Shown here: piece by piece, positions 1 through 42,339 of the stretch
How positions within the stretch are numbered: position 1 is the first letter of the stretch
Layout: each line of letters opens with the position of its first letter
Assembly (NCBI GenBank): GCA_947499275.1
Contig: CANMNM010000001.1
Location: 1-42,339 of the forward strand
Reading direction: 5' to 3'
Length of the DNA: 42,339 nucleotides
DNA from: Actinomycetota bacterium
GTDB taxonomy: Bacteria; Actinomycetota; Actinomycetes; S36-B12
Position numbers and translations under genes: made by a program
Notes under the pieces: generated by a model
Seen by the model: only the letters and a program-made list of their open reading frames with translations
Told to the model about the DNA's origin: nothing
The model's database searches: none

Positions 1-387
1 TTTCAATGTTTTAGCTACAAGCCCACCGATCACTGAACCAGTTGCGACCAGCGCGACTTCAGGTCCGAGCACCGCTCCGCCCCACAGCGAAGCCAGAATC
101 GCCAGGATCGCGGCCAGGTATTCCTTTGGGGTGAGGGGGCTGACCTTGATCCCACCCAAGGGTGAATGGCCCGTATCACCAATGAATCGTCGAATAACGT
201 AAACAAGCACCGCCGCAATCAGCAATACCCCGATCACATACCAAGCAGGAGTTCGCTCCCATGTTTGCGGGATGGTTTCCCAGACCAACGAAATACCGGC
301 ATTAACCATTTCGAGAACGAAGTAACCGAGAACGAGACTAATAACGGCAGCTATGAGCATCGCCGGTAGTGGGCGTTTGGTGTGCAC
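1..387 (-). CDS. ClC-type chloride channel family protein, N-terminal part only (gene runs off the left edge)
   Basis: A minus-strand frame stays open to position 1 and is not in the ORF track. Its translation, MLIAAVISLVLGYFVLEMV...ILASLWGGAVLGPEVALVATGSVIGG, is polytopic and carries a G-x-x-LGPE-x-x-L-V motif like the ClC selectivity-filter segment. The start is either ATG at 360 or the in-frame GTG at 387. Confidence 0.5.
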   Translation of the reverse strand, partial: MHTKRPLPAMLIAAVISLVLGYFVLEMVNAGISLVWETIPQTWERTPAWYVIGVLLIAAVLVYVIRRFIGDTGHSPLGGIKVSPLTPKEYLAAILAILASLWGGAVLGPEVALVATGSVIGGLVAKTLK

Positions 388-434
388 AGCAGTACCCTAT
401 GGCTTAAGGCACCATCAACAACGAAAGGCAACAA

Positions 435-875
435 ATGCGTAAGACATTTACCATGTCAACAGCACTCCTCATTGCCGGGCTATCCCTTGCCGGGTGCTCG
501 AGTAGCGATTCCGAAACCAGCGCCTCCGAATCTCCCATGGTTGGCGGTATGACCGAATGCACCAAGGAGGCCGTACAACCATTCGTTGACGAAGCCGCAC
601 TGACCCTTGTCACCGATGGGTCAACCGACACCATGATGCCCATTGATGACCTTCAGTGCGCTGATGGTTGGGCAGTAGCGAATGGCACTCTCGGGCCAAA
701 GGATGCACCCGCCGATGGACCTCAAGGTGCTCCGACCAAGTTTATTTTCCAAGCCGAGGGTCAATTCTGGATCCTCAAGAATCAAGAGCAGGTATGTGGC
801 ACCGGTGGCGAAAACTACTCCGCTGATGCGCAGGTCCCCGAGGCCATTTACGCGGATGCGTGCGTTTTTGGCTGA
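435..875 (+). CDS. secreted lipoprotein of unknown function (4 Cys in the mature part)
   Basis: The signal peptide ends in the lipobox LSLAGC. The mature protein has four Cys and no recognisable family. A hairpin terminator follows at 901-940. Confidence 0.7.
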   Translation: MRKTFTMSTALLIAGLSLAGCSSSDSETSASESPMVGGMTECTKEAVQPFVDEAALTLVTDGSTDTMMPIDDLQCADGWAVANGTLGPKDAPADGPQGAPTKFIFQAEGQFWILKNQEQVCGTGGENYSADAQVPEAIYADACVFG

Positions 876-900
876 TCCAAAAACTAAGTCGGGCATAAAA

Positions 901-940
901 GAAACCCGGTTACCTCAGTGAAGAGGTAACCGGGTTTCGG
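901..940. terminator. bidirectional intrinsic terminator (15-bp stem, 6-nt loop), copy 1 of 2 identical copies
   Basis: The sequence gaaacccggttacctc-agtgaa-gaggtaaccgggtttcgg sits between convergent genes. It is A-rich on the left and T-rich on the right. An identical 40-mer occurs at 23955-23994. Confidence 0.8.
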
Positions 941-969
941 CATTACTGAGAAAGCAATAAACACTTAAC

Positions 970-1575
970 TTACGGCATTGTCAGTGCAGGAATATCGACA
1001 TCTGCTGGGACGAGCACAACGTTAATTACGTGGATAACACCGTTACCAGCAATGACATCTTCAAATAGAACGTCGAATCCGTTGACAGTGACACCGTTTG
1101 ATGTTGAGAAAAGTACGTTCTGTCCTTCAACGGTTTCGATTACGACGTCACCGTCTGCAATGTCAGCAGCCAGAACCGTGCCTGGAACAACGTGGTAGGT
1201 CAGAATTTTGACGAGAGCATCTTTGTTCTCTGGGAGCAACAGTGCGTCAAGAACGCCTGCTGGGAGCTCTGCGAAAGCCGCATTTGTTGGTGCGAACACG
1301 GTAAAGGGGCCTTCACCATTCAGTGTTTCGACCAAGCCAGCCGCATTAATTGCAGCTACCAAAGTGCTGAAATTGGCTGGGTCTTTTGAAGCAAGGTCCA
1401 CGATTGTCTCGGAGAAGATTGCCCCTGTTTCATCAGCATCTTCAATAGAACCCTTTGAGAGTGCAGCACTTGACTCAGCTGTTGTTGCTTGATCAGATGA
1501 ACTGCTGCATGCTGACAAAGTCAGTGCAGCTGCAACCGAAACCACCGCAATTGCGGTGCGACGCATTACTCGCAT
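970..1575 (-). CDS. fasciclin (FAS1) domain lipoprotein, paralog A
   Basis: The N-terminus [23 protein letters not shown] has a lipobox. The FAS1 motifs [15 protein letters not shown] and NGVIHVINVVLVP are present. The start was chosen by alignment with paralog B (24038-24634); the tracked ORF extends to 1632. Confidence 0.85.
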   Translation of the reverse strand: MRVMRRTAIAVVSVAAALTLSACSSSSDQATTAESSAALSKGSIEDADETGAIFSETIVDLASKDPANFSTLVAAINAAGLVETLNGEGPFTVFAPTNAAFAELPAGVLDALLLPENKDALVKILTYHVVPGTVLAADIADGDVVIETVEGQNVLFSTSNGVTVNGFDVLFEDVIAGNGVIHVINVVLVPADVDIPALTMP

Positions 1576-1689
1576 TTTTTTCTCCTTGATACGCCGGATT
1601 TTCCTGAATTTTCGTAGTGGTAACAATTGCAATTACGCCAAACCCTAACATCGTCCATCGTCAATAACCGATAGTTTATCTAAATCCCA

Positions 1690-1841
1690 TAGGTGCTTCC
1701 AACTCGTTTATCTTCCAAGCGGAGGGTCAGTTCTCGATACCGAAAAGCCCTGAGCAGGTGTGCGGTACCGGTGACGCCAACTACTCCACTGACGCGCAGG
1801 TCCCCGATGCCCTTTACGCGGATGCGTGCGTTTTTGCCTGA
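1690..1841 (+). pseudogene. 3-prime remnant of a paralog of the 435-875 lipoprotein gene
   Basis: The in-frame translation GASNSFIFQAEGQFSIPKSPEQVCGTGDANYSTDAQVPDALYADACVFA* matches the last ~50 aa of the 435-875 product. A stop codon lies just upstream and there is no start. Similarity continues ~20 nt past the stop, then ends. Confidence 0.75.
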
Positions 1842-1904
1842 TACAAAACCTGAGCCAGACCTACAGGTTGCCACCGGATCCGTCCAGCATCCAGACTCGA
1901 GAAA

Positions 1905-2399
1905 CTAAGCCAACTGAGAAGATTTTCCCTGTAAATTGATGACCATCGGTTGATGCAGGATTCCCGCATACGTTTCTACTGGACCTTCCGGGTGCCACCC
2001 CAAATACTCGAAGAATCGAACATTGGGCAGTTGAATGTGCGCGTGCATGACCAACCCACCATTAGCCGACGCTTGAGCGACCGCCTCTTGCACAAGTTCA
2101 AAACCAAGGCGAGAGCTTCGGTGCGCCTTAAGAACCGCAAGCCGATCCCCCTGCCATTGCTCGTATCCAGCGTCAAGGGGATACAAGCGGACCGCTCCCA
2201 CGGTCAGCCCATTTATGACACCAACGAGGTGGGTCGTGCTCAGTTCACTATCTCGACTGTCCTCGTCCGTGTCTGTAAAGATTCCCTGCTCAACAACGAA
2301 TACGTCGCGTCGTACGTCAAAATGCTCACGTCGGCGCTGGCGATTATCAACAGTCACAATTCTGGTGATGTCTCCCTGGCTTCCGCTGGGGTTGGTCAA
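1905..2399 (-). CDS. GNAT N-acetyltransferase, MSMEG_0567/Sll0786-like
   Basis: The core reads VFVVEQG...AVRLYP...LAVLKAHRSSRLG...F. The TTG start overlaps the stop of the upstream radical SAM gene (TTGA). Its position next to the radical SAM gene matches Nit1C clusters. Confidence 0.7.
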   Translation of the reverse strand: MTNPSGSQGDITRIVTVDNRQRRREHFDVRRDVFVVEQGIFTDTDEDSRDSELSTTHLVGVINGLTVGAVRLYPLDAGYEQWQGDRLAVLKAHRSSRLGFELVQEAVAQASANGGLVMHAHIQLPNVRFFEYLGWHPEGPVETYAGILHQPMVINLQGKSSQLA

Positions 2400-3655
2400 G
2401 AATTACCCTTCAGAAAGGATTGCCGATCAGTGATTTGCAAGGGAGTGATTGAATTTTTACGCGGTTCAAGTGAGGCAAGCCCCGAGCATGCTTGGCAGCG
2501 GGCACATCCCGCTTTTGCGGTGGTGGCGTCCATCCCACGCATGGACATGTAGGCCTGCACTCGGCGATAGATGGGTTCAACGTATTCGCGTGATGGAGAA
2601 GGCCAATTTTCCATCAGCGATCCGGCGACCGGCTTAAGCGGCACCATAAACGGATAGACGCCTAGGTCAATAGCTCGCTTCGCGCCAGCTATCGTGATTT
2701 CTGGGTCTTCACCCATTCCAAGAATGACGTAGGTCGATACCTGACCTTCACCAAAGACAGCAACCGCACGTTCCCACGCAGCAAAGTACGACTCGATTCC
2801 GCTAGCAGCCTTTGCCGGGGCAACCCGTGCCAAAACCTGGGGATCAAAAGTCTCAACATGTATACCCACGGAATCGATCCCCATGTCGCCAACTTCATTG
2901 ATCACATCGAGCTTTAATGGGGGCTCAAATTGAACTTCGACGGGTAGCCCACTGGCCTCTTTGACGGCCTGTCCACATTTTGCGACATAGCGAGCTCCAC
3001 GATCTACCCCTCGCGAACTTCCCGTTGTCAACGTTGCATCAACAGCGCCATCAAGTTCCTTGGCAGCCACGGCAACTTCAGCGAGCATCTCCGGCGTCTT
3101 TTTGACGATTGTCCGCCCAGATTCAAGTGAGACGCCGATTCCACAAAAAGTGCATTGGTCAGCGTTACCCCAGTAGGCACATGTTTGGACGACAGTGCTC
3201 GCAAGCGAATCCAAATGCAGGAGCGCGATTTTCTCGTACGAGATCCCGTCTGCGGTTGTGAGATCGTAGAATCGCGGCCTGCGCTCCGCGCGTGCCGACG
3301 CTACGCGAAGCATTCCACGGTAAATTCCATAGCCGTCGTCTTCAGCTTTGAGCAAATAAGGGGAATCCTGCGATGTCGAATTCCCGGTTGGAGCCGTCAC
3401 CGGATAGCCTTCGATCCAGAGCATTCCCGAGTCTGTCGGGCCGGCGCCACCTGTTCGACGCTCCATCTCTGCCTCGACCCTTAAACCACGGGCCTGCACG
3501 TCCATGATCAGGCTACTGATATCCCATGATCCGAGTTGGCCTGAAATAACTCGGCCATCGGCCTCGGCGGATTCATAAACCTGCGCGTAATCCATAGTGT
3601 CGAGCACTAACTCTCCCCTCGTCTGTGGTGCACGTGTGATTCCAGCCAATATCAT
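2396..3655 (-). CDS. radical SAM protein, MSMEG_0568-like
   Basis: A Cys triad CAYWGNADQCTFCG is followed by TIM-barrel-like strands (TTGSS, GIHVETFDP, ILGMGE). A C-terminal CARCQAC motif is present. The gene is coupled to the GNAT gene. Confidence 0.7.
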   Translation of the reverse strand: MILAGITRAPQTRGELVLDTMDYAQVYESAEADGRVISGQLGSWDISSLIMDVQARGLRVEAEMERRTGGAGPTDSGMLWIEGYPVTAPTGNSTSQDSPYLLKAEDDGYGIYRGMLRVASARAERRPRFYDLTTADGISYEKIALLHLDSLASTVVQTCAYWGNADQCTFCGIGVSLESGRTIVKKTPEMLAEVAVAAKELDGAVDATLTTGSSRGVDRGARYVAKCGQAVKEASGLPVEVQFEPPLKLDVINEVGDMGIDSVGIHVETFDPQVLARVAPAKAASGIESYFAAWERAVAVFGEGQVSTYVILGMGEDPEITIAGAKRAIDLGVYPFMVPLKPVAGSLMENWPSPSREYVEPIYRRVQAYMSMRGMDATTAKAGCARCQACSGLASLEPRKNSITPLQITDRQSFLKGNS

Positions 3656-3713
3656 AGGAGAAATTTCGTGTCCGAAAGTAGAAATCCAAACAATTGTTTA
3701 TCCGGTGCGACGA

Positions 3714-4367
3714 TTAATCCATATCTGTGCGGATCGCCTCAGCCTCGTCTAGCCATTCCTGGCGATTGCTCATTTCCAAGACCAGTGAAGCCTGAGATTC
3801 GCTTCTCGGGTAAACCTCAATCCGGAAAATAGGAGACCCTGTGGCCGGGTCCACATCGACCGAGCGCACTAATCGGGTCTCAGAGCTCAGATGAAGGTCA
3901 ACCCACTGATGCGACATGGCGTATCCGAGGGTTCCACCGTCCGGGGTTTGGATGGGCGCCCATTTCTCGCCGGCTGCCCTAGCGCGGTCAGTGATCACCT
4001 CTGCCTCGTGATCAACGCCCTGGGCAAGCAAGACGCGGTAACGCTGGGCCAGCGCCGCATCCACTATGAGTTGGTCATCAAGATTGGTCAAGACAATTCC
4101 CTGGCTACTTGCCAAACCATGGAGCCGGGCAATTGCCGGTGTGCGGATACTCACTAGGTCATCGACGCTTTGGGCTCGCTCAGAAAGGAAATCTCCGAGC
4201 AGTCCAACGAGACGGACCGAGCGCTGATAGATGTCTGGGTCAACTTGAGCGAGTGGGTAAAGATTTCGTTCCGCTTCAGTGAATCGGATGACCAGGGCCG
4301 CCAGTGCGTCGCCATTCTCCACGCCCGCGCGGGGCACTTCATTCATTTCCATCGCCTCATTTTCCAT
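3714..4367 (-). CDS. hypothetical protein (no recognisable family)
   Basis: A 217-aa ORF heads the rSAM-GNAT transcription unit. It is divergent from the carbamate kinase gene. I recognise no motifs. Confidence 0.5.
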   Translation of the reverse strand: MENEAMEMNEVPRAGVENGDALAALVIRFTEAERNLYPLAQVDPDIYQRSVRLVGLLGDFLSERAQSVDDLVSIRTPAIARLHGLASSQGIVLTNLDDQLIVDAALAQRYRVLLAQGVDHEAEVITDRARAAGEKWAPIQTPDGGTLGYAMSHQWVDLHLSSETRLVRSVDVDPATGSPIFRIEVYPRSESQASLVLEMSNRQEWLDEAEAIRTDMD

Positions 4368-4378
4368 GCGAACACCAC

Positions 4379-4411
4379 ATTTACTATAGTATGATATTTA
4401 CTATAGTATGA
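4379..4411. promoter_or_regulatory. tandem operator-like repeat: two copies of atttactatagtatga, each containing the perfect palindrome TACTATAGTA
   Basis: The copies lie at 4379-4394 and 4396-4411 with a 17-nt period. They sit in the 63-nt divergent intergenic region between 3714-4367 (-) and 4431-5447 (+). Confidence 0.55.
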
Positions 4412-4430
4412 CGCCTCTGTCGGATAAAGA

Positions 4431-5447
4431 ATGGAAAGGAAATCTACATTGATGCTTTCCACACCGGCACCTTTGGCCGTCGTTGCCTTGGGAGGAAATG
4501 CGATCACTCGTGAGGGGCAGGACGGGACATACCCCGAAATGCTAGCCAACTGCCAAGAAATGGCCGCGTCCGTGTGCGCACTGCGCGAAGCCGGTTGGCG
4601 AGTAGTGATCACACATGGAAATGGTCCACAGGTAGGAAACCTGGCCATCCAGCAGCATGCCGGATCCGCTGAAGTACCTGCACAGCCGTTATTTGCCCTG
4701 GGAGCAATGACCCAAGGGTTAATTGGGCACCTGATCCAAATGGCGCTGCTCAGTGTCCACAATCAACAACTCGGACCGGTCGTTGGAGTAGTTACTCATG
4801 TGATTGTTGACCGCCAGGACGAAGCATTCGATCGGCCTTCGAAACCAATAGGTCCTTTTTATTCACTTCAGGAGGCCCAAGCGCGTTCAGACCTCACCGG
4901 GCATCCGATTATTGAAGATTCTGGGCGCGGGTACCGCATCATCGTTCCATCACCACGCCCTCAAAGAGTTGTGGAAGGGGACGCAATATCCCGACTCTCA
5001 CAAGATGGGTATCTCGTCGTCGCGGGTGGTGGCGGTGGGATCCCTGTCGTGGAAATTGATGGGACACTCGAGGGCATCGAGGCTGTTGTCGACAAAGATC
5101 GAAGTGCCGCACTACTCGCTACTTATCTGGAAGCCGACGCTCTCCTTCTCGTCACCGGTGTCGAATGCGTCCTCGCTGACTTCGGGAAACCTACCCAAAG
5201 GGAAATTCATTTGGCCGATGCGGCACAAATGCGGGAGTACTCGAGGCAGGGGCAATTTCCTGCAGGCAGCATGGGGCCCAAGGTCGAGGCTGCTCTCGAC
5301 TTTGTTGACGCTACTGCTGGATTCGCCGTTATCACCGACGCCTCGTCGATGGCTTCAGCTTTAGGAGCATTAGGAACAGGCGTAACCCCTGGGACACGGA
5401 TCGTTCGAGAGATCCTCGAGTTACCAAAGCAAGGAGCCCTTCAGTGA
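4431..5447 (+). CDS. arcC: carbamate kinase
   Basis: The motifs VVALGGNAI and VITHGNGPQVG and a C-terminal AAK fold are present, and the length is typical. The stop overlaps the fdrA start (GTGA). Confidence 0.88.
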   Translation: MERKSTLMLSTPAPLAVVALGGNAITREGQDGTYPEMLANCQEMAASVCALREAGWRVVITHGNGPQVGNLAIQQHAGSAEVPAQPLFALGAMTQGLIGHLIQMALLSVHNQQLGPVVGVVTHVIVDRQDEAFDRPSKPIGPFYSLQEAQARSDLTGHPIIEDSGRGYRIIVPSPRPQRVVEGDAISRLSQDGYLVVAGGGGGIPVVEIDGTLEGIEAVVDKDRSAALLATYLEADALLLVTGVECVLADFGKPTQREIHLADAAQMREYSRQGQFPAGSMGPKVEAALDFVDATAGFAVITDASSMASALGALGTGVTPGTRIVREILELPKQGALQ

Positions 5448-6985
5448 CTCTCATATTTACTATCAACATGTACCCAGACACTTATCTTGATTCGGTACTT
5501 CAGATGTCGGGAACGCGAGAGATGGAGCAGTCTGAAGGAGTTCAGTGGGCTTCGGCGGCGATGAGCACGGTCGCGAATATCGAGACTCTTATTTCCCGAG
5601 GATTCCCCAGCGGCGAACTCGAGGGGGCTGGCCCCGGTGACCTTTTCATTGCCGTTGAATCCCTTGATTCCAGCAGTGGGGAACGAGCCATCGAAAACGC
5701 CCACCGGGTGATGTTTGCCGCCCGCAATGAAGCTAATCCAATGGCCGAGGCGATCCCTACTTCCCTAGATGAAGCTCTCACTCGTCAACCAAACTCAAAT
5801 ATCGCCATCATTTCGGTGCCAGGGGAATATGCAGCTCTCGAGGCACACAAGGCTCTGGCCAAGGGCCTCGATGTTCTTCTTTTCAGCGATGGGGTCACCC
5901 TCGAAGATGAGATCGCCCTCAAGGACCATGCCGCCGCTCGAAACCTTCTCGTAATGGGACCGGGAGCCGGGACTGCTGCCCTTGCCGGGATCGGACTGGG
6001 CTTTGCAAACGTTGTGCGCCCAGGACCTGTGGGCGTGGTCGCCGCAGCGGGTACCGGAGCCCAGGAAGTGATGGCTCTACTCCACCGCTGGGGTGTCGGT
6101 GTATCTCACGTGATCGGGCTTGGCGGTCGCGACCTCAGTGACAAAATCGACGGGCGCATGGCCCGACTTGCCATTCGTGCCTTGCGAAACGACTCGCAGA
6201 CGAAGGTTATTCTTTTCGTGTCTAAACCTCCTAGTGAACGCGTTGCCAAAGAGGTCATGGCTCTGGCTGACGGCTCACCTATGGTGGCAGCTTTCATGGG
6301 TATAGATATGACCACTGCGACCCCGCCGGGTGTAACACTCGCCAACACTCTCGAGTCTGGCGTACTGCGCACCTTGGAGGTTCTCGGTGAAAAGCTTCCT
6401 GACACCTCGGCCATTGCAGGTCCAGATATCCCTTCAGCCTTGGCCAAGATTTCGGCTGATCGCACCCTAATCCGGGGCCTCTACTCCGGTGGAACCCTGT
6501 GCTACGAGGCTCTGGTTATTCTTGCCGAAACCTTTTCGTCACCGGTGTATTCCAACACACCTATTAATAAGAAACTCGGAATGCCAGCCCCTGCTGACGC
6601 CAGCATCCTGCTCGATCTCGGTGAGGAGGAGTACACGCGGGGACGACCACATCCGATGATTGACCTGGAAGCACGCATATCTTTTCTAGAAGAAGCAGGT
6701 GCGGACCCTCAGGTTGCCGTAATTCTCATGGACCTAGTCCTGGGGCATGGAGCTCACCCTGATCCAGCGGCCGTGTTCGCTCCGATCTGTCAGAAGATCA
6801 TGGAAGCCGGCGGGCCCCAAATCGTCGTATACGTATTGGGAACCGATTTAGACCCCCAGCATTACACGTCGCAAGTGGCTGCCCTTGCCAATGCTGGATG
6901 CCTGGTTCCTGCAACAAACGCCCGCGCCGCCATCCTCGCAGCGCACTTAGCAGACCGTAATTTGTCTCATGAAACACTGGCGTAG
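5444..6985 (+). CDS. fdrA: FdrA family protein (succinyl-CoA-synthetase-like fold)
   Basis: The protein is collinear with E. coli FdrA. Shared motifs include YPDTYLDSV, ISVPGEYAALEA, LLFSDGVTLEDEI, LLVMGPGAGT, GLGGRDLS, FVSKPP and GRPHPMID. Confidence 0.85.
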   Translation: MTLIFTINMYPDTYLDSVLQMSGTREMEQSEGVQWASAAMSTVANIETLISRGFPSGELEGAGPGDLFIAVESLDSSSGERAIENAHRVMFAARNEANPMAEAIPTSLDEALTRQPNSNIAIISVPGEYAALEAHKALAKGLDVLLFSDGVTLEDEIALKDHAAARNLLVMGPGAGTAALAGIGLGFANVVRPGPVGVVAAAGTGAQEVMALLHRWGVGVSHVIGLGGRDLSDKIDGRMARLAIRALRNDSQTKVILFVSKPPSERVAKEVMALADGSPMVAAFMGIDMTTATPPGVTLANTLESGVLRTLEVLGEKLPDTSAIAGPDIPSALAKISADRTLIRGLYSGGTLCYEALVILAETFSSPVYSNTPINKKLGMPAPADASILLDLGEEEYTRGRPHPMIDLEARISFLEEAGADPQVAVILMDLVLGHGAHPDPAAVFAPICQKIMEAGGPQIVVYVLGTDLDPQHYTSQVAALANAGCLVPATNARAAILAAHLADRNLSHETLA

Positions 6986-8157
6986 TGACTTTAGACGGAC
7001 GGTTAGCACTTCTTACTTATTCCACGAAACCGCGTGGTGGTGTTGTCCACTCCCTTGAATTGGCAGAGGCCTTGAACCGCCAAGGGGTAGATGTTCATCT
7101 GTTTGCCTTGGGTTCACCCGGAACTTCTTTTTTTCGACCGACCTCCGTGCCGTTCACCCTTTTTCCGGCAGTGGATCAAGCGCAGAGCCTGGATGAAAAA
7201 GTTTTCGCATCGGTTGCTTCGATGGCCGAAGGTCTAGCCGGACTCCGTGACTCGTTTGATCTCATCCATGCACAGGACTGCATTTCGGGCCGGGCTGCCG
7301 TGGCGGTGTCCAGATCCGGACCAATCATCCCCGTTATTCGCACTGTCCACCATGTCGATGACTTCACCACTCAGGCGCTTATCGATTGTCAGCGACAAGC
7401 GATCGTAGAACCGGATCGGATCCTCGTGGTCAGTCGTACTTGGCAGAGCACCCTTCAGGAGGATTACGGGGTCCACGCTGACATTGTCCCTAATGGCGTG
7501 CGACCCGAACGGTTCCCGCAGATCTCAGATGCGGAAAAGATGGCCCTACGGGCATCAGTAGGAATCACAGACGGAAGCATGATTCTTGCTGTAGGCGGAG
7601 TCGAGCCACGCAAGGGCAGTCGCGAACTCTTTCAAGCAATGGGGATACTTAAAAGTCGCGGCCACCGGGTTCACTTGGTCATACTCGGGGGCCACTCCTT
7701 CCAAGACTACGAGGAGTACCGACAGGAAGCTCTGAGTCTGTTGCCTGAGCTAGGTTTGGAACTCGGTCGTGATGTGATCACCGTGGGCACGGTTGACGAG
7801 CAAGCCCTAGGCCAATGGTTCCGTGCTGCAGATGTCCTTGCTTATCCATCCACAAAAGAAGGGTTTGGCCTCGTTGCTCTCGAGGGCCTCGCCGCAGACC
7901 TTCCGGTAGTGGCAAGCAGCATCCCGGTTTTCAAAGAATTTCTTACCGATGGGGTAAGTGCGTTGCTCCCCGAAACGGGCAATCCAGAGGCAATTTCTGG
8001 TGCGATCGAATCCATTCTATTGAGTAGCGATCTGAGGTCACGACTTATTGCGGGTGGCCAATCTGTCCTCGCTGGTTACACGTGGGAAGCATCGGCAACC
8101 CGACACTGTGACATCTATCGTGAGGTACTGGAGAAATTTGGTCGAGCACCTAACTAG
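6985..8157 (+). CDS. GT4-family glycosyltransferase, MSMEG_0565-like
   Basis: The N-terminus reads LALLTYSTKPRGGVVHSLELAEAL. The C-terminal GT-B motif is YPSTKEGFGLVALEGLAADLPVVAS. The GTG start overlaps the fdrA stop by 1 nt. Confidence 0.75.
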   Translation: MTLDGRLALLTYSTKPRGGVVHSLELAEALNRQGVDVHLFALGSPGTSFFRPTSVPFTLFPAVDQAQSLDEKVFASVASMAEGLAGLRDSFDLIHAQDCISGRAAVAVSRSGPIIPVIRTVHHVDDFTTQALIDCQRQAIVEPDRILVVSRTWQSTLQEDYGVHADIVPNGVRPERFPQISDAEKMALRASVGITDGSMILAVGGVEPRKGSRELFQAMGILKSRGHRVHLVILGGHSFQDYEEYRQEALSLLPELGLELGRDVITVGTVDEQALGQWFRAADVLAYPSTKEGFGLVALEGLAADLPVVASSIPVFKEFLTDGVSALLPETGNPEAISGAIESILLSSDLRSRLIAGGQSVLAGYTWEASATRHCDIYREVLEKFGRAPN

Positions 8158-8543
8158 TGATCGTGATCGTGGTCATGATCATGGTCGTGCCCGTGGTCAT
8201 GATCATGGTCGTGCCCGGCTGGACGCAATGCAAGATCTCGCGCTCGACCTGACAGATCACTTGCAGTAACTAATTCACTGCTAATACTTACCTGTTCCAA
8301 GGCACTCAACCAGCACTGATAATAAGAGTATTCCTCGCCCGGTGTTTCCTGCTCCTCCCAAGTGGCGATCGCTGAAATTAATTCAGCGCGAAATTCTTCC
8401 CACGTGAAAGCACCTGACTCATGCAACGACATGACGAGTCCGAATGCTCGGCTCTGCCACGGCTCCTCAAAAACCAGTTCGCCATTGGACCTGGGTGGCG
8501 CTGCCGGACCATCAATGTCAAAATCAATCGTTGCAGTCATCAC
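8154..8543 (-). CDS. nitrile hydratase accessory (activator) protein with C-terminal His/Asp repeat tail
   Basis: The beta-subunit-like N-terminus reads [35 protein letters not shown]. The gene lies immediately downstream of NHase alpha with an ATGA overlap. The tail is [20 protein letters not shown]. Confidence 0.75.
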
Positions 8544-9136
8544 GCACTCACCTGAGCTACGCCCACCATGGCGTCACGGGTCACGAGAGCAGCGAGTTCA
8601 GCTTCGGATAATTCTTCAGTACCCGGGGGTCGCTGAGGTAACACGAAGAATCGCACCTCACTGCTGCTGTCCCACACGGTTATCTCCGTATCTGTGGGCA
8701 ATTCCAGTCCCATCTCAGCCAACACTGTTCTCGGTTCGCGCACGACGCGTGACCGATAGGCAGGATCTTTGTACCAAGCGGGTGGAAGGCCTAGTAGCGG
8801 CCATGGGTAGCACGAACATAAAGTGCACACAACAACGTTGTGTACTTCGGCGCTGTTCTCCACTACAACGAGATGCTCACCTTGAGGTCCCTTGAACCCT
8901 AATTCTGCAATCGCACCCGTGCCGTCGTCGAGGAGTCGTTGCTTGAATTCGGGATCCGTCCAAGCTTTGGCAACAACTTGGGCTCCATTGAGTGGTCCCA
9001 CATCTTTCTCGTAAGTCTTGATAAAAGTGTCCATCACCTGTGGGTCAACGAGCCCACGCTCTACCAGAAGCTGCTCAAGAGCCTCGGTCCGAAGATTCAT
9101 CGGGATCCGATCACTCGATGGTTGTGCTTTACTCAT
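8540..9136 (-). CDS. nthA: nitrile hydratase alpha subunit, cobalt type
   Basis: The metal-centre motif [21 protein letters not shown] is present; Thr and Tyr at the variable positions indicate the Co type. The length is 198 aa. Confidence 0.93.
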
Positions 9137-9816
9137 GATGCAGCCTCCAAATAGTCCTCGTACAGGTCGGTATTAAGTGTGAAATTTTCTGTATTTTCTT
9201 GATATAGCTCACGCGAATCGAAACTCACCGTGTACACCCATTGGGCGTTTTCAGCGATGAAATGTGCGTGTGTATCGGGAAGAATCTGCGCCGGTTCAAC
9301 GATGGCAACTGTCCCGACATGTCCTTGGGTGTACTTCTGCAGGCGCGTGTGACCTGGAGCATTCATCGTTTTTGCCCGAACTCGCTGGCCCACGCTGAAC
9401 TTGCGCGGTGCATCAATTTGTCGAATCGATCCCCCCGCAGTCGGGGCGTAATCGGGTTTATTGGATTCAGGTACAGGTGGCTCGTCCACGTGACCCCCCG
9501 CGATATTCGCAGCTCTCGCCTCAACTGCTCCCGGTGCAATGATTGCACTGTCCAGCAATAAATTCTCAGCGCCGTACAGCCACCGACCGTAGTAACCATC
9601 ATCGAAGTAGTGCTCTCGATCTAGTCGATTCATGGCATGCCTGAACGCGTCAAGATTTGACCCAGAAACTCTCATCGACAATAGGGCTAAGGCAAAGGCC
9701 CGCCCCTCCCATTTCTCAGGAAAAACCACCTCGTCGGGGTCAATAATCGGGGCTCGTCCCCAACCAGAATCGCCACCCATGTCGGCCACACCACTAGCCG
9801 GTTGAATTTCTATCAT
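9133..9816 (-). CDS. nthB: nitrile hydratase beta subunit
   Basis: The motifs [24 protein letters not shown] and a C-terminal SH3-like part are present. The ATG at 9816 is preceded by GAGGAG; the tracked ORF extends to 9918. The stop overlaps the alpha start (ATGA). Confidence 0.85.
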
Positions 9817-9876
9817 CAAACTCTCCTCATCTTTGGAAACCTGACGGCCCCTTAACCTCACGACTAAAGACCTGAT

Positions 9877-9915
9877 GCCTTGTGGGTGTTGAACAACGTC
9901 CAACACCCACAAGGC
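9877..9915 (-). other. 15-bp perfect stem-loop between the Sll0783-like gene and NHase beta
   Basis: The sequence is gccttgtgggtgttg-aacaacgtc-caacacccacaaggc. No U-tract follows on the transcribed (minus) strand. Confidence 0.5.
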
Positions 9916-9922
9916 CAAGCAA

Positions 9923-10411
9923 CTACAGGGTCCAGGTGTTCATCTGGAATGCGCCCTCACTCCAAGCTGTCAAGGCGGTGTCGAGCACGTCAAGCGGGTT
10001 GAACGGGATAACCCCTGGAATGAGATCATCTTCGCCGAATCCGTAAAGCGCACCCATCGCAAAGCGACATGCGTAAATCTTCGCGCCTTCTTTCATGAGC
10101 GTCTTGAGCTGCTCATTGATTGCGAGGTGACCTGGAAATGCGGCCATCCCAACACCGGGGTAACCGCGAGTGCCTGAGGCTGCGAGAACTCCGGGTCCAT
10201 AAAGGACGATACTGACTTCGAATCCTTTACGCACCAAACGCGTTGACGTCAACAAGTTGACTAACAGAACCGAACCTTCGTAGGGAACCGTGTGGATAAA
10301 AATGTATGCTTTCTGTCCAGCTTTGGCCTTAATGTCAGGGAATAGTTTTTCCTCTGCATTAAATAATGACTCTCCGTCTGCCGGTAGAGATCTGATTACG
10401 GTTTTTGGCAT
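9923..10411 (-). CDS. MSMEG_0572/Sll0783-like nitrogen-starvation response protein
   Basis: The motifs are LFNAEEKLFPDIKAK, FIHTVPYEGSVLLVNLLT, IYACRFAMGALYG and NPLDVLD...NTWTL. The ATG at 10411 is preceded by GGAGGAG; the tracked ORF extends to 10540. Confidence 0.7.
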   Translation of the reverse strand: MPKTVIRSLPADGESLFNAEEKLFPDIKAKAGQKAYIFIHTVPYEGSVLLVNLLTSTRLVRKGFEVSIVLYGPGVLAASGTRGYPGVGMAAFPGHLAINEQLKTLMKEGAKIYACRFAMGALYGFGEDDLIPGVIPFNPLDVLDTALTAWSEGAFQMNTWTL

Positions 10412-10446
10412 TACTCCTCCATCGTGTTGTGTTGTGTTGTGTTCAA

Positions 10447-10701
10447 CTAGATCGCCGGTCCCTCCGGCGACGTCTGTTTGGCCCAGTTCTTCCTGTGGCT
10501 TCCGGGCATCGCCACCATGATCCGTCTGCGTAGTCCCCACGGCATGATCCGGTAAATCGGAATGAATACACCGGTCCAGAAGAATTCACCACTCGTGCTT
10601 GGCGCCTCAATTCCGTGATTGCGTGCAACACGCGCTTGTGCATCACGCAATAAATAAAATTGGGCATTCTCGCGCAGCCACTTCGATGGTGATTTCATCA
10701 A
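10447..10701 (-). CDS. small protein in the MSMEG_0570 position of the cluster
   Basis: This 84-aa ORF has a start overlapping the flavoprotein stop (ATGA). Its position between the flavoprotein and Sll0783-like genes mirrors MSMEG_0569-0570-0572. The family assignment is positional only. Confidence 0.5.
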   Translation of the reverse strand: MMKSPSKWLRENAQFYLLRDAQARVARNHGIEAPSTSGEFFWTGVFIPIYRIMPWGLRRRIMVAMPGSHRKNWAKQTSPEGPAI

Positions 10702-12041
10702 CGCCCCAACTGCGACGCAACACCCTTTTGGGCAGCCACCGCGATCGGCTCATTGAGTGCACCTATTGGTGGTGAGTACACATTTTCCATGGTGGCCAGG
10801 TCGTACAGCGTCAATCCAGCCTTGACCGCTACTCCGAGGAAGTCAGCTCTTTCTTTGATTCCTTCTCCGCCCACCATTTGGGCTCCGATAAGGCGTAGTG
10901 TTCCTTTTTCGGCGATGAGCTTCACCCGAACTTTTTTAACTCCCGGGTAGTAACGAGCTCGCGAGATACCGTCAGCCACCGCCACCACGTGCGGCACGCC
11001 CAACGCATTCGCTGTCACTTCGCCAAGTGCAACTCCGCCGATCATCCACTTCCCGGCCACCATGCCCCAGGGGACATACACAGGGTTGTACGTTCGGGTC
11101 CCACCAGCAGCATTAGCGCCGGCCACTTTCCCCTGGGCGTACGCGTGGCTCCCGGTAAGACCTTGGAGCGGTAAACCGCCGAGACCATGGGGAATCTCGC
11201 ACACATCACCGCTGGCCCATACGCCGGCCGCTGATGTCTGCATGCTTCCGTCAACGATGAGCCCGCCCGTGCTGCCAGTTTTTAATCCAGCCGCGATCGC
11301 CAACTCATTATTTGGGACCTTGTGCGTGGCCACAACAACAAGATCGCATTCGATGTCTCCCCCTGATGTGCGAACTCCGCGTACGGCGCCTGACTCATCG
11401 CCGAGAAACTCTTCCAAGGTTGTGTTCCAGTGCATGGTGACACCAAGCTCCGTCCACGACTCATGGACGAGTTCGACAATGTCTGGATCTGCCACTTCCC
11501 CGAGCGCCCATGGGTTCGGATCGATCACATGAGTTTCTATTCCCCGGTGAGCTAGAGCCGTGATCATTTCAACGCCGAGAGGACTGGCTTCCACAACGAC
11601 CGCCTTTTTGACGGTGTCAAGACGTTTATCCCACTCCATTGCTTCACGGATATTCTTCACGTAATAAAGCCCATCAAGGTCCCCACCGGGCACTCCCGGG
11701 TTCGCATAGGAGAAACCCGTCGCGATGACGAGAGAGTCGTAGTGCATCGGCTGGCCAGATTCGATCTGAATAGTCTTCGAACTTGTGTCTATTGAAGTGA
11801 TCTTCGTCTGGTACCGGATATCAATGCCCGCATCGACGTAAGCCTGCTTATCAGCCAGAAATAATGCTTCAAAACTTGGAATTTCTTTTCCATGTACGAA
11901 GGGAATTCCGCAGGGACTGTAGGCGACGTCTTCATTCTCGGTGAAGACGGTGACTGATGCCGAGGGGTCCACTGCTTTGGCACCACCGGCGGCTCCGAGT
12001 CCCGCGCCTCCGCCTCCGATGACGATAATATGCTGTGCCAC
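10698..12041 (-). CDS. FAD-dependent pyridine nucleotide-disulfide oxidoreductase (MSMEG_0569 position; NADH oxidase/CoA-disulfide-reductase-like)
   Basis: It has an N-terminal IVIGGGGAGLGAA dinucleotide fold and a single redox Cys in YSPCGIPFV. A second Rossmann motif (VVVEASPLGVE) and GVWASGD are also present. Confidence 0.8.
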   Translation of the reverse strand: MAQHIIVIGGGGAGLGAAGGAKAVDPSASVTVFTENEDVAYSPCGIPFVHGKEIPSFEALFLADKQAYVDAGIDIRYQTKITSIDTSSKTIQIESGQPMHYDSLVIATGFSYANPGVPGGDLDGLYYVKNIREAMEWDKRLDTVKKAVVVEASPLGVEMITALAHRGIETHVIDPNPWALGEVADPDIVELVHESWTELGVTMHWNTTLEEFLGDESGAVRGVRTSGGDIECDLVVVATHKVPNNELAIAAGLKTGSTGGLIVDGSMQTSAAGVWASGDVCEIPHGLGGLPLQGLTGSHAYAQGKVAGANAAGGTRTYNPVYVPWGMVAGKWMIGGVALGEVTANALGVPHVVAVADGISRARYYPGVKKVRVKLIAEKGTLRLIGAQMVGGEGIKERADFLGVAVKAGLTLYDLATMENVYSPPIGALNEPIAVAAQKGVASQLGR

Positions 12042-12193
12042 TTATTCTCCCATCCACCAAAAAGTAAAGATCCTTAGACATACACGATAGACTACTTTTC
12101 ATACACTATGTTGAATAATCCAAAAAAAATCCATAAGCCTCATTTGACGGTTTTGGGCATCAAACAGACAAGATCTAACGAAGGGAGGACCCG

Positions 12194-12820
12194 GTGGCGC
12201 GCACTACCACTAAGAATGAAACCGCAATAAAGCCAAAATCAGATCCGCCCCTCGAGCTCGAAGAGATCGTCAGCCTGATCGGTCCAAAAATAGCGGGATT
12301 GCGCAAGGCTCAGGGCCTATCCCTTCAGCAACTCGCTTTGACGAGCGACGTCTCGGCCGCGGCCATTCATAAGATTGAACGCAGCGGGATGGTCCCCACG
12401 GTGACAACTCTTCTGAAGTTGGCGGGTGCACTTGGGGTTCCGGTTAGTTACTTCGTTGCCGAAGATGACCCGCACCCTGAATCCGTACACCTCACCAAAT
12501 CTGAATCCCGGAGACCCGTTTACACGCCACATGATGGACTCGCCCTAGGAGGCATCAGTGGGTCCTACCGCCAATTTCAAGCGGCGGCAGCAGTCGCAAG
12601 CATGTCGGCGGGAGCAAATAGTGGTGTCAAACTACTCAAGCATCCGGGGGAAGAGTTGGTCTACGTGCTGAGCGGGCGGGTTCGCTTTACCGTCGGTAAT
12701 GATGAGTACGCCCTCAAAGCAGGGGATTCCTTACACTTCAGCGGAGATGTGCCGCATCACTGGGGAAATTTAGGCAAGGTGACTGCCCAGTTGATCTGGT
12801 TCGCTTTGAGGAATGGCTAG
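12194..12820 (+). CDS. XRE-family HTH regulator with C-terminal cupin sensor domain
   Basis: The HTH reads LSLQQLALTSDVSAAAIHKIERSG. The cupin motifs are HPGEELVYVLSG and GDSLHFSGDVPHHW. Confidence 0.85.
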   Translation: MARTTTKNETAIKPKSDPPLELEEIVSLIGPKIAGLRKAQGLSLQQLALTSDVSAAAIHKIERSGMVPTVTTLLKLAGALGVPVSYFVAEDDPHPESVHLTKSESRRPVYTPHDGLALGGISGSYRQFQAAAAVASMSAGANSGVKLLKHPGEELVYVLSGRVRFTVGNDEYALKAGDSLHFSGDVPHHWGNLGKVTAQLIWFALRNG

Positions 12821-13237
12821 TCGTGGCGGGACAATGTCCAGATTGACAACACTTATCTCCGGTGATGTTTTCAGCGTATTAGTCACGTAGCAAACACGCT
12901 CCGCTGATGCAATGAGTTTGGCGGCGGTCTCCTCGGGGACCGGGATTCTTACACTGATCTGAATTCGGCTGAACCTGGGTCCTTCATACGTTCCCGTCAC
13001 ATCCACTTCAATACTTGATAGTTCAAGATCTCTTTTGCGTGCCGCATACGCAAGTGACATCACGAAGCACGATGCCACAGCGCTAAGTAGCAGGTCTGTC
13101 GGCTGAGGGCCCGTGTCCGTGCCCCCTACCCGAACAGGTTCATCGACCCGACTCTGAAAATCGCCGGCCATCACGTCAACTTGGAAGCCACCAAGCCATC
13201 GGGCGGTCACCAATCGATCTGCAGCCATGTAATCCAC
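12770..13237 (-). CDS. OsmC/Ohr family protein
   Basis: The protein has PTDLLLSAVASCF and a second Cys in ERVCYVTNTL, the typical two-Cys OsmC arrangement. Its 3-prime end overlaps the regulator gene by 51 nt. Confidence 0.75.
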   Translation of the reverse strand: MDYMAADRLVTARWLGGFQVDVMAGDFQSRVDEPVRVGGTDTGPQPTDLLLSAVASCFVMSLAYAARKRDLELSSIEVDVTGTYEGPRFSRIQISVRIPVPEETAAKLIASAERVCYVTNTLKTSPEISVVNLDIVPPRLAIPQSEPDQLGSHLA

Positions 13238-13319
13238 CTCACATATTTCATCTCCACTTAACTACTATGGATTTACATTAAAGTATACAAATGCCAGGAA
13301 CGGCCGGTACTGTTTTCGC

Positions 13320-14405
13320 GTGGACCGCACTCGAATCCGTGAACTTTTATTTCTGTTCCTTGCCGTAGCCGCGCTCAATATCGCTGGGTGGGGGACGTAC
13401 GCCTATTACTTACGTGCTGAACCGGCTAATACCGCTTACGTGGGAGTAGGGCTTGTGGCGTATTTCCTAGGGGTAAGACATGCCTTTGATGCGGACCACA
13501 TCGCAGCGATTGATGACAGTGCAAGATTAATGGTCAACCAGGGACGTCGCCCGATTGGTTTAGGGTTCTACTTTGCAATTGGTCACTCGACAGTGGTCTT
13601 GCTGATGTGTGTGGGAGTGAGTGTTCTTGCCGGAACCTTCGTCTCGTCCGGCCAAATCTATCTGCAAGACGTTGGTGGCCGGATCGCCGCTCTGGTAGCA
13701 GCCATTTTTCTCTTGGTCGTCGGATTTTTAAACTTTAAGGTTCTACAACGGCTTCGAAACACCAAACGAGATCTGAAAAGCGGTGCGATCAGCCCGGCTG
13801 AGTTGGAGTCACGTCTCTCTGGTGCATCGCCTTTTGCTCGACTCCTTGGTGGTAAAACAATGAACCGGCTGCAATCAAGTTGGCAGATGTTTCCCATCGG
13901 TTTCATCTTTGGACTCGGGCTTGAGACTGCTTCAGAAGTCACGCTACTCAGCCTCTCCGCCGCGGGTGCCGCGGCAGGTGACCTACCAATTGGCGCCATT
14001 CTCGCTCTGCCCCTTTTGTTTGCGGCAGGTATGACGCTGTGTGATTCCATCGATTCGGTCACCATGGTCCATGCGTACAGTTCGGCAAGCACTACGGCCC
14101 ACGACCGACTGTTTTTTAACATTCTCATGACGGGAATCACAGCGACGATCGCGACATTTGTTGGGGCGATCTACCTCTCTCAGGTTCTCGTTGATGAAGT
14201 TGGAATTCGCGTCCTAGAACCAATTGCCCAAATAAATGAGCATTTTGAGATACTGGGTTACGTCATTGTTTCCGTCTATTTTGTCGTTTGGGCGTGTGCG
14301 TTTTTGGTGTGGCGCAGATCAAAGAAACGCGCCAAGTCCAATGTTGTCGGCGAGTACCGCAGGGCCATAAGTGCACCGTATGCCAAGTCCAGTCCTGATG
14401 AGTGA
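13320..14405 (+). CDS. NiCoT (HoxN/HupN/NixA/NhlF) family nickel/cobalt transporter
   Basis: The TM2 signature RHAFDADHIAAIDD and the second signature FGLGLETASEV are present. The protein is about 8 TM segments and 361 aa. Confidence 0.85.
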   Translation: MDRTRIRELLFLFLAVAALNIAGWGTYAYYLRAEPANTAYVGVGLVAYFLGVRHAFDADHIAAIDDSARLMVNQGRRPIGLGFYFAIGHSTVVLLMCVGVSVLAGTFVSSGQIYLQDVGGRIAALVAAIFLLVVGFLNFKVLQRLRNTKRDLKSGAISPAELESRLSGASPFARLLGGKTMNRLQSSWQMFPIGFIFGLGLETASEVTLLSLSAAGAAAGDLPIGAILALPLLFAAGMTLCDSIDSVTMVHAYSSASTTAHDRLFFNILMTGITATIATFVGAIYLSQVLVDEVGIRVLEPIAQINEHFEILGYVIVSVYFVVWACAFLVWRRSKKRAKSNVVGEYRRAISAPYAKSSPDE

Positions 14406-15109
14406 CCAAGCTCCGCGAGCCGGGCGCGGGAAACGCGCGCTGCTCCTTCCTGTCCGCGAGAGCATTCCTGCAAAAGAGTGTGAAGTGTTTCAATCGACTG
14501 CCCCACCGCGGCCCATCTCAGAAATGCGCGCGAAATCTCATGCGTAGCTGCGGCACGCGCGATCTCCTGGCGCATCTCCCGGTTATGACCACCAAGCATC
14601 GAGTCAACTACAAGAATCCCCGCCGCAACATCGTCACCTGCTGGCGTTAATCCAATCCCGCGGCCAATGACCGATGCGCAGGCACCGGCGAGATCACCCA
14701 CTTGCAAGAAACTCGCCAGTTCTTCCTCCAATAGGTGGCCCGGTGATGAACCCAAAGTGAGATCGGGGACGTGACCCAATACGGTTGCGAGAAGTCCAGT
14801 TGCTCGATTGATATCCGGGTTCGCCGCGGGTACCCACAGATGCTCAGAGACGGGCACGATTTGATCGACCACGCACAATTCTCCATCACGCACTTCTACC
14901 GGATCGCCTAAGGAACCCAGTGGCAAAGTGTGCATTCGGGCATGGAGAGGGCCCGAAGGGACGCTAGCGATAGTGAGTGCGAATACGTGTTCGCCCACCT
15001 GGATATACATCGCCTTACGAAAGCTGGCAATGACCCGGCCCGCAGAGTTTCTTTCGAGGCCTTCGCGAACTCCCTCCCCCGCGTCAAGGGGAAGGGTCAC
15101 TCCGTTCAT
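14276..15109 (-). CDS. DUF2877 (YlbF-like) protein
   Basis: The gene follows the DUF1116 gene with a 4-nt overlap, as in E. coli ylbE-ylbF. It contains GRGIGLTPAGDD. The family call rests mostly on position and size. Confidence 0.5.
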   Translation of the reverse strand: MNGVTLPLDAGEGVREGLERNSAGRVIASFRKAMYIQVGEHVFALTIASVPSGPLHARMHTLPLGSLGDPVEVRDGELCVVDQIVPVSEHLWVPAANPDINRATGLLATVLGHVPDLTLGSSPGHLLEEELASFLQVGDLAGACASVIGRGIGLTPAGDDVAAGILVVDSMLGGHNREMRQEIARAAATHEISRAFLRWAAVGQSIETLHTLLQECSRGQEGAARVSRARLAELGHSSGLDLAYGALMALRYSPTTLDLARFFDLRHTKNAHAQTTK

Positions 15110-16521
15110 TTTCCCTGGTTAACAAGCTCGACTAGGGCTTGCCCAAACCCTTCAAGCGGCGCCGTCGCGACGCCAGCTCCTATCTGCCCTACCCCTGACG
15201 AAAGATGAAGAATTCCTGTGGTGACCTTGGGGCTAATTCCAGTCTCAACCACTTTTCGCACATCCACGCCAAGTGGGGTGCCTCGAAAGCCCATCGTCGG
15301 CAATTTGAATCGGCTGCTTTCTGACACACATATCCTTCTCATATCTTCGGTGGCCCGGGCAGCATCAGACATCGACCCACCGAGAAAAGCCGCCACCGCT
15401 GGAGACCCTGCTGCAGCAGCCCCCCCAAGCCCAATCAACTCGAGTACCGCACTGTCACCCATGTCAAGGGCGGCATCTTCCGAGCTGAAACCCGCGTAAT
15501 ACAACGCATCTGCCACCGGAGGAGCCGGACAAATATGCCAACGAGGTGAATCCCCCACCTTCACGCCAAAAGTGGTTCCGTTGCGCGCCATGGTCGTGAC
15601 AATCGTTGAACCAGACACTTGCTCCGCTGCGAGCATCAGTGACTTTGCCGCCGCCATAGCAATTGTCAGAAAGAAGAGGTGATTCTTGGACAAATAATGA
15701 GCGAACGCCACCGAGCCTTCATCATTTCCCAATCGGGCAATTGATGTAAGCACATCGCGGATCAAAAGATTTGTCGTCGCCTGCGTACGCATATGAACGT
15801 CGTCGCCCATTTGCACGCCCTGTGATGCTAAGGACAGGATGTCAATCGGACCACTTTCCTTGAGGATCTGTGCGATTCTCGGCTGGGCAACCTCCCGTAA
15901 GAAGATCAGCCTTTCTATCGCCGCTGGCGACTCACGCCCAAACCACGGAACATCCCCCGGACCCTGGTTGACGGGCGCGAATCCAACTGTCCCAGACTCC
16001 GCATTCTCAGCTATCCACACCGGGGTCGTAGGTCCGATAGCTGAAGCCATCGGCACGACGGTCCCATGATCATTGGCGGCAGCAAGTGCGACGGAGCCAT
16101 CCGCGAGCAACCGGTCAGCTGTTTCAACATCTTGCGCCCAACCTTCCGCAACTGTTGCAGCGCGCATCGATCGCCGTACCGGATCACATACGAATTCATA
16201 AGCAATGGGTGGACCGGCATGCAGCAGGGTGCGATCGGGAAGTGTAGACAATGCATCCCGTGCGGCCGCCACTCCAATGAGCATCGGAACTCCCTTGTCA
16301 ATCCTGCGAATTGCTTCGACATTCGCCTTGTCGTATTCCAGAGAATTCATCGCGTAAGAATCAGTGAGCGCCCTGAGAAGAACCGGTGAATTTCCCGAAG
16401 GGACGCGCCAGTCAACGTGAATCACCTCAGCATCTTGTTCGCGGATCGCTTCCGCGAACAATGGCAATCCAACGTTGATTACTGCCGCGTTCTCTGGCAA
16501 CTTATGCAGGGTTGTTTCCAT
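15106..16521 (-). CDS. DUF1116 (YlbE-like) protein
   Basis: The N-terminus ENAAVINVGLPLFAEAIREQDAEVIHVDWRVP is typical of YlbE-type proteins. The length is 471 aa. It partners FdrA and the carbamate kinase in this window. Confidence 0.7.
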   Translation of the reverse strand: METTLHKLPENAAVINVGLPLFAEAIREQDAEVIHVDWRVPSGNSPVLLRALTDSYAMNSLEYDKANVEAIRRIDKGVPMLIGVAAARDALSTLPDRTLLHAGPPIAYEFVCDPVRRSMRAATVAEGWAQDVETADRLLADGSVALAAANDHGTVVPMASAIGPTTPVWIAENAESGTVGFAPVNQGPGDVPWFGRESPAAIERLIFLREVAQPRIAQILKESGPIDILSLASQGVQMGDDVHMRTQATTNLLIRDVLTSIARLGNDEGSVAFAHYLSKNHLFFLTIAMAAAKSLMLAAEQVSGSTIVTTMARNGTTFGVKVGDSPRWHICPAPPVADALYYAGFSSEDAALDMGDSAVLELIGLGGAAAAGSPAVAAFLGGSMSDAARATEDMRRICVSESSRFKLPTMGFRGTPLGVDVRKVVETGISPKVTTGILHLSSGVGQIGAGVATAPLEGFGQALVELVNQGK

Positions 16522-16538
16522 ATTCGTGACTCACTTCC

Positions 16539-17993
16539 TTATTGTTGGACGAGTTCTCGGGCGCGGATCAGCAGATCGGATTCTGCCGATTCAATATTGT
16601 GCTGCTCAGTGCCCAAGAGTGTGCGCAGATCAAGGGTCGCCGCCAGAAGACTTTCAGCCATGGCTGTGACGGTGTCTGGGGCTGCACCTCCGATCGACTT
16701 TCGCGATTGAATCAAAGTCATTGGATCAAAGATCTCGTCCAACTCACCGGTCTCGACTTGTTTCGGATCAAACCCACCGTCTTTGAGCGCCCATGTGATG
16801 TCCTCCGCGGAAATTCCTCGATCCCCCTCCGCGGCGTGCGTAAGCGCAGTGCGAACGACACGGTGAGAAGTGAGGTAGTCCAGTCCACACGAACGCATCA
16901 GGAGATGGGCGACATCAGCGGCCTCGGTATTCGCACCGTCGATTGCCGATTTCATGCGAGCTTCATGTACCACGAGGTCACGCACCACTGAGGTCAGCAA
17001 TCGTGTTACCTGACCAGCCAGGGCTAACGATCGAGGAAGTTCTCCGTAGGCATAAATGTATGTATCACTGCGAGCCGAGGGAGCCTTAGAAAGGGCAAGT
17101 TGTCCCGTCAGACGACCGATCAAAATCCCAGTTGAGCCCCTGATCACCGAAAGTGCATACGGATTACGTTTTTGGGGCATAAGCACACTGGGTCGCACCG
17201 ACGAGTCCCCCAATGACAAGAAGCCGAATTCCCTGCTGGCGAAGATTTCGAGGTCTTCTGCGAGCCGATCCTGACCCAGAGTCAAAGTGGTGGCGGAAAA
17301 AAGTACGTGCAAAAATGGATCCGTCTGCCACATGGCGTCGCGGACATGCTCGATCGGTTTATTGAATCCGAGGTTATGGGCCGCGCGCACGCGGTCTCGA
17401 ATAACTACCGACCCATTTGCACCACCGGATCCGGCCACGCTCGAGTTAACATGAACGTACTCAGCAAGTAATCGATTAGCGTCTCGAAGTATCGGGTCGG
17501 CAAACGACAATAAATAGTGACCGAATGTCGAGGCCTGCGCCGGTTGGAGATACGTATAGTCGGGCATTAGTGAGTGGGAGTGCTCAATACTCCGCGCGCA
17601 GATCGCCTCGATCAACCCACACGAGTCCTGTGTCAGTGCGAGCACCTGTTTGCGTACCACTAGTCGGTAGGCCGTGCGAACTGCCTCCCGTCGCGTTCGA
17701 CCAGCTCGTAGTGAACCAGCGACCGGTCCTATGAGCTCGACAAGAAACTGTTCTCGACACGTCACCATCTCACCGATTGACGGGTCATAATTAATTTCTG
17801 AGCTGGATAAGGATTCGAGGTGAAGGAGACCACCGAGCAGGGTCCGTGTCTCTTCGCGCGAGATCGCTCCTGCATCAAATAAATCCAATGCATGTGCAAT
17901 ATCTGCGAGATTAAGTGCATTGTGCAGAATGGGAGCATCGGCAATCTCCCACGCGTACCCGGATTCAGTGAGTTCCGGGGAGATATCAAACAT
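16539..17993 (-). CDS. argininosuccinate-lyase-like enzyme (fumarate lyase superfamily)
   Basis: The superfamily signature SVLMPQKRNPY is present, with an upstream VAGSGGANGS loop. The length is 484 aa. Confidence 0.75.
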   Translation of the reverse strand: MFDISPELTESGYAWEIADAPILHNALNLADIAHALDLFDAGAISREETRTLLGGLLHLESLSSSEINYDPSIGEMVTCREQFLVELIGPVAGSLRAGRTRREAVRTAYRLVVRKQVLALTQDSCGLIEAICARSIEHSHSLMPDYTYLQPAQASTFGHYLLSFADPILRDANRLLAEYVHVNSSVAGSGGANGSVVIRDRVRAAHNLGFNKPIEHVRDAMWQTDPFLHVLFSATTLTLGQDRLAEDLEIFASREFGFLSLGDSSVRPSVLMPQKRNPYALSVIRGSTGILIGRLTGQLALSKAPSARSDTYIYAYGELPRSLALAGQVTRLLTSVVRDLVVHEARMKSAIDGANTEAADVAHLLMRSCGLDYLTSHRVVRTALTHAAEGDRGISAEDITWALKDGGFDPKQVETGELDEIFDPMTLIQSRKSIGGAAPDTVTAMAESLLAATLDLRTLLGTEQHNIESAESDLLIRARELVQQ

Positions 17994-18993
17994 TTTTGGC
18001 TACCACGCTTTCACGGTTGCCCATCACGGTAAGTGATTCAATCGCCGCCGGCAATCCTCCCGTTAGCCACCACACAACAGTGTCATTGGAGGCACCGGTT
18101 ATGTGAGAAATTATCTCGTAAGCCGGGACACCGTATGTCGGGTCGAGAAGAACTCCAACGCGCCAGAATGCTTCATCTCGTGCAAACGCACCATTTTCAT
18201 CTAGCTCTTGATCATGGAATCCCACTGCGTCAATGATGGTGAAATTGGTCATCGATGGTGCCCCTCGTCCCAAAAGTTCTGAGGTTTGCGTTGACAAGTC
18301 AGTAATGACTCCACGCATCTCATCCACATTTCGGCTCACTGACACCCCAACAACTTTCCACATCGCTCCCAAGAAATCACTGCCCGCAAGGAACCCTGCA
18401 ATCGATGCACCAGACCCAACGGGAAGCACCACGGTTACTTGATTGGGATCCGTCCCCCTCACGTTGCATTGCTCATACAGTTCAATTGCAGCTCTGGCAA
18501 AGCCCAAGCCACCTACTGCAGTAGCACCACCGCGGGGAACGGGGTACGGCCTTCGGCCTTCGGCCGCCAACTCCGCTGCCCGACGTTCGACCTGTTCATT
18601 TATTAACGAGCGGTCTTGCCCGGTGAAGTGAATCACCGCGCCAGTTGCCTGCGCCATTAATAGGAGTACGGGCCAAGCCTCCATGGGATCTCCCGCCACC
18701 TCAATTTCACAATCAAGACCGACTGCCGCTGCCGCATGTGCACAGGCTCCAATAAAATTAGACCCTGCCGCTCCACCGGTAACGACAACATTGGAGTCGC
18801 ATTTGAGCGCGTCCGCCATGAGATATTCCAATGGCCTTACTTTGTTGCCGGCTAGCCCGAAACCCGTGAGATCGTCACGCTTGAGGAGAACGGGGGCAGC
18901 CGCGTCGATCTGCCACGGAGCGGCGAGGTGCAGGGGTGTCGGAAATTGACCCAGGTGAGTTCGAGGAAATCGATCAGTCGGATTCACTGGCAC
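17986..18993 (-). CDS. PLP-dependent enzyme, ACC deaminase/D-cysteine desulfhydrase family
   Basis: The motifs FPTPL, KRDDLTGFGLAGNKVRPLEYL (PLP lysine) and VTGGAAGSN are present. Confidence 0.75.
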   Translation of the reverse strand: MPVNPTDRFPRTHLGQFPTPLHLAAPWQIDAAAPVLLKRDDLTGFGLAGNKVRPLEYLMADALKCDSNVVVTGGAAGSNFIGACAHAAAAVGLDCEIEVAGDPMEAWPVLLLMAQATGAVIHFTGQDRSLINEQVERRAAELAAEGRRPYPVPRGGATAVGGLGFARAAIELYEQCNVRGTDPNQVTVVLPVGSGASIAGFLAGSDFLGAMWKVVGVSVSRNVDEMRGVITDLSTQTSELLGRGAPSMTNFTIIDAVGFHDQELDENGAFARDEAFWRVGVLLDPTYGVPAYEIISHITGASNDTVVWWLTGGLPAAIESLTVMGNRESVVAKNV

Positions 18994-20357
18994 CCATTTC
19001 GATCAGTGACAGGCTGTGTTTCAATCAGTGACAGACAGTGGTCGATAAGGGGCCCGGTGGTGGGCTCGGTATTCATCCACTCGAGCACGATTTCCTGTGA
19101 CACGTTGGCTGCTGCGGCAATCAATGCTGCAATCGATTGAATATCTTCGGTCCCATCTCTTTCAGAGAGAGCCACCTGCATCAATTCCTGCGCCTGATGT
19201 TTTCCCATCTGTGCAGACAGAGCTCGCAGAACCGACTCTGTGTTTCCCGTGCCTGAGGATTCGAGATTGCGCAGCATCTTCTCTGGATGAACGCGCAGCC
19301 CAGCAGCAAGTTCTGCCGCCACGCTAGCTGCCTTGCCTGTGCACATAGCGACCTCGGGCAACATGGCCCACTCGGCCTTCCAACTTCGGCCATCTCGTTC
19401 ATGACTGGACACGACACCCTCAACGAGAACTCCAGCCGCGGCACGCGCAATCCGCGACAAGGTGTCCAGGTGCTCACTCAATTCCGGGTTTTGCTTGTGC
19501 GGCATGGTGATGCTGCCGACTGCGTGGACATCTCTTGGTTCGCTGAGCTCCCCAATTTCTGGTCGAGCCAACTCGTAGATTTCGTTGCCGATCCGAGCAA
19601 GTGATGATGCCACCGTCGCCATGGTTGTCCCGAATTCTGCGATCCTGTCTCGGGTGGCCGTCCACGACATACCGGGGTCACCCAGTCCGAGAAGTTCGCA
19701 AAATCTGCTCCGTAGTTCCAAGCCCTGATCGGGGAAAAAAGCGAGTCCGCCGGTCGACCCGGCGAGCTGCCCCACGCTCCACCGCGTCCGCGCCCCGTCG
19801 ATCCGTTCAATGTGACGATTAATCTCGTCCGCCCACGTTGATACTTTGAATCCGAATGTCACCGGTGTACCCGGTTGGCCGTGGGTGCGACCAGCAATTG
19901 GAGTATCGCGGTGTTTCTTTGCCAATTCCACACACGAATCGCGTAGCTTTACAAGGTCCGCACGGATTAAGTCACCGCTATCGCGCATGATCATGCCAAA
20001 CCAGGTATCTGTCAGGTCTTGAACCGTAATTCCAAAGTACACGTACTCTCTGGACGAACTATTAAGAATCTGCTGTAGTCCACGGATGAGTCCCAGGGTC
20101 GAGTGTGATGTTCGCCGGGTTTCCGAACTGATGAAATCTTCATCTAGTAATTCCACCCGTGCTTTGCTCGCGATACCCTCGAATGCGGCGTCGGGGATAA
20201 TTCCTAGTTCGGCTTGGGCTTGTGCCAACGCCACGAGAATATTGAGCCAAGCCTGCAGTCGATGCTTCTGCTCAAAAATACGATCGAATTCAGGTGTACT
20301 CCATCCATGGGCATACATGGATGAAGTGGTCAAACGGTTGTCCACGCCGGGTCCCAT
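18984..20357 (-). CDS. adenylosuccinate lyase / 3-carboxymuconate cycloisomerase-like enzyme (fumarate lyase superfamily)
   Basis: The motifs GSITMPHKQNPELSE, TVQDLTDT and GRTHGQPGTPVTFG are present. An alternative start at 20318 would remove the 28-nt overlap with the upstream gene. Confidence 0.75.
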   Translation of the reverse strand: MGPGVDNRLTTSSMYAHGWSTPEFDRIFEQKHRLQAWLNILVALAQAQAELGIIPDAAFEGIASKARVELLDEDFISSETRRTSHSTLGLIRGLQQILNSSSREYVYFGITVQDLTDTWFGMIMRDSGDLIRADLVKLRDSCVELAKKHRDTPIAGRTHGQPGTPVTFGFKVSTWADEINRHIERIDGARTRWSVGQLAGSTGGLAFFPDQGLELRSRFCELLGLGDPGMSWTATRDRIAEFGTTMATVASSLARIGNEIYELARPEIGELSEPRDVHAVGSITMPHKQNPELSEHLDTLSRIARAAAGVLVEGVVSSHERDGRSWKAEWAMLPEVAMCTGKAASVAAELAAGLRVHPEKMLRNLESSGTGNTESVLRALSAQMGKHQAQELMQVALSERDGTEDIQSIAALIAAAANVSQEIVLEWMNTEPTTGPLIDHCLSLIETQPVTDRNGCQ

Positions 20358-21256
20358 GCACGTGCCAATTCATTGATCGCTTCACGGATGTCAGCCAAAG
20401 ATGCACCCCATGGCACGATCACCCGGCCATTCTCAATTTCTATTGACTCCTCGAGGAGGCAGCACTTTGTTATTGTTGCCATTCCCGAGGATTCTTCGCG
20501 TTCCCTTGGGCAGAAGGACACCATCGGCGGGCGGTCGCCATAGAACCACTCATGTATTTGTGCGGATCGTTCACATCCGACCAAGGTCCAATCTTCGCGA
20601 TCGGGACGTTGGTCTAGGTAGGAAGTGCGGGCACCAACAATTTCCGTGTCAGCGCCCCGGCAGGGAAGAAGGTAGTGCCCACTCGGAATTTTCGATCCAA
20701 ACGAATCCAACGTCAATGCATCGAGGTGCGCGATTATCGGGGGTAAGTCTTCGGCCACCTCGAGGAGCCGGCACACCTGATCAAACAGTTTCGCAGGAGT
20801 CGGGGGGACTACTTCAGTGACGTTGATGTTCAGTGGTTGTGGATTGAGAATAAAACTGACGTGGGAGTACAGGCCTTCAACAACGACGGCCTTCGCTTGA
20901 GGGGCGTGATTCGCTGCGGCGCGCGCTAGATTGGACGGAACTGCCGTGTCAATGCTTGCATCGACGACGAAGGAACACTCAGTCGGATCCGCCAGGATCT
21001 CGACACTCGTCACGGGCGAAAAGAGGGGAACGGGGTCCGCTCTCTGGACCGCTGCCAGCCAGACCCCATTCGGCTCATGGACCACGATGAAGCGAGTTCG
21101 TCGGTACACCTCTCTACCGGTGAAGTATTCAATGAGGGACTCCCCGGTGAAGGAGTCTGTCGAGTGGGTCACGGAGACACCTCGGTAGGCACTGGGAACC
21201 ACATTGAGCCGAGATCGAAGAAGGACTTGACCGGGGTCTGTCCTGGTTCCGCTCAC
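20330..21256 (-). CDS. hypothetical protein, Cys-rich C-terminal part, no recognisable family
   Basis: This 308-aa ORF is translationally coupled on the upstream side (ATGA-type overlap with the ComA-like gene). Its C-terminal Cys pattern is PCRG...GCERS...FCPRE...KCCLLE. Confidence 0.55.
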   Translation of the reverse strand: MSGTRTDPGQVLLRSRLNVVPSAYRGVSVTHSTDSFTGESLIEYFTGREVYRRTRFIVVHEPNGVWLAAVQRADPVPLFSPVTSVEILADPTECSFVVDASIDTAVPSNLARAAANHAPQAKAVVVEGLYSHVSFILNPQPLNINVTEVVPPTPAKLFDQVCRLLEVAEDLPPIIAHLDALTLDSFGSKIPSGHYLLPCRGADTEIVGARTSYLDQRPDREDWTLVGCERSAQIHEWFYGDRPPMVSFCPREREESSGMATITKCCLLEESIEIENGRVIVPWGASLADIREAINELARAWDPAWTTV

Positions 21257-22038
21257 CTATGCACTCCCGAGGACTGGGAAATGCCAACGGCAACCAACGC
21301 GGTATCAGCACGCAGTCCTAGACGAAGAGTTTGTAAGGGAAGTAGATCCTCAGGCGCGACGTTGCCCACATTCACTTCTGGTCCATGTGTATTGATGAAC
21401 CAGGCTTGCTGATCTTTTCGAGGCGCCTCAAAAAGCACACGATCGAGCCCTGCCGCCAGCAATGCCGCGTCGATGACTTCAGTTTGTGGAGTCCCGTGGG
21501 AGTCATAAACACCAACGGTGCCACTCTCTCGTCCTTCAGCCACAATGTATTCGGCCCCAGCAACCAAGTCACCCGTGATTTCCGAATGCCATTGAGCTGG
21601 AGTGAGAAGTCGTTCGGCACTCTTGTACCCGGTTTCGGCAAATACCCGAAATGACTGCGCCGATGTGCGAATGAGTTCCCACTTTTCTTCCATGCCCATA
21701 TCTGCTGCACCTCGAGAAACCTCAACCGCTGTAAATCCGGCCTGTTCCGCCCAATTGAGGCATTCACTTACACGTCCCTGCGACCAAGCGATCTCCAACA
21801 ATGTGCCTCCGAGGCAGGCTGTGATCCCGTGTTCGCGCAGGAGTCCAATTTTTGACGCCAAATGCTTTTCTACATAAGCAGTTCCCCAACCGAACTTCCA
21901 CACATCGGCAAACTCCGCGTACGAAGACAGGTGGCTTTCCATCGATCCGAGTGAAATTCCCTTATCCAGCACGTGTGTCAGCCCGATGGAGCGTGGCTTC
22001 TCAGGCAGAACCGGAAGGCTCAGGAAATTGTTCGACAT
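21253..22038 (-). CDS. phosphosulfolactate synthase (ComA) family protein
   Basis: The motifs LPEKPRSIGLTHVLDKG, DVWKFGWGTAYV and EVSRG fit the ComA TIM-barrel family. It is the first gene of the 7-gene minus-strand operon. Confidence 0.7.
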   Translation of the reverse strand: MSNNFLSLPVLPEKPRSIGLTHVLDKGISLGSMESHLSSYAEFADVWKFGWGTAYVEKHLASKIGLLREHGITACLGGTLLEIAWSQGRVSECLNWAEQAGFTAVEVSRGAADMGMEEKWELIRTSAQSFRVFAETGYKSAERLLTPAQWHSEITGDLVAGAEYIVAEGRESGTVGVYDSHGTPQTEVIDAALLAAGLDRVLFEAPRKDQQAWFINTHGPEVNVGNVAPEDLLPLQTLRLGLRADTALVAVGISQSSGVHR

Positions 22039-22121
22039 GTGTCCTATACTACGCGTACTTTCACTTTACGACATATCTACCCGTGAATATTCTGCGCATT
22101 GTTACTACATTGGAGGACTCC

Positions 22122-23129
22122 ATGGGCCCAAAGGACACTGCCCGAGCACAACTTGATGACGTTGCAGCAGCTGTGGCAGGTAATAGCGCCATTGCGGCCA
22201 AGCGCGAAATAGGTCTCGTCAGCGAGGCCTTAGGGTCGTCGGGTTTCGTCGAGGGTCCCGGGGATGACGGCGCGGCCATTGCGATTGGTCACACACTAGG
22301 AATCGTATGCGGAGAAGCAATGTGGCCACCATTTGTCGCGGCAGACCCTCGCGGGGCTGGAATAGCCGCAATTCTTGCCAACGTAAACGACGTTGCTGCG
22401 ATGGGTGGCCTGCCCTTGGCAATTGTTGACACCATAGCTGCGGATGAAGCCACAGCGCGTGAAATTCTCAGTGGTCTCGCCTATGCCTCATCCTTGTACC
22501 GAGTCCCCATTGTTGGCGGACACCTCACGCTCACAGATGGGCCGCCCAGCTTGTCTGCATTTGCGCTCGGCCACACTGACAATCTTTTATCGACCACGAA
22601 TGTTATGGCAGGTCAAGATCTTGTCGTGGCCGCGTGCATTGAAGGATCAATGCATCCAAAATTCCCGTTCTTTGCTTCTTTTACTGAACGAGGCGACAGT
22701 CTCGGTGATGACGTGCGTCTTCTGGCACAAATTGCCAAAGACGGCATTGCTGTCGCCGCCAAGGACATCAGCATGGCCGGACTTATCGGCTCACTGGCCA
22801 TGCTCTTGGAGTGGGGGTCTTTCGGTGCAGAGCTCAACCTCGACGTGCTCCCAAGGCCTGAAGGCGTCTCGCTGGCTGACTGGTGCAACTGTTTCCCATG
22901 CTTTGGGTTCATCATGTGCTGTGAACCATCCAGAACTAATGAATGCGTCGAAGTTTTCACTCGCACCGGTCTCGCAGCTGCCAAAGTTGGGTCCATAAAT
23001 GGCTCAGGCAGCATCGAGATCCTCGCTGGCGGAGAACGCCGAGAGGTAATGAATTTGCTTGAAGAGACGGTTACCGGCCTAGTTCGATCACCGAGTAACA
23101 GCTCAGCAGTTCCCGTGAAAAACACCTAG
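22122..23129 (+). CDS. AIR-synthase-related (PurM superfamily) protein, Sll0787/MSMEG_0566-like
   Basis: The motifs GPGDDGAAI, ANVNDVAAMGG and PIVGGH are present. The ATG at 22122 is preceded by GGAGGA; the tracked ORF start at 21852 would overlap the divergent ComA-like gene. Confidence 0.75.
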   Translation: MGPKDTARAQLDDVAAAVAGNSAIAAKREIGLVSEALGSSGFVEGPGDDGAAIAIGHTLGIVCGEAMWPPFVAADPRGAGIAAILANVNDVAAMGGLPLAIVDTIAADEATAREILSGLAYASSLYRVPIVGGHLTLTDGPPSLSAFALGHTDNLLSTTNVMAGQDLVVAACIEGSMHPKFPFFASFTERGDSLGDDVRLLAQIAKDGIAVAAKDISMAGLIGSLAMLLEWGSFGAELNLDVLPRPEGVSLADWCNCFPCFGFIMCCEPSRTNECVEVFTRTGLAAAKVGSINGSGSIEILAGGERREVMNLLEETVTGLVRSPSNSSAVPVKNT

Positions 23130-23249
23130 TTTTTTTATTTCTTGGCGCAAATATAACGAACTGGCTGACTTCGGGGTCCGAAATGTGTACTTTTGTGTAT
23201 ACACCAAGTCGTATAATGAATGTGCGGCTTACAATCATTGGAGATGAGA

Positions 23250-23780
23250 ATGCCCCCTATTACGATGGTATTCATACTTACAGGACTTGCAGTCTTCACG
23301 CAAGCGATGTTCTTTCTTGGCATAGGAGCAAGCGCTGAGGAAGGTAAAAAGAGCCCGATTATCCCAGTTGGATACATTTCTGTACTAGCAGGAATTGTCA
23401 ACCTGGTCGTCGGTGTTTACATTACCGTGGTCAGGCCGATAGAAGATGATCCTTCACTACTGCTCGCTGGCCTTATCGGATTCTACGGTTTGTTCTTCAT
23501 TGCCTTAGGTCTCGCGGAAATTCTGGGCCTTGACCTTCGGGTTATTGGCAACCTAGCTATTCCAACCGCGATCCTTCCGCTGTTTTGGATTAACTTCTTC
23601 TCAGGAAGCACAACCTTTACGTTGATCCTTATCTGGTGGACCATCGCGTTCCTCTCCATTACATTGACCACGTACGGGAAGCTGCAAGCACGGGCCTTGG
23701 GAGTCATCTTGATGCTCACCGCGGTCTTCACCTTCTTCCTCGTTCCAGTGTTCTTCGTCATGGGTTGGAACCTGCCTTAA
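23250..23780 (+). CDS. AmiS/UreI-like small polytopic membrane protein (putative amide/urea channel)
   Basis: The protein is about 176 aa with 6 predicted TM segments. The segment GFYGLFFIALGLAEILGLDLR resembles the AmiS FGLDWR region. GGAG lies 6 nt before the ATG at 23250, and a TATAAT box lies at about 23206. Confidence 0.45.
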   Translation: MPPITMVFILTGLAVFTQAMFFLGIGASAEEGKKSPIIPVGYISVLAGIVNLVVGVYITVVRPIEDDPSLLLAGLIGFYGLFFIALGLAEILGLDLRVIGNLAIPTAILPLFWINFFSGSTTFTLILIWWTIAFLSITLTTYGKLQARALGVILMLTAVFTFFLVPVFFVMGWNLP

Positions 23781-23782
23781 TC

Positions 23783-23858
23783 GCTGACGCCTCCGACTGT
23801 TCGCTCTCTTATTTGATGGCACAGTCTTATCTGATAGCACAGTCGGAGGCGCTTCAGC
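23783..23858 (+). other. long stem-loop just after the membrane-protein stop codon
   Basis: A 13-bp perfect stem pairs cgcctccgactgt (23788-23800) with acagtcggaggcg (23839-23851). The 38-nt loop contains the direct repeat gatggcacagtc / gatagcacagtc. No clear U-tract follows. Confidence 0.4.
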
Positions 23859-23954
23859 TCATTGTTTCGCTGTAGCTTGGATCAATTACCCGTAATTTGT
23901 TAGGGTGATGGAAACGAGGATGCGGCTCACCCCGAAACATTGATCCAGATAAAT

Positions 23955-23994
23955 GAAACCCGGTTACCTCAGTGAAGAGGTAACCGGGTTTCGG
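23955..23994. terminator. bidirectional intrinsic terminator, copy 2 (identical to 901-940)
   Basis: The same 40-mer, gaaacccggttacctcagtgaagaggtaaccgggtttcgg, lies downstream of fasciclin paralog B. Confidence 0.8.
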
Positions 23995-24037
23995 TACAAA
24001 TCAGTTAACTATAAGAACCGAACTTAAATGACCGAAC

Positions 24038-24634
24038 TTACGGCATTGTCAGCGCAGCAACATCGACATCTGCTGGGACGAGCACAGCGTCGATTACGTG
24101 GATAACACCGTTACTTGCAAGAACATCGGCGGTAACAACGTTGGCTCCGTTAACAGTGACACCGTTTGCTGTCGAGAGAGTTACGTTCTGTCCTTCAACG
24201 GTTGCGACGTCACCGTCTGCAATGTCAGCAGCCAGAACCGTGCCTGGAACAACGTGGTAGGTCAGAATCTTGACGAGAGCATCTTTGTTCTCTGGGAGCA
24301 ACAGTGCGTCAAGAACGCCTGCTGGGAGCGCTGCGAAAGCCGCATTTGTTGGTGCGAACACGGTGAAGGGACCTTCGCCACTAAGTGTTTCGACTAGACC
24401 AGCCGCACTGACTGCAGCTACCAAAGTGCTGAAATCTGGGTTTGATGAAGCAACGTCAACAATTGTCCCGACGCTGGCCTCTCCGACCATTTCATCAGCC
24501 TCTTCGATAGCAGACTCTTCAACCGCAGCGCTTGACTCAGTTGTTGCTTCCTCTGATGAACTGCTGCATGCTGACAAAGTCAGTGCTGCTGCAACGGCTA
24601 CTACCGCAATTGCGGTGCGACGCATAACTCGCAT
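24038..24634 (-). CDS. fasciclin (FAS1) domain lipoprotein, paralog B
   Basis: The N-terminus [23 protein letters not shown] has a lipobox. The motifs [15 protein letters not shown] and [13 protein letters not shown] are present. Confidence 0.88.
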
Positions 24635-24828
24635 TTATTTCTCCTTGATATTTGGGATTTTTCTGAATTTTCATGGTAAGTAACAAATGCAATTACGGCA
24701 AACGCAAACATCGCCAAACACCAAAAGTTAACCAAAATGCCATGATTTGGGCCCTTTTCGCGGGTGTTTTCGAGGAAAAACGTGACATAAAATACAAGGT
24801 GCCGATCGGCCTATTTCCTCCAACGTAC

Positions 24829-25398
24829 CTAGGAAGTAACGCCCGTATAAATGAGCACTGAACCAAAGATGAAGAACAGGACTGCTGCGCCGATCTTGAT
24901 GACCTTTTCCGGCAATGCCTTTCCCAGCAGTACGCCAACGCCAATTGCAAGGACATCAGCGGCGACCATCCCTAAAGTTGAACCAACCCAGGTACCGAAC
25001 CAACCTTCAGTGGTGGCAAGGGTGACAGTTGCGAGCATCGTCTTGTCACCAAGTTCAGCTAGGAAGAAGGCGATCGCGACAGCAAAGAATGCGGGTCGGT
25101 TTGAGCGGGACGCTTTTGATTCCTCGTCTTCGCTGAGCTTGTCACCGCGCAAGGTCCATAGGCCAAAGAAAACAAAAGCTAATCCAGCTGCGATGTTGAT
25201 TGGACCTACCGGCAGGGCAAGCCCAATGACGTTACCCACAGCAACGGAGAACAAATGAACAACGGCTGTCGCCACAGTTATCGCAGCGACCACGGTCCAA
25301 AACTTGTAGCGGGTTGCAAAGGTCATCGCCATGAGTTGTGACTTATCACCCAGTTCGGCGACGAAAATAACGGCGAAACTAAGTAGGAAAGCGTCCAT
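24829..25398 (-). CDS. UPF0016 (GDT1/TMEM165) family cation (Mn2+/Ca2+) transporter
   Basis: Two copies of the E-x-G-D-K-(S/T) motif (ELGDKSQL and ELGDKTML) lie in a 6-TM, 189-aa protein. Confidence 0.85.
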   Translation of the reverse strand: MDAFLLSFAVIFVAELGDKSQLMAMTFATRYKFWTVVAAITVATAVVHLFSVAVGNVIGLALPVGPINIAAGLAFVFFGLWTLRGDKLSEDEESKASRSNRPAFFAVAIAFFLAELGDKTMLATVTLATTEGWFGTWVGSTLGMVAADVLAIGVGVLLGKALPEKVIKIGAAVLFFIFGSVLIYTGVTS

Positions 25399-25581
25399 CT
25401 ATTTACGACCCTTCCCTTAGCCACGAATTAGCTGAAGTCGACTGTACAGAGCCCACAGTCGGACATTAGTAAGGTGCCTGCGATCGCCTTGCTTCCCATC
25501 TTTGGTTATTCCCTGACCGAAATACCCCACTGATGAGACGCCCAGTAATGTTGGACTCGTTCTCGAGCTCGCTCAGAACGA

Positions 25582-25653
25582 GCCTCTGTAGCTCAGTGGT
25601 AGAGCAACCGCCTTGTAAGCGGTAGGTCGTCAGTTCAATCCTGACCGGAGGCC
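25582..25653 (+). tRNA. tRNA-Thr (anticodon UGU)
   Basis: A hand-folded cloverleaf gives acceptor GCCTCTG/CGGAGGC, D stem GCTC/GAGC and anticodon stem ACCGC/GCGGT. The anticodon loop is CTTGTAA and the T arm is GTCAG-TTCAATC-CTGAC. CCA is not encoded. Confidence 0.9.
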
Positions 25654-25696
25654 CTGGGAGCAAATGCATGTGGACATTGCTAGATATGCTCGTTAA

Positions 25697-26833
25697 GTGG
25701 CGGTAGACCGACTCTATTCAGACCTTCTCCCCGGAGAAAACTTCAGTGGCGCACTGAGAATGCGGCCGGACGGCATCGGCTCGTATAAGCACATTGCTCG
25801 CGTTGCAATCGCCGCAACAATTGCATGGCTTATCGCAACCAATCTTTCCCAGAGCACACTCGGCATTTTCGCGCCAATTACGACCCTACTTGTTGTCCAA
25901 GCCTCGCCATGGTCCACTTTAGGAATTTCGGCACAGCGCATTGTAGGAACCGGCCTTGGTGTCTTAGGTGCGTCAATTTGGGTAAATCTGCTGGGACTTT
26001 CATGGTGGACATTCGGGGTTGGTGTTCTCATCTCGCTCATCATTGCGCGGCTGTTGCCATTTTCCGTGGGCGGCCAGATCCAAATTCCCATTGCGGTGAT
26101 CTTTGTTCTCGCAATTGGGCCGAATTCAATGGAGCAGGATTTGTGGCGGGTTCTTGACGTTGGCATCGGCGGTGTTGTCGGGATTGCGGCCGTACTGATC
26201 TGGCCAGCAAAACCACCCGTAGCATTATTTCTCAACTCCATGGCCAAGTACCGGGATGAAATCTATGGGGTACTCAAGGCAATCGGTAATGAATCGGGAA
26301 CCGATCTGCATGGCCGGGTTCACGACTACATTCCCCAAGCCCGCAATCTGCGTGACGGGGGTTTGCAGGCGCGTGAGCAACTGACCCAGGTTTCACAGGG
26401 CACACGAGTCAATTTGCGTGCTGGAAATATTCGCACCCAGCTTCCGCAATTTGCATTGTCACTGCGCCGTCTGTTGGGATTTGCAATTCAAGTGCGTGGA
26501 CTCGCCGGTGTGGCCGATGCACTTTATGACCGACGGTTGCCTGTGGCACTCACACCCGAGCATTTGAATGAACTCATCAACTCGCTATTGGAGCAAGCCC
26601 ACACCGTTATGGGCGGTCCGGGTGAGCCAATCGTGCTTTCTGGGGATGCGGGTGCAGTAGACACAAGTGATTTAGCAGGAATGATACGAGATACTGCTGC
26701 GAATTTCGTCGCTGAGTTTGGCGCTGTCCCTTCTTTGTTGGAGGCTATCGCCATGCTCGGTCGATTCGATTATTTGCGATCGCAGGTGCAGGCCTATGGA
26801 TCGGGTGCTCATATTTTCGACGAAGATCTGTGA
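25697..26833 (+). CDS. FUSC/aromatic acid exporter-like membrane protein
   Basis: An N-terminal polytopic region (RVAIAATIAWLIA...LLVVQ...QRIVGTGLGVLGA) is followed by a C-terminal soluble helical half. The start is GTG. Confidence 0.5.
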   Translation: MAVDRLYSDLLPGENFSGALRMRPDGIGSYKHIARVAIAATIAWLIATNLSQSTLGIFAPITTLLVVQASPWSTLGISAQRIVGTGLGVLGASIWVNLLGLSWWTFGVGVLISLIIARLLPFSVGGQIQIPIAVIFVLAIGPNSMEQDLWRVLDVGIGGVVGIAAVLIWPAKPPVALFLNSMAKYRDEIYGVLKAIGNESGTDLHGRVHDYIPQARNLRDGGLQAREQLTQVSQGTRVNLRAGNIRTQLPQFALSLRRLLGFAIQVRGLAGVADALYDRRLPVALTPEHLNELINSLLEQAHTVMGGPGEPIVLSGDAGAVDTSDLAGMIRDTAANFVAEFGAVPSLLEAIAMLGRFDYLRSQVQAYGSGAHIFDEDL

Positions 26834-26883
26834 GTCACCAAAAGCAATGCATTTCCAATCCGAGACCAACCGGTGGTGAGAAC

Positions 26884-27846
26884 TTACTTGTAATTGCGTG
26901 CGCGGAACATGTCCTGCAAAACAACCGATGCGGCGACGGAAGCATTTAACGATTCATTGCCCTTTGCCATTGGGATGTTGACCAACCAGTCGCAGCTCTC
27001 CTTGACCAGACGGGACAGACCGGCCCCCTCGGCGCCAATCACAATCACTACCGGGTCTCTCCACGTGTCGGCCTTGATTTCTTGCAGCGGTGTTGCGCCC
27101 TCGGCTGCAAGTCCGATCACGGTGAAACCAACCTTTTGAAGTGAGATCAGTGAGCGATTTAGGTTGGTGACTTGGGCAACCTTGATTCTTGTGAGCGCTC
27201 CAGCCGAAGACTTCCAAGCCGTCGCGGTCACACCAACACTGCGTCGCTCGGGGAGCAAGATTGCTTCGGCGCCAAATGCTGCGGCCGATCGAGAGATCGC
27301 TCCCAGGTTACGTGGGTCGGTGAGACCATCACAGGCAATAATGCAACGTGAGGATTCAATAGATTTAAGGTCCGCGTACTTGTATTCGGGGACAGTGAGA
27401 ACAAGTCCTTGGTGCACACCGCCGTCACTCATGCGATCCAATTCTGCGCGCGGGACTTCCATGAGCGGGATCCCCAAAGACACGGCAGTTTTCATAGCCT
27501 CGCGCCATCGGTCATCGGTATCTGCTTTTGACTGAACATAGAGAGCATTTGCGGGAACTTTCGCACGCAAAGCCTCAACGACGGAGTTGCGTCCCATGAG
27601 CAGACTGGCGACCCGGGCCTTAGTTCGCTCAACCCTGCGGCCACCACTTCCCTCAGGATTAGTTGCAGCGCGCCGTTCAGCCGCCTTCTTTTGCTTGGCC
27701 TTGGGGTGATGCGGGCGATCAACCGCTTTGGGTGTTGGTCCTCGACCACCGAGTTTGTCTTTGCGGTTTCCGCCAGAGCCCGTGCTTGCACCCTTCTTGG
27801 ACCCTGGGGTGCGCATTGCACCGCGACGTTGGGAGTTACCAGCCAT
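26884..27846 (-). CDS. rlmB: 23S rRNA (guanosine-2-prime-O)-methyltransferase RlmB (SpoU/TrmH family)
   Basis: A basic Gly/Arg-rich N-terminus is followed by SpoU motifs (DGLTDPRNLGAISRSA, IVIGAEGAGLS, IPMAKGNESLNASVA). It lies downstream of cysS as in other actinobacteria. Confidence 0.88.
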   Translation of the reverse strand: MAGNSQRRGAMRTPGSKKGASTGSGGNRKDKLGGRGPTPKAVDRPHHPKAKQKKAAERRAATNPEGSGGRRVERTKARVASLLMGRNSVVEALRAKVPANALYVQSKADTDDRWREAMKTAVSLGIPLMEVPRAELDRMSDGGVHQGLVLTVPEYKYADLKSIESSRCIIACDGLTDPRNLGAISRSAAAFGAEAILLPERRSVGVTATAWKSSAGALTRIKVAQVTNLNRSLISLQKVGFTVIGLAAEGATPLQEIKADTWRDPVVIVIGAEGAGLSRLVKESCDWLVNIPMAKGNESLNASVAASVVLQDMFRARNYK

Positions 27847-29273
27847 TAGTTCGATTCCTTAGATTGCGGGGCGCGAATACTAAATCGCACACCCTCTTTT
27901 GTGTCTTCAAGAGCGATGCCAATTCGATCCAGTTCATTACGAATCGCATCTGCTGCTTCAAAGTCTTTACGTGCGCGAGCATCGGCTCGTTGATCAATTG
28001 CCACCTGCACCAGTTGCCCGATAATTTCTTGGTTCCCTGACTGCTCTTGCTTCCATTGCGAATCTAGGGGGTTCATGCCCAGCACGTCGAGCATACTTAC
28101 AACAGAGATCAGATCCCCTCTGACCGCTTCGGCACTGCCATCTGCACTGCCCTCGGCAAGCTTGGTATTTGCCGCTCGGACAACCTCATGAATTACTGCG
28201 ATGGCATTGGGGACACCAAAGTCGTTGTTCATTTCAATGTCAAACTTCTCGGCGCGCGCAGTGCCGTCAACGTCAACTTCAGAAATATTCAGCGCTTCCA
28301 TCGCTCGGGTAATAAATCCACGAATTCTTTCAAAACCAATTCCTGCTTCTTGAACCGCTGAGTCGGAAAACTCCAACATGGAGCGGTAATGCGAGCCTGC
28401 CAAGTAGTAACGCAGGTGAAGTGCCGGAATGCGAGTGAGTACTTCACTCACTAACAGTGAATTGCCAAGTGACTTGCTCATTTTTTCACCGGCGGTCGTC
28501 ACCCAAGCGTTATGCATCCAGTACTGGGCGAACGGATCGCCTGCCGCTTTTGATTGTGCAATCTCGTTTTCGTGGTGCGGGAAAATCAAATCAATCCCGC
28601 CCCCGTGAATATCAAATGACGTGCCTAAATATTTACGAGCCATTGCTGAACATTCGATGTGCCAACCGGGACGACCAGGACCCCACGGCGTGTCCCAGTG
28701 TGGTTCATCTGGTTTTGCCGCTTTCCACATTGCAAAATCGCGTGGATCACGTTTACCGAGCGCAACCGCGTCATTGGCGGCTAACATGTCATCAATTTTT
28801 TGGCCGCTTAAAGATCCGTAGGAAGGATCCGAACGAACATCGAAGTAAACATCACCTGCTTGAGCGTATCCGTGATTCGCATCAATGATCTCCTGCATCA
28901 TGTCGATCATTTCGGGGATGTGACCGGTTGCGCGTGGCTCAGCCGTTGGCGGAAGACACCCGAGTGCGTCGTATGCGGCCGTGAATGCGCGTTCGTTTTT
29001 AAAGGCAACAACCCAATAAGGAACGTCATCGTGCCCAGCATTATGAATAATTTTGTCGTCAATGTCGGTCACGTTGCGGACGAATGTGACGCTATAGCCA
29101 GCGGCGGTAAGCCAACGCCGGACAACGTCAAAAGCAATTCCACTGCGAATATGACCAACATGCGGCGGGGCCTGAACCGTGGCCCCACACAGATATATGC
29201 CGACCTTGCCACTCTCAAGGGGCACAAAATCCCGCAGGGAGCGCGTTGACGTGTCATAAATCCGTAAAGTCAC
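27846..29273 (-). CDS. cysS: cysteine--tRNA ligase
   Basis: The HIGH-type motif PHVGHIRS, the KMSKS motif and the Zn-binding Cys/His pattern are present. The length is 475 aa. Confidence 0.97.
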
Positions 29274-29315
29274 TGTGCAAACATTACTAGTGCGCAGATT
29301 TGGGCTTGTAAACGC

Positions 29316-29798
29316 TTATTTTCCTATGACGCTGGCAACCGCAATTGCCGCGATTCCCTCACCACGGCCGGTGAGCCCAAGGCCATCGGTCGTGGTTCCC
29401 GAGACTCGAACGGGCGCACCGATGGCGGCGCTGAGGACGTCCTCGGCCTCTTGCCTTCGAGTTCCCACTTTTGGTGAGTTGCCAATTACTTGGACGCAGA
29501 CGTTCACAATTGAGAATTGATGCCCGTTAACCAACTGAGCAACATGGGACACCAGACTCACACCGGAAGCGTCGGCCCATTGCGGATCCCCCGTTCCAAA
29601 AACTGCGCCAAGATCCCCAAGCCCCGCTGCCGATAAAAGCGCGTCGCAAATTGCGTGAGATGCGACGTCAGCGTCCGAGTGACCGTCGAGTCCTGGCTCA
29701 CCGGGCCAAAGCAGACCGGCAATCCACAATGGTCGACCGGGAGCGAACGCATGCACGTCCGTGCCAATACCTACGAACGGGTATTTAGGTGATGACAC
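29316..29798 (-). CDS. ispF: 2-C-methyl-D-erythritol 2,4-cyclodiphosphate synthase
   Basis: The motifs [27 protein letters not shown] and [17 protein letters not shown] are present. The GTG start at 29798 overlaps the end of ispD; the tracked ORF extends to 29846. Confidence 0.9.
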
Positions 29799-30495
29799 CG
29801 CTTGCCCTTCTTTTGGCAATAATTGTTTCAGCGATTGCAAGATCAAATGGCCGAGTTATTTTCATTGCTTCAATATGGCCTTCAATCACTTTCACAGTGA
29901 TTCCCATCGCTTCGACGAGTCCAGCGTCATCAGTAAATATGCCTTGGGATTCATCGAGTTGCGCGTGAGCCCGCTGCAATAGTTCACGATCAAATCCTTG
30001 TGGGGTTTGAATTGCACGCAGCGAATTACGATCAATTGTTGAAAGTACGTCACCATCACTATTGACTTCTTTGATGGTGTCTGTTACTGCCAACCCAGGA
30101 ACCACCGCCGGATTTCCCGCTCGAACCGCGGCAACAATGGCAGTTACCAATTCAACGGGGACCAGCGGACGAGCCGCATCATGAACGAGCACCACGTCAA
30201 CATCTGCAGGTAGTGCGATGAGCGCCCGGGCAACGGATTCCTGCCGAGTATCACCACCGGCAACCACACTGACTTTGTCAGAAAAACTTTGCTGGGCAAG
30301 AAGTGCGCTCACAGATTCAACGTCACCGGGCGGGGCGGCCACAACAACAAGATCAACACTTCGCGCGGACGCCAGCACACTGACTGCATAGATGAGAATG
30401 GGAACACCGGAAATCTCGCGTAAGGCTTTGGGCTCTCCCGGACCAAGTCGTTCACCTCGACCAGCCGCCGGAACAAGTGCCGCGGTGCGATTCAC
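29785..30495 (-). CDS. ispD: 2-C-methyl-D-erythritol 4-phosphate cytidylyltransferase
   Basis: The motifs [24 protein letters not shown] and IQTPQGF are present. Confidence 0.92.
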
Positions 30496-30508
30496 TTTCC
30501 CAACTCTC

Positions 30509-30991
30509 TTAGGAAGCTAAGACCTCATCAAGTATTTCTTCAGCCTTTACTTCATTGGTTTTTTCAGCCAATGCAAGTTCGCTCACCAGGATCTGGCGGG
30601 CTTTAGCCAACATGCGCTTCTCGCCTGCGGAAAGTCCACGATCCTGCTCGCGACGCCACAGGTCACGAACCACTTCAGCTACCTTGATGACATCACCTGA
30701 TGAAAGTTTTTCGAGATTGGCCTTGTAGCGACGGCTCCAGTTTGTGGGTTCCTCGGTGTATGGCTGTCGAAGCACGCTGAACACTCGATCCAGTCCTGCT
30801 GCGTCAACAACGTCACGAACACCAACTAAGTCGACATTGTCTGAGGGGACTCGAACAGTGAGATCCCCTTGGGCTACGCGGAGTACCAAGTACTCGCGAT
30901 CCTCACCCTTGATTGTCCGCATTTCGACCGCTTCGATGAGTGCGGCCCCGTGATGGGGATAAACGACAGTTTCGCCGACCTTAAAAGCCAT
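30509..30991 (-). CDS. carD: CarD family RNA-polymerase-binding transcription regulator
   Basis: The N-terminus is [39 protein letters not shown]. The length is 160 aa and the gene lies upstream of ispD. Confidence 0.95.
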
Positions 30992-31116
30992 ATGGATGAG
31001 CCCCTTTCAGAGAGCCCAACTTTACCACGGTGACTTCAGCCCGCCTTCGGCAGTGAGAGGCTCCCCTAAGTGCATGAGGGAATCCCCAGCGCGAATGGAG
31101 CGCGCCTAGGCCATCC

Positions 31117-31644
31117 TTGTATCCTGACGCTGTGAAGCGACCCGTCGAGATTTACCGCCCAGCCAGACTCCGACCCATTTATGTGGCGGCTGCCGGACTC
31201 ACCCTGCTTTCGCTGTCCCTCACGGGCTGCTACAACGGCCAACAGGCCACCACCAATGTGCAAGCAACCCAGCCTTCGGGGAACGGGAATACCCTGCGTG
31301 CTGGGCAAATGACGGTTGATAATGCAACCCTCGTCCAAGACGAAGCAGGCAATGCCACGATCCTCATGCGAATCACCAATCAAGGCCTCGAATCTGACAT
31401 ATTGATCGCTGCCGCGGTGGGTGACCAGCCCGCAACGATCACCCCTGGGCAAGTTGAGATTGCACCGGGTGAGTCAATTTCATTTGCCTGGGATGCTACG
31501 CATTTTGTGAATCTCCCAGGACTCAACGCAACGATGAGTTCCTACGTTCCATTGGGGCTTCAGTTTGCCACTGCCGGCATTGCCGAGAGTGACATCTTGG
31601 TTGTTCCACCAACCGGCATCTATGCCGGCATCCTGCCCCAGTAA
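31117..31644 (+). CDS. lpqE: LpqE-like lipoprotein
   Basis: The lipobox LSLTGC is present. The gene is divergent from carD, as lpqE (Rv3584) is in M. tuberculosis. The start is uncertain (GTG at 31132 is possible). Confidence 0.6.
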   Translation: MYPDAVKRPVEIYRPARLRPIYVAAAGLTLLSLSLTGCYNGQQATTNVQATQPSGNGNTLRAGQMTVDNATLVQDEAGNATILMRITNQGLESDILIAAAVGDQPATITPGQVEIAPGESISFAWDATHFVNLPGLNATMSSYVPLGLQFATAGIAESDILVVPPTGIYAGILPQ

Positions 31645-31654
31645 CGGAACCTAC

Positions 31655-32398
31655 TTAAACGTACGAGGCAACAATCACGGTCAAAATAGGCGCAATAATC
31701 AGTGCCGGCAGTAAATCAGCAACGGCAACGGACTTGATTCGCAGGATCCTCAGGCCCACCCCGATCAATAGCACTCCGCCGGTTGCAGTGATCGAGGCAA
31801 TCATTGCGCTCGACAGGAATGGTCCAACAAATACAGCAAGGATTGTGAAAAATCCTTGAACAACGCCTACAGAGATCGCCGCGGCCATTACCCCCCAGCC
31901 GAATGTGGCTGCGAAAGCAATTGATGTGAAACCATCAAGGGAAGCCTTAAGGGCCAACTGGTCAATTCCGGTGCCGAGTCCGTCCGAGAGAGCGCCGAGA
32001 ATCGCAAGTGGCCCGATACAGAAAATCAAACTCGCGTCGACGAAACCTTCAATGAATCGAGCCCGGCCTACCGACCTTTCACCCCGTGAAAATTTAGTCT
32101 GAAACCATCCACCAACAGATTCAAGGCGAGATTCAATGCGAAGAAATGAGCCGAGAATTCCACCAATGATTAATGAGGCCAAAACAATAAGCAGCGTGGC
32201 AGAGCCGCCAACTTCATCTATCCAATCTTGGTCCCTCAGCGCGTAAATATTCAGCGCAGCAATGACAAAAACCACCATGCCGAGGGCGTCCGTGACGACA
32301 TCACGGGTTCGTTCAGGAAGTCGGTGACCCAAACCAACACCGATGAGTGATCCAATAACAATTGCAACAATATTGATGACGGTGCCAAGACCTACCAC
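31655..32398 (-). CDS. DUF554 family membrane protein
   Basis: The N-terminus GLGTVINIVAIVIGSLIGVGLGHRLPERTRDVV is typical of DUF554, and the protein is polytopic. Confidence 0.7.
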   Translation of the reverse strand: MVGLGTVINIVAIVIGSLIGVGLGHRLPERTRDVVTDALGMVVFVIAALNIYALRDQDWIDEVGGSATLLIVLASLIIGGILGSFLRIESRLESVGGWFQTKFSRGERSVGRARFIEGFVDASLIFCIGPLAILGALSDGLGTGIDQLALKASLDGFTSIAFAATFGWGVMAAAISVGVVQGFFTILAVFVGPFLSSAMIASITATGGVLLIGVGLRILRIKSVAVADLLPALIIAPILTVIVASYV

Positions 32399-32427
32399 AG
32401 GAGAATCACAAATTAAAGGTTATCAAA

Positions 32428-33108
32428 CTAGATATCGAACTTGTATCCCAATCCGCGAACGGTATGAATGTGACTCGGATGTGAGGGATCTACCTCGATT
32501 TTTGCTCGTAAACGTTTGATATGAACGTCAAGTGTCTTGGTGTCACCGACGTAATCTGCTCCCCAGACGCGATCAATGAGCTGGTTACGAGTGAGTACTC
32601 TGCCCGAATTTCGCACTAGGAATTCCAGGAGGTCAAATTCCTTGAGAGGCATAGTGACATGCTCTCCGCGAACAGAGACAACATGACGCTCAATGTCTAT
32701 GAGTACCGTTCCAGCTTCGATCGTTGGCGGCAGCAGTTCATCTTGTTCGCCGTTGCGGCGCAGAACGGCGCGCACTCGTGCCAAAAGTTCACGTGATGAA
32801 AAAGGTTTGGTTACATAGTCGTCAGCACCAAGTTCCAAACCAACAACTTTGTCAACTTCACCATCTTTTGCCGTCAGCATAATGATGGGAACAGTTGATT
32901 TGCCGCGAATGATTCGGCACACTTCGGTACCAGAAATCCCGGGGAGCATTAAGTCAAGGAGTACCAAATCTGGTCCGTGCTTGTCGAACTCTGCAACTGC
33001 AGCATTTCCATCTGCGGCGATAAAGACTTCGTAACCTTCACGGCGCAACATGAAAGACAGTGCGTCCGAGAATGAGTCTTCGTCTTCAACAATAAGTACT
33101 CGCGTCAC
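32428..33108 (-). CDS. regX3: OmpR-family response regulator RegX3
   Basis: The receiver domain has VLIVEDE...DLVLLDLMLPG and the C-terminal winged helix ends in RGLGYKF. The gene overlaps the upstream histidine kinase gene by 4 nt. Confidence 0.9.
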   Translation of the reverse strand: MTRVLIVEDEDSFSDALSFMLRREGYEVFIAADGNAAVAEFDKHGPDLVLLDLMLPGISGTEVCRIIRGKSTVPIIMLTAKDGEVDKVVGLELGADDYVTKPFSSRELLARVRAVLRRNGEQDELLPPTIEAGTVLIDIERHVVSVRGEHVTMPLKEFDLLEFLVRNSGRVLTRNQLIDRVWGADYVGDTKTLDVHIKRLRAKIEVDPSHPSHIHTVRGLGYKFDI

Positions 33109-34361
33109 GAAATTTTACCTCTCACCACGGAAAGAGTATCGACCGTGAACTCATGTGAATCACGTGAGTCGTCAAGCATCGGGTTGTAGGAAGGAATTCG
33201 CAGGGTAAATGTTGAGCCTGTTCCCACTTCAGACCACACAACAACTTCACCTCCATGGTTTTGGCAAACATGTTTCACGATGGCCAAGCCAAGACCGGTT
33301 CCACCCGTACCGCGTGAGCGAGCGGGGTCAACCCGGTAGAAGCGTTCAAATATTCGGTCCAAGTCATGTGCGGGAATACCAATGCCGGCGTCTTTCACCG
33401 AGATTTCTACAATCCCATCAACTTCGCGCGCGGTTACTGAAACACGCGTGTTTTCCGTCGAGTAATTGATTGCATTTGTCAGCAAATTGCGCAGGGCTGT
33501 AAGGAGTTGACCCCGATCCCCCAAAATCACGGACTCCTGGGGGTCGCCCCGAATAATCTCAACACCCATTCCACCAGCAAGAGTTTTGACCTCCTCGATC
33601 GACCGATTGATCAATTGATCAGTCTCAACCAACTCAGCGCGGTTCATCGGGTCATCACTTTGAAGCCGCGAAAGATCAATAACGTCTTGGATCAGGTTCC
33701 CGAGTCGCTTTGCCTCCACTTGCATTTTCTCCGCGAAGTGTTCAACCTGCTCCTTGTCATCCGCAGAAGACAACACCGCTTCAGCGAGGAGTGAGAGTGC
33801 ACCAACGGGAGTTTTCAATTCGTGGCTGACGTTGGCAACAAAATCACGTCGTACAGCATCGACTCGACGCTCTTCAGCCAAGTCGTCAATCAACACCAAG
33901 ATGGCTCCCGAGTTGAGAGGAGCAACCCGAACCTTTACTTCGAGTAATTCACGACCCAGTGGAGGGCGGCGTACACGTAGAACCTGCTCGCGAGCTGAGC
34001 CGTCATCGGCGACCTGTGAAACTATTTCGGCAATATCGGGGACCGCGACCGAGCTGCGGTTCACAATTCCTAAGGTGAGCGCCCGGGAACTGGCCCGAAG
34101 TACGGTGCCGTCAGGGGCCACCACGAGAGAAGCTGAGGGAATGATCGACAGAAGTCGCACAATTTCCTCTGAGACCGCGGGGTAGATCGCCGCCGAGCGT
34201 GGGGAGTTTTCCCCCGGCTCACCTCGTTGTTTTAACGCCACGACCCTTACCATAGGGCTCTGGGAGAACACTATTTCCAAAAAGTGGCCAGACACGTGAG
34301 AGTTAGGCCAAGGTTTCACCAACTGAACCTGGAATTTACCTGCCGTTTGCTTGCCGGTCAC
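33105..34361 (-). CDS. senX3: sensor histidine kinase SenX3
   Basis: The H-box FVANVSHELKTP and the N, G1 and G2 boxes (NAINYS, DAGIGI, GGTGLGLAIV) are present. The start is uncertain; ATG at 34253 is an alternative. Confidence 0.85.
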   Translation of the reverse strand: MTGKQTAGKFQVQLVKPWPNSHVSGHFLEIVFSQSPMVRVVALKQRGEPGENSPRSAAIYPAVSEEIVRLLSIIPSASLVVAPDGTVLRASSRALTLGIVNRSSVAVPDIAEIVSQVADDGSAREQVLRVRRPPLGRELLEVKVRVAPLNSGAILVLIDDLAEERRVDAVRRDFVANVSHELKTPVGALSLLAEAVLSSADDKEQVEHFAEKMQVEAKRLGNLIQDVIDLSRLQSDDPMNRAELVETDQLINRSIEEVKTLAGGMGVEIIRGDPQESVILGDRGQLLTALRNLLTNAINYSTENTRVSVTAREVDGIVEISVKDAGIGIPAHDLDRIFERFYRVDPARSRGTGGTGLGLAIVKHVCQNHGGEVVVWSEVGTGSTFTLRIPSYNPMLDDSRDSHEFTVDTLSVVRGKIS

Positions 34362-34426
34362 TTACCGTGTTCGCGCATCTCAACAATGGGCGTAGGGTTA
34401 GAGCCCTGAGAGGAAGTGGGGCGAGT

Positions 34427-35086
34427 ATGCGTAAGGCCTATGACGAGCAGGTTGAAATGATAACTGCCGACCTGGTCGAAGTAACGCGACTTGTCGGTTC
34501 AGCGATGAACAGGGCAACCCAAGCACTGCTTGATGCTGACCTTCAATTGGCTGAGGCTGTTATTGATTTTGATGCCAAAGTTGACATATTGACTTCCGGC
34601 ATTGACGAGAGGTGCTTTGAACTCATTGCACAGCAACCCGGCGTTGCCGACCTTCGAGTGCTTCTCGGCGCTATGCGCATCTCCAGTTCCCTTGAACGTA
34701 TGGGCGATCTCGCCGAGCACGTTGCCAAGCAGGCCCGAATGCGTCACCCAAGGGTTGCCGCACCTCAAGCAGTTCGCGCAACATTTGCCGAGATGGGTGG
34801 TCTTGCTGAGGCCATTGTTTCAAAGACCGGATCAGTTATTGCCACAAAAGATGTCAGTCTTTGTGTTGATATAGCCCGCCACGATGAAGAGATGGATCGC
34901 CTCCATCGGGAACTTTTCACCATCGTTCTCTCACCTGCGTGGAAGTACGGCGTTGAAGAAGCGATCGATGTGACTTTGCTTTCTCGCTTCTACGAGCGTT
35001 ATGCAGATCATGCCGTTTCCGTGTCAAAGCGCGTGGTAACCATCGTTACCGGCGAACCCTACGTCGCCGTTTCGCTCACGAATTAG
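34427..35086 (+). CDS. phoU: phosphate signalling regulator PhoU
   Basis: Two PhoU repeats carry ERMGDLAEH and ERYADHA motifs. The ATG at 34427 is preceded by GAGGAAG. The gene is divergent from senX3. Confidence 0.9.
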   Translation: MRKAYDEQVEMITADLVEVTRLVGSAMNRATQALLDADLQLAEAVIDFDAKVDILTSGIDERCFELIAQQPGVADLRVLLGAMRISSSLERMGDLAEHVAKQARMRHPRVAAPQAVRATFAEMGGLAEAIVSKTGSVIATKDVSLCVDIARHDEEMDRLHRELFTIVLSPAWKYGVEEAIDVTLLSRFYERYADHAVSVSKRVVTIVTGEPYVAVSLTN

Positions 35087-35096
35087 GTTCTTGTAA

Positions 35097-36341
35097 ATGC
35101 GCGTTGCACTGCTCTCCATCCACACGTCACCTCTTGATCAGCCGGGTACCGGTGACGCGGGTGGCATGAATGTTTACATTGTGGAGACCGCAAAGCGCTT
35201 AGCTCAAAGTGGGATTGAAATTGACATTTTTACTCGGGCAACTGCCTCACGATTGGTTCCATCAGTTGAACTAGTGCCCGGTGTGAAGGTGATTCACATT
35301 ACTGCGGGTCCCTTTGAAGGGCTCCTCAAAAACGATCTTCCCGGTCAGTTGTGTGCTGTTACGGCTGGAGTACTTCGCACGGAAGCCGCGCAACCTGAGG
35401 GCTATTACGACCTCATCCACTCCCACTATTGGCTCTCAGGCCAAGTTGGGTGGCTCGCCTCCGAACGATGGCGCGTGCCACTGCTTCACACAATGCACAC
35501 AATGGGCCGTGTGAAAAACTTGGGACTCGCAGCTGGCGAAAAGGCCGAGCCAGAAATGCGGATTATTGGTGAACAGCAGGTTGTCGATGTAGCTCAACGC
35601 CTGATTGCAAACACCGAACTTGAAGCGAACGAACTCACTGAATATTACAGCGCAGATCCAGCAAAAATCGATGTCGTGAATCCTGGTGTTGACCTGGAAC
35701 TTTTTTCTCCCGGATCACAATCGGACGCTCGCAAGGAACTCGGTATCCCACTCGATGCCAGCATGTTGCTTTTTGTTGGACGAATTCAACCATTAAAAGC
35801 TCCCGACATTTTGATTCGAGCTGCAGCAGAACTCGTTGCTATGCGGCCTGAATTGCGCAGTTCCCTTGTTGTCGTGATTTGCGGTGGCATGTCCGGTTCC
35901 GGGATGGACCACCCCGAAGCCCTACGAGACCTCGCTAACGAACTGGGGATCCTTGAATTAATTCGATTCGAACCACCGAGCAGCCGGGAGAAACTTGTTT
36001 CTTGGTATCGCGCGGCTGATCTCACCGTTATTCCGTCGTACTCTGAATCATTTGGCCTCGTCGCAGTCGAATCCCAAGCGTGCGGCACCCCCGTTGTCGC
36101 ATCTGCCGTTGGCGGTTTGAAAACTGCAGTGGCCGACAACGTCAGCGGCCGGCTCATCGATGGCCACAACCCGATCGCTTACTCACATGTCATTAACCAA
36201 CTACTAACGAATCCGTTGGCTCGCGAGGAACTCAGCAAAGGGGCCCGGGTGCACGCCGCGGCTTTTGGCTGGGAAAACACGACTGCGGGCTTAATCGATT
36301 CCTATAACCGGGCACTAAGTAACTCACGGGTTTCCCTGTGA
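35097..36341 (+). CDS. mshA: D-inositol-3-phosphate glycosyltransferase (mycothiol biosynthesis)
   Basis: The N-terminus reads VALLSIHTSPLDQPGTGDAGGMNVY. The GT4 C-terminal motif is PSYSESFGLVAVESQACGTPVVA. Confidence 0.9.
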   Translation: MRVALLSIHTSPLDQPGTGDAGGMNVYIVETAKRLAQSGIEIDIFTRATASRLVPSVELVPGVKVIHITAGPFEGLLKNDLPGQLCAVTAGVLRTEAAQPEGYYDLIHSHYWLSGQVGWLASERWRVPLLHTMHTMGRVKNLGLAAGEKAEPEMRIIGEQQVVDVAQRLIANTELEANELTEYYSADPAKIDVVNPGVDLELFSPGSQSDARKELGIPLDASMLLFVGRIQPLKAPDILIRAAAELVAMRPELRSSLVVVICGGMSGSGMDHPEALRDLANELGILELIRFEPPSSREKLVSWYRAADLTVIPSYSESFGLVAVESQACGTPVVASAVGGLKTAVADNVSGRLIDGHNPIAYSHVINQLLTNPLAREELSKGARVHAAAFGWENTTAGLIDSYNRALSNSRVSL

Positions 36342-36820
36342 ATGTAACCAATGAAATTGAAAAGTTTCTCACTGACTCGAACCTCTCATTCACTCGCAGT
36401 GAAGATATCTTCGTCGTCACTATCCCAGGAACTCATAAGTTGAGCACTACTTGTTCCATGAGTGTTGGAACATCTGCCCTCACTTTGAATGCATTCGTCT
36501 CGCGAAAGCCTGATGAAAATCACGAAGAGGTTTATCGCTGGTTACTCGAGCGAAACCTAAGAATGTACGGGGTTTATTTTGCAGTCGACAATCTCGGCGA
36601 CATTTACCTCGCCGGCAGAGTCCCACTGCGCTGCGTTGATGAAGCCGAACTCGATCGACTAATCGGTTGTGTATCGCAATACTCCGATGGTGCGTTTAAC
36701 ACGATACTTGAACTGGGATTTGCCACCGCAATCAGAAAAGAATGGCAGTGGCGCGTAAGTCGTGGCGAATCTACCGAAAATCTAGATGCATTCGCCCACC
36801 TCATTGAACCGGAAGCGTGA
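36338..36820 (+). CDS. YbjN-domain protein (Rv0487-like)
   Basis: This 160-aa protein lies between mshA and gpm as in mycobacteria. Its GTG start overlaps the mshA stop. Confidence 0.65.
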
Positions 36821-36837
36821 ACCGGCAAGATATGCGC

Positions 36838-37602
36838 ATGAGTGAAACTTCGTACACGTTGATTCTTTTGCGTCATGGTGAGTCCGAATGGAATGCCAAG
36901 AATCTATTCACCGGATGGGTTGACGTTGACCTCAATGACAAAGGTCGCGCGGAGGCGCAAAAGGGAGGCGAACTCCTGGCCGAAGCCGGGCTTTACCCTG
37001 ACGTTGTAATCACGTCCGTTCTCCAGCGGGCGATCAAGACCTCACAAATTGCGCTCGAAGCATGTGGGCGGTTGTGGATTCCGGTAGTGCGCAACTGGCG
37101 GCTCAATGAGCGTCACTACGGCGCTCTCCAGGGAAAAGATAAGGCGCAAACACTGGCTGAGTTCGGTGAAGAGCAGTTCCTGTTGTGGCGCCGTTCATAT
37201 GACACTCCGCCACCACCCATAGATCCCGGCAGTGAGTTCGCGCAAAATTCCGACCCCCGCTATGCCACACTCCCGCCGGGAGCTGTGCCTAGCACCGAAT
37301 GCTTAGCCGACGTTGTGGATCGCCTTATTCCTTTTTGGGAAGATGTGATTGTTGCCGAACATCTTCGCCGCGATGAAACAGTTCTGGTTGTTGCCCACGG
37401 TAATTCACTGCGCGCATTGGTTAAGCACCTCGATGAAATTTCTGATGAAGATATTGCGGCCGTGAACATCCCAACGGGAATTCCCTTGGTGTACAAACTC
37501 GATCAAAACCTGAGGCCGATTGTTCCCGGTGGTGAATACCTCGACCCGGCTGCGGCGATCAAAGCTGCGGCGGCAGTCGCTGCTCAAGGAAATAAGAAGT
37601 AG
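36838..37602 (+). CDS. gpmA: 2,3-bisphosphoglycerate-dependent phosphoglycerate mutase
   Basis: The motifs [24 protein letters not shown] and [11 protein letters not shown] are present. The start could also be 36817 or 36832. Confidence 0.95.
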
Positions 37603-37610
37603 CGATCAAA

Positions 37611-37910
37611 CTATTGCTCATTTTTTGAATTCTCATTCGTCTGTGGCTTTTTCTTGCGAGTGATTCCTCGCGTAACTCGACTTCCATGATGCTTGACCTT
37701 GTGCATGCTGCGTCTGGCCCAGGCAAATTCAGTCCCCAGAATTGCCAGACCGATAAGAATCACGACTATCCCGGGCCCGGGCAGAACAAGAAGTGCCACC
37801 CCCGTTATTAATGTGACCGCTCCAACGGAAGCGGCCAGGATTTTCCTGATAGGAGTCGGCATCGACGCCCAAGAGTCGGTCCAACGCTGAGCCCATTGAG
37901 GATTTGGCAC
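37611..37910 (-). CDS. PGPGW-domain small membrane protein
   Basis: The segment LVLPGPGIVVILIGLAILGTEFAWARR is present in a 99-aa protein. Confidence 0.7.
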   Translation of the reverse strand: MPNPQWAQRWTDSWASMPTPIRKILAASVGAVTLITGVALLVLPGPGIVVILIGLAILGTEFAWARRSMHKVKHHGSRVTRGITRKKKPQTNENSKNEQ

Positions 37911-37931
37911 GTTTCACCAGGGTCCGTCTTT

Positions 37932-38210
37932 TTACCTGCGGCCGGTAATTTCAATCATCTTTGGACGAATATCAAACAGGTAAATCAGGGCAATTACGGT
38001 TCCAGCGATTCCAAAGATAGACAGTGCCAAAGATGGCGCCAGTCCAGCGAGTACGGATACCCCGGTAAGGGCAACCCACAGCAGTTTTGTTTGCCGCCCG
38101 ATAAACGGGAAGTATTCGGACGGCCGGCGAATTGCGTCAACTAAGGCGAAAACCTTCACCGCAAGCAGGATGGCCCAAAGTGCATAAATTACGAGTGTTT
38201 CAAAGCCCAT
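37932..38210 (-). CDS. DUF2516-like small membrane protein
   Basis: The protein is 92 aa with 3 TM segments and contains KVFALVDAIRRP..F......KLLWVAL. Confidence 0.6.
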   Translation of the reverse strand: MGFETLVIYALWAILLAVKVFALVDAIRRPSEYFPFIGRQTKLLWVALTGVSVLAGLAPSLALSIFGIAGTVIALIYLFDIRPKMIEITGRR

Positions 38211-38260
38211 GTAATGATGCTAACCGACGCCCCCGGCAACCGATACCCCCGGCATATGCA

Positions 38261-38288
38261 GAATCCCGCCGGTTTCCCGGCGGGATTC
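38261..38288. terminator. perfect 12-bp stem / 4-nt loop hairpin
   Basis: The sequence gaatcccgccgg-tttc-ccggcgggattc lies 40 nt downstream of the 38328-38594 gene. No strong U-tract follows. Confidence 0.5.
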
Positions 38289-38327
38289 ATGAGCAGTAAC
38301 TCGAATTAACAGTTAACTGATTCGGTA

Positions 38328-38594
38328 TTAGACGCCAATTGCTTCGCGCACCAATGTGACTGTTTCACCGGCGCTGTGGCGAACTTTTGTTGCTGCTTGA
38401 GAGGCAGTTGCATAACCGTCTTTTGCAGCAGACTTCACCGCTTCAATGGCTGTTCCAACACCATCCATGTTTACAGCGGACATGTCAATCTTTGGGAAAT
38501 CAACCTTGGGAATATCAATTTTTGGCAATTCGACACCAAAGAAGTTGAATTTATTTGATGTGTTCATTTCTTCCGACATTTCATCCTCTTTCAT
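38328..38594 (-). CDS. small hypothetical protein with PK(I/V)D repeats
   Basis: This 88-aa ORF lies 2 nt downstream of the XRE regulator gene. It contains the repeat LPKIDIPKVDFPKIDM. Confidence 0.55.
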   Translation of the reverse strand: MKEDEMSEEMNTSNKFNFFGVELPKIDIPKVDFPKIDMSAVNMDGVGTAIEAVKSAAKDGYATASQAATKVRHSAGETVTLVREAIGV

Positions 38595-38596
38595 TT

Positions 38597-38989
38597 TTAT
38601 TGTATTTTCTCTTCCGTATTCGATTCCGTGCTGGAACCGTTTTCTGCTTGGAATGCTGCATAAATCTGAAGCAGTGTTGTGCGCTGGCGCTCGGTCAAGG
38701 TTCGATCCGATGCAATGGCGGTGGTCACAACTTCGTCACCCGCACGATCGCTGAGAATGCCCGCTTGGACGTACAGGCTCTCCGCGGAGATCCTGAGTCC
38801 TTGGGCAATCCGATTCAGAATTTCAGCACTGGGTTTGCGCAATCCGCGCTCAACTTGGCTCAGATATGGATTCGACACCTCAGCAGCCTTTGCCAGCTGG
38901 CGAAGTGACATTTGAGCTTGGTCACGCTGGTCCCGGATAAAAGATCCGAGTCCGCTGACATCTATTCCGGCCATGGCTCCAGTATGCAC
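38597..38989 (-). CDS. XRE-family HTH transcriptional regulator (Rv0474-like)
   Basis: The HTH segment is SLRQLAKAAEVSNPYLSQVERGLRKPS. Confidence 0.85.
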   Translation of the reverse strand: MHTGAMAGIDVSGLGSFIRDQRDQAQMSLRQLAKAAEVSNPYLSQVERGLRKPSAEILNRIAQGLRISAESLYVQAGILSDRAGDEVVTTAIASDRTLTERQRTTLLQIYAAFQAENGSSTESNTEEKIQ

Positions 38990-39042
38990 CCAGGTGCTTG
39001 CAATTGCAAACGCAAGTGCTTGCTGTGGCTAGCAATCCCTTT

Positions 39043-40212
39043 CTAGGGGTAAATGGGGGTTGAAATCTGCACACTTACGACCAGAGATCCAATAACCAAA
39101 GTCATGACACACAGCCCGACGATAGGAATAACCCACCGAATCAGCAGATTTCCCTTCGTGGTCATGCTGGAGAACTGCACCACCGTGTAGTAACACAGGA
39201 CAAATAATCCAGAGACGGCCAGGTTGAGCCCGATCCCGCCGAACGTGACGAGGACGAGCACAGCAACACCGGTCAGGATCTCCGCCCGTACCGGCACCGC
39301 GCGGGGACCGGACACGACCGCGAGCGCGGAGGGAAGCGGTCCATCATTTGCCATCGCAAAAATCATGCGGCCAATACCTATGTTGAGCGCGAAGAGGGCT
39401 GATCCTGCAGCAAGCACGACACCTACCTGAATCAGCCACGCGGGGTATTCAAAAATTGTGGCCAACGCTTGCAGCGGCGAAGGGGATCCCAAAGTTTGTG
39501 GGACGTTAAGCAGTACGAGCGCAACAAGGAAATAGAGGACAAGAACAAGCGCAAGACTAATTCCAATTGCCCAAGGTATGACGAAAGCTGGGCGTTTAAC
39601 TTCACCTGCGATCACCGAAATCCTCGCGTAGCCCGCAAAAGCTACGAAGAGAATTCCAGCAGCGGCAAAAATCGACACGGCCGTTGGTTCCGGGGGCAGT
39701 ACAGCGATAGCCGGCAGGCTTTCGTTCACCTGGGAATAGACCATCAGAGACACAATTATCGTGACGACTATTGAGACACTCAGCCCCATTGCAACCAAAG
39801 ATAATTTGAGCCCTCGCAGGTTTAAGCCCAAAACAATCAGGACAGCGATTACGGCAACAATTCGTGAATGGTCGGGGGCAAGGTAATAACCGATCACAAG
39901 TGCCGCGGCAGAAGCCGAGGCAGTTTTGCCAATGACAAACGAAAACCCAGCGATGAGGGCGGCAGGCGATCCCAGACAATTTTTCCCATACACGTATCCG
40001 CCGCCAGACTGCGGAAAAATCCGTGACATGCGCGCATTGGAAATTGCATTCAATGTTGCAATCGAAGCCGCAATGAGCAATGAAATGAGGAGTGCCGAAC
40101 CTGCGAGGGCGTATGCGGGTGACCATGCCGCAAAAACACCTGTGCCAATCATGGAAGCAAGCCCGATCAAGGTCGCACCGGGAATTCCGAGTGTGCGAAT
40201 CATTGAACTCAC
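39043..40212 (-). CDS. APC-superfamily amino acid/polyamine permease
   Basis: The protein is 389 aa with about 11-12 TM segments. The N-terminus reads GATLIGLASMIGTGVFAAWSPA...FPQSGGGYVY. Confidence 0.75.
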   Translation of the reverse strand: MSSMIRTLGIPGATLIGLASMIGTGVFAAWSPAYALAGSALLISLLIAASIATLNAISNARMSRIFPQSGGGYVYGKNCLGSPAALIAGFSFVIGKTASASAAALVIGYYLAPDHSRIVAVIAVLIVLGLNLRGLKLSLVAMGLSVSIVVTIIVSLMVYSQVNESLPAIAVLPPEPTAVSIFAAAGILFVAFAGYARISVIAGEVKRPAFVIPWAIGISLALVLVLYFLVALVLLNVPQTLGSPSPLQALATIFEYPAWLIQVGVVLAAGSALFALNIGIGRMIFAMANDGPLPSALAVVSGPRAVPVRAEILTGVAVLVLVTFGGIGLNLAVSGLFVLCYYTVVQFSSMTTKGNLLIRWVIPIVGLCVMTLVIGSLVVSVQISTPIYP

Positions 40213-40398
40213 GCTAGCGAGGGGTGGATAGTTCCGACGAATATATGTCCACCGCGTGACTATAGAACGTGACCAATGAAAACATCTTATGTGTGCCTGT
40301 TCCAGAAATACGCTGCACGGGGAACGGCCGAGTTGGGTAGTGTCTCAATCAAAGGTCCCGAATCGGTGTCCACGAGGTGATCATGACACGCTTGGGTG

Positions 40399-40878
40399 AT
40401 GCGAGCGATAGTGCAACGGGCAATTGACGCGAATGTAATAGTTGATAAAGAAGTGGTCGGCTCATTTGCAGGACCTGGATTGGTTATTTTGGTTGGAGTG
40501 ACCCACACCGATACCGTCTCTTCGGCTGACAAGTTGGCGGAAAAAATATTTGGGTTGCGAATCTTCGATCAAGAGTTTCTCTCGCAATTTGACCAAGTCC
40601 TTGTCCCGCCAGAATCCTCCCGTGAACTCAGCGCTGGGGAATTGGGGCTGCCCATGTTGGTGATCAGTCAATTCACACTTTATGCATCAACAAGCAAGGG
40701 GCGCCGCCCCACCTGGGATGCTGCTGCGCCCGGCGACGTTGCTGAGCCACTTGTTGAGGCGGTTGCTCAGAAATTGCGCCAGTTGGGAACGCAGGTTTCC
40801 CAAGGAAAGTTTGGTGCGGACATGAATGTCTCACTAACAAATGCGGGGCCTATGACGCTGATCGTTGACGTTGACTAG
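40399..40878 (+). CDS. dtd: D-aminoacyl-tRNA deacylase
   Basis: The motifs MRAIVQRA, GLVILVGV, SQFTLYA and NAGPMTL are present. Confidence 0.9.
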   Translation: MRAIVQRAIDANVIVDKEVVGSFAGPGLVILVGVTHTDTVSSADKLAEKIFGLRIFDQEFLSQFDQVLVPPESSRELSAGELGLPMLVISQFTLYASTSKGRRPTWDAAAPGDVAEPLVEAVAQKLRQLGTQVSQGKFGADMNVSLTNAGPMTLIVDVD

Positions 40879-40888
40879 CTGATGCGAA

Positions 40889-41920
40889 TTAAGTGTCGCT
40901 GACAACCAATTCTTGATTTGCAGTGATCACATTACCGTCATGCAACACGTGCAAAGTTTCGTCAACGGGTGTTGAACGCTTGATCACCGCTGTTGCGATG
41001 GGTCCGAGTTCATAGTGCCTTGCGGGCGTTGCGATAAAGCCAATTACCTTCCCGGAGGCTGTTGTGACTTCGTCACCGTGTGAGGGTAAATCACTGTCGC
41101 TGCCATCAAGATGCAGCAGCACGAGCCGACGCGGTGGTTTGCCCAAGTTGTAGACGCGGGCAACGGTTTCTTGGCCGCGGTAACAACCCTTTTGTAAGTG
41201 GACGCCGGAGCCAATCCACCCGAGTTCGTGGGGCAAGGATTTATGGTCGGTCTCACGAGCCAACTGAGGGACAGCCGCGGCGGTCCGAATTGCGTTGTAG
41301 GCCCACGTGCCAGCTCGATTGGGAAATTGATCAAGTCGCTGTTGCAGCATTTCTCGAGGAACAATTACTTGACGACCAAGGAATAATTCAGGACGGGCGG
41401 TGACGTACTTGTCCACATATCCCGCAGCCGCATTACCTGCGCCAGCGAATTCGTCTGGGGTAAGCCACGTGATGACACTGTGATCAACGACGTGCAGCGG
41501 TTCCCAAACCACTGCGAATTCCTCACTTCGGTCAGTTACTTCAACGCGCAACATAAACCGCATTGAATTGAGATATACGGTCAGTGCGGTGGCAGTGTTC
41601 GGAGGTGTAATGAGCCAGGTTGTTTCTCCGTCGTCGACTACATGCAGCTCTTGTTCAACGTGCCCGTGTGGACTGAGAATCAAAGCGATCCGGGAGACAT
41701 GTGGTTCCAAGTTTTCAATGAATGCGGTGGTCAAGCTGTGCAACCAAGAGAGTCGATCCACGCCCGTGACCGTGACGACACCCCAATGGGAAAGATCAAC
41801 GCTCGCCTCACCGGCAATGAGCAATCGCTGCTCCCGATGCGGGTCGCCGTAGTGCCAAGCTACACCGAAATCAAGATCCGACTCTGGTGCGGGGATTGGA
41901 GTAATGCCAACTTCACCCAT
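40889..41920 (-). CDS. ygfZ: YgfZ/CAF17 folate-binding protein (GcvT-like)
   Basis: The signature KGCYRGQETVARV is present in a 343-aa protein. Confidence 0.85.
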   Translation of the reverse strand: MGEVGITPIPAPESDLDFGVAWHYGDPHREQRLLIAGEASVDLSHWGVVTVTGVDRLSWLHSLTTAFIENLEPHVSRIALILSPHGHVEQELHVVDDGETTWLITPPNTATALTVYLNSMRFMLRVEVTDRSEEFAVVWEPLHVVDHSVITWLTPDEFAGAGNAAAGYVDKYVTARPELFLGRQVIVPREMLQQRLDQFPNRAGTWAYNAIRTAAAVPQLARETDHKSLPHELGWIGSGVHLQKGCYRGQETVARVYNLGKPPRRLVLLHLDGSDSDLPSHGDEVTTASGKVIGFIATPARHYELGPIATAVIKRSTPVDETLHVLHDGNVITANQELVVSDT

Positions 41921-42339
41921 TACTTTTTAGCTCCAATTTTTTGGCGCAAACTTTACACAAACCGGTAACCGCCATGTGGGTCATGTGGGCGTTGAAGCCG
42001 TAGGTTTCTTGGAGGTCAAGTGAAAATTCAGCAGCCGCAGCGGCCGGAATGCTGGTTACCTCTGCGCAGTCATCGCACACGAGATGAATATGTGGGGATT
42101 CATCTTGCGAGTGATAAACGGGTGCGCCGTGCCCGATGTGTGTATGCGTGATCAAACCAACGCTCTCCAGCACTTCCAAGGTCCGGTAAATGGTTGAAAG
42201 ATTCACACCCGATGCCGTCTTTTGCACCGAGGACAGGATCTCCTCGGGTGTTCCGTGTCCCAGTTGGTTCACCGACTCGAGTACTAACTGTCTCTGCGGA
42301 GTAATGCGAAAACCCTGCTCACGAAGCCGAACCTCCCAG
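41913..42339 (-). CDS. Fur-family metalloregulator, N-terminus off the right edge
   Basis: The frame stays open to the window end (..LREQGFRITPQRQLVLESVNQLGHGTPEEI..). The motifs HTHIGH, HIHLVCDDC and GLCKVC are present. The stop overlaps the ygfZ start by 8 nt. Confidence 0.8.
   Translation of the reverse strand, partial: WEVRLREQGFRITPQRQLVLESVNQLGHGTPEEILSSVQKTASGVNLSTIYRTLEVLESVGLITHTHIGHGAPVYHSQDESPHIHLVCDDCAEVTSIPAAAAAEFSLDLQETYGFNAHMTHMAVTGLCKVCAKKLELKSNG

What the first reader, a model, noticed from the sequence alone, without database searches (positions are those of the whole stretch)
1905..23780. About 22 kb accessory island: a rebuilt Nit1C / MSMEG_0565-0572-type nitrogen-starvation cluster fused to nitrile-hydratase, carbamoyl-phosphate and C-N-lyase modules
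Twenty-four tightly packed genes form at least seven transcription units.
- (a) 4367->1905: orphan protein, radical SAM, GNAT.
- (b) 4431->8157: carbamate kinase, FdrA, GT4.
- (c) 12041->8154: flavoprotein, small protein, Sll0783-like, NHase beta/alpha/accessory.
- (d) Centre of the island: XRE-cupin regulator (+), OsmC (-) and NiCoT (+) as separate units.
- (e) 22038->14276: ComA-like, orphan, two lyases, PLP enzyme, DUF1116, DUF2877.
- (f) AIR-synthase-related gene, then an AmiS/UreI-like channel.
The seven non-nitrilase Nit1C members are all present but scattered over units a, b, c and f. They are interleaved with enzyme sets not normally described with that cluster. Many junctions are 1-10 nt overlaps, which suggests co-translation and a single pathway. 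I know of no described system with this composition. The chemistry implied is rSAM + PurM-like + flavoprotein + GNAT + GT, a nitrile-to-amide step, aspartate-type C-N lyases, and carbamoyl-phosphate-to-ATP. That points to synthesis or salvage of an unusual N-rich (nitrile, amide or ureido) metabolite.
Basis: partly seen in the sequence, partly recalled or inferred. Interest (0 to 1): 0.88.

Follow-up and report, generated by a model that had tools for sequence, protein, structure and literature searches.

The report
Coenzyme-M genes fused to Nit1C cluster
This 22-kb block is one conserved, mobile gene supercluster that joins a complete set of bacterial coenzyme-M-synthesis genes to the enigmatic "Nit1C" nitrogen-starvation genes, a cobalt nitrile hydratase and a carbamoyl-phosphate/ATP module. 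It suggests that coenzyme M, or a close relative, is used far more widely in bacteria than thought.

Summary
The genes are real, at the stated coordinates, and most family calls hold. The "ComA, orphan, two lyases, PLP enzyme" operon is a full homologue set of the bacterial coenzyme M pathway, XcbB-A-D-E-C. FdrA, DUF1116, DUF2877 and carbamate kinase correspond to E. coli AllF, AllG, AllH and AllK (oxamate carbamoyltransferase plus kinase). Only 4 of the 7 claimed Nit1C families pass their cut-offs. The AmiS/UreI call fails.

The composite is not a one-off. About 17 families travel together in more than 40 loci from Actinomycetota and Alphaproteobacteria, including cultured Nonomuraea, Planosporangium, Asanoa, Ruegeria, Hoeflea, Ensifer and Methylocystis. 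One slot holds a Nit6803 nitrilase, a Co-type nitrile hydratase or an Amidohydro_2 enzyme. All 11 XcbA-seeded neighbourhoods I looked up were this supercluster.

Best reading (inferred): the cluster makes its own sulfonate thiol and keeps it redox-cycled. It uses the thiol to salvage cyano- or nitrile-type nitrogen, which leaves through carbamoyl phosphate as NH3 plus ATP. The roles of the radical SAM, GNAT, PurM-like and GT4 proteins remain open. I found no paper describing this composite.

The parts
1905..2399 (-). GNAT acetyltransferase, MSMEG_0567/Sll0786 family
   Evidence: TIGR04045 88.4 bits, cut-off 68.45. Conserved in the loci.
2396..3655 (-). Radical SAM protein, MSMEG_0568 family
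   Evidence: TIGR04043 382.5 bits, cut-off 303.7. 57-95% identity across the loci. 41% identity to the Methylocystis Nit1C rSAM.
3714..4367 (-). 217-aa core protein of unknown function
   Evidence: No Pfam, NCBIfam or PDB sequence hit. AF2 model with pLDDT 83 has no PDB fold match. Conserved in actinobacterial loci. Profile-level homologues sit in the Methylocystis and Ensifer clusters (hhalign E 2e-11 and 3e-10).
4368..4430 (.). Divergent promoter region carrying a tandem 17-nt unit (ATTTACTATAGTATGAT x1.9) with palindromic core TACTATAGTA
   Evidence: The ACTATnGT box is conserved at this position from Nanopelagicales to Asanoa. It is about 100-fold enriched in the cluster's divergent promoters.
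4431..5447 (+). Carbamate kinase (AllK/ArcC type)
   Evidence: PRK12352 277 bits, cut-off 266. arcC 324 bits.
5444..6985 (+). FdrA/AllF-like protein (succinyl-CoA-synthetase-alpha-like)
   Evidence: NF004760 404 bits, cut-off 433. Homologues carry Pfam HMA_AllF_N plus Ligase_CoA.
6985..8157 (+). GT4 glycosyltransferase, MSMEG_0565 family
   Evidence: TIGR04047 375.9 bits, cut-off 259.85. The next-best hits are MshA and BshA.
8154..8543 (-). Nitrile hydratase accessory protein with a C-terminal (His-Asp)n tail
   Evidence: TIGR03889 75.8 bits, cut-off 46. Tail [20 protein letters not shown].
8540..9136 (-). Nitrile hydratase alpha subunit, cobalt type
   Evidence: TIGR01323 306 bits, cut-off 250. 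Motif VCTLCSCY read from the sequence.
9133..9918 (-). Nitrile hydratase beta subunit
   Evidence: TIGR03888 149.4 bits, cut-off 152.2.
9923..10411 (-). MSMEG_0572/Sll0783-family protein (weakly DsrE-like) with a single invariant Cys
   Evidence: TIGR04044 198.7 bits, cut-off 109.85. Pfam DsrE E 2.9e-4, below cut-off. The Cys is invariant in 37/37 sequences. The top PDB profile hit is a DsrE/DsrF-like protein, but E is 0.22.
10447..10701 (-). 84-aa conserved protein, in the position of MSMEG_0570/NitG
   Evidence: No family hit at E<=10. Present in every locus between the flavoprotein and Sll0783, at 40-99% identity.
10698..12041 (-). CoA-disulfide-reductase/NADH-oxidase-like flavoprotein with a single redox Cys
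   Evidence: Best HMM is CoA-disulfide reductase at 237 bits, below cut-off. Best PDB matches are NoxA-3, CoADR and CoA-persulfide reductase. Cys44 in motif YSPCGIP is invariant in 36/36 sequences.
12042..12193 (.). Divergent promoter between the flavoprotein operon and the regulator, with two ATnGTGTAyG boxes 21 bp apart
12194..12820 (+). XRE-HTH plus cupin regulator (PuuR-like)
   Evidence: HTH_3 plus Cupin_2. 59-64% identical to the regulators of the alphaproteobacterial clusters.
12770..13237 (-). OsmC-family peroxiredoxin-like protein
   Evidence: NCBIfam OsmC-like hits. Last gene of the Xcb-AllG(H) operon in Nonomuraea and Planosporangium.
13320..14405 (+). NiCoT nickel/cobalt transporter (lineage-specific insert)
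   Evidence: NicT 290 bits and TIGR00802 278 bits, both below their cut-offs. Present only in Nanopelagicales-type loci. Ruegeria and Hoeflea carry CbiM instead.
14276..15109 (-). AllH (DUF2877)
   Evidence: PF11392 74.8 bits, cut-off 25.
15106..16521 (-). AllG (DUF1116)
   Evidence: PF06545 215.5 bits, cut-off 27.
16539..17993 (-). XcbC-like aspartase/fumarase-superfamily enzyme (phosphosulfolactate to sulfoacrylate in Xanthobacter)
   Evidence: NF052535 412 bits, cut-off 575. 37% identity to Xanthobacter XcbC and 40% to NBB4.
17986..18993 (-). XcbE-like PLP enzyme
   Evidence: NF052537 212 bits, cut-off 450. 38% identity to Xanthobacter XcbE.
18984..20357 (-). XcbD-like adenylosuccinate-lyase-family enzyme (cysteine addition to sulfoacrylate in Xanthobacter)
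   Evidence: NF052536 549 bits, cut-off 600. 42% identity to Xanthobacter, 49% to NBB4 and 50% to Methylocystis.
20330..21256 (-). XcbA-family protein (DUF7714)
   Evidence: NF052538 339 bits, cut-off 150. PF24830 304 bits. Five Cys shared with the characterised Xanthobacter XcbA.
21253..22038 (-). XcbB/ComA phosphosulfolactate-synthase homologue
   Evidence: TIGR03849 227 bits, cut-off 280. Matches B. subtilis (1U83) and M. jannaschii (1QWG) PSL synthases at E 7e-46 and 4e-44.
22122..23129 (+). sll0787-type PurM/AIR-synthase-like protein
   Evidence: TIGR04049 257 bits, cut-off 321. RBS and ATG at 22122. Divergent from XcbB in cultured actinomycetes.
23220..23780 (+). Multi-TM membrane protein. 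Membership in the system is doubtful.
   Evidence: No AmiS/UreI or other credible family hit. Not found next to the PurM-like gene in other loci.
725..1863 (.). Left flanking repeat block: 3' end of ORF 435-875, terminator hairpin, fasciclin gene 970-1632, and a second copy of the ORF 3' end at 1691-1863
   Evidence: Direct repeats D1-D5, D8 and D10. Fasciclin Pfam hit.
23949..24724 (.). Right flanking repeat block: the same terminator hairpin plus a paralogous fasciclin gene (24038-24634)
   Evidence: 77-94% identical to 895-1664 at a spacing of about 23,060 bp. Fasciclin Pfam hit.

Best explanation
The block is one conserved, horizontally mobile metabolic supercluster, an 'extended Nit1C' system.

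Shown here:
- About 17 protein families travel together across two phyla. They are XcbB-A-D-E-C, AllG, OsmC, an XRE-cupin regulator, a CoADR-like flavoprotein, an 84-aa protein, the Sll0783 protein, GT4, FdrA/AllF, a 217-aa protein, a radical SAM protein, a GNAT and a PurM-like protein.
- One exchangeable slot holds a Nit6803-type nitrilase, a cobalt nitrile hydratase or an Amidohydro_2 enzyme. This window has the hydratase, with a NiCoT importer and a His/Asp-tailed chaperone.
- AllH and carbamate kinase mostly accompany the hydratase form.

Inferred mechanism:
1. The Xcb operon makes coenzyme M, or a very close sulfonate thiol, from PEP, sulfite and cysteine, as shown biochemically for Xanthobacter.
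2. The single-Cys flavoprotein, OsmC and the Cys-bearing Sll0783 protein cycle that thiol between thiol, disulfide and persulfide states.
3. A cyano group becomes bound to a heteroatom, most simply as S-cyano-CoM. It could arise by cyanolysis of the disulfide or be built by the rSAM/PurM-like/GNAT set.
4. The nitrile hydratase hydrates that cyano group to a carbamoyl group.
5. AllF/G/H transfer the carbamoyl group to phosphate. This is phosphorolysis of a carbamoyl thioester, analogous to the reverse succinyl-CoA synthetase reaction.
6. Carbamate kinase converts carbamoyl phosphate to NH3, CO2 and ATP.

Nitrilase-type sister clusters would release NH3 directly. The net effect is nitrogen salvage or detoxification of cyanide- or nitrile-type N on a self-made thiol carrier, under the XRE-cupin regulator.
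For: Composition.

Conservation of the whole set:
- It is kept, nearly in order, in 34 loci seeded with the Sll0783 protein, down to 40-60% identity. These include Asanoa, Acidimicrobiia, Nocardioides and Propionibacteriaceae.
- All 11 neighbourhoods seeded with XcbA homologues are this supercluster: Nonomuraea, Planosporangium, Ensifer, Ruegeria, Hoeflea, Sphingobium, a marine Tara contig and three metagenome contigs.
- The Methylocystis plasmid carries Xcb, OsmC, XRE-cupin, FdrA, GT4, AllG and flavoprotein-small protein-Sll0783. These sit next to PGAP-named Nit6803 nitrilase, MSMEG_0568 rSAM, MSMEG_0567 GNAT and sll0787 proteins.

Xcb identity:
- All five families are present, in the same B-A-D-E-C order as CoM-using M. 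chubuense NBB4. Identity to the characterised Xanthobacter enzymes is 34-42%.
- XcbA Cys residues are conserved, including in Xanthobacter.
- XcbB matches solved phosphosulfolactate synthases at E 1e-44 to 1e-46.
- The pathway chemistry is from PMC9457059.

Thiol theme:
- Cys44 of the flavoprotein and the single Cys of Sll0783 are invariant.
- A CoADR-like flavoprotein also sits next to the NBB4 xcb operon.

Carbamoyl module: AllFGH is the oxamate carbamoyltransferase and YbcF is the catabolic carbamate kinase (PMC11326118 and PMC9843812).

Logic for a heteroatom-bound nitrile: carbamate kinase can only use carbamoyl phosphate. A hydratase product can feed it only if the nitrile carbon sits on a leaving heteroatom.

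Cobalt: CTLCSCY motif, NiCoT or CbiM, and the (HD)n chaperone tail.

Phenotypes of canonical Nit1C clusters fit an N-plus-redox role: cyanide assimilation (PMC7815647), GlnR-dependent peroxide resistance and a raised NADPH/NADP ratio (PMC6039565).

Regulation: shared promoter boxes and a regulator 59-64% identical across phyla suggest co-regulation.
Against: - No chemistry was measured. CoM production is inferred from homology only.
- XcbB, XcbC, XcbD and XcbE score below NCBIfam's equivalog cut-offs.
- The scheme gives no necessary role to the radical SAM, GNAT, PurM-like, GT4, 217-aa and 84-aa proteins, which are the most conserved core.
- AllF and AllG occur without AllH or carbamate kinase in the nitrilase-type Methylocystis cluster and in the compact locus L050. 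Their role may therefore not be classical carbamoyl transfer.
- Amidohydro_2-type clusters have carbamate kinase without a hydratase.
- The Nit1C descriptions I read (nitA-H, MSMEG_0565-0572) list no xcb genes. I did not inspect those loci here.
- NCBI tags these families 'biosynthetic process'.
- No substrate transporter is conserved.
- The promoter-box enrichment is confounded by AT-rich intergenic DNA and by shared ancestry.
Confidence: 0.4

Rival explanations
1. Biosynthetic gene cluster. The Xcb enzymes supply a sulfonate-thiol building block. The GT4, GNAT, PurM-like, radical SAM and carbamoyl-transfer enzymes elaborate it into a new N- and S-rich metabolite, cofactor or low-molecular-weight thiol comparable to mycothiol or bacillithiol. 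The flavoprotein is its disulfide reductase and OsmC its peroxidase. The nitrile enzyme performs a maturation or salvage step. Carbamate kinase runs towards carbamoyl phosphate.
For: - The GT4's next-best HMM hits are MshA and BshA, and a GNAT parallels MshD.
- The cluster has a CoADR-like reductase with an invariant Cys, plus OsmC.
- NCBI annotates the Nit1C families as 'biosynthetic process'.
- The gpr cluster gives peroxide resistance and raises NADPH/NADP.
- No uptake transporter is conserved.
- This reading gives the most conserved core proteins a job.
Against: - The host already has MshA, so it presumably makes mycothiol.
- The carbamate kinase and AllFGH homologues are catabolic and ATP-yielding where studied.
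- Nitrilase, hydratase and amidohydrolase are interchangeable, which is more typical of a degradative step.
- Canonical clusters are induced by N starvation or cyanide and are needed to grow on cyanide.
- The cluster has no deacetylase or Cys-ligase equivalents of MshB/MshC or BshB/BshC.
Confidence: 0.3
2. The Xcb-like operon does not use sulfite. The ComA homologue adds another nucleophile, such as cyanide, to PEP. The lyases then give 3-cyanoacrylate-type or mercaptonitrile-type intermediates, and these are the true substrates of the nitrilase or hydratase.
For: - The best known substrates of Nit6803-family nitrilases are alpha,beta-unsaturated nitriles. Fumaronitrile gives 3-cyanoacrylate, the cyano analogue of sulfoacrylate.
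- Four of the five Xcb homologues fall below the equivalog cut-offs.
Against: - XcbB is strongly similar to two solved, bona fide phosphosulfolactate synthases.
- Supercluster Xcb proteins do not form a clean clade apart from the CoM-making NBB4 and Xanthobacter enzymes.
- XcbA Cys residues are conserved with the characterised enzyme.
- No precedent for this chemistry was found.
Confidence: 0.07
3. An ordinary aliphatic nitrile/amide catabolic island (nitrile hydratase plus cobalt transporter) that happens to lie beside unrelated Nit1C, CoM and allantoin-type genes, with several independent functions.
For: - A Co-type hydratase with accessory protein and metal transporter is a classic catabolic unit.
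- The hydratase and NiCoT are the variable parts of the cluster.
Against: - No amidase is present.
- The hydratase sits inside the flavoprotein-small protein-Sll0783 operon with 4-nt overlaps.
- The same combination recurs in two phyla with different gene orders and different cobalt transporters.
- No allantoin genes are in the window.
Confidence: 0.05

Closest known systems
Nit1C / MSMEG_0565-0572 ('gpr') / sll0783-0790 nitrogen-starvation cluster
   Same: It shares the radical SAM, GNAT, PurM-like, GT4 and Sll0783/MSMEG_0572 families. It also shares the flavoprotein-small protein-Sll0783 layout. The biochemical function of the known cluster is unresolved, but it is linked to N starvation, cyanide assimilation and redox balance.
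   Different: - This window has no Nit6803 nitrilase. A cobalt nitrile hydratase takes that slot.
- The flavoprotein and the small protein are not the TIGR04046 and TIGR04042 families.
- The window adds a five-gene Xcb operon, AllF/G/H, carbamate kinase, OsmC and an XRE-cupin regulator.
- The regulator types reported for canonical clusters (GlnR, NtcA, sigma-54 NitA) are replaced.
Bacterial coenzyme M biosynthesis operon xcbABCDE of Xanthobacter autotrophicus Py2, Mycolicibacterium chubuense NBB4 and Nocardioides JS614
   Same: All five enzyme families are present in one operon. The order B-A-D-E-C is identical to NBB4. The xcb genes are co-located with a pyridine-nucleotide-disulfide oxidoreductase, and in NBB4 that enzyme is also CoADR-like.
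   Different: - Identity to the characterised enzymes is only 34-42%, and scores fall below the equivalog cut-offs.
- There is no alkene monooxygenase, no epoxyalkane:CoM transferase and no 2-KPCC. The partners are Nit1C-type and carbamoyl-phosphate enzymes instead.
- The hosts are not known alkene oxidisers.
E. coli allFGH-allK (fdrA-ylbE-ylbF-ybcF): oxamate carbamoyltransferase plus catabolic carbamate kinase
   Same: The same four protein families are present. By analogy, they would release a carbamoyl group as carbamoyl phosphate and then as NH3 plus ATP.
   Different: - The genes are split over two operons: CK-AllF-GT4 and Xcb-AllG-AllH.
- No allantoin or oxalurate-forming genes are present.
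- AllF and AllG occur without AllH or the kinase in some sister clusters, so the substrate is almost certainly not oxalurate.
Cobalt-type nitrile hydratase operons with a NiCoT-type cobalt transporter (e.g. Rhodococcus NhlF; recalled from my own knowledge, not tested here)
   Same: Alpha, beta and accessory genes, the CTLCSCY cobalt motif, and an adjacent NiCoT transporter.
   Different: No amidase is present. The hydratase is embedded in a thiol/Nit1C operon and is interchangeable with a nitrilase or an Amidohydro_2 enzyme in sister clusters.

Membership tests
Nit1C / MSMEG_0565-0572 cluster | Nit6803-family nitrilase (TIGR04048) | tested here: not met
   None of the 24 products, nor the flanking ORFs, hits a nitrilase. 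Gap ORFs in the hydratase-less loci are Amidohydro_2, not nitrilase. Sister clusters in Methylocystis, Ensifer and Sphingobium do carry the nitrilase.
Nit1C / MSMEG_0565-0572 cluster | MSMEG_0568 radical SAM, MSMEG_0567 GNAT, MSMEG_0572/Sll0783 and MSMEG_0565 GT4 families above curated cut-offs | tested here: met
   Scores against cut-offs: 382/304, 88/68, 199/110 and 376/260 bits.
Nit1C / MSMEG_0565-0572 cluster | sll0787-family AIR-synthase-like protein (TIGR04049) | tested here: inconclusive
   TIGR04049 is the best hit, but at 257 bits it is below the cut-off of 321.
Nit1C / MSMEG_0565-0572 cluster | MSMEG_0569-family flavoprotein (TIGR04046) and MSMEG_0570-family small protein (TIGR04042) | tested here: not met
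   The flavoprotein's top 25 hits are CoADR, Nox and other pyridine-nucleotide-disulfide oxidoreductases, with no TIGR04046. The 84-aa protein has no hit even at E<=10. PGAP likewise names the Methylocystis orthologues only 'FAD-dependent oxidoreductase' and 'hypothetical protein'.
Bacterial coenzyme M biosynthesis (XcbA-E) | All five enzyme families encoded together | tested here: met
   The best NCBIfam hit of each product is XcbB/ComA, XcbA, XcbD, XcbE or XcbC. They form one operon, 22038->16539, in the same order as NBB4.
Bacterial coenzyme M biosynthesis (XcbA-E) | Scores above the curated equivalog cut-offs | tested here: inconclusive
   XcbA family 339 bits against a cut-off of 150 (met). 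XcbD 549/600, XcbC 412/575, XcbE 212/450 and ComA 227/280 (all below). Identity to the Xanthobacter enzymes is 34-42%.
Bacterial coenzyme M biosynthesis (XcbA-E) | Product is 2-mercaptoethanesulfonate | not testable with these tools
   This needs enzymology or thiol metabolomics.
Bacterial coenzyme M biosynthesis (XcbA-E) | Co-location with CoM-dependent alkene/epoxide enzymes (alkene monooxygenase, epoxyalkane:CoM transferase, 2-KPCC) | tested here: not met
   None is present in the window or in the sister loci.
Oxamate carbamoyltransferase AllFGH plus carbamate kinase AllK | AllG (PF06545), AllH (PF11392), FdrA/AllF and carbamate kinase all present | tested here: met
   AllG 215 bits and AllH 75 bits, both above cut-off. 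Carbamate kinase PRK12352 277 bits against 266. FdrA 404 bits, slightly below its cut-off of 433.
Oxamate carbamoyltransferase AllFGH plus carbamate kinase AllK | Context of allantoin/oxalurate catabolism and a contiguous allFGHK operon | tested here: not met
   The genes are split between units b and e. No allantoinase, ureidoglycolate dehydrogenase or similar gene is in the window.
Cobalt-type nitrile hydratase | Alpha, beta and accessory subunits plus the CTLCSCY metal motif | tested here: met
   Alpha 306 bits against 250. Beta 149.4 bits against 152.2 (marginal). Accessory 76 bits against 46. Motif VCTLCSCY.
AmiS/UreI amide/urea channel (for 23220-23780) | Match to the AmiS/UreI family model | tested here: not met
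   No such hit in Pfam at E<=1 or in NCBIfam at E<=10. There is only a sub-threshold DUF981 hit.
DsrE/TusD-like sulfur-transfer fold (for the Sll0783 protein) | Significant sequence or structure match, with the conserved Cys | tested here: inconclusive
   Pfam DsrE 21.4 bits, cut-off 22.7. The profile-versus-PDB top hit is a DsrE/DsrF-like protein with the Cys aligned, but E is 0.22. The single-sequence AF2 model failed with pLDDT 33. The Cys is invariant in 37/37 sequences.

The most novel reading that the evidence does not exclude
Coenzyme M, or a CoM-derived sulfonate thiol, is not a rarity of methanogens and a few alkene-oxidising bacteria. It would be the dedicated thiol cofactor of a widespread bacterial system, the extended Nit1C supercluster, found in soil actinomycetes, methanotroph plasmids, rhizobia, marine roseobacters and freshwater plankton. 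In that system, cyano-nitrogen is carried as S-cyano- and then S-carbamoyl-CoM. It is cashed in as carbamoyl phosphate, giving NH3 plus ATP. This would finally assign a chemistry to Nit1C. It would also imply that alkene oxidisers borrowed their xcb operon from this older system.
Probability: 0.2. Interest if true: 0.9.

Novelty: new variant of a known kind. Interest (0 to 1): 0.78.

Why it matters
- Nit1C has been known since 2005. It is essential for bacterial growth on cyanide and for nitrogen-starvation redox fitness, yet its chemistry is still called obscure (PMC7815647).
- The bacterial CoM pathway (2022) is thought to exist in only a few alkene degraders.
- This work shows that the two are physically and evolutionarily linked in many bacteria. 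They come with a dedicated single-Cys flavoprotein, OsmC, a carbamoyl-phosphate/ATP module and interchangeable nitrile enzymes.
- That turns both puzzles into concrete experiments on cultured strains: thiol metabolomics, enzyme assays with S-cyano- and S-carbamoyl-CoM, and knock-outs.
- It could reveal a new route of cyanide/nitrile nitrogen assimilation, or a new thiol cofactor, in abundant aquatic and soil bacteria.

Tried and rejected
- Nitrilase in hydratase-less loci. I looked for a nitrilase hidden in the gaps of these loci. The gaps hold a conserved Amidohydro_2 protein instead.
- 84-aa protein. I tested it against TIGR04042, and the 217-aa and membrane proteins against any family, at E<=10. 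Nothing was found.
- 217-aa protein. Only 16 homologues were found by word search. The AF2 model is good (pLDDT 83), but there is no PDB fold match (best E 0.23) and no PDB sequence match.
- Sll0783 fold. The single-sequence AF2 model failed (pLDDT 33). The phmmer hits to DARPins are compositional noise. The profile hit to a DsrE-like structure is not significant.
- Common operator. The exact TTACTATAGTAT box occurs only at 4381 and 4398 in the window. Looser boxes are enriched in the cluster's promoters across loci, but they may be extended -10 elements. I did not claim GlnR boxes.
- Compositional island signal. GC is 0.53-0.57 inside against 0.49-0.56 outside, so there is no signal.
- RNA elements. 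Rfam finds only a tRNA-Thr.
- Lone XcbD-like hits. The hits in Variovorax and Streptomyces rimosus replicons are isolated adenylosuccinate-lyase paralogues, not clusters.
- Simple rule rejected. I considered 'AllG/AllH/CK occur only with the hydratase'. Methylocystis (nitrilase type) has AllF and AllG, and Amidohydro_2 types can have the kinase. Only AllH and the kinase track mostly with the hydratase.
- Literature. Searches for the composite found nothing.

Full report
**Observation**

They are tightly packed. Seven junctions overlap by 4 nt, one by 1 nt, and two by 8 and 10 nt.

HMM searches confirm most family calls:
- MSMEG_0567-type GNAT (1905-2399).
- MSMEG_0568 radical SAM (2396-3655).
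- Carbamate kinase (4431-5447).
- FdrA (5444-6985).
- MSMEG_0565 GT4 (6985-8157).
- Nitrile hydratase accessory, alpha and beta (8154-9918).
- Sll0783/MSMEG_0572 protein (9923-10411 after start correction).
- A pyridine-nucleotide-disulfide flavoprotein (10698-12041).
- XRE-cupin regulator, OsmC and NiCoT.
- DUF2877 and DUF1116.
- Two fumarase-superfamily lyases flanking a PLP enzyme.
- A ComA homologue and a PurM-like protein (22122-23129 after start correction).

Three claims fail:
- The flavoprotein is CoA-disulfide-reductase/NADH-oxidase-like, not the MSMEG_0569 family.
- The 84-aa protein matches nothing, including TIGR04042 at E<=10.
- The last ORF (23220-23780) has no AmiS/UreI signal and is not conserved next to the cluster elsewhere.

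The operon 22038->16539 hits, gene by gene, the NCBIfam models for the bacterial coenzyme M pathway:
- ComA/XcbB: 227 bits.
- XcbA family/DUF7714: 339 bits, above its cut-off.
- XcbD: 549 bits, cut-off 600.
- XcbE: 212 bits.
- XcbC: 412 bits.

In Xanthobacter autotrophicus Py2 these five enzymes convert PEP, sulfite and cysteine to CoM. The intermediates are phosphosulfolactate, sulfoacrylate, 3-sulfopropionyl-cysteine and sulfoethanethioaldehyde (PMC9457059).

- The window proteins are 34-42% identical to the characterised Xanthobacter enzymes. They are 36-52% identical to those of the CoM-using Mycolicibacterium chubuense NBB4, whose operon has the same order B-A-D-E-C.
- XcbB matches two solved phosphosulfolactate synthases at E of about 1e-45.
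- Five cysteines of XcbA are conserved from the window to Xanthobacter.
- FdrA, DUF1116, DUF2877 and carbamate kinase are the families now known in E. coli as AllF, AllG, AllH (oxamate carbamoyltransferase) and AllK (PMC11326118, PMC9843812; Pfam names).

**Is the composite real or accidental?**

I scanned one genome per GTDB species with the Sll0783 protein as seed. This returned 34 loci. The window itself matches a freshwater 'Ca. Nanopelagicales'-type MAG at 100%.

A tblastn matrix of all window proteins against these loci shows the whole set in nearly the same order: XcbB-A-D-E-C-AllG-AllH-(NiCoT)-OsmC | XRE-cupin | flavoprotein-84aa-Sll0783-(NHase) | GT4-FdrA-CK | 217aa-rSAM-GNAT. Protein identity falls as low as 40-60%. 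The carriers include Asanoa hainanensis, Acidimicrobiia, Ilumatobacteraceae, Nocardioides, Propionibacteriaceae and unclassified MAGs.

I then seeded independently with XcbA. The family is large: 2,166 and 1,269 90%-clusters were found in two searches. All 11 neighbourhoods retrieved were this supercluster. They are Nonomuraea sediminis, Planosporangium flavigriseum, Ensifer canadensis, Ruegeria sp. THAF57, Hoeflea sp., Sphingobium chungbukense, an abundant marine contig and three metagenome contigs.

On a Methylocystis iwaonis plasmid, the Xcb operon lies divergent from genes that PGAP itself names:
- Nit6803-family nitrilase.
- MSMEG_0568 radical SAM.
- MSMEG_0567 GNAT.
- sll0787 AIR-synthase-like protein.

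The rest of that cluster follows: OsmC, cupin regulator, a 217-aa-type protein, an FdrA-like protein, MSMEG_0565 GT4, DUF1116, and Sll0783 preceded by a flavoprotein and a small protein.

The profile of the 217-aa orphan detects the alphaproteobacterial counterparts (hhalign E 2e-11 and 3e-10).

**Architecture that emerges**

About 17 families form a core. The most compact example is L050.

One slot is exchangeable:
- Nitrilase in Methylocystis, Ensifer and Sphingobium.
- Cobalt nitrile hydratase in most loci.
- A conserved Amidohydro_2 protein, seen only in loci that lack the hydratase.

Other variable parts:
- The hydratase is cobalt-type (VCTLCSCY). Its accessory protein ends in an (HD)n tail.
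- The metal importer varies: NiCoT here, CbiM in Ruegeria and Hoeflea.
- AllH and carbamate kinase accompany hydratase-type clusters. They are missing from the fully visible nitrilase-type Methylocystis cluster and from L050. AllF and AllG are core.

Invariant residues and neighbours:
- The flavoprotein's Cys44 (YSPCGIP) and the single Cys of the Sll0783 protein are invariant.
- A CoADR-like flavoprotein also sits beside the xcb operon of NBB4.
- In cultured actinomycetes, OsmC is the last gene of the Xcb-AllG(H) operon. NiCoT is therefore a lineage-specific insertion.

**Regulation**

- The XRE-cupin regulator is 59-64% identical between the window and Alphaproteobacteria.
- The divergent promoter at 4368-4430 carries a tandem palindromic box (TTTACTATAGTATGA twice).
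- Related boxes (ACTATnGT, TTWACTWT, ATnGTGTAyG) are conserved at the three divergent promoters across taxa. They are 90- to 320-fold denser there than elsewhere in the loci.
- This is suggestive of co-regulation. It is confounded by AT-rich intergenic DNA, overlap with -10 elements and shared ancestry.

**Island status**

- GC content gives no signal.
- The cluster is bracketed by about 0.8-1 kb direct repeats: 895-1664 against 23949-24724, at 77-94% identity. Each holds a fasciclin gene and a terminator hairpin. There is also a duplicated fragment, 725-897 against 1691-1863.
- The cluster lies in a housekeeping region with tRNA-Thr, cysS, ispDF, carD, phoU and mshA.
- Related MAGs carry the cluster in other contexts. 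The Sphingobium copy is flanked by transposase, integrase and resolvase genes. The Methylocystis copy is on a plasmid. Mobility is therefore well supported.

**Mechanism**

Shown:
- Gene content, conservation and module swapping.
- Invariant cysteines.
- Homology to biochemically defined enzymes.

Inferred:
1. The Xcb operon makes CoM or a very close sulfonate thiol.
2. The single-Cys flavoprotein, OsmC and the Sll0783 protein manage its redox states.
3. The alternation of nitrilase and hydratase implies a genuine cyano intermediate.
4. Carbamate kinase accepts only carbamoyl phosphate. The hydratase product can reach it only if the nitrile carbon is bound to a leaving heteroatom. With a self-made thiol at hand, S-cyano-CoM going to S-carbamoyl-CoM is the simplest candidate.
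5. AllF is succinyl-CoA-synthetase-alpha-like. Phosphorolysis of a carbamoyl thioester to carbamoyl phosphate plus thiol would mirror the reverse succinyl-CoA synthetase reaction.
6. Carbamate kinase then yields NH3, CO2 and ATP. A nitrilase would give NH3 and CO2 directly, which would explain why those clusters can lack AllH and the kinase.

This scheme fits what is known of canonical Nit1C clusters. They are linked genetically to cyanide assimilation, and the best substrates of their nitrilase are unsaturated nitriles (PMC7815647). They also confer GlnR-dependent peroxide resistance and a raised NADPH/NADP ratio (PMC6039565).

I rate the parts as follows:
- 'One functional supercluster': about 0.9.
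- 'Xcb module makes CoM or a close thiol used by the rest': about 0.6.
- The specific S-cyano/S-carbamoyl route: about 0.2.

The main weakness is that the most conserved proteins have no necessary role in the scheme. These are the radical SAM, GNAT, PurM-like, GT4, 217-aa and 84-aa proteins. That keeps a biosynthetic reading alive at about 0.3. In that reading the cluster makes a new sulfonated thiol or cofactor, with the GT4 and GNAT paralleling MshA/BshA and MshD.

**Comparison and novelty**

The system is a relative of Nit1C. It fails membership in the strict sense: no nitrilase here, and neither TIGR04046 nor TIGR04042. It contains an Xcb-type operon outside any alkene-oxidation context. 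It contains AllFGH/K homologues outside any allantoin context.

Searches of the paper library found no description of this combination. The most recent Nit1C enzymology I read still calls the cluster's function obscure.

I classify it as a new variant of a known kind. It has high interest because it links two open problems and makes them testable in cultured strains.

Noticed in passing
window 725-1863 and 23949-24724: The island is bracketed by direct repeats 77-94% identical, each holding a fasciclin-domain gene and a shared terminator hairpin (GAAACCCGGTTACCTC...GAGGTAACCGGGTTTC). There is also a duplicated 3' fragment of ORF 435-875 at 1691-1863. The layout X-term-F-X'-[island]-term-F' would fit acquisition by a single homologous crossover from a relative, and would allow loss by recombination.
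   Followed up: partly
window 25582-25654: tRNA-Thr (anticodon TGT) lies about 1.8 kb beyond the right end of the island. It is the only Rfam or ARAGORN hit in the window.
   Followed up: no
window 8157-8217: A 12/24-nt tandem repeat encodes the C-terminal [20 protein letters not shown] tail of the nitrile hydratase accessory protein. This is a likely metal-binding (cobalt chaperone) tail and could vary in length.
   Followed up: partly
window 14276-14405: The convergent genes NiCoT (+, ends at 14405) and AllH (-, ends at 14276) overlap by 130 nt. XRE-cupin and OsmC also converge, with a 51-nt overlap (12770-12820).
   Followed up: no
window 26884-42272: The rest of the window is core actinobacterial housekeeping: SpoU methylase, cysS, ispF, ispD, carD, a SenX3/RegX3-like two-component pair, phoU, mshA (TIGR03449 617 bits), YbjN, a gpm-like phosphatase, an amino-acid permease, dtd and fur. 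The host therefore also encodes the first mycothiol enzyme.
   Followed up: partly
L047 8054-10489 (Methylocystis iwaonis plasmid NZ_AP027143.1, 206053-208488): Cytochrome bd ubiquinol oxidase genes (cydAB) lie directly next to the nitrilase-type supercluster. In other bacteria this oxidase type is cyanide-insensitive (recalled from my own knowledge).
   Followed up: no
L040 6771-8165 (M. chubuense NBB4 plasmid pMYCCH.02): The xcb operon of this known CoM user is divergent from a CoADR-like flavoprotein. It scores 373 bits to TIGR03385 and is 33% identical to the window flavoprotein. This hints at a conserved partnership between xcb and a CoADR-like reductase.
   Followed up: partly
L044 and L046 (Ruegeria sp. 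THAF57, Hoeflea sp.): These marine alphaproteobacterial versions lack the XcbE-type PALP gene inside the Xcb operon. Ruegeria has a Cys/Met-metabolism PLP enzyme at the end of the AllG-AllH operon instead, which may be a non-orthologous replacement. Both carry DUF1097 and CbiM genes inside the cluster.
   Followed up: no
L001, L008, L011, L012, L033 record titles: Several lake-metagenome MAGs that carry this actinobacterial cluster are deposited under the organism name 'Bifidobacterium breve'. This is evidently a mislabel.
   Followed up: no
window 23807-23844: An 18-nt tandem repeat (TCTTATCTGATAGCACAG x2.1) lies just downstream of the non-conserved membrane-protein ORF, at the inner edge of the right flanking repeat.
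   Followed up: no

Follow-up and report, generated by a model that had tools for sequence, protein, structure and literature searches.

Gene content of the island

The window analyzed in this study is the entire contig CANMNM010000001.1 (42,339 nucleotides) of an Actinomycetota MAG that is 71% complete. The source organism is a freshwater actinobacterium. The genes and features considered here are listed below, with model scores and cut-offs in parentheses.

1905-2399, minus strand: MSMEG_0567-type GNAT protein (TIGR04045, 88 bits, cut-off 68)
2396-3655, minus strand: MSMEG_0568-family radical SAM protein (TIGR04043, 382 bits, cut-off 304)
3714-4367, minus strand: conserved 217-aa protein, unk217 (present in 28 of 65 loci)
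4379-4411: two tandem copies of ATTTACTATAGTATGA, palindrome TACTATAGTA
4431-5447, plus strand: carbamate kinase of the ArcC/AllK/YahI type (NF009007, PF00696)
5444-6985, plus strand: AllF/FdrA/YahF-type subunit (PF02629 CoA_binding and PF00549 Ligase_CoA)
6985-8157, plus strand: MSMEG_0565-family GT4 glycosyltransferase (TIGR04047, 376 bits, cut-off 260)
8154-8543, minus strand: nitrile hydratase accessory protein
8540-9136, minus strand: nitrile hydratase alpha (nitrile hydratase unit 8154-9918; in the unit, TIGR01323 scores 306 bits, cut-off 250, and TIGR03889 scores 76 bits, cut-off 46)
9133-9918, minus strand: nitrile hydratase beta (same unit)
9923-about 10411, minus strand: MSMEG_0572/Sll0783-family DsrE-like protein (TIGR04044, 199 bits, cut-off 110)
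10447-10701, minus strand: 84-aa ORF (conserved in 37 of 65 loci)
10698-12041, minus strand: CoA-disulfide-reductase-like (CoADR-like) flavoprotein
12194-12820, plus strand: HTH-cupin regulator
12770-13237, minus strand: OsmC-like protein
13320-14405, plus strand: NicO/HoxN-type Ni/Co transporter
14276-15109, minus strand: AllH subunit (PF11392, formerly DUF2877; 1e-20), final gene of a 7-gene operon
15106-16521, minus strand: AllG subunit (PF06545, formerly DUF1116; 8.4e-64)
16539-17993, minus strand: XcbC-like protein (412 bits, cut-off 575)
17986-18993, minus strand: XcbE-like PLP enzyme (212 bits, cut-off 450)
18984-20357, minus strand: XcbD-like protein (549 bits, cut-off 600)
20330-21256, minus strand: XcbA family/DUF7714 protein (339 bits, cut-off 150)
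21253-22038, minus strand: ComA (227 bits, cut-off 280)
21852-23129, plus strand: sll0787-type AIR-synthase-like protein (TIGR04049, 257 bits, under the cut-off of 321)

The preliminary description had recognized a carbamate kinase, FdrA, DUF1116 (15106-16521) and DUF2877 (14276-15109) in this region, and HMM searches matched all four. The carbamate kinase gene has a PF00696 AA_kinase domain (6.2e-26), and its product passes the carbamate kinase model NF009007 (277 bits, cut-off 266) and scores 324 bits with TIGR00746 arcC, under the cut-off of 358; the gene may start at the ATG at 4452 in place of 4431. The AllF protein has a domain layout like that of the succinyl-CoA synthetase alpha subunit, scores slightly below the cut-off of the FdrA subfamily model NF004760 (404 against 433 bits), matches E. 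coli FdrA (PDB 3DMY) at 4.3e-75, and retains the GGRDLS and G(R/K)PHPMID motifs, which do not vary in an alignment of FdrA, YahF, and cluster-type AllF. None of AllF, FdrA, and YahF conserves the phospho-histidine position of succinyl-CoA synthetase alpha, and an argument for a phospho-enzyme was dropped. AllG is assigned by PF06545 (215.5 bits, cut-off 27) and by a match to PDB 3CLQ (4.6e-76). AllH is assigned by PF11392 (74.8 bits, cut-off 25) and carries the invariant motifs GxGxGLTPxxDD, common to YlbF and YahE in the alignment, and G-x-S/T-SG. An AlphaFold model of AllH (pLDDT 86.6) found nothing meaningful in a Foldseek search of PDB (best E 0.06, TM 0.14), and a sequence search of PDB gave no match, so that the fold offers no functional clue.

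As had been proposed, the four genes are divided between a plus-strand arcC-fdrA-glycosyltransferase unit and the tail of the 7-gene minus-strand operon. The overlaps agree with this: GTGA joins arcC and allF, TAGTG joins allF and the translationally coupled glycosyltransferase gene, and ATGA joins allG and allH, while the 17-nt gap between the xcbC-like gene and allG contains the ribosome-binding site AAGGAAG. The four genes form two translationally coupled units, one on each strand, with 8 kb between them. Because fusion proteins of about 1000 aa that combine the CoA_binding, Ligase_CoA, and AllG domains in a single chain occur in nature, AllF and AllG are considered one enzyme despite this separation, and AllH would be its third, less constant subunit.

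The unk217/radical SAM/GNAT unit (1905-4367) is transcribed divergently from arcC, and the tandem repeat of ATTTACTATAGTATGA is situated in the 63-bp divergent promoter region between this unit and arcC-allF-glycosyltransferase. Two matches were observed against 0.06 expected, and no third copy was found in the window with up to three mismatches allowed. The repeat is probably an operator. An operator shared by both units of the module was rejected, since TACTATAGTA is confined to 4379-4411 and is absent upstream of the ComA operon.

The five ComA/Xcb genes upstream of allG-allH (16539-22038) constitute a coenzyme-M-biosynthesis-type set, in which the XcbA family protein passes its coenzyme M (xcbABCDE) NCBIfam model and XcbC, XcbD, XcbE, and ComA are under the equivalog cut-offs. 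The AIR-synthase-like gene, divergent from the ComA operon, likely starts at the ATG at 22123. A HypE-like reading of its product was rejected as specific evidence, as NCBIfam gives methanogenesis marker 2, PurL, ThiL, and SelD and no HypE. An AmiS/UreI channel at 23220-23780 was also rejected, having no Pfam support and just a weak DUF981 match (E 0.0085).

Conservation of the supercluster and the place of CN-hydrolases

The window AllG was used to find 65 loci, which were scored for gene presence by tblastn, genes in loci of 65-77% GC being called with the aid of GC3. All 65 carry further genes of the same cluster of about 21 kb. They come from Nanopelagicales, Micromonosporaceae, Streptosporangiaceae, Acidimicrobiia, Nocardioidaceae, Intrasporangiaceae, Microbacteriaceae, Euzebyales, and Dormibacterota. 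The supercluster combines Nit1C/gpr-type genes (radical SAM, GNAT, AIR-synthase-like, MSMEG_0572-like, and glycosyltransferase) with nitrile hydratase, for which other genomes have an Amidohydro_2 enzyme, with the CoADR-like flavoprotein and the OsmC-like protein, and usually with the coenzyme-M-type ComA/XcbA-E genes. Across the 65 loci the four genes are interleaved and translationally coupled with the Nit1C-type and Xcb-type genes; linkage to Nit1C and nitrile hydratase genes, which had been suggested as a point to look for elsewhere, is present in dozens of other genomes. The four genes are a fixed, co-inherited module of the supercluster. AllH is missing from the cluster in several lineages, and one Asanoa genome has no AllH at all; in Nonomuraea, arcC is located outside the cluster. 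Genomes with the cluster also have the XcbA family where it is unlinked, and it is absent from three genomes of the phylum sample that have the AllG-linked cluster.

Cluster-type AllG proteins are monophyletic (100/100, stem length 1.6), and E. coli YlbE/AllG, YahG, and the paralogs of related genomes fall outside this clade, the deeper branching order being unsure owing to long branches. In the library searched, we found no paper joining nitrile hydratase, carbamate kinase, and phosphosulfolactate synthase, and none discussing DUF1116/DUF2877 in this cluster context; a supercluster with an AllFGH-type module appears to be undescribed.

Cyanide assimilation, nitrogen starvation, and peroxide resistance have each been connected with the Nit1C/gpr cluster, and we know of no chemistry established for it. 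The island shares the MSMEG_0572, MSMEG_0568, MSMEG_0567, sll0787-type, and MSMEG_0565 genes with its reference forms, Pseudomonas nitBCDEFGH, Synechocystis sll0783-0787, and M. smegmatis MSMEG_0565-0572 (PMC6039565, PMC7815647). It differs from them in having no CN-hydrolase/nitrilase and no MSMEG_0569 flavoprotein: these are replaced by nitrile hydratase, AllF/G/H, carbamate kinase, the CoADR-like flavoprotein, the HTH-cupin regulator, the OsmC-like protein, and the Xcb-type set.

This difference recurs across the phylum. Among 401 evenly sampled Actinomycetota genomes, an MSMEG_0572-family gene is present in 16; of their neighborhoods, 15 were typed, the remaining one lying at a contig end. 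CN_hydrolase and the MSMEG_0569 flavoprotein occur in four of the 15, which have no AllF, AllG, or arcC. The other 11 contain AllG (ten cases) or AllF with arcC (one short contig), have no CN_hydrolase, and also carry nitrile hydratase or Amidohydro_2. No typed neighborhood combines both types, and tblastn of the window and the 65 AllG loci gave no match to CN_hydrolase or the MSMEG_0569 flavoprotein. The AllFG/ArcC module stands where the classical cluster has CN-hydrolases and the MSMEG_0569 flavoprotein, although the exclusion could stem from a split of one ancestral cluster into two lineages and not from functional substitution. In classical actinobacterial clusters the CN_hydrolases do not belong to the Nit6803 nitrilase type (35 bits, cut-off 502); their best model is N-carbamoylputrescine amidase (107 bits, under the cut-off).

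Relation to known AllFGH-type sets

The AllFGH enzyme type was identified in 2024, and to our knowledge oxalurate is its sole known substrate. The E. coli background of the preliminary description agrees with the literature: the oxamic transcarbamylase is AllFGH (PMC11326118), and the carbamate kinase AllK has a catabolic role (PMC9843812). The window set is about equally near to the two E. coli K-12 sets, yahEFG-yahI and allFGHK (formerly fdrA-ylbE-ylbF-ybcF), with identities of 30-42%: the kinase has 42% to YahI and 37% to YbcF/AllK, AllF 38% to YahF and 39% to FdrA, AllG 34% to YahG and 38% to YlbE, and AllH 30% to both YahE and YlbF. With allFGHK it shares the same four families, the pairing with a carbamate kinase, and the AllF motifs. 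However, allFGHK is a single operon beside the allantoin genes allECD and allB, whereas the window set is split and has no allB, allC, allD, or allE neighbors. Its AllF/AllG boundary is also of the YahF/YahG type, unlike that of allFGHK: residues 8-52 of AllG align with FdrA 507-551, the C-terminal tail of E. coli FdrA, and the two proteins, 513 and 471 aa long, match the lengths of their E. coli yahEFG counterparts (515 and 472 aa). The yahEFG-yahI set gives the best kinase identity and the top AllF bit score, but its genes form an unbroken operon that also encodes an ankyrin protein and an amidohydrolase, and YahG lies outside the cluster-type AllG clade. Since the window set is no closer to allFGHK than to yahEFG-yahI and has its own clade, oxalurate is not its expected substrate.

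The same follows from AllD, the ureidoglycolate dehydrogenase that makes oxalurate. AllD (Ldh_2, PF02615) is present in none of 22 genomes of the genus, including the 71%-complete MAG, although about seven of them carry cluster-type AllG, which argues that the substrate is not oxalurate. The non-purine context claimed earlier is borne out both by this absence and by the contig, which has no allantoin or oxalurate genes over its whole length.

The ammonia-oxidizing archaea and comammox Nitrospira offer another parallel, their allFGHK genes being located outside allantoin operons, beside enzymes for carbamoyl-rich compounds (PMC12625717). There the partners are biuH, atzF, and trtA, scavenging of oxalurate or ureides has been proposed, and no Nit1C or coenzyme-M-type genes occur, unlike in the window (PMC12625717).

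Predicted function of the module

On the best explanation, the products of the four genes are a phosphate-dependent carbamoyl-transfer enzyme of the AllFGH/YahEFG type and a carbamate kinase. We tentatively suggest, at slightly less than even probability, that the module is a phosphorolytic, ATP-yielding substitute for a hydrolysis that frees a carbamoyl group. We infer which way the reaction runs, that the substrate bears a carbamoyl group, and where the substrate comes from; the scheme would be as follows. The hydratase or amidohydrolase would yield X-CO-NH2, X being an electron-poor N or S; AllFG(H) and phosphate would cleave it into X-H and carbamoyl phosphate; and the carbamate kinase would convert carbamoyl phosphate and ADP into ATP, NH3, and CO2.

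Such pairs of alternatives have precedents. N-carbamoylputrescine amidase has its counterpart in putrescine transcarbamoylase with carbamate kinase. Similarly, HpxY oxalurate amidohydrolase is the alternative to AllFGH with AllK (PMC12625717, PMC11326118). The catabolic direction is supported by the catabolic role of E. coli AllK (PMC9843812) and by the approximately 100-fold induction of the classical cluster under nitrogen starvation (PMC6039565). Further, ArcC would not be needed as a source of carbamoyl phosphate, because the MAG encodes its own CarB. The exclusion of CN-hydrolases lends comparative support to the earlier suggestion that the island may harvest carbamoyl phosphate by way of an intermediate of N-carbamoyl or amide type.

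Several observations count against this scheme. Nitrile hydratase acting on a plain C-nitrile gives a C-carboxamide, which is no carbamoyl donor, so the scheme requires either a cyano group on a heteroatom or a further step afterwards. In many clusters Amidohydro_2 stands in place of nitrile hydratase, and the proposed origin of the carbamoyl group is therefore not uniform. AllH and, in Nonomuraea, arcC are not constant members of the cluster. Finally, the coupled glycosyltransferase and the radical SAM, GNAT, and AIR-synthase-like genes fit biosynthesis equally with catabolism.

There is also an anabolic alternative, which we consider unlikely but worth weighing. The carbamate kinase would supply carbamoyl phosphate, with which AllFG(H) would carbamoylate an amide or amine, for instance the amide made by nitrile hydratase, so that a small glycosylated metabolite would receive an N-acylurea or ureido group, its assembly involving the radical SAM, GNAT, AIR-synthase-like, and glycosyltransferase proteins. 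The translational coupling of arcC-allF-glycosyltransferase and the resemblance of the gene content to a biosynthetic cluster are consistent with it, as is the fact that primary amides are the products of nitrile hydratases. Carbamate kinases, on the other hand, usually work catabolically. The oxamic transcarbamylase reaction is reversible: its assay ran in the direction of synthesis, and in vitro E. coli AllFGH transfers a carbamoyl group to oxamate, a primary amide (PMC11326118). But the catabolic role of E. coli AllK (PMC9843812) and the presence of CarB as the normal source of carbamoyl phosphate argue against synthesis, the Amidohydro_2 clusters have no amide made by nitrile hydratase, and the classical cluster holds in place of the module hydrolases, which cannot carbamoylate.

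It is also conceivable, though quite improbable, that AllF/AllG is not a carbamoyltransferase but an acyl-phosphate-forming or thiol-ligase-type enzyme, analogous to the ADP-forming acyl-CoA synthetases and acting on a coenzyme-M-type thioester, with the kinase taking another acyl phosphate. The succinyl-CoA synthetase alpha fold of AllF and the co-occurrence of the XcbA family with the cluster, linked or not, point this way; the passing of the curated model NF009007 by the kinase, the retention of every FdrA/YahF/cluster-type invariant motif in the window AllF, and the three AllG-linked clusters in genomes without the XcbA family do not. Moreover, the sole characterized member of the AllF family is a carbamoyltransferase (PMC11326118). 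Ordinary purine catabolism, with an allFGHK-type oxalurate pathway merely lying near unrelated genes, is highly improbable and already largely refuted, since family-level homology to allFGHK is set against a contig free of allantoin genes, a genus without AllD, a clade apart from E. coli AllG, and 65 loci in which the genes are interleaved and translationally coupled with those of Nit1C and Xcb type.

Phosphorolytic release of a carbamoyl group, the reading favored here, can be extended to a five-step, ATP-yielding thiol-carrier cycle for assimilation of cyano groups, which is speculative and as a whole rather improbable. A cyano group would be captured on a coenzyme-M-type thiol made by the cluster itself, for example by disulfide cyanolysis, with the aid of the MSMEG_0572 DsrE-like protein. 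Nitrile hydratase, a relative of thiocyanate hydrolase, would then hydrate R-S-C≡N to the S-carbamoyl thiol R-S-CO-NH2, which AllF/AllG(/AllH) would phosphorolyze to free thiol and carbamoyl phosphate. This step would parallel the thioester step of succinyl-CoA synthetase and reverse the HypF/HypE route to the hydrogenase cyanide ligand. The carbamate kinase would form ATP, NH3, and CO2, and the CoADR-like flavoprotein would recycle the disulfide.

A distinct AllF/AllG clade with a carbamate kinase replaces the CN-hydrolases of the cluster across much of Actinomycetota. This gives a testable chemical clue for Nit1C/gpr, namely a carbamoyl-level intermediate that would be freed either by hydrolysis or by phosphorolysis with a gain of ATP. 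The pathway is now placed in the freshwater Nanopelagicales, which are abundant and genome-streamlined. In a streamlined genome an accessory island of 21 kb must pay, plausibly in nitrogen scavenged from cyano or ureido compounds.

The four genes and the island around them

The carbamate kinase, AllF, AllG and AllH genes share one island, roughly 21 kb long (about 1900-23200), in which HMM scans distinguish three kinds of genes.

Genes of the set and of the island
4431-5447, plus strand: carbamate kinase, arcC (PF00696, 6.2e-26; NF009007, 277 bits, cut-off 266; TIGR00746, 324 bits, below the cut-off of 358)
5444-6985, plus strand: FdrA/AllF-type protein (CoA_binding and Ligase_CoA domains; NF004760, 404 bits, below the cut-off of 433)
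14276-15109, minus strand: AllH, formerly DUF2877 (PF11392, 1e-20)
15106-16521, minus strand: AllG, formerly DUF1116 (PF06545, 8.4e-64)
Nit1C/gpr-type part: MSMEG_0567-type GNAT, MSMEG_0568-family radical SAM protein, conserved 217-aa protein, MSMEG_0565-family glycosyltransferase, MSMEG_0572-family DsrE-like protein, conserved 84-aa ORF, sll0787-type AIR-synthase-like protein
Coenzyme-M-type set: ComA, XcbA family, XcbD-, XcbE- and XcbC-like proteins (only XcbA above its curated cut-off)
Other island genes: nitrile hydratase (alpha, beta, accessory), NicO-type metal transporter, CoA-disulfide-reductase-like (CoADR-like) flavoprotein, OsmC-like protein, HTH-cupin regulator

The ORF listing and the HMM scans confirm the carbamate kinase and FdrA genes of the preliminary description, and the two minus-strand genes indeed belong to the DUF1116 and DUF2877 families named for them. 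In a PDB search, the AllF product matched E. coli FdrA (3DMY, 4.3e-75), and the structure closest to AllG is the uncharacterised 3CLQ.

The gene junctions show translational coupling. The arcC and allF genes overlap by GTGA, allF and the glycosyltransferase gene by TAGTG, and allG and allH by ATGA, while 17 nt with a ribosome-binding site separate allG from the xcbC-like gene. The set is therefore truly split, as had been proposed, between the plus-strand arcC-allF-glycosyltransferase unit and the last genes of an operon of seven on the minus strand. The divergent promoter region between arcC and the 217-aa protein gene (4379-4411) contains two tandem ATTTACTATAGTATGA copies with a perfect TACTATAGTA palindrome; the ATTTACTATAGTATGA repeat is absent upstream of the ComA operon and from the rest of the window.

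Two gene boundaries deserve comment. The convergent NicO transporter (plus strand) and allH (minus strand) genes overlap at their 3' ends by 130 bp (14276-14405), and residues 271-277 of the AllH model have pLDDT below 50, so that either the NicO or the allH stop may misrepresent the functional protein end. The 84-aa ORF (10447-10701, minus strand), which lies between the CoADR-like and MSMEG_0572-like genes, has no match in Pfam or NCBIfam but a tblastn match in 37 of 65 related loci. It shares DNA with the first 47 codons of the 9923-10540 ORF, so the MSMEG_0572-like gene probably starts near 10411.

The window is an entire contig of a 1.46 Mb MAG (71% complete) that, judged by its nearest relatives, is a member of the Nanopelagicales. 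The flanks hold fasciclin genes and actinobacterial housekeeping genes, including cysS, ispDF, carD and phoU. Two fasciclin-domain genes in the same orientation (970-1632 and 24038-24634) bracket the island, which, together with the occurrence of the cluster in only about seven of 22 genus genomes, fits an accessory island.

Conservation of the cluster and relationships of its proteins

A search with the window AllG against one genome per species returned 65 loci, from Nanopelagicales, Micromonosporaceae (Asanoa, Planosporangium), Streptosporangiaceae (Nonomuraea, Streptosporangium), Acidimicrobiia, Nocardioidaceae, Intrasporangiaceae, Microbacteriaceae, Euzebyales and Dormibacterota. Planosporangium flavigriseum TBRC 198, Asanoa hainanensis CGMCC 4.5593 and Nonomuraea are carriers available in culture. 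By tblastn with every island protein, AllG sits in the same cluster in all of them, so the linkage to nitrile hydratase or Nit1C genes recurs in other genomes. Three layouts are repeatedly seen: arcC-allF-glycosyltransferase divergent from the unit encoding the 217-aa protein, the radical SAM protein and the GNAT; allG(-allH) immediately 3' of Xcb-type genes or of the AIR-synthase-like gene; and the CoADR-like gene, 84-aa ORF and MSMEG_0572-like gene followed by nitrile hydratase (28-29 loci) or Amidohydro_2 (PF04909; 5 loci), many apparent gene absences being contig or flank ends. The two-unit split of allF and allG is thus a conserved state of the clade, not a local accident.

The Amidohydro_2 protein, of roughly 290 aa and 64-75% identical across classes, occupies the nitrile hydratase position in many relatives (L013:14478-15482, L046:14107-14997, L047:13048-13905, L041:1579-2445; genomes G134, G148, G255, G361, G171, G428 and G373), and represents a third hydrolytic option alongside nitrilase and nitrile hydratase. 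A compact variant in Acidimicrobiia (L025, L028, L053) consists of AIR synthase, allF, radical SAM, GNAT, allG, allH, class I fructose-bisphosphate aldolase, ComA and CoADR-like genes; here XcbA-E are not adjacent and the XcbA family is encoded elsewhere in the genome. The Nanopelagicales-type cluster also occurs in five public MAG records under the title 'Bifidobacterium breve' (L002, L005, L008, L010, L011), in one of them with an AllG 100% identical to that of the window; this organism label looks wrong.

Some members are found outside the cluster. Asanoa, Nonomuraea, Streptosporangium and some other carriers have no allH next to allG; of 11 genomes of this kind, 10 encode AllH at another place. 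A carbamate kinase is encoded at least once in every genome tested, although in Nonomuraea arcC lies outside the cluster. The XcbA family is encoded somewhere in all ten genomes lacking Xcb genes next to the AllG locus.

We compared the window proteins with two E. coli K-12 sets, allFGHK adjoining allB/allECD, and yahEFG-yahI. All four are 30-42% identical to both sets, at roughly equal distance from each. The AllF/AllG subunit boundary is shared with the Yah type (513 and 471 residues in the window, 515 and 472 in YahF/YahG), whereas that of FdrA/YlbE differs (555 and 419); residues 8-52 of the window AllG align with FdrA residues 507-551. Every residue that FdrA, YahF and the cluster-type AllF proteins share without exception in the alignment, the motifs GGRDLS and G(R/K)PHPMID among them, is present in the window AllF. 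None of these proteins conserves the position of the succinyl-CoA synthetase alpha phospho-histidine.

In a maximum-likelihood tree with long deep branches, the AllG proteins of these clusters all fall in one clade (100/100, stem length 1.6), outside of which are E. coli YlbE and YahG and paralogs from related Nanopelagicales genomes. One paralog (L069:9100-10359, genome G003) has no FdrA partner; its neighbors encode a glutamine-synthetase-like protein, a Peptidase_C26 protein and an NCS1 permease. Another belongs to an allH-allF-allG trio adjoining a xanthine/uracil permease (L073:9484-13282, genome G031).

Among 1.84 billion representative proteins searched, 2,577 are AllG relatives at E <= 0.001. 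The best matches include natural AllF-AllG fusions of about 1000 aa (800-1100), with CoA_binding, Ligase_CoA and AllG in one chain (P0012, P0015, P0016, P0013, P0035). The existence of such fusions indicates that AllF and AllG function as one enzyme, though encoded 8 kb apart here. One fusion has an additional C-terminal ChrR-type cupin domain.

Distribution of the AllFG and CN-hydrolase modules

To avoid considering AllG-positive loci only, we searched an even sample of 401 Actinomycetota genomes for the MSMEG_0572 family and compared the neighborhoods of the 16 positives, 15 of which could be classified.

Types of MSMEG_0572-linked clusters
Classical type, 4 genomes (G179, G351, G368, G340): one or two CN_hydrolase genes and the MSMEG_0569 flavoprotein (TIGR04046, 641 bits); no AllF, AllG, arcC, cluster-type CoADR-like or Xcb genes
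AllFG type, 11 genomes (that of the window, G134, G148, G162, G171, G216, G255, G333, G361, G373, G428): AllG in ten, allF and arcC on one short contig; CN_hydrolase and MSMEG_0569 flavoprotein in none
Unclassified, 1 genome (G250): neighborhood stops at a contig edge

Among the AllFG-type genomes, that of the window has nitrile hydratase, seven have Amidohydro_2, and neither was seen within the fetched stretch in three. In this phylum sample, the XcbA family occurs in 6 of 9 genomes with MSMEG_0572-linked AllG (the window's own aside) and in 0 of 6 others. The 65 AllG loci likewise gave zero tblastn matches to CN_hydrolase or the MSMEG_0569 flavoprotein. The AllFG/arcC and CN_hydrolase/MSMEG_0569 modules are mutually exclusive in all neighborhoods and loci examined, a pattern that shared ancestry may inflate, given that the even sample covers a single phylum and no more than 15 clusters that could be classified.

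The classical CN_hydrolases (L078, genome G179) are not of the Nit6803 nitrilase type, scoring only 31-35 bits against a cut-off of 502. The best model for the first (L078:9838-10710) is N-carbamoylputrescine amidase (107 bits, below cut-off); for the second (L078:14438-15289) it is an archaeal nitrilase model, followed by N-carbamoylputrescine amidase, both below cut-offs. The name 'nitrilase' may be wrong.

Predicted function

We infer function from homology and gene context throughout. In E. coli, AllFGH was shown to be an oxamic transcarbamylase, converting oxalurate and Pi reversibly to oxamate and carbamoyl phosphate, and AllK a carbamate kinase with a catabolic role (PMC11326118, PMC9843812). 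Neither the MAG nor any of the 21 other genus genomes encodes a member of the Ldh_2 family, which includes the oxalurate-forming ureidoglycolate dehydrogenase AllD; about seven of these 22 have cluster-type AllG. This agrees with the earlier suggestion of a context other than purine catabolism, and ordinary oxalurate catabolism is highly improbable. The MAG encodes its own carbamoyl-phosphate synthetase large subunit, so carbamate kinase is not required as the source of carbamoyl phosphate.

Alternative hydrolytic and phosphorolytic routes have precedents. N-carbamoylputrescine is processed either by an amidase of the CN-hydrolase family or by putrescine transcarbamoylase with carbamate kinase. 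Similarly, oxalurate is handled either by the amidohydrolase HpxY or by AllFGH with AllK (PMC12625717). Given the protein families, their fixed place in the cluster, the distinct clade, the exclusion of CN-hydrolases and the lack of an oxalurate source, we tentatively suggest that AllFG(H) and carbamate kinase could well be a phosphorolytic, ATP-conserving counterpart of hydrolytic decarbamoylation. The pathway would include a carbamoyl-bearing intermediate X-CO-NH2, formed in this genome from a heteroatom-bound cyano group by nitrile hydratase and in others by the Amidohydro_2 enzyme. AllFG(H) would free carbamoyl phosphate from it, and carbamate kinase would yield ATP, NH3 and CO2.

In the main rival reading, the enzymes would carbamoylate a cluster intermediate in an anabolic role: the reaction is reversible, allF is coupled to the glycosyltransferase gene, and the genes for the radical SAM protein, the GNAT and the AIR-synthase-like protein look biosynthetic. 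We regard this reading as rather unlikely. Less probable still is a thiol-carrier cycle, in which a CoM-type thiol would capture the cyano group, hydration would give an S-carbamoyl thiol, AllFG would phosphorolyse this thiol derivative in the way that succinyl-CoA synthetase acts on a thioester, and the CoADR-like reductase would recycle the thiol disulfide. In favor of this cycle are the constant CoADR-like, MSMEG_0572-like and OsmC-like neighbors, the kinship of the nitrile hydratase to thiocyanate hydrolase (TIGR03887, 193 bits, below cut-off) and the genome-wide co-occurrence of XcbA. However, three genomes with AllG-linked clusters (G171, G373, G428) lack XcbA entirely, and Amidohydro_2 replaces nitrile hydratase in many clusters. 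There seems a slim chance that the acyl phosphate formed by these proteins is not carbamoyl phosphate.

The searched literature contained no description of AllFG and carbamate kinase linked to this supercluster; the nearest published case comes from a metagenomic study of nitrifiers, in which allFGHK adjoins genes for biuret and triuret (PMC12625717). What appears to be new here is that, in an even sample, AllFG and the pair of CN-hydrolase and MSMEG_0569 flavoprotein exclude each other, that the classical CN-hydrolases resemble carbamoyl amidases, as suggested by scores below cut-offs, that AllH and arcC are not constant members of the cluster, and that AllF and AllG occur as fusions. The classical cluster is induced about 100-fold under nitrogen starvation in M. 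smegmatis (PMC6039565) and in Pseudomonas it has a genetic connection with the assimilation of cyanide (PMC7815647). A phosphorolytic role of AllFG(H) and carbamate kinase would fit both the nitrogen-starvation induction and the link to cyanide assimilation.

Follow-up and report, generated by a model that had tools for sequence, protein, structure and literature searches.

The locus examined here, from a freshwater actinobacterium, raises the question of whether a nitrile hydratase (NHase) has taken the place that a nitrilase holds in the "Nit1C/gpr" nitrogen-starvation cluster. Within the window, by which we mean the whole stretch of 42,339 nucleotides analysed (contig CANMNM010000001.1 of assembly GCA_947499275.1), a conserved neighbourhood of ~21 kb related to that cluster occupies positions 1905-23129. 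An earlier note on this DNA had described a minus-strand order of flavoprotein, 84-aa gene, MSMEG_0572/Sll0783-family gene, NHase beta, NHase alpha and accessory gene, an order which is borne out, with families assigned from NCBIfam and Pfam scores (Table 1). The neighbourhood also contains MSMEG_0565, MSMEG_0567 and MSMEG_0568, an sll0787-like gene whose ATG at 22122 is preceded by GGAGG, five homologues of xcbA-E, AllFGH-like genes, a carbamate kinase, OsmC and a Ni/Co transporter. A bacterial coenzyme M (CoM) synthesis pathway (Xcb) has been described (PMC9457059).

Table 1. Features of the neighbourhood and its flanks (scores in bits; "vs" precedes the model cut-off).
Feature	Position	Strand	Basis or remark
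Left repeat copy: lipoprotein-tail + terminator + fasciclin segment, plus second lipoprotein-tail copy	725-1863		
MSMEG_0567 GNAT	1905-2399	-	TIGR04045 88.4 vs 68.45
MSMEG_0568 radical SAM protein	2396-3655	-	TIGR04043 382.5 vs 303.7
Conserved 217-aa protein	3714-4367	-	without family match; recurs in cluster
Carbamate kinase	4431-5447	+	NF009007 277 vs 266
FdrA/AllF-like protein	5444-6985	+	FdrA 404 vs 433
MSMEG_0565-family glycosyltransferase	6985-8157	+	TIGR04047 375.9 vs 259.85
NHase accessory/activator protein, 129 aa	8154-8543	-	TIGR03889 75.8 vs 46
Co-type NHase alpha, 198 aa, [10 protein letters not shown]	8540-9136	-	TIGR01323 306.2 vs 249.85
NHase beta, 227 aa	9133-9816	-	TIGR03888 149.4 vs 152.2, just under cut-off
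Perfect 18-bp GC-rich hairpin, without U-tract	9870-9920	-	directly 3' of 0572 stop codon
MSMEG_0572/Sll0783-family (NitB-like) protein, 162 aa	9923-10411	-	TIGR04044 198.7 vs 109.85
Small basic helical protein, 83-84 aa, conserved	10447-10701	-	family without Pfam or NCBIfam model
CoA-disulfide-reductase/NADH-oxidase-like flavoprotein, 447 aa	10698-12041	-	best NCBIfam CoA-disulfide reductase 236.8, under cut-off
XRE-HTH + cupin regulator	12194-12820	+	weak PuuR-like match; divergent from flavoprotein operon
OsmC/Ohr-like thiol peroxidase	12770-13237	-	Pfam OsmC 76.8
HoxN/NixA-type Ni/Co transporter	13320-14405	+	TIGR00802 278, under cut-off 333
AllH-like subunit	14276-15109	-	Pfam AllH 74.8
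AllG-like subunit	15106-16521	-	Pfam AllG 215.5
XcbC-like	16539-17993	-	412 vs 575
XcbE-like	17986-18993	-	212 vs 450
XcbD-like	18984-20357	-	549 vs 600
XcbA family	20330-21256	-	338.9 vs 150
ComA/XcbB-like	21253-22038	-	ComA 227 vs 280
sll0787-like AIR-synthase-related protein (NitF-like)	22122-23129	+	TIGR04049 best match, 256.9 vs 321.3; Pfam AIRS + AIRS_C
Right repeat copy: terminator + fasciclin segment	23949-24677		

Judged from their sequence, the three genes at 8154-9816 specify a complete cobalt nitrile hydratase consisting of beta, alpha and a His-rich activator. The alpha subunit carries the Co-type motif VCTLCSC and its best PDB matches are the Co-type NHases 4ob1, 1v29 and 3qxe (E 1e-78 to 1e-92). 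In the beta subunit both Pfam domains, NHase_beta_N (84 bits) and NHase_beta_C (95 bits), score above threshold. The true start of beta is the ATG at 9816, which is preceded by GAGGAG, and not 9918, the mechanical limit of the open reading frame; the alignment with 3qyg_B begins at SGVADMGG, and beta retains the DAFRH, YYGRW and GHTR motifs together with the equivalents of R52, Y68, W72, L48 and F51 and the GHTR arginine. The metal-binding motif, the Co-type homologues in the PDB and the conserved beta residues combined suggest that the enzyme is catalytically intact. The accessory protein has an NHase_beta_N-like Pfam match and ends in the C-terminal tail [23 protein letters not shown], a His/Asp tail that is kept in 54 of 68 related loci.

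Beside the NHase stands a constant core composed of the CoA-disulfide reductase (CoADR)-like flavoprotein, the 84-aa protein and the DsrE-like 0572 protein. The genes are tightly packed, the ATG of the 84-aa frame overlapping the flavoprotein TGA (TGATG), the claimed gap of 35 nt to the 0572-like gene being confirmed, and GGAGG lying 5 nt upstream of the 0572-like ATG. The earlier note had assigned the 0572-like product to its family and the TIGR04044 score agrees; the search for homologues returned 2022. Its AF2 model (pLDDT 81.7) predicts a DsrE-like fold, the top Foldseek matches being DsrE, DsrF, YchN and TusBCD at probability 1.0. Membership of the 84-aa protein in the MSMEG_0570 family, which had been set beforehand as a test, is rejected, as Pfam and NCBIfam scans of this protein gave zero matches and hhalign against 0570 returned a probability of 1%, while the Klebsiella 0570 control scored 118 bits. 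The protein belongs instead to a family of 1058 members in which W, R, F, P, Y, PGSH and W positions are invariant, and its AF2 model is helical, with no match in the PDB. The flavoprotein matches NoxA-3, CoADR and CoA-persulfide reductase in the PDB and has one active-site Cys (YSPCGIPF), invariant in the alignment of related sequences (A3). It was likewise rejected as a member of the MSMEG_0569 family, BLAST similarity to Klebsiella 0569 being limited to a GGG motif. Thus, the designations "0570 position" and "0569 position" hold for the positions of these genes but not for their family membership.

The absence of a nitrilase from the window, as originally claimed, was supported by each of the searches performed. 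Nearly every open reading frame of 150 aa or longer in the window, shadow frames (those lying in another frame of a longer gene) excluded, was scanned with NCBIfam or Pfam, and no nitrilase was detected; tblastn with two Nit6803-family nitrilases against the window gave nothing at E<=1e-3; and when all 431 stop-to-stop segments of 50 aa or more were searched with a nitrilase HMM (hmmsearch --max), the lowest E was 1.2. C[WY]E strings occur in the window only in non-coding frames or in AllF. No amidase was found in the window either.

The tabulation of nitrilase against NHase that the earlier note had proposed indicates that the hydrolytic module looks interchangeable. Among 111 typed related loci, 80 carry NHase, 29 Amidohydro_2 and two a Nit6803 nitrilase, and two types never occur together. 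In the genome sample, which like that of each scan consisted of the 80 closest matches, NHase alpha lies 700-920 nt downstream of 0572 in 66/80 loci and is replaced by Amidohydro_2 in 6/80, with no locus having both (Fisher p = 4e-7, kinship ignored); none of the three hydrolase types was within reach in three long genome loci. The metagenome sample contained 17 NHase, 20 Amidohydro_2 and one nitrilase locus, none with two types. This alternation without co-occurrence is the signature of non-orthologous displacement and supports such displacement across the whole cluster family. The original proposal of a displacement therefore stands with respect to the 0572 gene with its partners, the complete Co-type NHase and the exclusivity, but not as an isolated oddity: the NHase version is a widespread variant of the cluster and the majority state among the typed loci, apparently undescribed, and not a one-off event. 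In the suggested tree check, both members with a nitrilase fall inside groups that carry NHase (neighbour joining, no bootstrap), suggesting that NHase may be the older state within the cluster family. As no activity on nitriles is known for Amidohydro_2 enzymes, there may be no substrate common to all three enzymes.

Several neighbouring genes recur with the core. The regulator gene adjoins the flavoprotein gene in most loci and the OsmC/Ohr-like gene is conserved across related loci. The Ni/Co transporter, detected mainly in Nanopelagicales loci, likely supplies cobalt to the NHase. Carbamate kinase beside AllF is absent from six Nonomuraea loci of the NHase type and present in 14/14 loci of the Amidohydro_2 type; its occurrence does not follow NHase. 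Direct repeats of roughly 0.8 kb bracket the neighbourhood: 725-897 repeats as 1691-1863 (80%), a second lipoprotein-tail copy which abuts the cluster, and 895-1618 repeats as 23949-24677 (82-94%), the two fasciclin proteins being 79% identical. Segments 1691-1863 and 23949-24677 enclose about 22 kb, the whole cluster.

On balance, we consider it probable that the NHase is the C-N-bond-hydrating module of this conserved neighbourhood. It would play the role that NitC has in Nit1C, removing a nitrile, small and probably neutral, which the cluster either produces or captures. The constant core, OsmC and the CoM-synthesis-like genes suggest that this nitrile arises in a thiol or persulfide redox context. 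From NHase chemistry it follows that the output would be an amide, the change that had been anticipated, rather than the acid and ammonia produced in Nit1C. Other enzymes would then have to release the nitrogen or use the amide further, and for these the AllFGH-like transcarbamylase and carbamate kinase are candidates only.

A rather unlikely alternative is that the NHase operon scavenges nitriles or amides as a unit of its own within a nitrogen-scavenging island, having no substrate or pathway in common with the gpr-like genes and remaining adjacent by vertical inheritance. The terminator-like hairpin between 0572 and NHase beta is consistent with this. It has an MFE of -52.6 kcal/mol over 121 nt (z = -5.7; 0/200 shuffles fold as well), and most of the related loci inspected have a strong hairpin of unrelated sequence in the same place, the Methylocystis hairpin, with its U-tail, being a classical terminator. 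Co-transcription is thus not assured and the NHase genes may form a transcription unit separate from 0572. Independence would also fit the variable position and strand of the NHase, which some loci place upstream of the flavoprotein gene or on the other strand, its loss from many lineages in which the rest of the cluster persists, and its resemblance to ordinary Co-type enzymes, whose usual hydrophobic residues line its pocket. However, the NHase has stayed adjacent in genomes of Actinomycetes and Acidimicrobiia and in unassigned metagenome contigs from soil and freshwater, among which alpha identity goes down to about 61%, and strict exclusivity with Amidohydro_2 and nitrilase is difficult to reconcile with an unrelated passenger; in the canonical cluster, moreover, the corresponding place is taken by an enzyme that hydrolyses nitriles. 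The NHase has diverged in step with the cluster, its identity correlating with that of the flavoprotein (Spearman 0.64 for alpha, 0.73 for beta).

Assimilation of cyanide or thiocyanate is improbable as a specific version of the chemistry. In this entirely inferential route cyanide would be captured as an organic thiocyanate by a CoM-like thiol or persulfide that the CoADR-like flavoprotein and the DsrE-like protein handle. Hydration of the thiocyanate by NHase would give an S-carbamoyl thiol, from which the AllFGH-like transcarbamylase would form carbamoyl phosphate by phosphorolysis, and carbamate kinase would then yield NH3, CO2 and ATP. All the enzyme classes needed are encoded together, the flavoprotein is similar to CoA-persulfide and CoA-disulfide reductases, 0572 has the DsrE fold, Nit1C is required for cyanide assimilation in Pseudomonas, E. 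coli AllFGH and AllK free nitrogen from a carbamoyl compound, and thiocyanate hydrolase is a member of the NHase family. Against this, AllF and AllG are also found in nitrilase-type clusters and some NHase-type clusters lack carbamate kinase, the beta pocket residues match enzymes for small neutral nitriles and not sulfonated substrates, alpha scores as NHase, not as thiocyanate hydrolase, and the Xcb-like proteins fall under curated cut-offs, so that CoM itself is only putative. It is very improbable that these genes specify, instead of a nitrile hydratase, a thiocyanate hydrolase or some other protein resembling NHase. Alpha also matches the thiocyanate hydrolase gamma and NHLP leader models, but the gamma score is 193.5 against a cut-off of 291.45, whereas the cut-off of the NHase model is exceeded. 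Beta is one full-length protein, unlike the split alpha and beta chains of thiocyanate hydrolase, whose PDB alpha chain (126 aa) covers only beta residues 136-226. Furthermore, genes of Co-type NHase operons are ordered beta, alpha, activator, as they are here.

Comparison with known systems places the NHase where a nitrilase would be expected. The neighbourhood shares four or five families with Nit1C/gpr, namely 0572/NitB, the 0568 radical SAM protein, the 0567 GNAT, the sll0787-like AIRS protein and the 0565 glycosyltransferase, but lacks the Nit1C nitrilase, NitG/0570 and NitH/0569. The same extended type of cluster occurs on a Methylocystis plasmid, there with a Nit6803 nitrilase and no NHase. 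The canonical position of the nitrilase had been given as between the small protein and 0572, which agrees with the M. smegmatis numbering but not with Klebsiella pK2044, where the order is 0572, nitrilase, radical SAM, GNAT, AIRS, 0570, 0569. The published listing of Pseudomonas nitBCDEFGH implies, as in Klebsiella, a nitrilase after 0572 followed by the radical SAM gene. The nitrilase of Klebsiella pK2044 thus lies directly downstream of 0572, the position occupied here by the NHase.

The interval 8154-12041 carries six genes, all on the minus strand, in which the MSMEG_0572-like gene (the 0572 family is also known as Sll0783 or NitB) is followed by three genes (8154-9816) that, judged from their motifs and family scores, look like a complete and catalytically intact cobalt nitrile hydratase (NHase). 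The alpha subunit scores 306.2 bits with the NCBIfam model TIGR01323 (nitrile_alph; cut-off 249.85) and aligns over its full length to Co-type NHases in the PDB with the metal motif intact. The beta subunit lies 2.8 bits under its NCBIfam cut-off and has both Pfam beta domains above threshold, its best alignment being to the Co-type enzyme of Pseudomonas putida (3qyg_B), with DAFRH, YYGRW and GHTR retained. The accessory protein, or activator, reaches 75.8 bits with TIGR03889 (cut-off 46), and its His/Asp-rich tail (8154-8220), located after a conserved RPA and shared by 54 of 68 related activators, probably binds cobalt. Assignment of the genes to thiocyanate hydrolase was rejected, as the gamma model of that enzyme gives 193.5 vs 291.45 for the alpha subunit and the beta homologue is a single, unsplit protein. 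The predicted product is an amide because of NHase chemistry. No amidase is found in the window, and a conserved 217-aa protein (3714-4367), considered as a hidden amidase, was set aside because little of its sequence is conserved and no family matched it. Many clusters have this protein encoded between the genes for carbamate kinase and the radical SAM (rSAM) protein.

Genes of the cluster, with family scores in bits given against the model cut-off
Feature	Position	Strand	Remarks
MSMEG_0567/Sll0786 GNAT protein (NitE)	1905-2399		88.4 vs 68.45
MSMEG_0568 rSAM protein (NitD)	2396-3655		382.5 vs 303.7
Carbamate kinase and FdrA/AllF-like protein	4431-6985		NF009007 277 vs 266; FdrA 404 vs 433
MSMEG_0565 glycosyltransferase	6985-8157		375.9 vs 259.85
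Accessory protein (activator)	8154-8543	-	129 aa; C-terminus a His/Asp repeat
NHase alpha	8540-9136	-	C(T)LCSC metal site
NHase beta	9133-9816	-	Mechanical ORF 9133-9918; true start codon the ATG at 9816, with GAGGAG before it
0572-like protein	9923-10411	-	162 aa; MSMEG_0572/Sll0783 family
Small ORF	10447-10701	-	84 aa; no Pfam/NCBIfam family
Flavoprotein	10698-12041	-	447 aa; CoADR/NADH oxidase/CoA-persulfide-reductase group
AllG-like and AllH-like proteins	14276-16521		Pfam 215 and 75 bits, both above threshold
Homologues of all five bacterial CoM enzymes (ComA/XcbB, XcbA, XcbD, XcbE, XcbC)	16539-22038		One operon
sll0787-like AIRS protein (NitF)	22122-23129		TIGR04049 the top match, 256.9 vs 321.3
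OsmC, XRE-cupin regulator, Ni/Co transporter			Interleaved in the neighbourhood

The claim of the earlier note that the window lacks a nitrilase of the Nit6803/Sll0784 family (NitC; TIGR04048) held in every search made for one. NCBIfam and Pfam scans, which covered almost every ORF of 150 aa or more with shadow frames of longer genes excepted, detected no CN-hydrolase, two Nit6803-family nitrilases from annotated plasmids found nothing in the window at E<=1e-3 as tblastn queries, and an HMM of three Nit6803 nitrilases, run with all filters off against 431 six-frame segments, returned a best E of 1.2. As positive controls, the Klebsiella nitrilase, 0570 and 0569 proteins scored 572.8, 118 and 637 bits, respectively, with their own NCBIfam families. 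A nitrilase gene just outside the window was also considered: among 160 relatives examined together with as much as 10 kb of flanking DNA, only L101 encodes a Nit6803 nitrilase, the other instance being a Methylocystis plasmid locus (L082) fetched separately from the 160. The lipoprotein and fasciclin genes at the left edge of the window, where a repeat boundary also lies, are unrelated, and the left-edge genes gave no exact-protein match on record. A Nit2/omega-amidase-like CN-hydrolase converging on the GNAT gene of a Nanopelagicales MAG (L017, 18379-18972) was set aside as incidental, being present at a single locus and absent from the window.

The three genes preceding the NHase genes are closely packed, the flavoprotein stop and the 84-aa start overlapping as TGATG and a gap of 35 nt, with GGAGG 5 nt upstream of the ATG, separating the 84-aa and 0572-like genes. 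The earlier note had assigned these genes to the 0569 position, the 0570 position and a 0572-like family, respectively. Membership of the 162-aa protein in MSMEG_0572/Sll0783 (TIGR04044) is upheld at 198.7 bits (cut-off 109.85). A phmmer search of the PDB with this protein gave designed-ankyrin matches only, which are spurious, and a fold search was therefore needed; the predicted structure (pLDDT 81.7) has the DsrE/DsrF/YchN/TusBCD fold. The 84-aa protein could not be kept as a remote 0570 homologue: it has no Pfam or NCBIfam match at E<0.01, a profile of 14 homologues compared with Klebsiella 0570 gave an hhalign probability of 1%, and Klebsiella 0570 found nothing in the window by tblastn. 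By its conservation the 84-aa ORF is a real gene, situated between the flavoprotein and 0572 genes in nearly every locus covering the stretch (160 loci examined) and belonging to a family of ∼1058 members in which positions with Trp, Arg, Phe, Pro, Tyr and PGSH do not vary and for which there is no Pfam or NCBIfam model. Its product is basic, with a small, helical predicted structure that matched nothing in a PDB structure search. The flavoprotein resembles CoA-disulfide reductase (CoADR) and does not belong to the 0569 family, as BLASTP against Klebsiella 0569 gave E = 0.15 and the two have only the dinucleotide-binding GGG motif in common. Its active-site Cys (YSPCGIPF) is single and invariant.

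A perfect and very stable 18-bp hairpin (9870-9920, minus strand; z = -5.7) directly follows the 0572 stop. A strong hairpin of unrelated sequence occupies the same place in most of the related loci inspected (L001-L082), also in loci without NHase, and the Methylocystis copy is a classical terminator with a U-tail. The operon of flavoprotein, 84-aa and 0572-like genes is probably closed by this hairpin, acting as a terminator, attenuator or 3'-end stabiliser, and these three genes therefore probably form their own transcription unit. NHase may be expressed through read-through or from a separate promoter; a scan of 8000-12400 for sigma-70 and terminator consensus sequences was uninformative.

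The cluster genes (1905-23129) occupy both strands and fall into five or more units. Among the coenzyme M (CoM) synthesis homologues, XcbA exceeds its family cut-off (338.9 vs 150) and ComA (227 vs 280), XcbC (412 vs 575), XcbD (549 vs 600) and XcbE (212 vs 450) fall below theirs. The xcb-like operon, part of a freshwater Nanopelagicales genome, runs into the AllG/AllH-like genes, and neither alkene nor epoxide genes are seen near it. Direct repeats at 725-1863 and 23949-24677, of 80-94% nucleotide identity, comprise the end of a lipoprotein gene, a terminator and a fasciclin gene. The repeat elements are contiguous at 725-1618 and the second copy is split by ∼22 kb in which exactly the whole cluster lies, which suggests that the cluster was inserted, or is excisable, as a unit. 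Downstream of the cluster are cysS, ispDF, mshA and a phoU/mtrA-like system, which are actinobacterial markers, and the nearest genomes are Candidatus Nanopelagicales MAGs.

Related loci were sampled from genomes and from metagenomes. The genome sample, one genome per species ranked by the 0572-like protein and consisting of the best 80 of 322 relatives, includes Nanopelagicales, Nonomuraea, Streptosporangium, Planosporangium, Asanoa, Streptomyces chiangmaiensis, Lapillicoccus and many Acidimicrobiia. NHase alpha is encoded 700-920 nt downstream of 0572 in 66 of these 80 loci, an Amidohydro_2 protein (PF04909) without NHase in six, both together in none, and a Nit6803 nitrilase in none of the 80; three long loci lack all of these hydrolase types and five further loci are truncated. 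The mutual exclusivity in this sample corresponds to a Fisher p of 4e-7, uncorrected for phylogeny. Many of the longer genome loci also contain Xcb-like, AllFGH-like, carbamate kinase, 0565, 0567 and 0568 genes, and a sizeable Acidimicrobiia subset has no match to 0565, 0567, 0568, AllF or carbamate kinase within 10-kb flanks. Four lake MAGs with the cluster (L001, L008, L011 and L012) are deposited as 'Bifidobacterium breve', which looks like a mislabel. In a Micromonosporaceae MAG (L038, 10974-13833), the slot after 0572 is taken, in place of NHase, by genes that by eye resemble LarE, LarB and LarC of nickel-pincer cofactor synthesis.

The same extended cluster type is present on a Methylocystis iwaonis plasmid, with 59, 42 and 70% identity for the flavoprotein, small gene and 0572 products, respectively, together with AllG, FdrA-like, 0565, ComA and XcbA/D-like genes. 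In this plasmid a Nit6803 nitrilase gene adjoins the rSAM gene and NHase is absent. The metagenome sample, ranked by similarity to the Methylocystis flavoprotein and consisting of the best 80 of at least 548 relatives, yielded 17 NHase, 20 Amidohydro_2 and one nitrilase locus, with no two types together; none of the three hydrolase types was found in the other 42 loci, many of which are short contigs. In these clusters Amidohydro_2 occurs only where NHase is absent and never with it, and a further context of this type was seen independently through precomputed Pfam labels. The Amidohydro_2 protein has no sequence relative in the PDB and no NCBIfam model. Examples among its 29 loci are L022 (10480-11346), L071 (11394-12260) and L083 (6990-7847).

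Tabulation of the neighbouring enzyme over all 111 typed loci gives 80 with NHase, 29 with Amidohydro_2, two with nitrilase and none with two types. In a midpoint-rooted neighbour-joining tree of the 111 flavoproteins, constructed without bootstrap, the Amidohydro_2 type arises at least five times and the two nitrilase loci nest in a small clade whose other members are of the NHase type. NHase identity follows flavoprotein identity (Spearman 0.64 for alpha, 0.73 for beta), consistent with co-inheritance of NHase with the cluster. Co-variation of carbamate kinase with NHase, a prediction of the idea that the amide enters carbamoyl chemistry, did not give a clean pattern: the kinase is absent from both nitrilase loci and from six Nonomuraea NHase loci and present in all Amidohydro_2 loci, and its distribution is therefore not diagnostic.

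Combined, these results bear out and strengthen the proposal that different members of one cluster family use non-homologous enzymes for a nitrile-converting step beside 0572. Displacement remains supported; what does not is its description as a one-gene swap in the canonical cluster, the window cluster being a distinct and widespread sister family of Nit1C/gpr. NHase is the majority state within this sister family, and possibly the older one as judged from the tree, and Amidohydro_2 is a third alternative at the hydrolase slot. The family keeps four or five core families and swaps the nitrilase for NHase or Amidohydro_2, which lends support to a central role for a nitrile-type intermediate in the Nit1C/gpr system and shows that acid plus ammonia is not its obligatory outcome. 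For the fate of the amide, attractive candidates are the genes for the AllFGH-like proteins and carbamate kinase. Full-text literature searching recovered papers on the canonical Nit1C and gpr clusters and no account of an NHase-bearing or Xcb-associated form; Nit1C/gpr itself is known and this form is apparently new.

Nit1C/gpr has been linked in the literature to three phenotypes, and peroxide, NADPH and cyanide phenotypes have been published for it. From the latter and the constant neighbours, namely the CoADR-like reductase, the DsrE-like protein, OsmC and the CoM-synthesis-like enzymes, we infer a thiol/persulfide setting. A speculative extension, which we consider rather unlikely, is that the entire ∼22-kb neighbourhood encodes one undescribed pathway in which a CoM-like thiol and disulfide/persulfide reductases operate while a nitrile is made or captured and its nitrogen recovered. 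The Xcb-like enzymes would make a CoM-like sulfonate thiol, with which the flavoprotein, 84-aa protein and DsrE-like 0572 protein would work as a dedicated disulfide/persulfide reductase system; the rSAM, AIRS-like, GNAT and glycosyltransferase proteins would act alongside so that a nitrile is made or captured, and the nitrile nitrogen would be recovered via NHase and carbamoyl-phosphate chemistry. With similar hesitation, such a one-pathway cluster could be proposed for freshwater Nanopelagicales, soil Acidimicrobiia and several actinomycete genera. Among the members of the order Nanopelagicales are the most abundant bacterioplankton of freshwater. If true, the one-pathway reading would provide a chemical context for the long-unexplained Nit1C/gpr core and extend CoM-type cofactors beyond alkene oxidisers and archaea. 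The sister family also offers new testable partners, the CoM-synthesis-like enzymes, AllFGH-like transcarbamylase, carbamate kinase, CoADR-like reductase and the model-less small protein family, and genetics is possible in the culturable carriers Nonomuraea, Streptosporangium and Planosporangium (NHase) and Asanoa (Amidohydro_2).

The genes of Klebsiella pK2044 are co-linear in the order 0572, Nit6803 nitrilase, rSAM, GNAT, AIRS, 0570 and 0569, in agreement with the published nitBCDEFGH description, and the M. smegmatis cluster MSMEG_0565-0572 has been described as 'gpr', 0571 being nitrilase-like and 0569 a flavin oxidoreductase. The nitrilase therefore adjoins 0572, which is the position of NHase in the window. 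The window shares with Nit1C/gpr the NitB, NitD and NitE families, the MSMEG_0565 glycosyltransferase of the M. smegmatis form and a nitrile-converting enzyme directly downstream of 0572, and it has a NitF-like protein that scores below the family cut-off. It differs in the absence of the Nit6803 nitrilase, 0570/NitG and 0569/NitH, in the division of its genes over several operons on both strands whereas those of Klebsiella are co-linear, and in the additional Co-NHase, CoADR-like flavoprotein, 84-aa protein, Xcb-like, AllFGH-like, carbamate kinase, OsmC and NiCoT genes.

Close relatives of the NHase genes are the Co-type operons of Pseudonocardia thermophila, Pseudomonas putida NRRL-18668 and Rhodococcus rhodochrous J1, the latter with the NhlF cobalt transporter. 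Besides the gene order beta, alpha, activator, the window shares with these operons the CTLCSC motif of alpha, the conserved Arg/Tyr/Trp residues of beta, homology of the activator to the N-terminal part of beta and a NiCoT gene close by. In contrast, the window has no adjacent amidase, its activator bears a conserved His/Asp tail, and its NHase is embedded beside an operon of DsrE-like and flavoprotein genes in a gpr-like neighbourhood. A precedent for an NHase that turns a biosynthetic nitrile into the amide is the toyocamycin enzyme ToyJKL of Streptomyces rimosus, whose cluster likewise encodes a radical SAM enzyme; ToyJKL has three subunits and a deazapurine nucleoside substrate, and no accessory families are common to the two clusters.

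Homologues of all five enzymes of CoM biosynthesis in Xanthobacter autotrophicus Py2, XcbA-E (PMC9457059), are encoded in one operon of the window, although four of the five proteins are below curated cut-offs, alkene/epoxide genes are lacking and the operon continues into the AllG/AllH-like genes. Similarly, the oxamic transcarbamylase AllFGH and the catabolic carbamate kinase AllK of E. coli (PMC11326118) have counterparts in the window in the AllG- and AllH-like proteins, the carbamate kinase and the FdrA/AllF-like protein, the last of which is below its cut-off. The window set differs in having no allantoin genes nearby and in being split between two operons, AllF sharing one with the glycosyltransferase and AllG/AllH the other with the xcb-like genes.

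Follow-up and report, generated by a model that had tools for sequence, protein, structure and literature searches.

A candidate coenzyme M-type biosynthetic operon with allG- and allH-like genes in an actinobacterial Nit1C-like supercluster

The operon and its promoter

Within the window, which is the whole 42,339-nucleotide stretch of Actinomycetota DNA that was analysed, seven ORFs run on the minus strand from position 22038 to position 14276. These ORFs, with their predicted functions, and the promoter element that precedes them are listed below in the order of transcription.

22039..22074, minus strand: conserved promoter, immediately 5' of xcbB
21253..22038, minus strand: xcbB, putative phosphosulfolactate synthase of the ComA family (PF02679, 252 bits)
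20330..21256, minus strand: xcbA, DUF7714, [2Fe-2S] reductase by homology (NCBIfam XcbA family, 339 bits, above the cut-off of 150)
18984..20357, minus strand: xcbD, ADL-like, aspartase/fumarase superfamily (best NCBIfam match CoM_syn_XcbD, 549 bits)
17986..18993, minus strand: xcbE, PLP enzyme of the D-cysteine desulfhydrase/ACC deaminase family (best NCBIfam match CoM_syn_XcbE, 212 bits)
16539..17993, minus strand: xcbC, ASL-like, aspartase/fumarase superfamily (best NCBIfam match CoM_syn_XcbC, 412 bits)
15106..16521, minus strand: allG-like (DUF1116), putative FdrA-type transcarbamylase subunit (PF06545, 215 bits)
14276..15109, minus strand: allH-like (DUF2877), putative subunit (PF11392, 75 bits)

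A sequence-only reading of this stretch had proposed a tightly coupled seven-gene operon. The operon is real: all seven ORFs lie where that reading placed them, and every junction it listed was exact when recomputed from the window sequence, which bears out the coupling. xcbB and xcbA overlap by 4 nt (21253-21256); xcbA and xcbD overlap by 28 nt or, with the ATG at 20318 as the xcbD start, are separated by an 11-nt gap; xcbD and xcbE overlap by 10 nt and xcbE and xcbC by 8 nt; a 17-nt gap separates xcbC from the allG-like gene, which overlaps the allH-like gene by 4 nt. Other candidate xcbD starts are a GTG at 20345 and a TTG at 20333, and coupling is kept with either. Internal promoters or terminators had been named as a reason to doubt co-transcription, but the computed sites show no excess over shuffled sequence: 3 promoter-like and 6 terminator-like sites lie inside the operon, fewer than the 6.3±3.0 and 10.1±3.5 found after shuffling. 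We propose that xcbB-xcbA-xcbD-xcbE-xcbC would be transcribed together with the genes for the AllG-like and AllH-like subunits of an FdrA-type transcarbamylase, starting at the operon's own conserved, probably leaderless promoter.

In the promoter, ATGTCG/TTGTCG resembles a -35 box, the conserved spacer contains GAAAGTGAA, and the -10 element is TAGTAT; the start codon comes 7 nt after it. This -10-to-start spacing implies that the xcbB mRNA is leaderless. For comparison we used 80 related GTDB loci, which are the matches closest to the query, so that the statistics given here and below describe this clade only. In 72 of 81 loci, the consensus TTGTCGGAAAGTGAAC-N(about 8)-TAGyATAGGCAAC-GTG stands directly 5' of xcbB, and it has been kept though the proteins of those loci are only about 50% identical. 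In 59 loci, the element occurs as one site per locus.

Assignment of five genes to the coenzyme M pathway

Judged by homology, the first five genes are xcbB-xcbA-xcbD-xcbE-xcbC of the bacterial coenzyme M (CoM) pathway, in which xcbABCDE direct the synthesis of CoM with PEP, sulfite and cysteine as starting materials (Wu et al. 2022; PMC9457059). In Pfam and NCBIfam searches, the five enzyme families ComA/XcbB, DUF7714/XcbA, XcbC, XcbD and XcbE were contiguous at 16539-22038. The families named in the sequence-only reading were recovered with Pfam (ComA PF02679, Lyase_1 twice, PALP and DUF1116/DUF2877, the latter pair being AllG/AllH in current Pfam), and its statement that the ComA family adds a nucleophile to PEP is correct. 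The protein that it called an orphan is, however, XcbA: it matches DUF7714 in Pfam and the XcbA family in NCBIfam.

XcbB is 48% identical to the XcbB of Nocardioides JS614 and 34% identical to that of Xanthobacter, and it matches the solved PSL synthase structures 1u83 and 1qwg; its score against NCBIfam arch_ComA is 227 bits, below the cut-off of 280. XcbA is 42–43% identical to its Xanthobacter and JS614 counterparts, the former being a [2Fe-2S] reductase that converts sulfoethanethioaldehyde to CoM (PMC9457059). Its cysteines C199, C228, C249, C265 and C266 are invariant across 29 homologues, and homologues of this DUF7714 protein number more than 2,000 at 90% clustering. XcbD (42–50% identical to the reference proteins) keeps the GSITMPHKxNPE loop, XcbE, the most divergent of the five at 37–39%, keeps the GGNKVR PLP-lysine motif, and XcbC (37–46%) has the loop R-x-S-V-L-M-P-Q-K-R-N-P-Y-A in common with JS614 and Methylocystis XcbC. 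When the window proteins were aligned with those of Xanthobacter, JS614, NBB4 and Methylocystis, the signature residues of the XcbC loop, the XcbD loop, the XcbE PLP lysine and the XcbA cysteines were all found to be retained. The Xcb-specific NCBIfam models were the top matches for all four specific enzymes, by wide margins; XcbA passes its curated cut-off, whereas XcbC (412 against 575 bits), XcbD (549 against 600) and XcbE (212 against 450) fall below theirs.

Both lyase motifs quoted in the sequence-only reading are present, SVLMPQKRNPY in xcbC (16539-17993) and GSITMPHKQNPE in xcbD (18984-20357). They had been taken to suggest two aspartate-dependent amination cycles, like those of ArgH and PurB, in an unknown pathway. 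Both lyases do belong to the aspartase/fumarase superfamily and keep its signature loop, but we find such cycles scarcely credible, considering that XcbC scored 412 bits on its own model against 230 on argH, and XcbD 549 against 255 on purB, that no ArgG-like or PurA/PurC-like synthetase partner is encoded in the operon, and that phosphate elimination and cysteine addition are what the characterised homologues carry out (PMC9457059).

From their homology to the enzymes of Xanthobacter, we infer that the product is CoM or a close sulfonate thiol. XcbB would join sulfite and PEP to give phosphosulfolactate, from which XcbC would remove the phosphate by beta-elimination to leave sulfoacrylate. 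Addition of the cysteine thiol by XcbD would yield 3-sulfopropionyl-cysteine, which the PLP enzyme XcbE would cleave and decarboxylate to sulfoethanethioaldehyde. The Fe-S protein XcbA would reduce this last compound, forming 2-mercaptoethanesulfonate (CoM) or a sulfonate thiol very close to it. Identities to the Xanthobacter and JS614 enzymes are 34–48%, and the enzymes of these two accepted CoM producers are themselves 36–45% identical. Counting against this reading are the scores of XcbC, XcbD and XcbE below the curated cut-offs, the separate clade and the lack of a nearby CoM-consuming enzyme described below. The translational coupling of allG to xcbC in many genomes could also mean that AllG acts on a pathway intermediate and not independently.

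Freshwater actinobacteria scavenge organosulfur compounds, and the cysteate sulfo-lyase CuyA is a relative of XcbE (141 bits), as might be expected of a catabolic operon that turns an environmental sulfonate (sulfolactate or CoM itself) into PEP and sulfite. This is nevertheless very improbable: every characterised homologue is biosynthetic, no sulfonate transporter, sulfite exporter or oxidase is present among the annotated window ORFs, and the phosphate elimination would be unlikely to run in reverse.

The order B-A-D-E-C and the strand are kept in 67 of the 67 related GTDB loci that carry all five xcb genes, an arrangement far beyond chance. JS614 and M. chubuense NBB4 have the same order in their CoM-linked plasmid clusters; the order in Xanthobacter is A-B-C-D-E. 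Directly after xcbC lies allG in 56 of 64 loci (somewhere in the locus in 62 of them), overlapping the xcbC stop by 1–4 nt in Streptomyces and Asanoa. The xcbABCDE genes of Xanthobacter autotrophicus Py2 (PMC9457059) and the JS614 and NBB4 clusters resemble the window in their five families, signature loops and five XcbA cysteines, and JS614 has, beside xcbB, a CoA-disulfide-reductase-like single-Cys flavoprotein to which the window flavoprotein is 31% identical. In contrast to the plasmid-borne clusters of JS614 and NBB4, the window cluster is chromosomal and belongs to a freshwater Nanopelagicales-type actinobacterium. In the phylogeny it falls in a clade apart from the experimentally linked alkene clade; it has no alkene monooxygenase, EaCoMT or 2-KPCC nearby, and adds allG, allH and a Nit1C-like supercluster. 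In tblastn searches with Xanthobacter and JS614 queries, EaCoMT, 2-KPCC and CoM dehydrogenases were found neither in the window nor in the 80 GTDB loci; since no CoM-consuming enzyme is present there, CoM has no known use in this setting.

The sequence-only reading could not place the gene combination in a known pathway and held that a known annotated pathway would weaken its finding. For five of the seven genes that pathway is the published xcbABCDE route, and the finding is weakened to that extent; the route does not account for the two additional genes or for the genomic setting. Any novelty would appear to lie in this setting: we found no paper describing allG/allH-like genes with xcb, or the Nit1C-like surroundings, and the combination of xcb and allG/allH in such a supercluster, with no alkene enzymes, appears to be new.

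The surrounding Nit1C-like supercluster

The xcb operon is one module of a supercluster of roughly 22 kb (1905-23780) that is conserved across Actinomycetota and combines Nit1C/'gpr' nitrogen-starvation hallmark genes with a CoA-disulfide-reductase-like flavoprotein, OsmC and nitrile hydratase. Its other features are as follows.

1905-2399, minus strand: MSMEG_0567-family GNAT (NCBIfam, 88>68 bits)
2396-3655, minus strand: MSMEG_0568-family radical SAM protein (NCBIfam, 382>304 bits)
3714-4367, minus strand: 217-aa protein, family not assigned, conserved in 39 loci
4431-5447, plus strand: carbamate kinase (NCBIfam; 37% identical to E. coli AllK)
5444-6985, plus strand: FdrA/AllF-like protein (NCBIfam; 38.5% identical to E. 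coli AllF)
6985-8157, plus strand: MSMEG_0565-family glycosyltransferase (NCBIfam, 376>260 bits)
8154-9918, minus strand: Co-type nitrile hydratase beta, alpha and accessory protein (CTLCSC motif)
9923-10411, minus strand: MSMEG_0572/Sll0783-family protein (NCBIfam, 199>110 bits)
10447-10701, minus strand: conserved 84-aa ORF (all the ORFs of 8154..12041 form one coupled operon)
10698-12041, minus strand: CoA-disulfide-reductase-like flavoprotein with Cys44, 59% identical to its Methylocystis counterpart
12194-12820, plus strand: HTH-cupin regulator, present in 23 of 42 long loci
12770-13237, minus strand: OsmC-family peroxiredoxin, present in 38 of 42 long loci
13320-14405, plus strand: NiCoT metal transporter, an annotated window ORF
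22122..23129, plus strand: AIR-synthase-like protein, candidate member of the sll0787/Nit1C family, divergent from xcbB (TIGR04049, 258 bits; cut-off 321)

Four Nit1C hallmark families (MSMEG_0565, MSMEG_0567, MSMEG_0568 and MSMEG_0572/Sll0783) score above their curated cut-offs. For the AIR-synthase-like protein, the sll0787 family is the best match, with methanogenesis marker 2 at 179 bits, and its gene adjoins xcbB in 39 of 42 long loci. Known Nit1C clusters are the M. smegmatis gpr operon MSMEG_0565-0572 and Synechocystis sll0783-0787 (PMC1199592, PMC6039565), with which the window shares these four families, a small conserved ORF and a flavoprotein, besides a candidate sll0787-type protein. 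Whereas those form a single operon of seven to eight genes, the window parts lie at 1905-3655, 6985-8157, 9923-12041 and 22122-23129 on both strands; the flavoprotein is CoA-disulfide-reductase-like and not of the MSMEG_0569 type; a Co-type nitrile hydratase stands in place of the Nit6803 nitrilase; and xcb, fdrA/allG/allH, carbamate kinase and OsmC are added. With the Methylocystis Nit6803-family nitrilase as query, neither the window nor the 80 loci gave a homologue of the Nit6803/sll0784 type. An intermediate form, which lends cross-phylum support, exists on a Methylocystis plasmid: there xcbBADEC adjoins a canonical Nit1C cluster that also encodes DUF1116, OsmC, an FdrA-like protein and the same flavoprotein.

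Considering the homology, motifs, gene order, co-occurrence and promoter element observed, from which product, partner relationships and physiological role are deduced, we think it likely that the seven genes form a CoM-type biosynthetic operon with two FdrA-type transcarbamylase subunits. Since the operon is a module of a Nit1C-type supercluster, its thiol probably serves that system, not alkene/epoxide metabolism.

Alternatively, the xcb-like enzymes may make another sulfonate block, which the GT, GNAT, radical SAM and AIRS-like enzymes would build into a new thiol or cofactor that works with the flavoprotein reductase and OsmC peroxidase. As examples, XcbD might add a different nucleophile, or XcbE might stop at a different product. 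Such a thiol would fit the scores below the specific cut-offs, the 37–39% identity of XcbE to its references, the distinctness of the window clade from the alkene clade, and the constant co-occurrence with GT4, GNAT, radical SAM and AIRS genes that carry biosynthetic annotations; GT4 and GNAT recall mycothiol/bacillithiol synthesis (weak MshA and BshA matches), and a homologous cluster confers peroxide resistance on M. smegmatis (PMC6039565). We nonetheless consider it unlikely, as all five Xcb steps and motifs are retained, which most simply means the same end product, canonical Nit1C clusters function without xcb, and the GT, radical SAM and GNAT genes lie within 10 kb in only 26–27 of 42 long loci.

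The AllG- and AllH-like proteins and their possible partners

Both Pfam domains, AllG and AllH, exceed their gathering scores. The AllG-like protein shares 38% identity with E. coli AllG and, at its N-terminus (residues 8-52), matches the C-terminal end of E. coli AllF; the AllH-like protein and E. coli AllH share 30% identity across the C-terminal domain. With the carbamate kinase and FdrA/AllF-like genes, which form a coupled operon (4431..8157, plus strand) with the glycosyltransferase gene and lie near xcb in 26–27 of 42 long loci, the window holds homologues of all four of E. coli AllF-AllG-AllH and AllK, at 30–38.5% identity (PMC11326118, PMC9843812). The arrangement differs from that of E. 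coli in that the genes fall into two operons, about 8 kb from each other (fdrA-like and kinase genes 8–10 kb from allG/allH), the segment at the C-terminus of AllF is carried by AllG instead, and AllH is often absent from related loci. None of the allantoin/ureidoglycolate genes allB, allC, allD and allE is among the annotated window ORFs, and oxalurate or oxamate, as in the reaction oxalurate + Pi <-> oxamate + carbamoyl phosphate of oxamic transcarbamylase, is an unlikely substrate of the window transcarbamylase.

The coupling of allG to xcbC in most genomes raises the possibility that the CoM thiol or an Xcb intermediate is a direct substrate of AllG/AllH, the FdrA-like protein and carbamate kinase. 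In one version, S-carbamoyl-CoM would be interconverted with carbamoyl phosphate, with nitrogen coming from cyanide or nitriles and nitrile hydratase hydrating an S-cyano adduct. Carbamoyl transfer from carbamoyl phosphate by the E. coli enzyme is reversible (PMC11326118), Nit1C is required for Pseudomonas cyanide assimilation (PMC7815647) and induced by nitrogen starvation (PMC6039565), and the C-N hydrolase slot is filled by nitrile hydratase, nitrilase or amidohydrolase depending on the genome. We judge direct action improbable: it is deduced from these associations, the AIR-synthase-like protein is without specific similarity to HypE, and the Methylocystis cluster is without the kinase and AllH.

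Most likely, AllG and AllH would partner the FdrA-like protein and carbamate kinase (4431-6985) as a carbamoyl-phosphate-linked transferase, and would not be extra steps of CoM synthesis. E. coli oxamic transcarbamylase requires all three subunits (PMC11326118), and the lack of AllH near allG in most loci (an allH-like gene is present in only 16 of 42 long loci) counts against this partnership. In L050, L051, L055 and L064, allG adjoins fdrA and the kinase gene instead of xcbC.

Operon layout and the CoM-type pathway core

Seven head-to-tail ORFs occupy 22038-14276 of the minus strand, as the sequence-only reading had described, and their junctions are exactly those reported there: a 4-nt overlap, a 28-nt overlap, a 10-nt overlap, an 8-nt overlap, a 17-nt gap and a 4-nt overlap. 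The second junction becomes an 11-nt gap if xcbD begins at ATG 20318, the alternative start proposed in that reading; two other possible starts exist, GTG 20345 and TTG 20333, and coupling is kept with every one of them. Consensus scans found internal promoter-like and terminator-like sites to be rarer than in shuffled sequence, and a weak terminator-like hairpin (14242-14225) lies 3' of the last gene.

A conserved element is found directly 5' of xcbB in 72/81 loci, with the consensus TTGTCG-GAAAGTGAAC-N8-TAGyAT-AGGCAAC-GTG; in the window it occurs at 22074-22039 as ATGTCGTAAAGTGAAAGTACGCGTAGTATAGGACAC-ATG. Judged by its sequence, the element can be read as a promoter with -35 and -10 boxes, the latter separated from the start codon by 7 nt. 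This spacing implies a leaderless transcript and, considering that leaderless mRNAs are known in actinobacteria, we infer that the xcbB mRNA belongs to this class. The element is practically unique within each locus, which argues for a separate transcription unit that begins with xcbB. No further copies stand before the other operons of the supercluster (the ~22-kb region surrounding the operon) in the window, and a weak second copy precedes the radical SAM gene in only three loci. Comparison with GlnR or PhoP boxes gave no convincing match, and an Rfam gathering scan returned one tRNA-Thr only, neither riboswitches nor leaders being found close to the operon.

Along the operon, the Pfam domains are ComA, DUF7714, Lyase_1, PALP, Lyase_1, AllG (formerly DUF1116) and AllH (formerly DUF2877). 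The four genes directly downstream of xcbB (21253-22038) were assigned to bacterial CoM pathway enzymes by NCBIfam, which identifies the protein previously called an orphan as XcbA.

NCBIfam assignments of the core genes
20330-21256, minus strand: xcbA; XcbA family, 339 bits (curated cut-off 150)
18984-20357, minus strand: xcbD, ADL-like lyase; 3-sulfopropionylcysteine synthase XcbD, 549 bits (cut-off 600); purB, 255
17986-18993, minus strand: xcbE, PLP enzyme; XcbE, 212 bits (cut-off 450)
16539-17993, minus strand: xcbC, ASL-like lyase; XcbC, 412 bits (cut-off 575); argH, 230

Both loops quoted for the lyases were located, SVLMPQKRNPY in the ASL-like lyase (16539-17993) and GSITMPHKQNPE in the ADL-like one (18984-20357). 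Aspartate-dependent amination cycles had been suggested for the two lyases; their top models are XcbC and XcbD rather than argH and purB, they are not aminating enzymes of that kind, and the cycles have a negligible likelihood.

The pathway elucidated in Xanthobacter autotrophicus Py2 employs the same enzymes as the operon's five: XcbB joins sulfite to PEP, XcbC forms sulfoacrylate by eliminating phosphate, XcbD adds cysteine, the PLP enzyme XcbE releases sulfoethanethioaldehyde and the [2Fe-2S] protein XcbA reduces this aldehyde to CoM (PMC9457059). The sequence-only reading could not place the gene combination in a known pathway, but its core of five genes is one. The fusion of this core with allG and allH is absent from the searched literature and in that respect new. 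XcbC, XcbD and XcbE fall below the NCBI naming cut-offs, XcbE being the most divergent of the five, and we therefore class the operon as one of the Xcb kind; that its product is exactly CoM is slightly favoured. A modified Xcb product that is incorporated in a larger thiol or cofactor appears unlikely, though it is the alternative to which we give most weight.

Reference xcb clusters were taken from plasmids. The Xanthobacter order (A-B-C-D-E) is unlike that of the window, whereas the Nocardioides JS614 and M. chubuense NBB4 plasmids, from ethene/vinyl-chloride degraders, share its order B-A-D-E-C.

Identity of window proteins to Xanthobacter and JS614 references
XcbB: 34% and 48%
XcbA: 42% and 43%
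XcbD: 42% and 46%
XcbE: 38% and 39%
XcbC: 37% and 44%

The Xanthobacter and JS614 proteins are themselves 36-45% identical, a range like that between the window and either of them. Alignments with the references show that the window keeps the XcbC-specific loop RxSVLMPQKRNPYA, the XcbD loop GSITMPHKxNPE and the XcbE lysine motif GGNKVR, as well as five XcbA cysteines that are also invariant across 29 homologues. An AlphaFold model of XcbA is confident (pLDDT 90.9, pTM 0.86); it had no meaningful neighbour among PDB structures (best TM 0.18), and the XcbA sequence matched none in the PDB. The modelled fold appears unrepresented among solved structures and says nothing about mechanism.

Distribution of the xcb genes and alkene metabolism

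The window proteins were found exactly on the metagenomic scaffold ENA ERZ28613768, and the nearest GTDB loci come from freshwater MAGs that bear the label Candidatus Nanopelagicales or Actinobacteria (90-99% identity). The GC content suggested an enterobacterial origin, but a megablast of the operon against all complete E. coli genomes gave no hit, and both synteny and the closest loci identify an actinobacterium. The chromosomal context is ordinary and its synteny actinobacterial: a carD-ispD-ispF-cysS-rlmB flank (26884-30991, minus strand), a tRNA-Thr(TGT) gene (25582-25654, plus strand) and, on the other flank (32428-37602), a block comprising a response regulator/histidine kinase pair, phoU, GT4 (MshA-like), ybjN and a histidine phosphatase, which we take to resemble the mycobacterial senX3-regX3/mshA/gpm gene order.

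DUF7714 homologues number more than 2,166 at 90% clustering and form 444 clusters at 50%. All five xcb genes are present in 67/80 GTDB loci closest to the operon, and the gene order, which the sequence-only reading had proposed to look for in public genomes, is B-A-D-E-C in 67/67. Carriers include Nocardioidaceae, Nonomuraea, Streptosporangium, Planosporangium, Jiangellaceae, Jatrophihabitantaceae, Dermatophilaceae and Acidimicrobiia; the range of the clade is also given as Streptosporangiaceae, Micromonosporaceae, Streptomyces and freshwater Nanopelagicales-type genomes. Close AllG homologues led to an xcb-allG unit in Streptomyces and Asanoa as well. In neighbour-joining trees this chromosomal clade, whose branching roughly tracks taxonomy, is separate from the alkene clade carried on plasmids (Xanthobacter, JS614, NBB4). 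Degraders of alkenes and vinyl chloride may have acquired their plasmid-borne CoM genes from this chromosomal pool.

No homologues of epoxyalkane:CoM transferase, 2-KPCC or CoM dehydrogenase were detected in the window or the 80 loci. A 2024 paper gives methanogens and aerobic alkene users as the only known bearers of CoM biosynthesis genes (PMC11507031), and our literature search returned no paper tying xcb/CoM genes to Nit1C, DUF1116 or non-alkene actinobacteria. The wide Actinomycetota spread, the taxonomy-like trees and the loci without alkene genes nearby are new with respect to that literature; if the carriers truly make CoM, the biology of this cofactor is wider than assumed, and different.

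Linkage to a Nit1C-like supercluster

All window proteins were compared with the loci by tblastn and iterative HMM searches. Supercluster components accompany xcb in varying arrangements, and this constant linkage is likewise new with respect to the searched literature. Components were counted in the 42 loci that span 20 kb or more, where ±10-kb flanks lower some counts.

Supercluster components in the 42 long loci
AllG: 41/42
AIR-synthase-like: 39/42
OsmC: 38/42
CoA-disulfide-reductase-like flavoprotein: 36/42
MSMEG_0572-like: 34/42
Glycosyltransferase: 27/42
FdrA-like: 27/42
Radical SAM: 26/42
Carbamate kinase: 26/42

Four hallmark families of the Nit1C/gpr cluster score above their NCBIfam cut-offs (MSMEG_0565 glycosyltransferase, MSMEG_0567/Sll0786 GNAT, MSMEG_0568 radical SAM and MSMEG_0572/Sll0783), and an sll0787-type AIR-synthase-like protein scores slightly under its own. 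Nit1C was defined in 2005, when its conservation but no function was recognised (PMC1199592); the M. smegmatis cluster is induced by GlnR and gives peroxide resistance (PMC6039565), and in Pseudomonas Nit1C is required for cyanide assimilation (PMC7815647). Three features set the window version apart from the canonical one: a Co-type nitrile hydratase (CTLCSC motif, accessory protein), adjoined by a NiCoT transporter gene, replaces the nitrilase; the flavoprotein is of the single-Cys CoADR type (Cys44); and the pieces are scattered over 1905-23780. On a plasmid of the alphaproteobacterium Methylocystis iwaonis, xcbBADEC adjoins a canonical Nit1C cluster with a Nit6803 nitrilase, together with DUF1116, FdrA-like and OsmC genes and a flavoprotein 59% identical to that of the window, indicating that the linkage crosses phyla. 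As a caveat, the same plasmid carries EaCoMT-like fragments (58-67% identity; L085 5665-5999) ~17 kb from xcbB, apparently a pseudogene.

Several smaller features of the region were recorded. The flavoprotein is not a 2-KPCC, to which it is 22-24% identical and from which its single-Cys CoADR-type motif sets it apart. An 84-aa ORF (10447-10701, minus strand; Nit1C ORF6), matching no NCBIfam family, overlaps the flavoprotein stop by 4 nt and is kept between the flavoprotein and MSMEG_0572-like genes in 31 loci and Methylocystis, so that the MSMEG_0572-like gene probably starts at 10411 rather than 10540. The AIR-synthase-like protein (22122-23129, plus strand) matches, at 179 bits, TIGR03267 ('methanogenesis marker 2 protein'), a methanogen family of unknown function whose relative here adjoins a CoM-type operon; no HypE model was among its matches, and an analogy with HypE therefore reaches no further than the superfamily. 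It is followed by a 176-aa multi-pass membrane protein (23250-23780, plus strand) of no family, seen only in Nanopelagicales-type loci (n=14). A 217-aa protein, also of no family, is encoded between the radical SAM and carbamate kinase genes (3714-4367, minus strand) and recurs in 39 loci including Methylocystis. The nitrile hydratase slot holds an Amidohydro_2 protein in Asanoa (L090 14619-15476) and the Nit6803 nitrilase in Methylocystis (L084 9294-10307), and in Streptomyces larE/larB/larC-like genes (nickel-pincer cofactor type) follow the glycosyltransferase (L089 18263-21010). A direct repeat of ~0.77 kb (895-1653 and 23949-24713; 83% nucleotide identity) flanks the entire 22-kb supercluster on both sides; both copies encode a fasciclin-domain lipoprotein, the two proteins being 79% identical, and the right-hand copy contains its strong terminator hairpin (23992-23955). 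The repeat could be a duplication mark or an insertion boundary.

AllG, AllH and their probable transcarbamylase partners

Relatives of the E. coli oxamic transcarbamylase subunits AllF, AllG and AllH and of the carbamate kinase AllK (PMC11326118, PMC9843812) are all encoded in the window.

Transcarbamylase-related genes
15106-16521, minus strand: allG-like, in the operon; 38% identity to E. coli AllG
14276-15109, minus strand: allH-like, in the operon; 30% identity to the C-terminal domain of E. coli AllH
5444-6985, plus strand: FdrA-like; 38.5% identity to E. coli AllF
4431-5447, plus strand: carbamate kinase; 37% identity to E. coli AllK

The FdrA-like and kinase genes form a separate coupled operon with the glycosyltransferase gene last. 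The C-terminal ~45 residues of E. coli AllF (507-551) have their counterpart in residues 8-52 of the window AllG (16368-16500; 40% identity), and the window FdrA-like protein stops at the equivalent of AllF residue 492 and lacks this segment. Such a shift of a segment from AllF to AllG argues that the FdrA-like and AllG proteins interact. Directly 3' of xcbC in 56/64 related loci, often overlapping its stop codon, allG stands beside fdrA and the kinase gene instead in a few (GTDB loci L050, L051, L055 and L064); allH occurs in only 16/42 long loci. We conclude that allG and allH functionally belong with the FdrA-like protein and the kinase. The only solved DUF1116 relative is the uncharacterised 3clq. 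Allantoin context is absent around the window genes; a catabolic role for the operon strikes us as highly improbable.

The reading that we consider probable is that the Xcb route yields CoM or a very close sulfonate thiol, that along with it the operon expresses two subunits of a carbamoyl-phosphate-linked transferase, the partners of which are encoded nearby, and that thiol and transferase would serve a Nit1C-like nitrogen-starvation/redox system instead of alkene metabolism. The tight allG-xcbC coupling makes it conceivable that the transcarbamylase acts on the thiol or a pathway intermediate. That it works directly on CoM adducts, nitrogen being assimilated from cyanide or nitriles, would agree with the Pseudomonas phenotype, and we nevertheless hold it to be very unlikely. 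A broader proposal, also very unlikely, is that CoM or a near relative is the dedicated Nit1C/gpr thiol in many Actinomycetota, abundant freshwater Nanopelagicales-type lineages among them, and that transcarbamylase, kinase, nitrile hydratase or nitrilase and flavoprotein act on S-linked CoM adducts, for example from S-cyano-CoM through S-carbamoyl-CoM to carbamoyl phosphate, NH3 and ATP; CoM makers would then extend beyond methanogens and alkene-oxidising bacteria. The biochemical function of Nit1C/gpr has been open since 2005 despite the cyanide-assimilation, nitrogen-starvation and peroxide-resistance phenotypes, and the xcb linkage provides a testable handle, namely a candidate small-molecule thiol and a candidate link to carbamoyl phosphate.

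At their 3' ends, the convergent allH-like and NiCoT transporter genes share 130 nt (14276-14405), and the public assembly has the same gene calls; the C-terminus of one or the other may truly be shorter.
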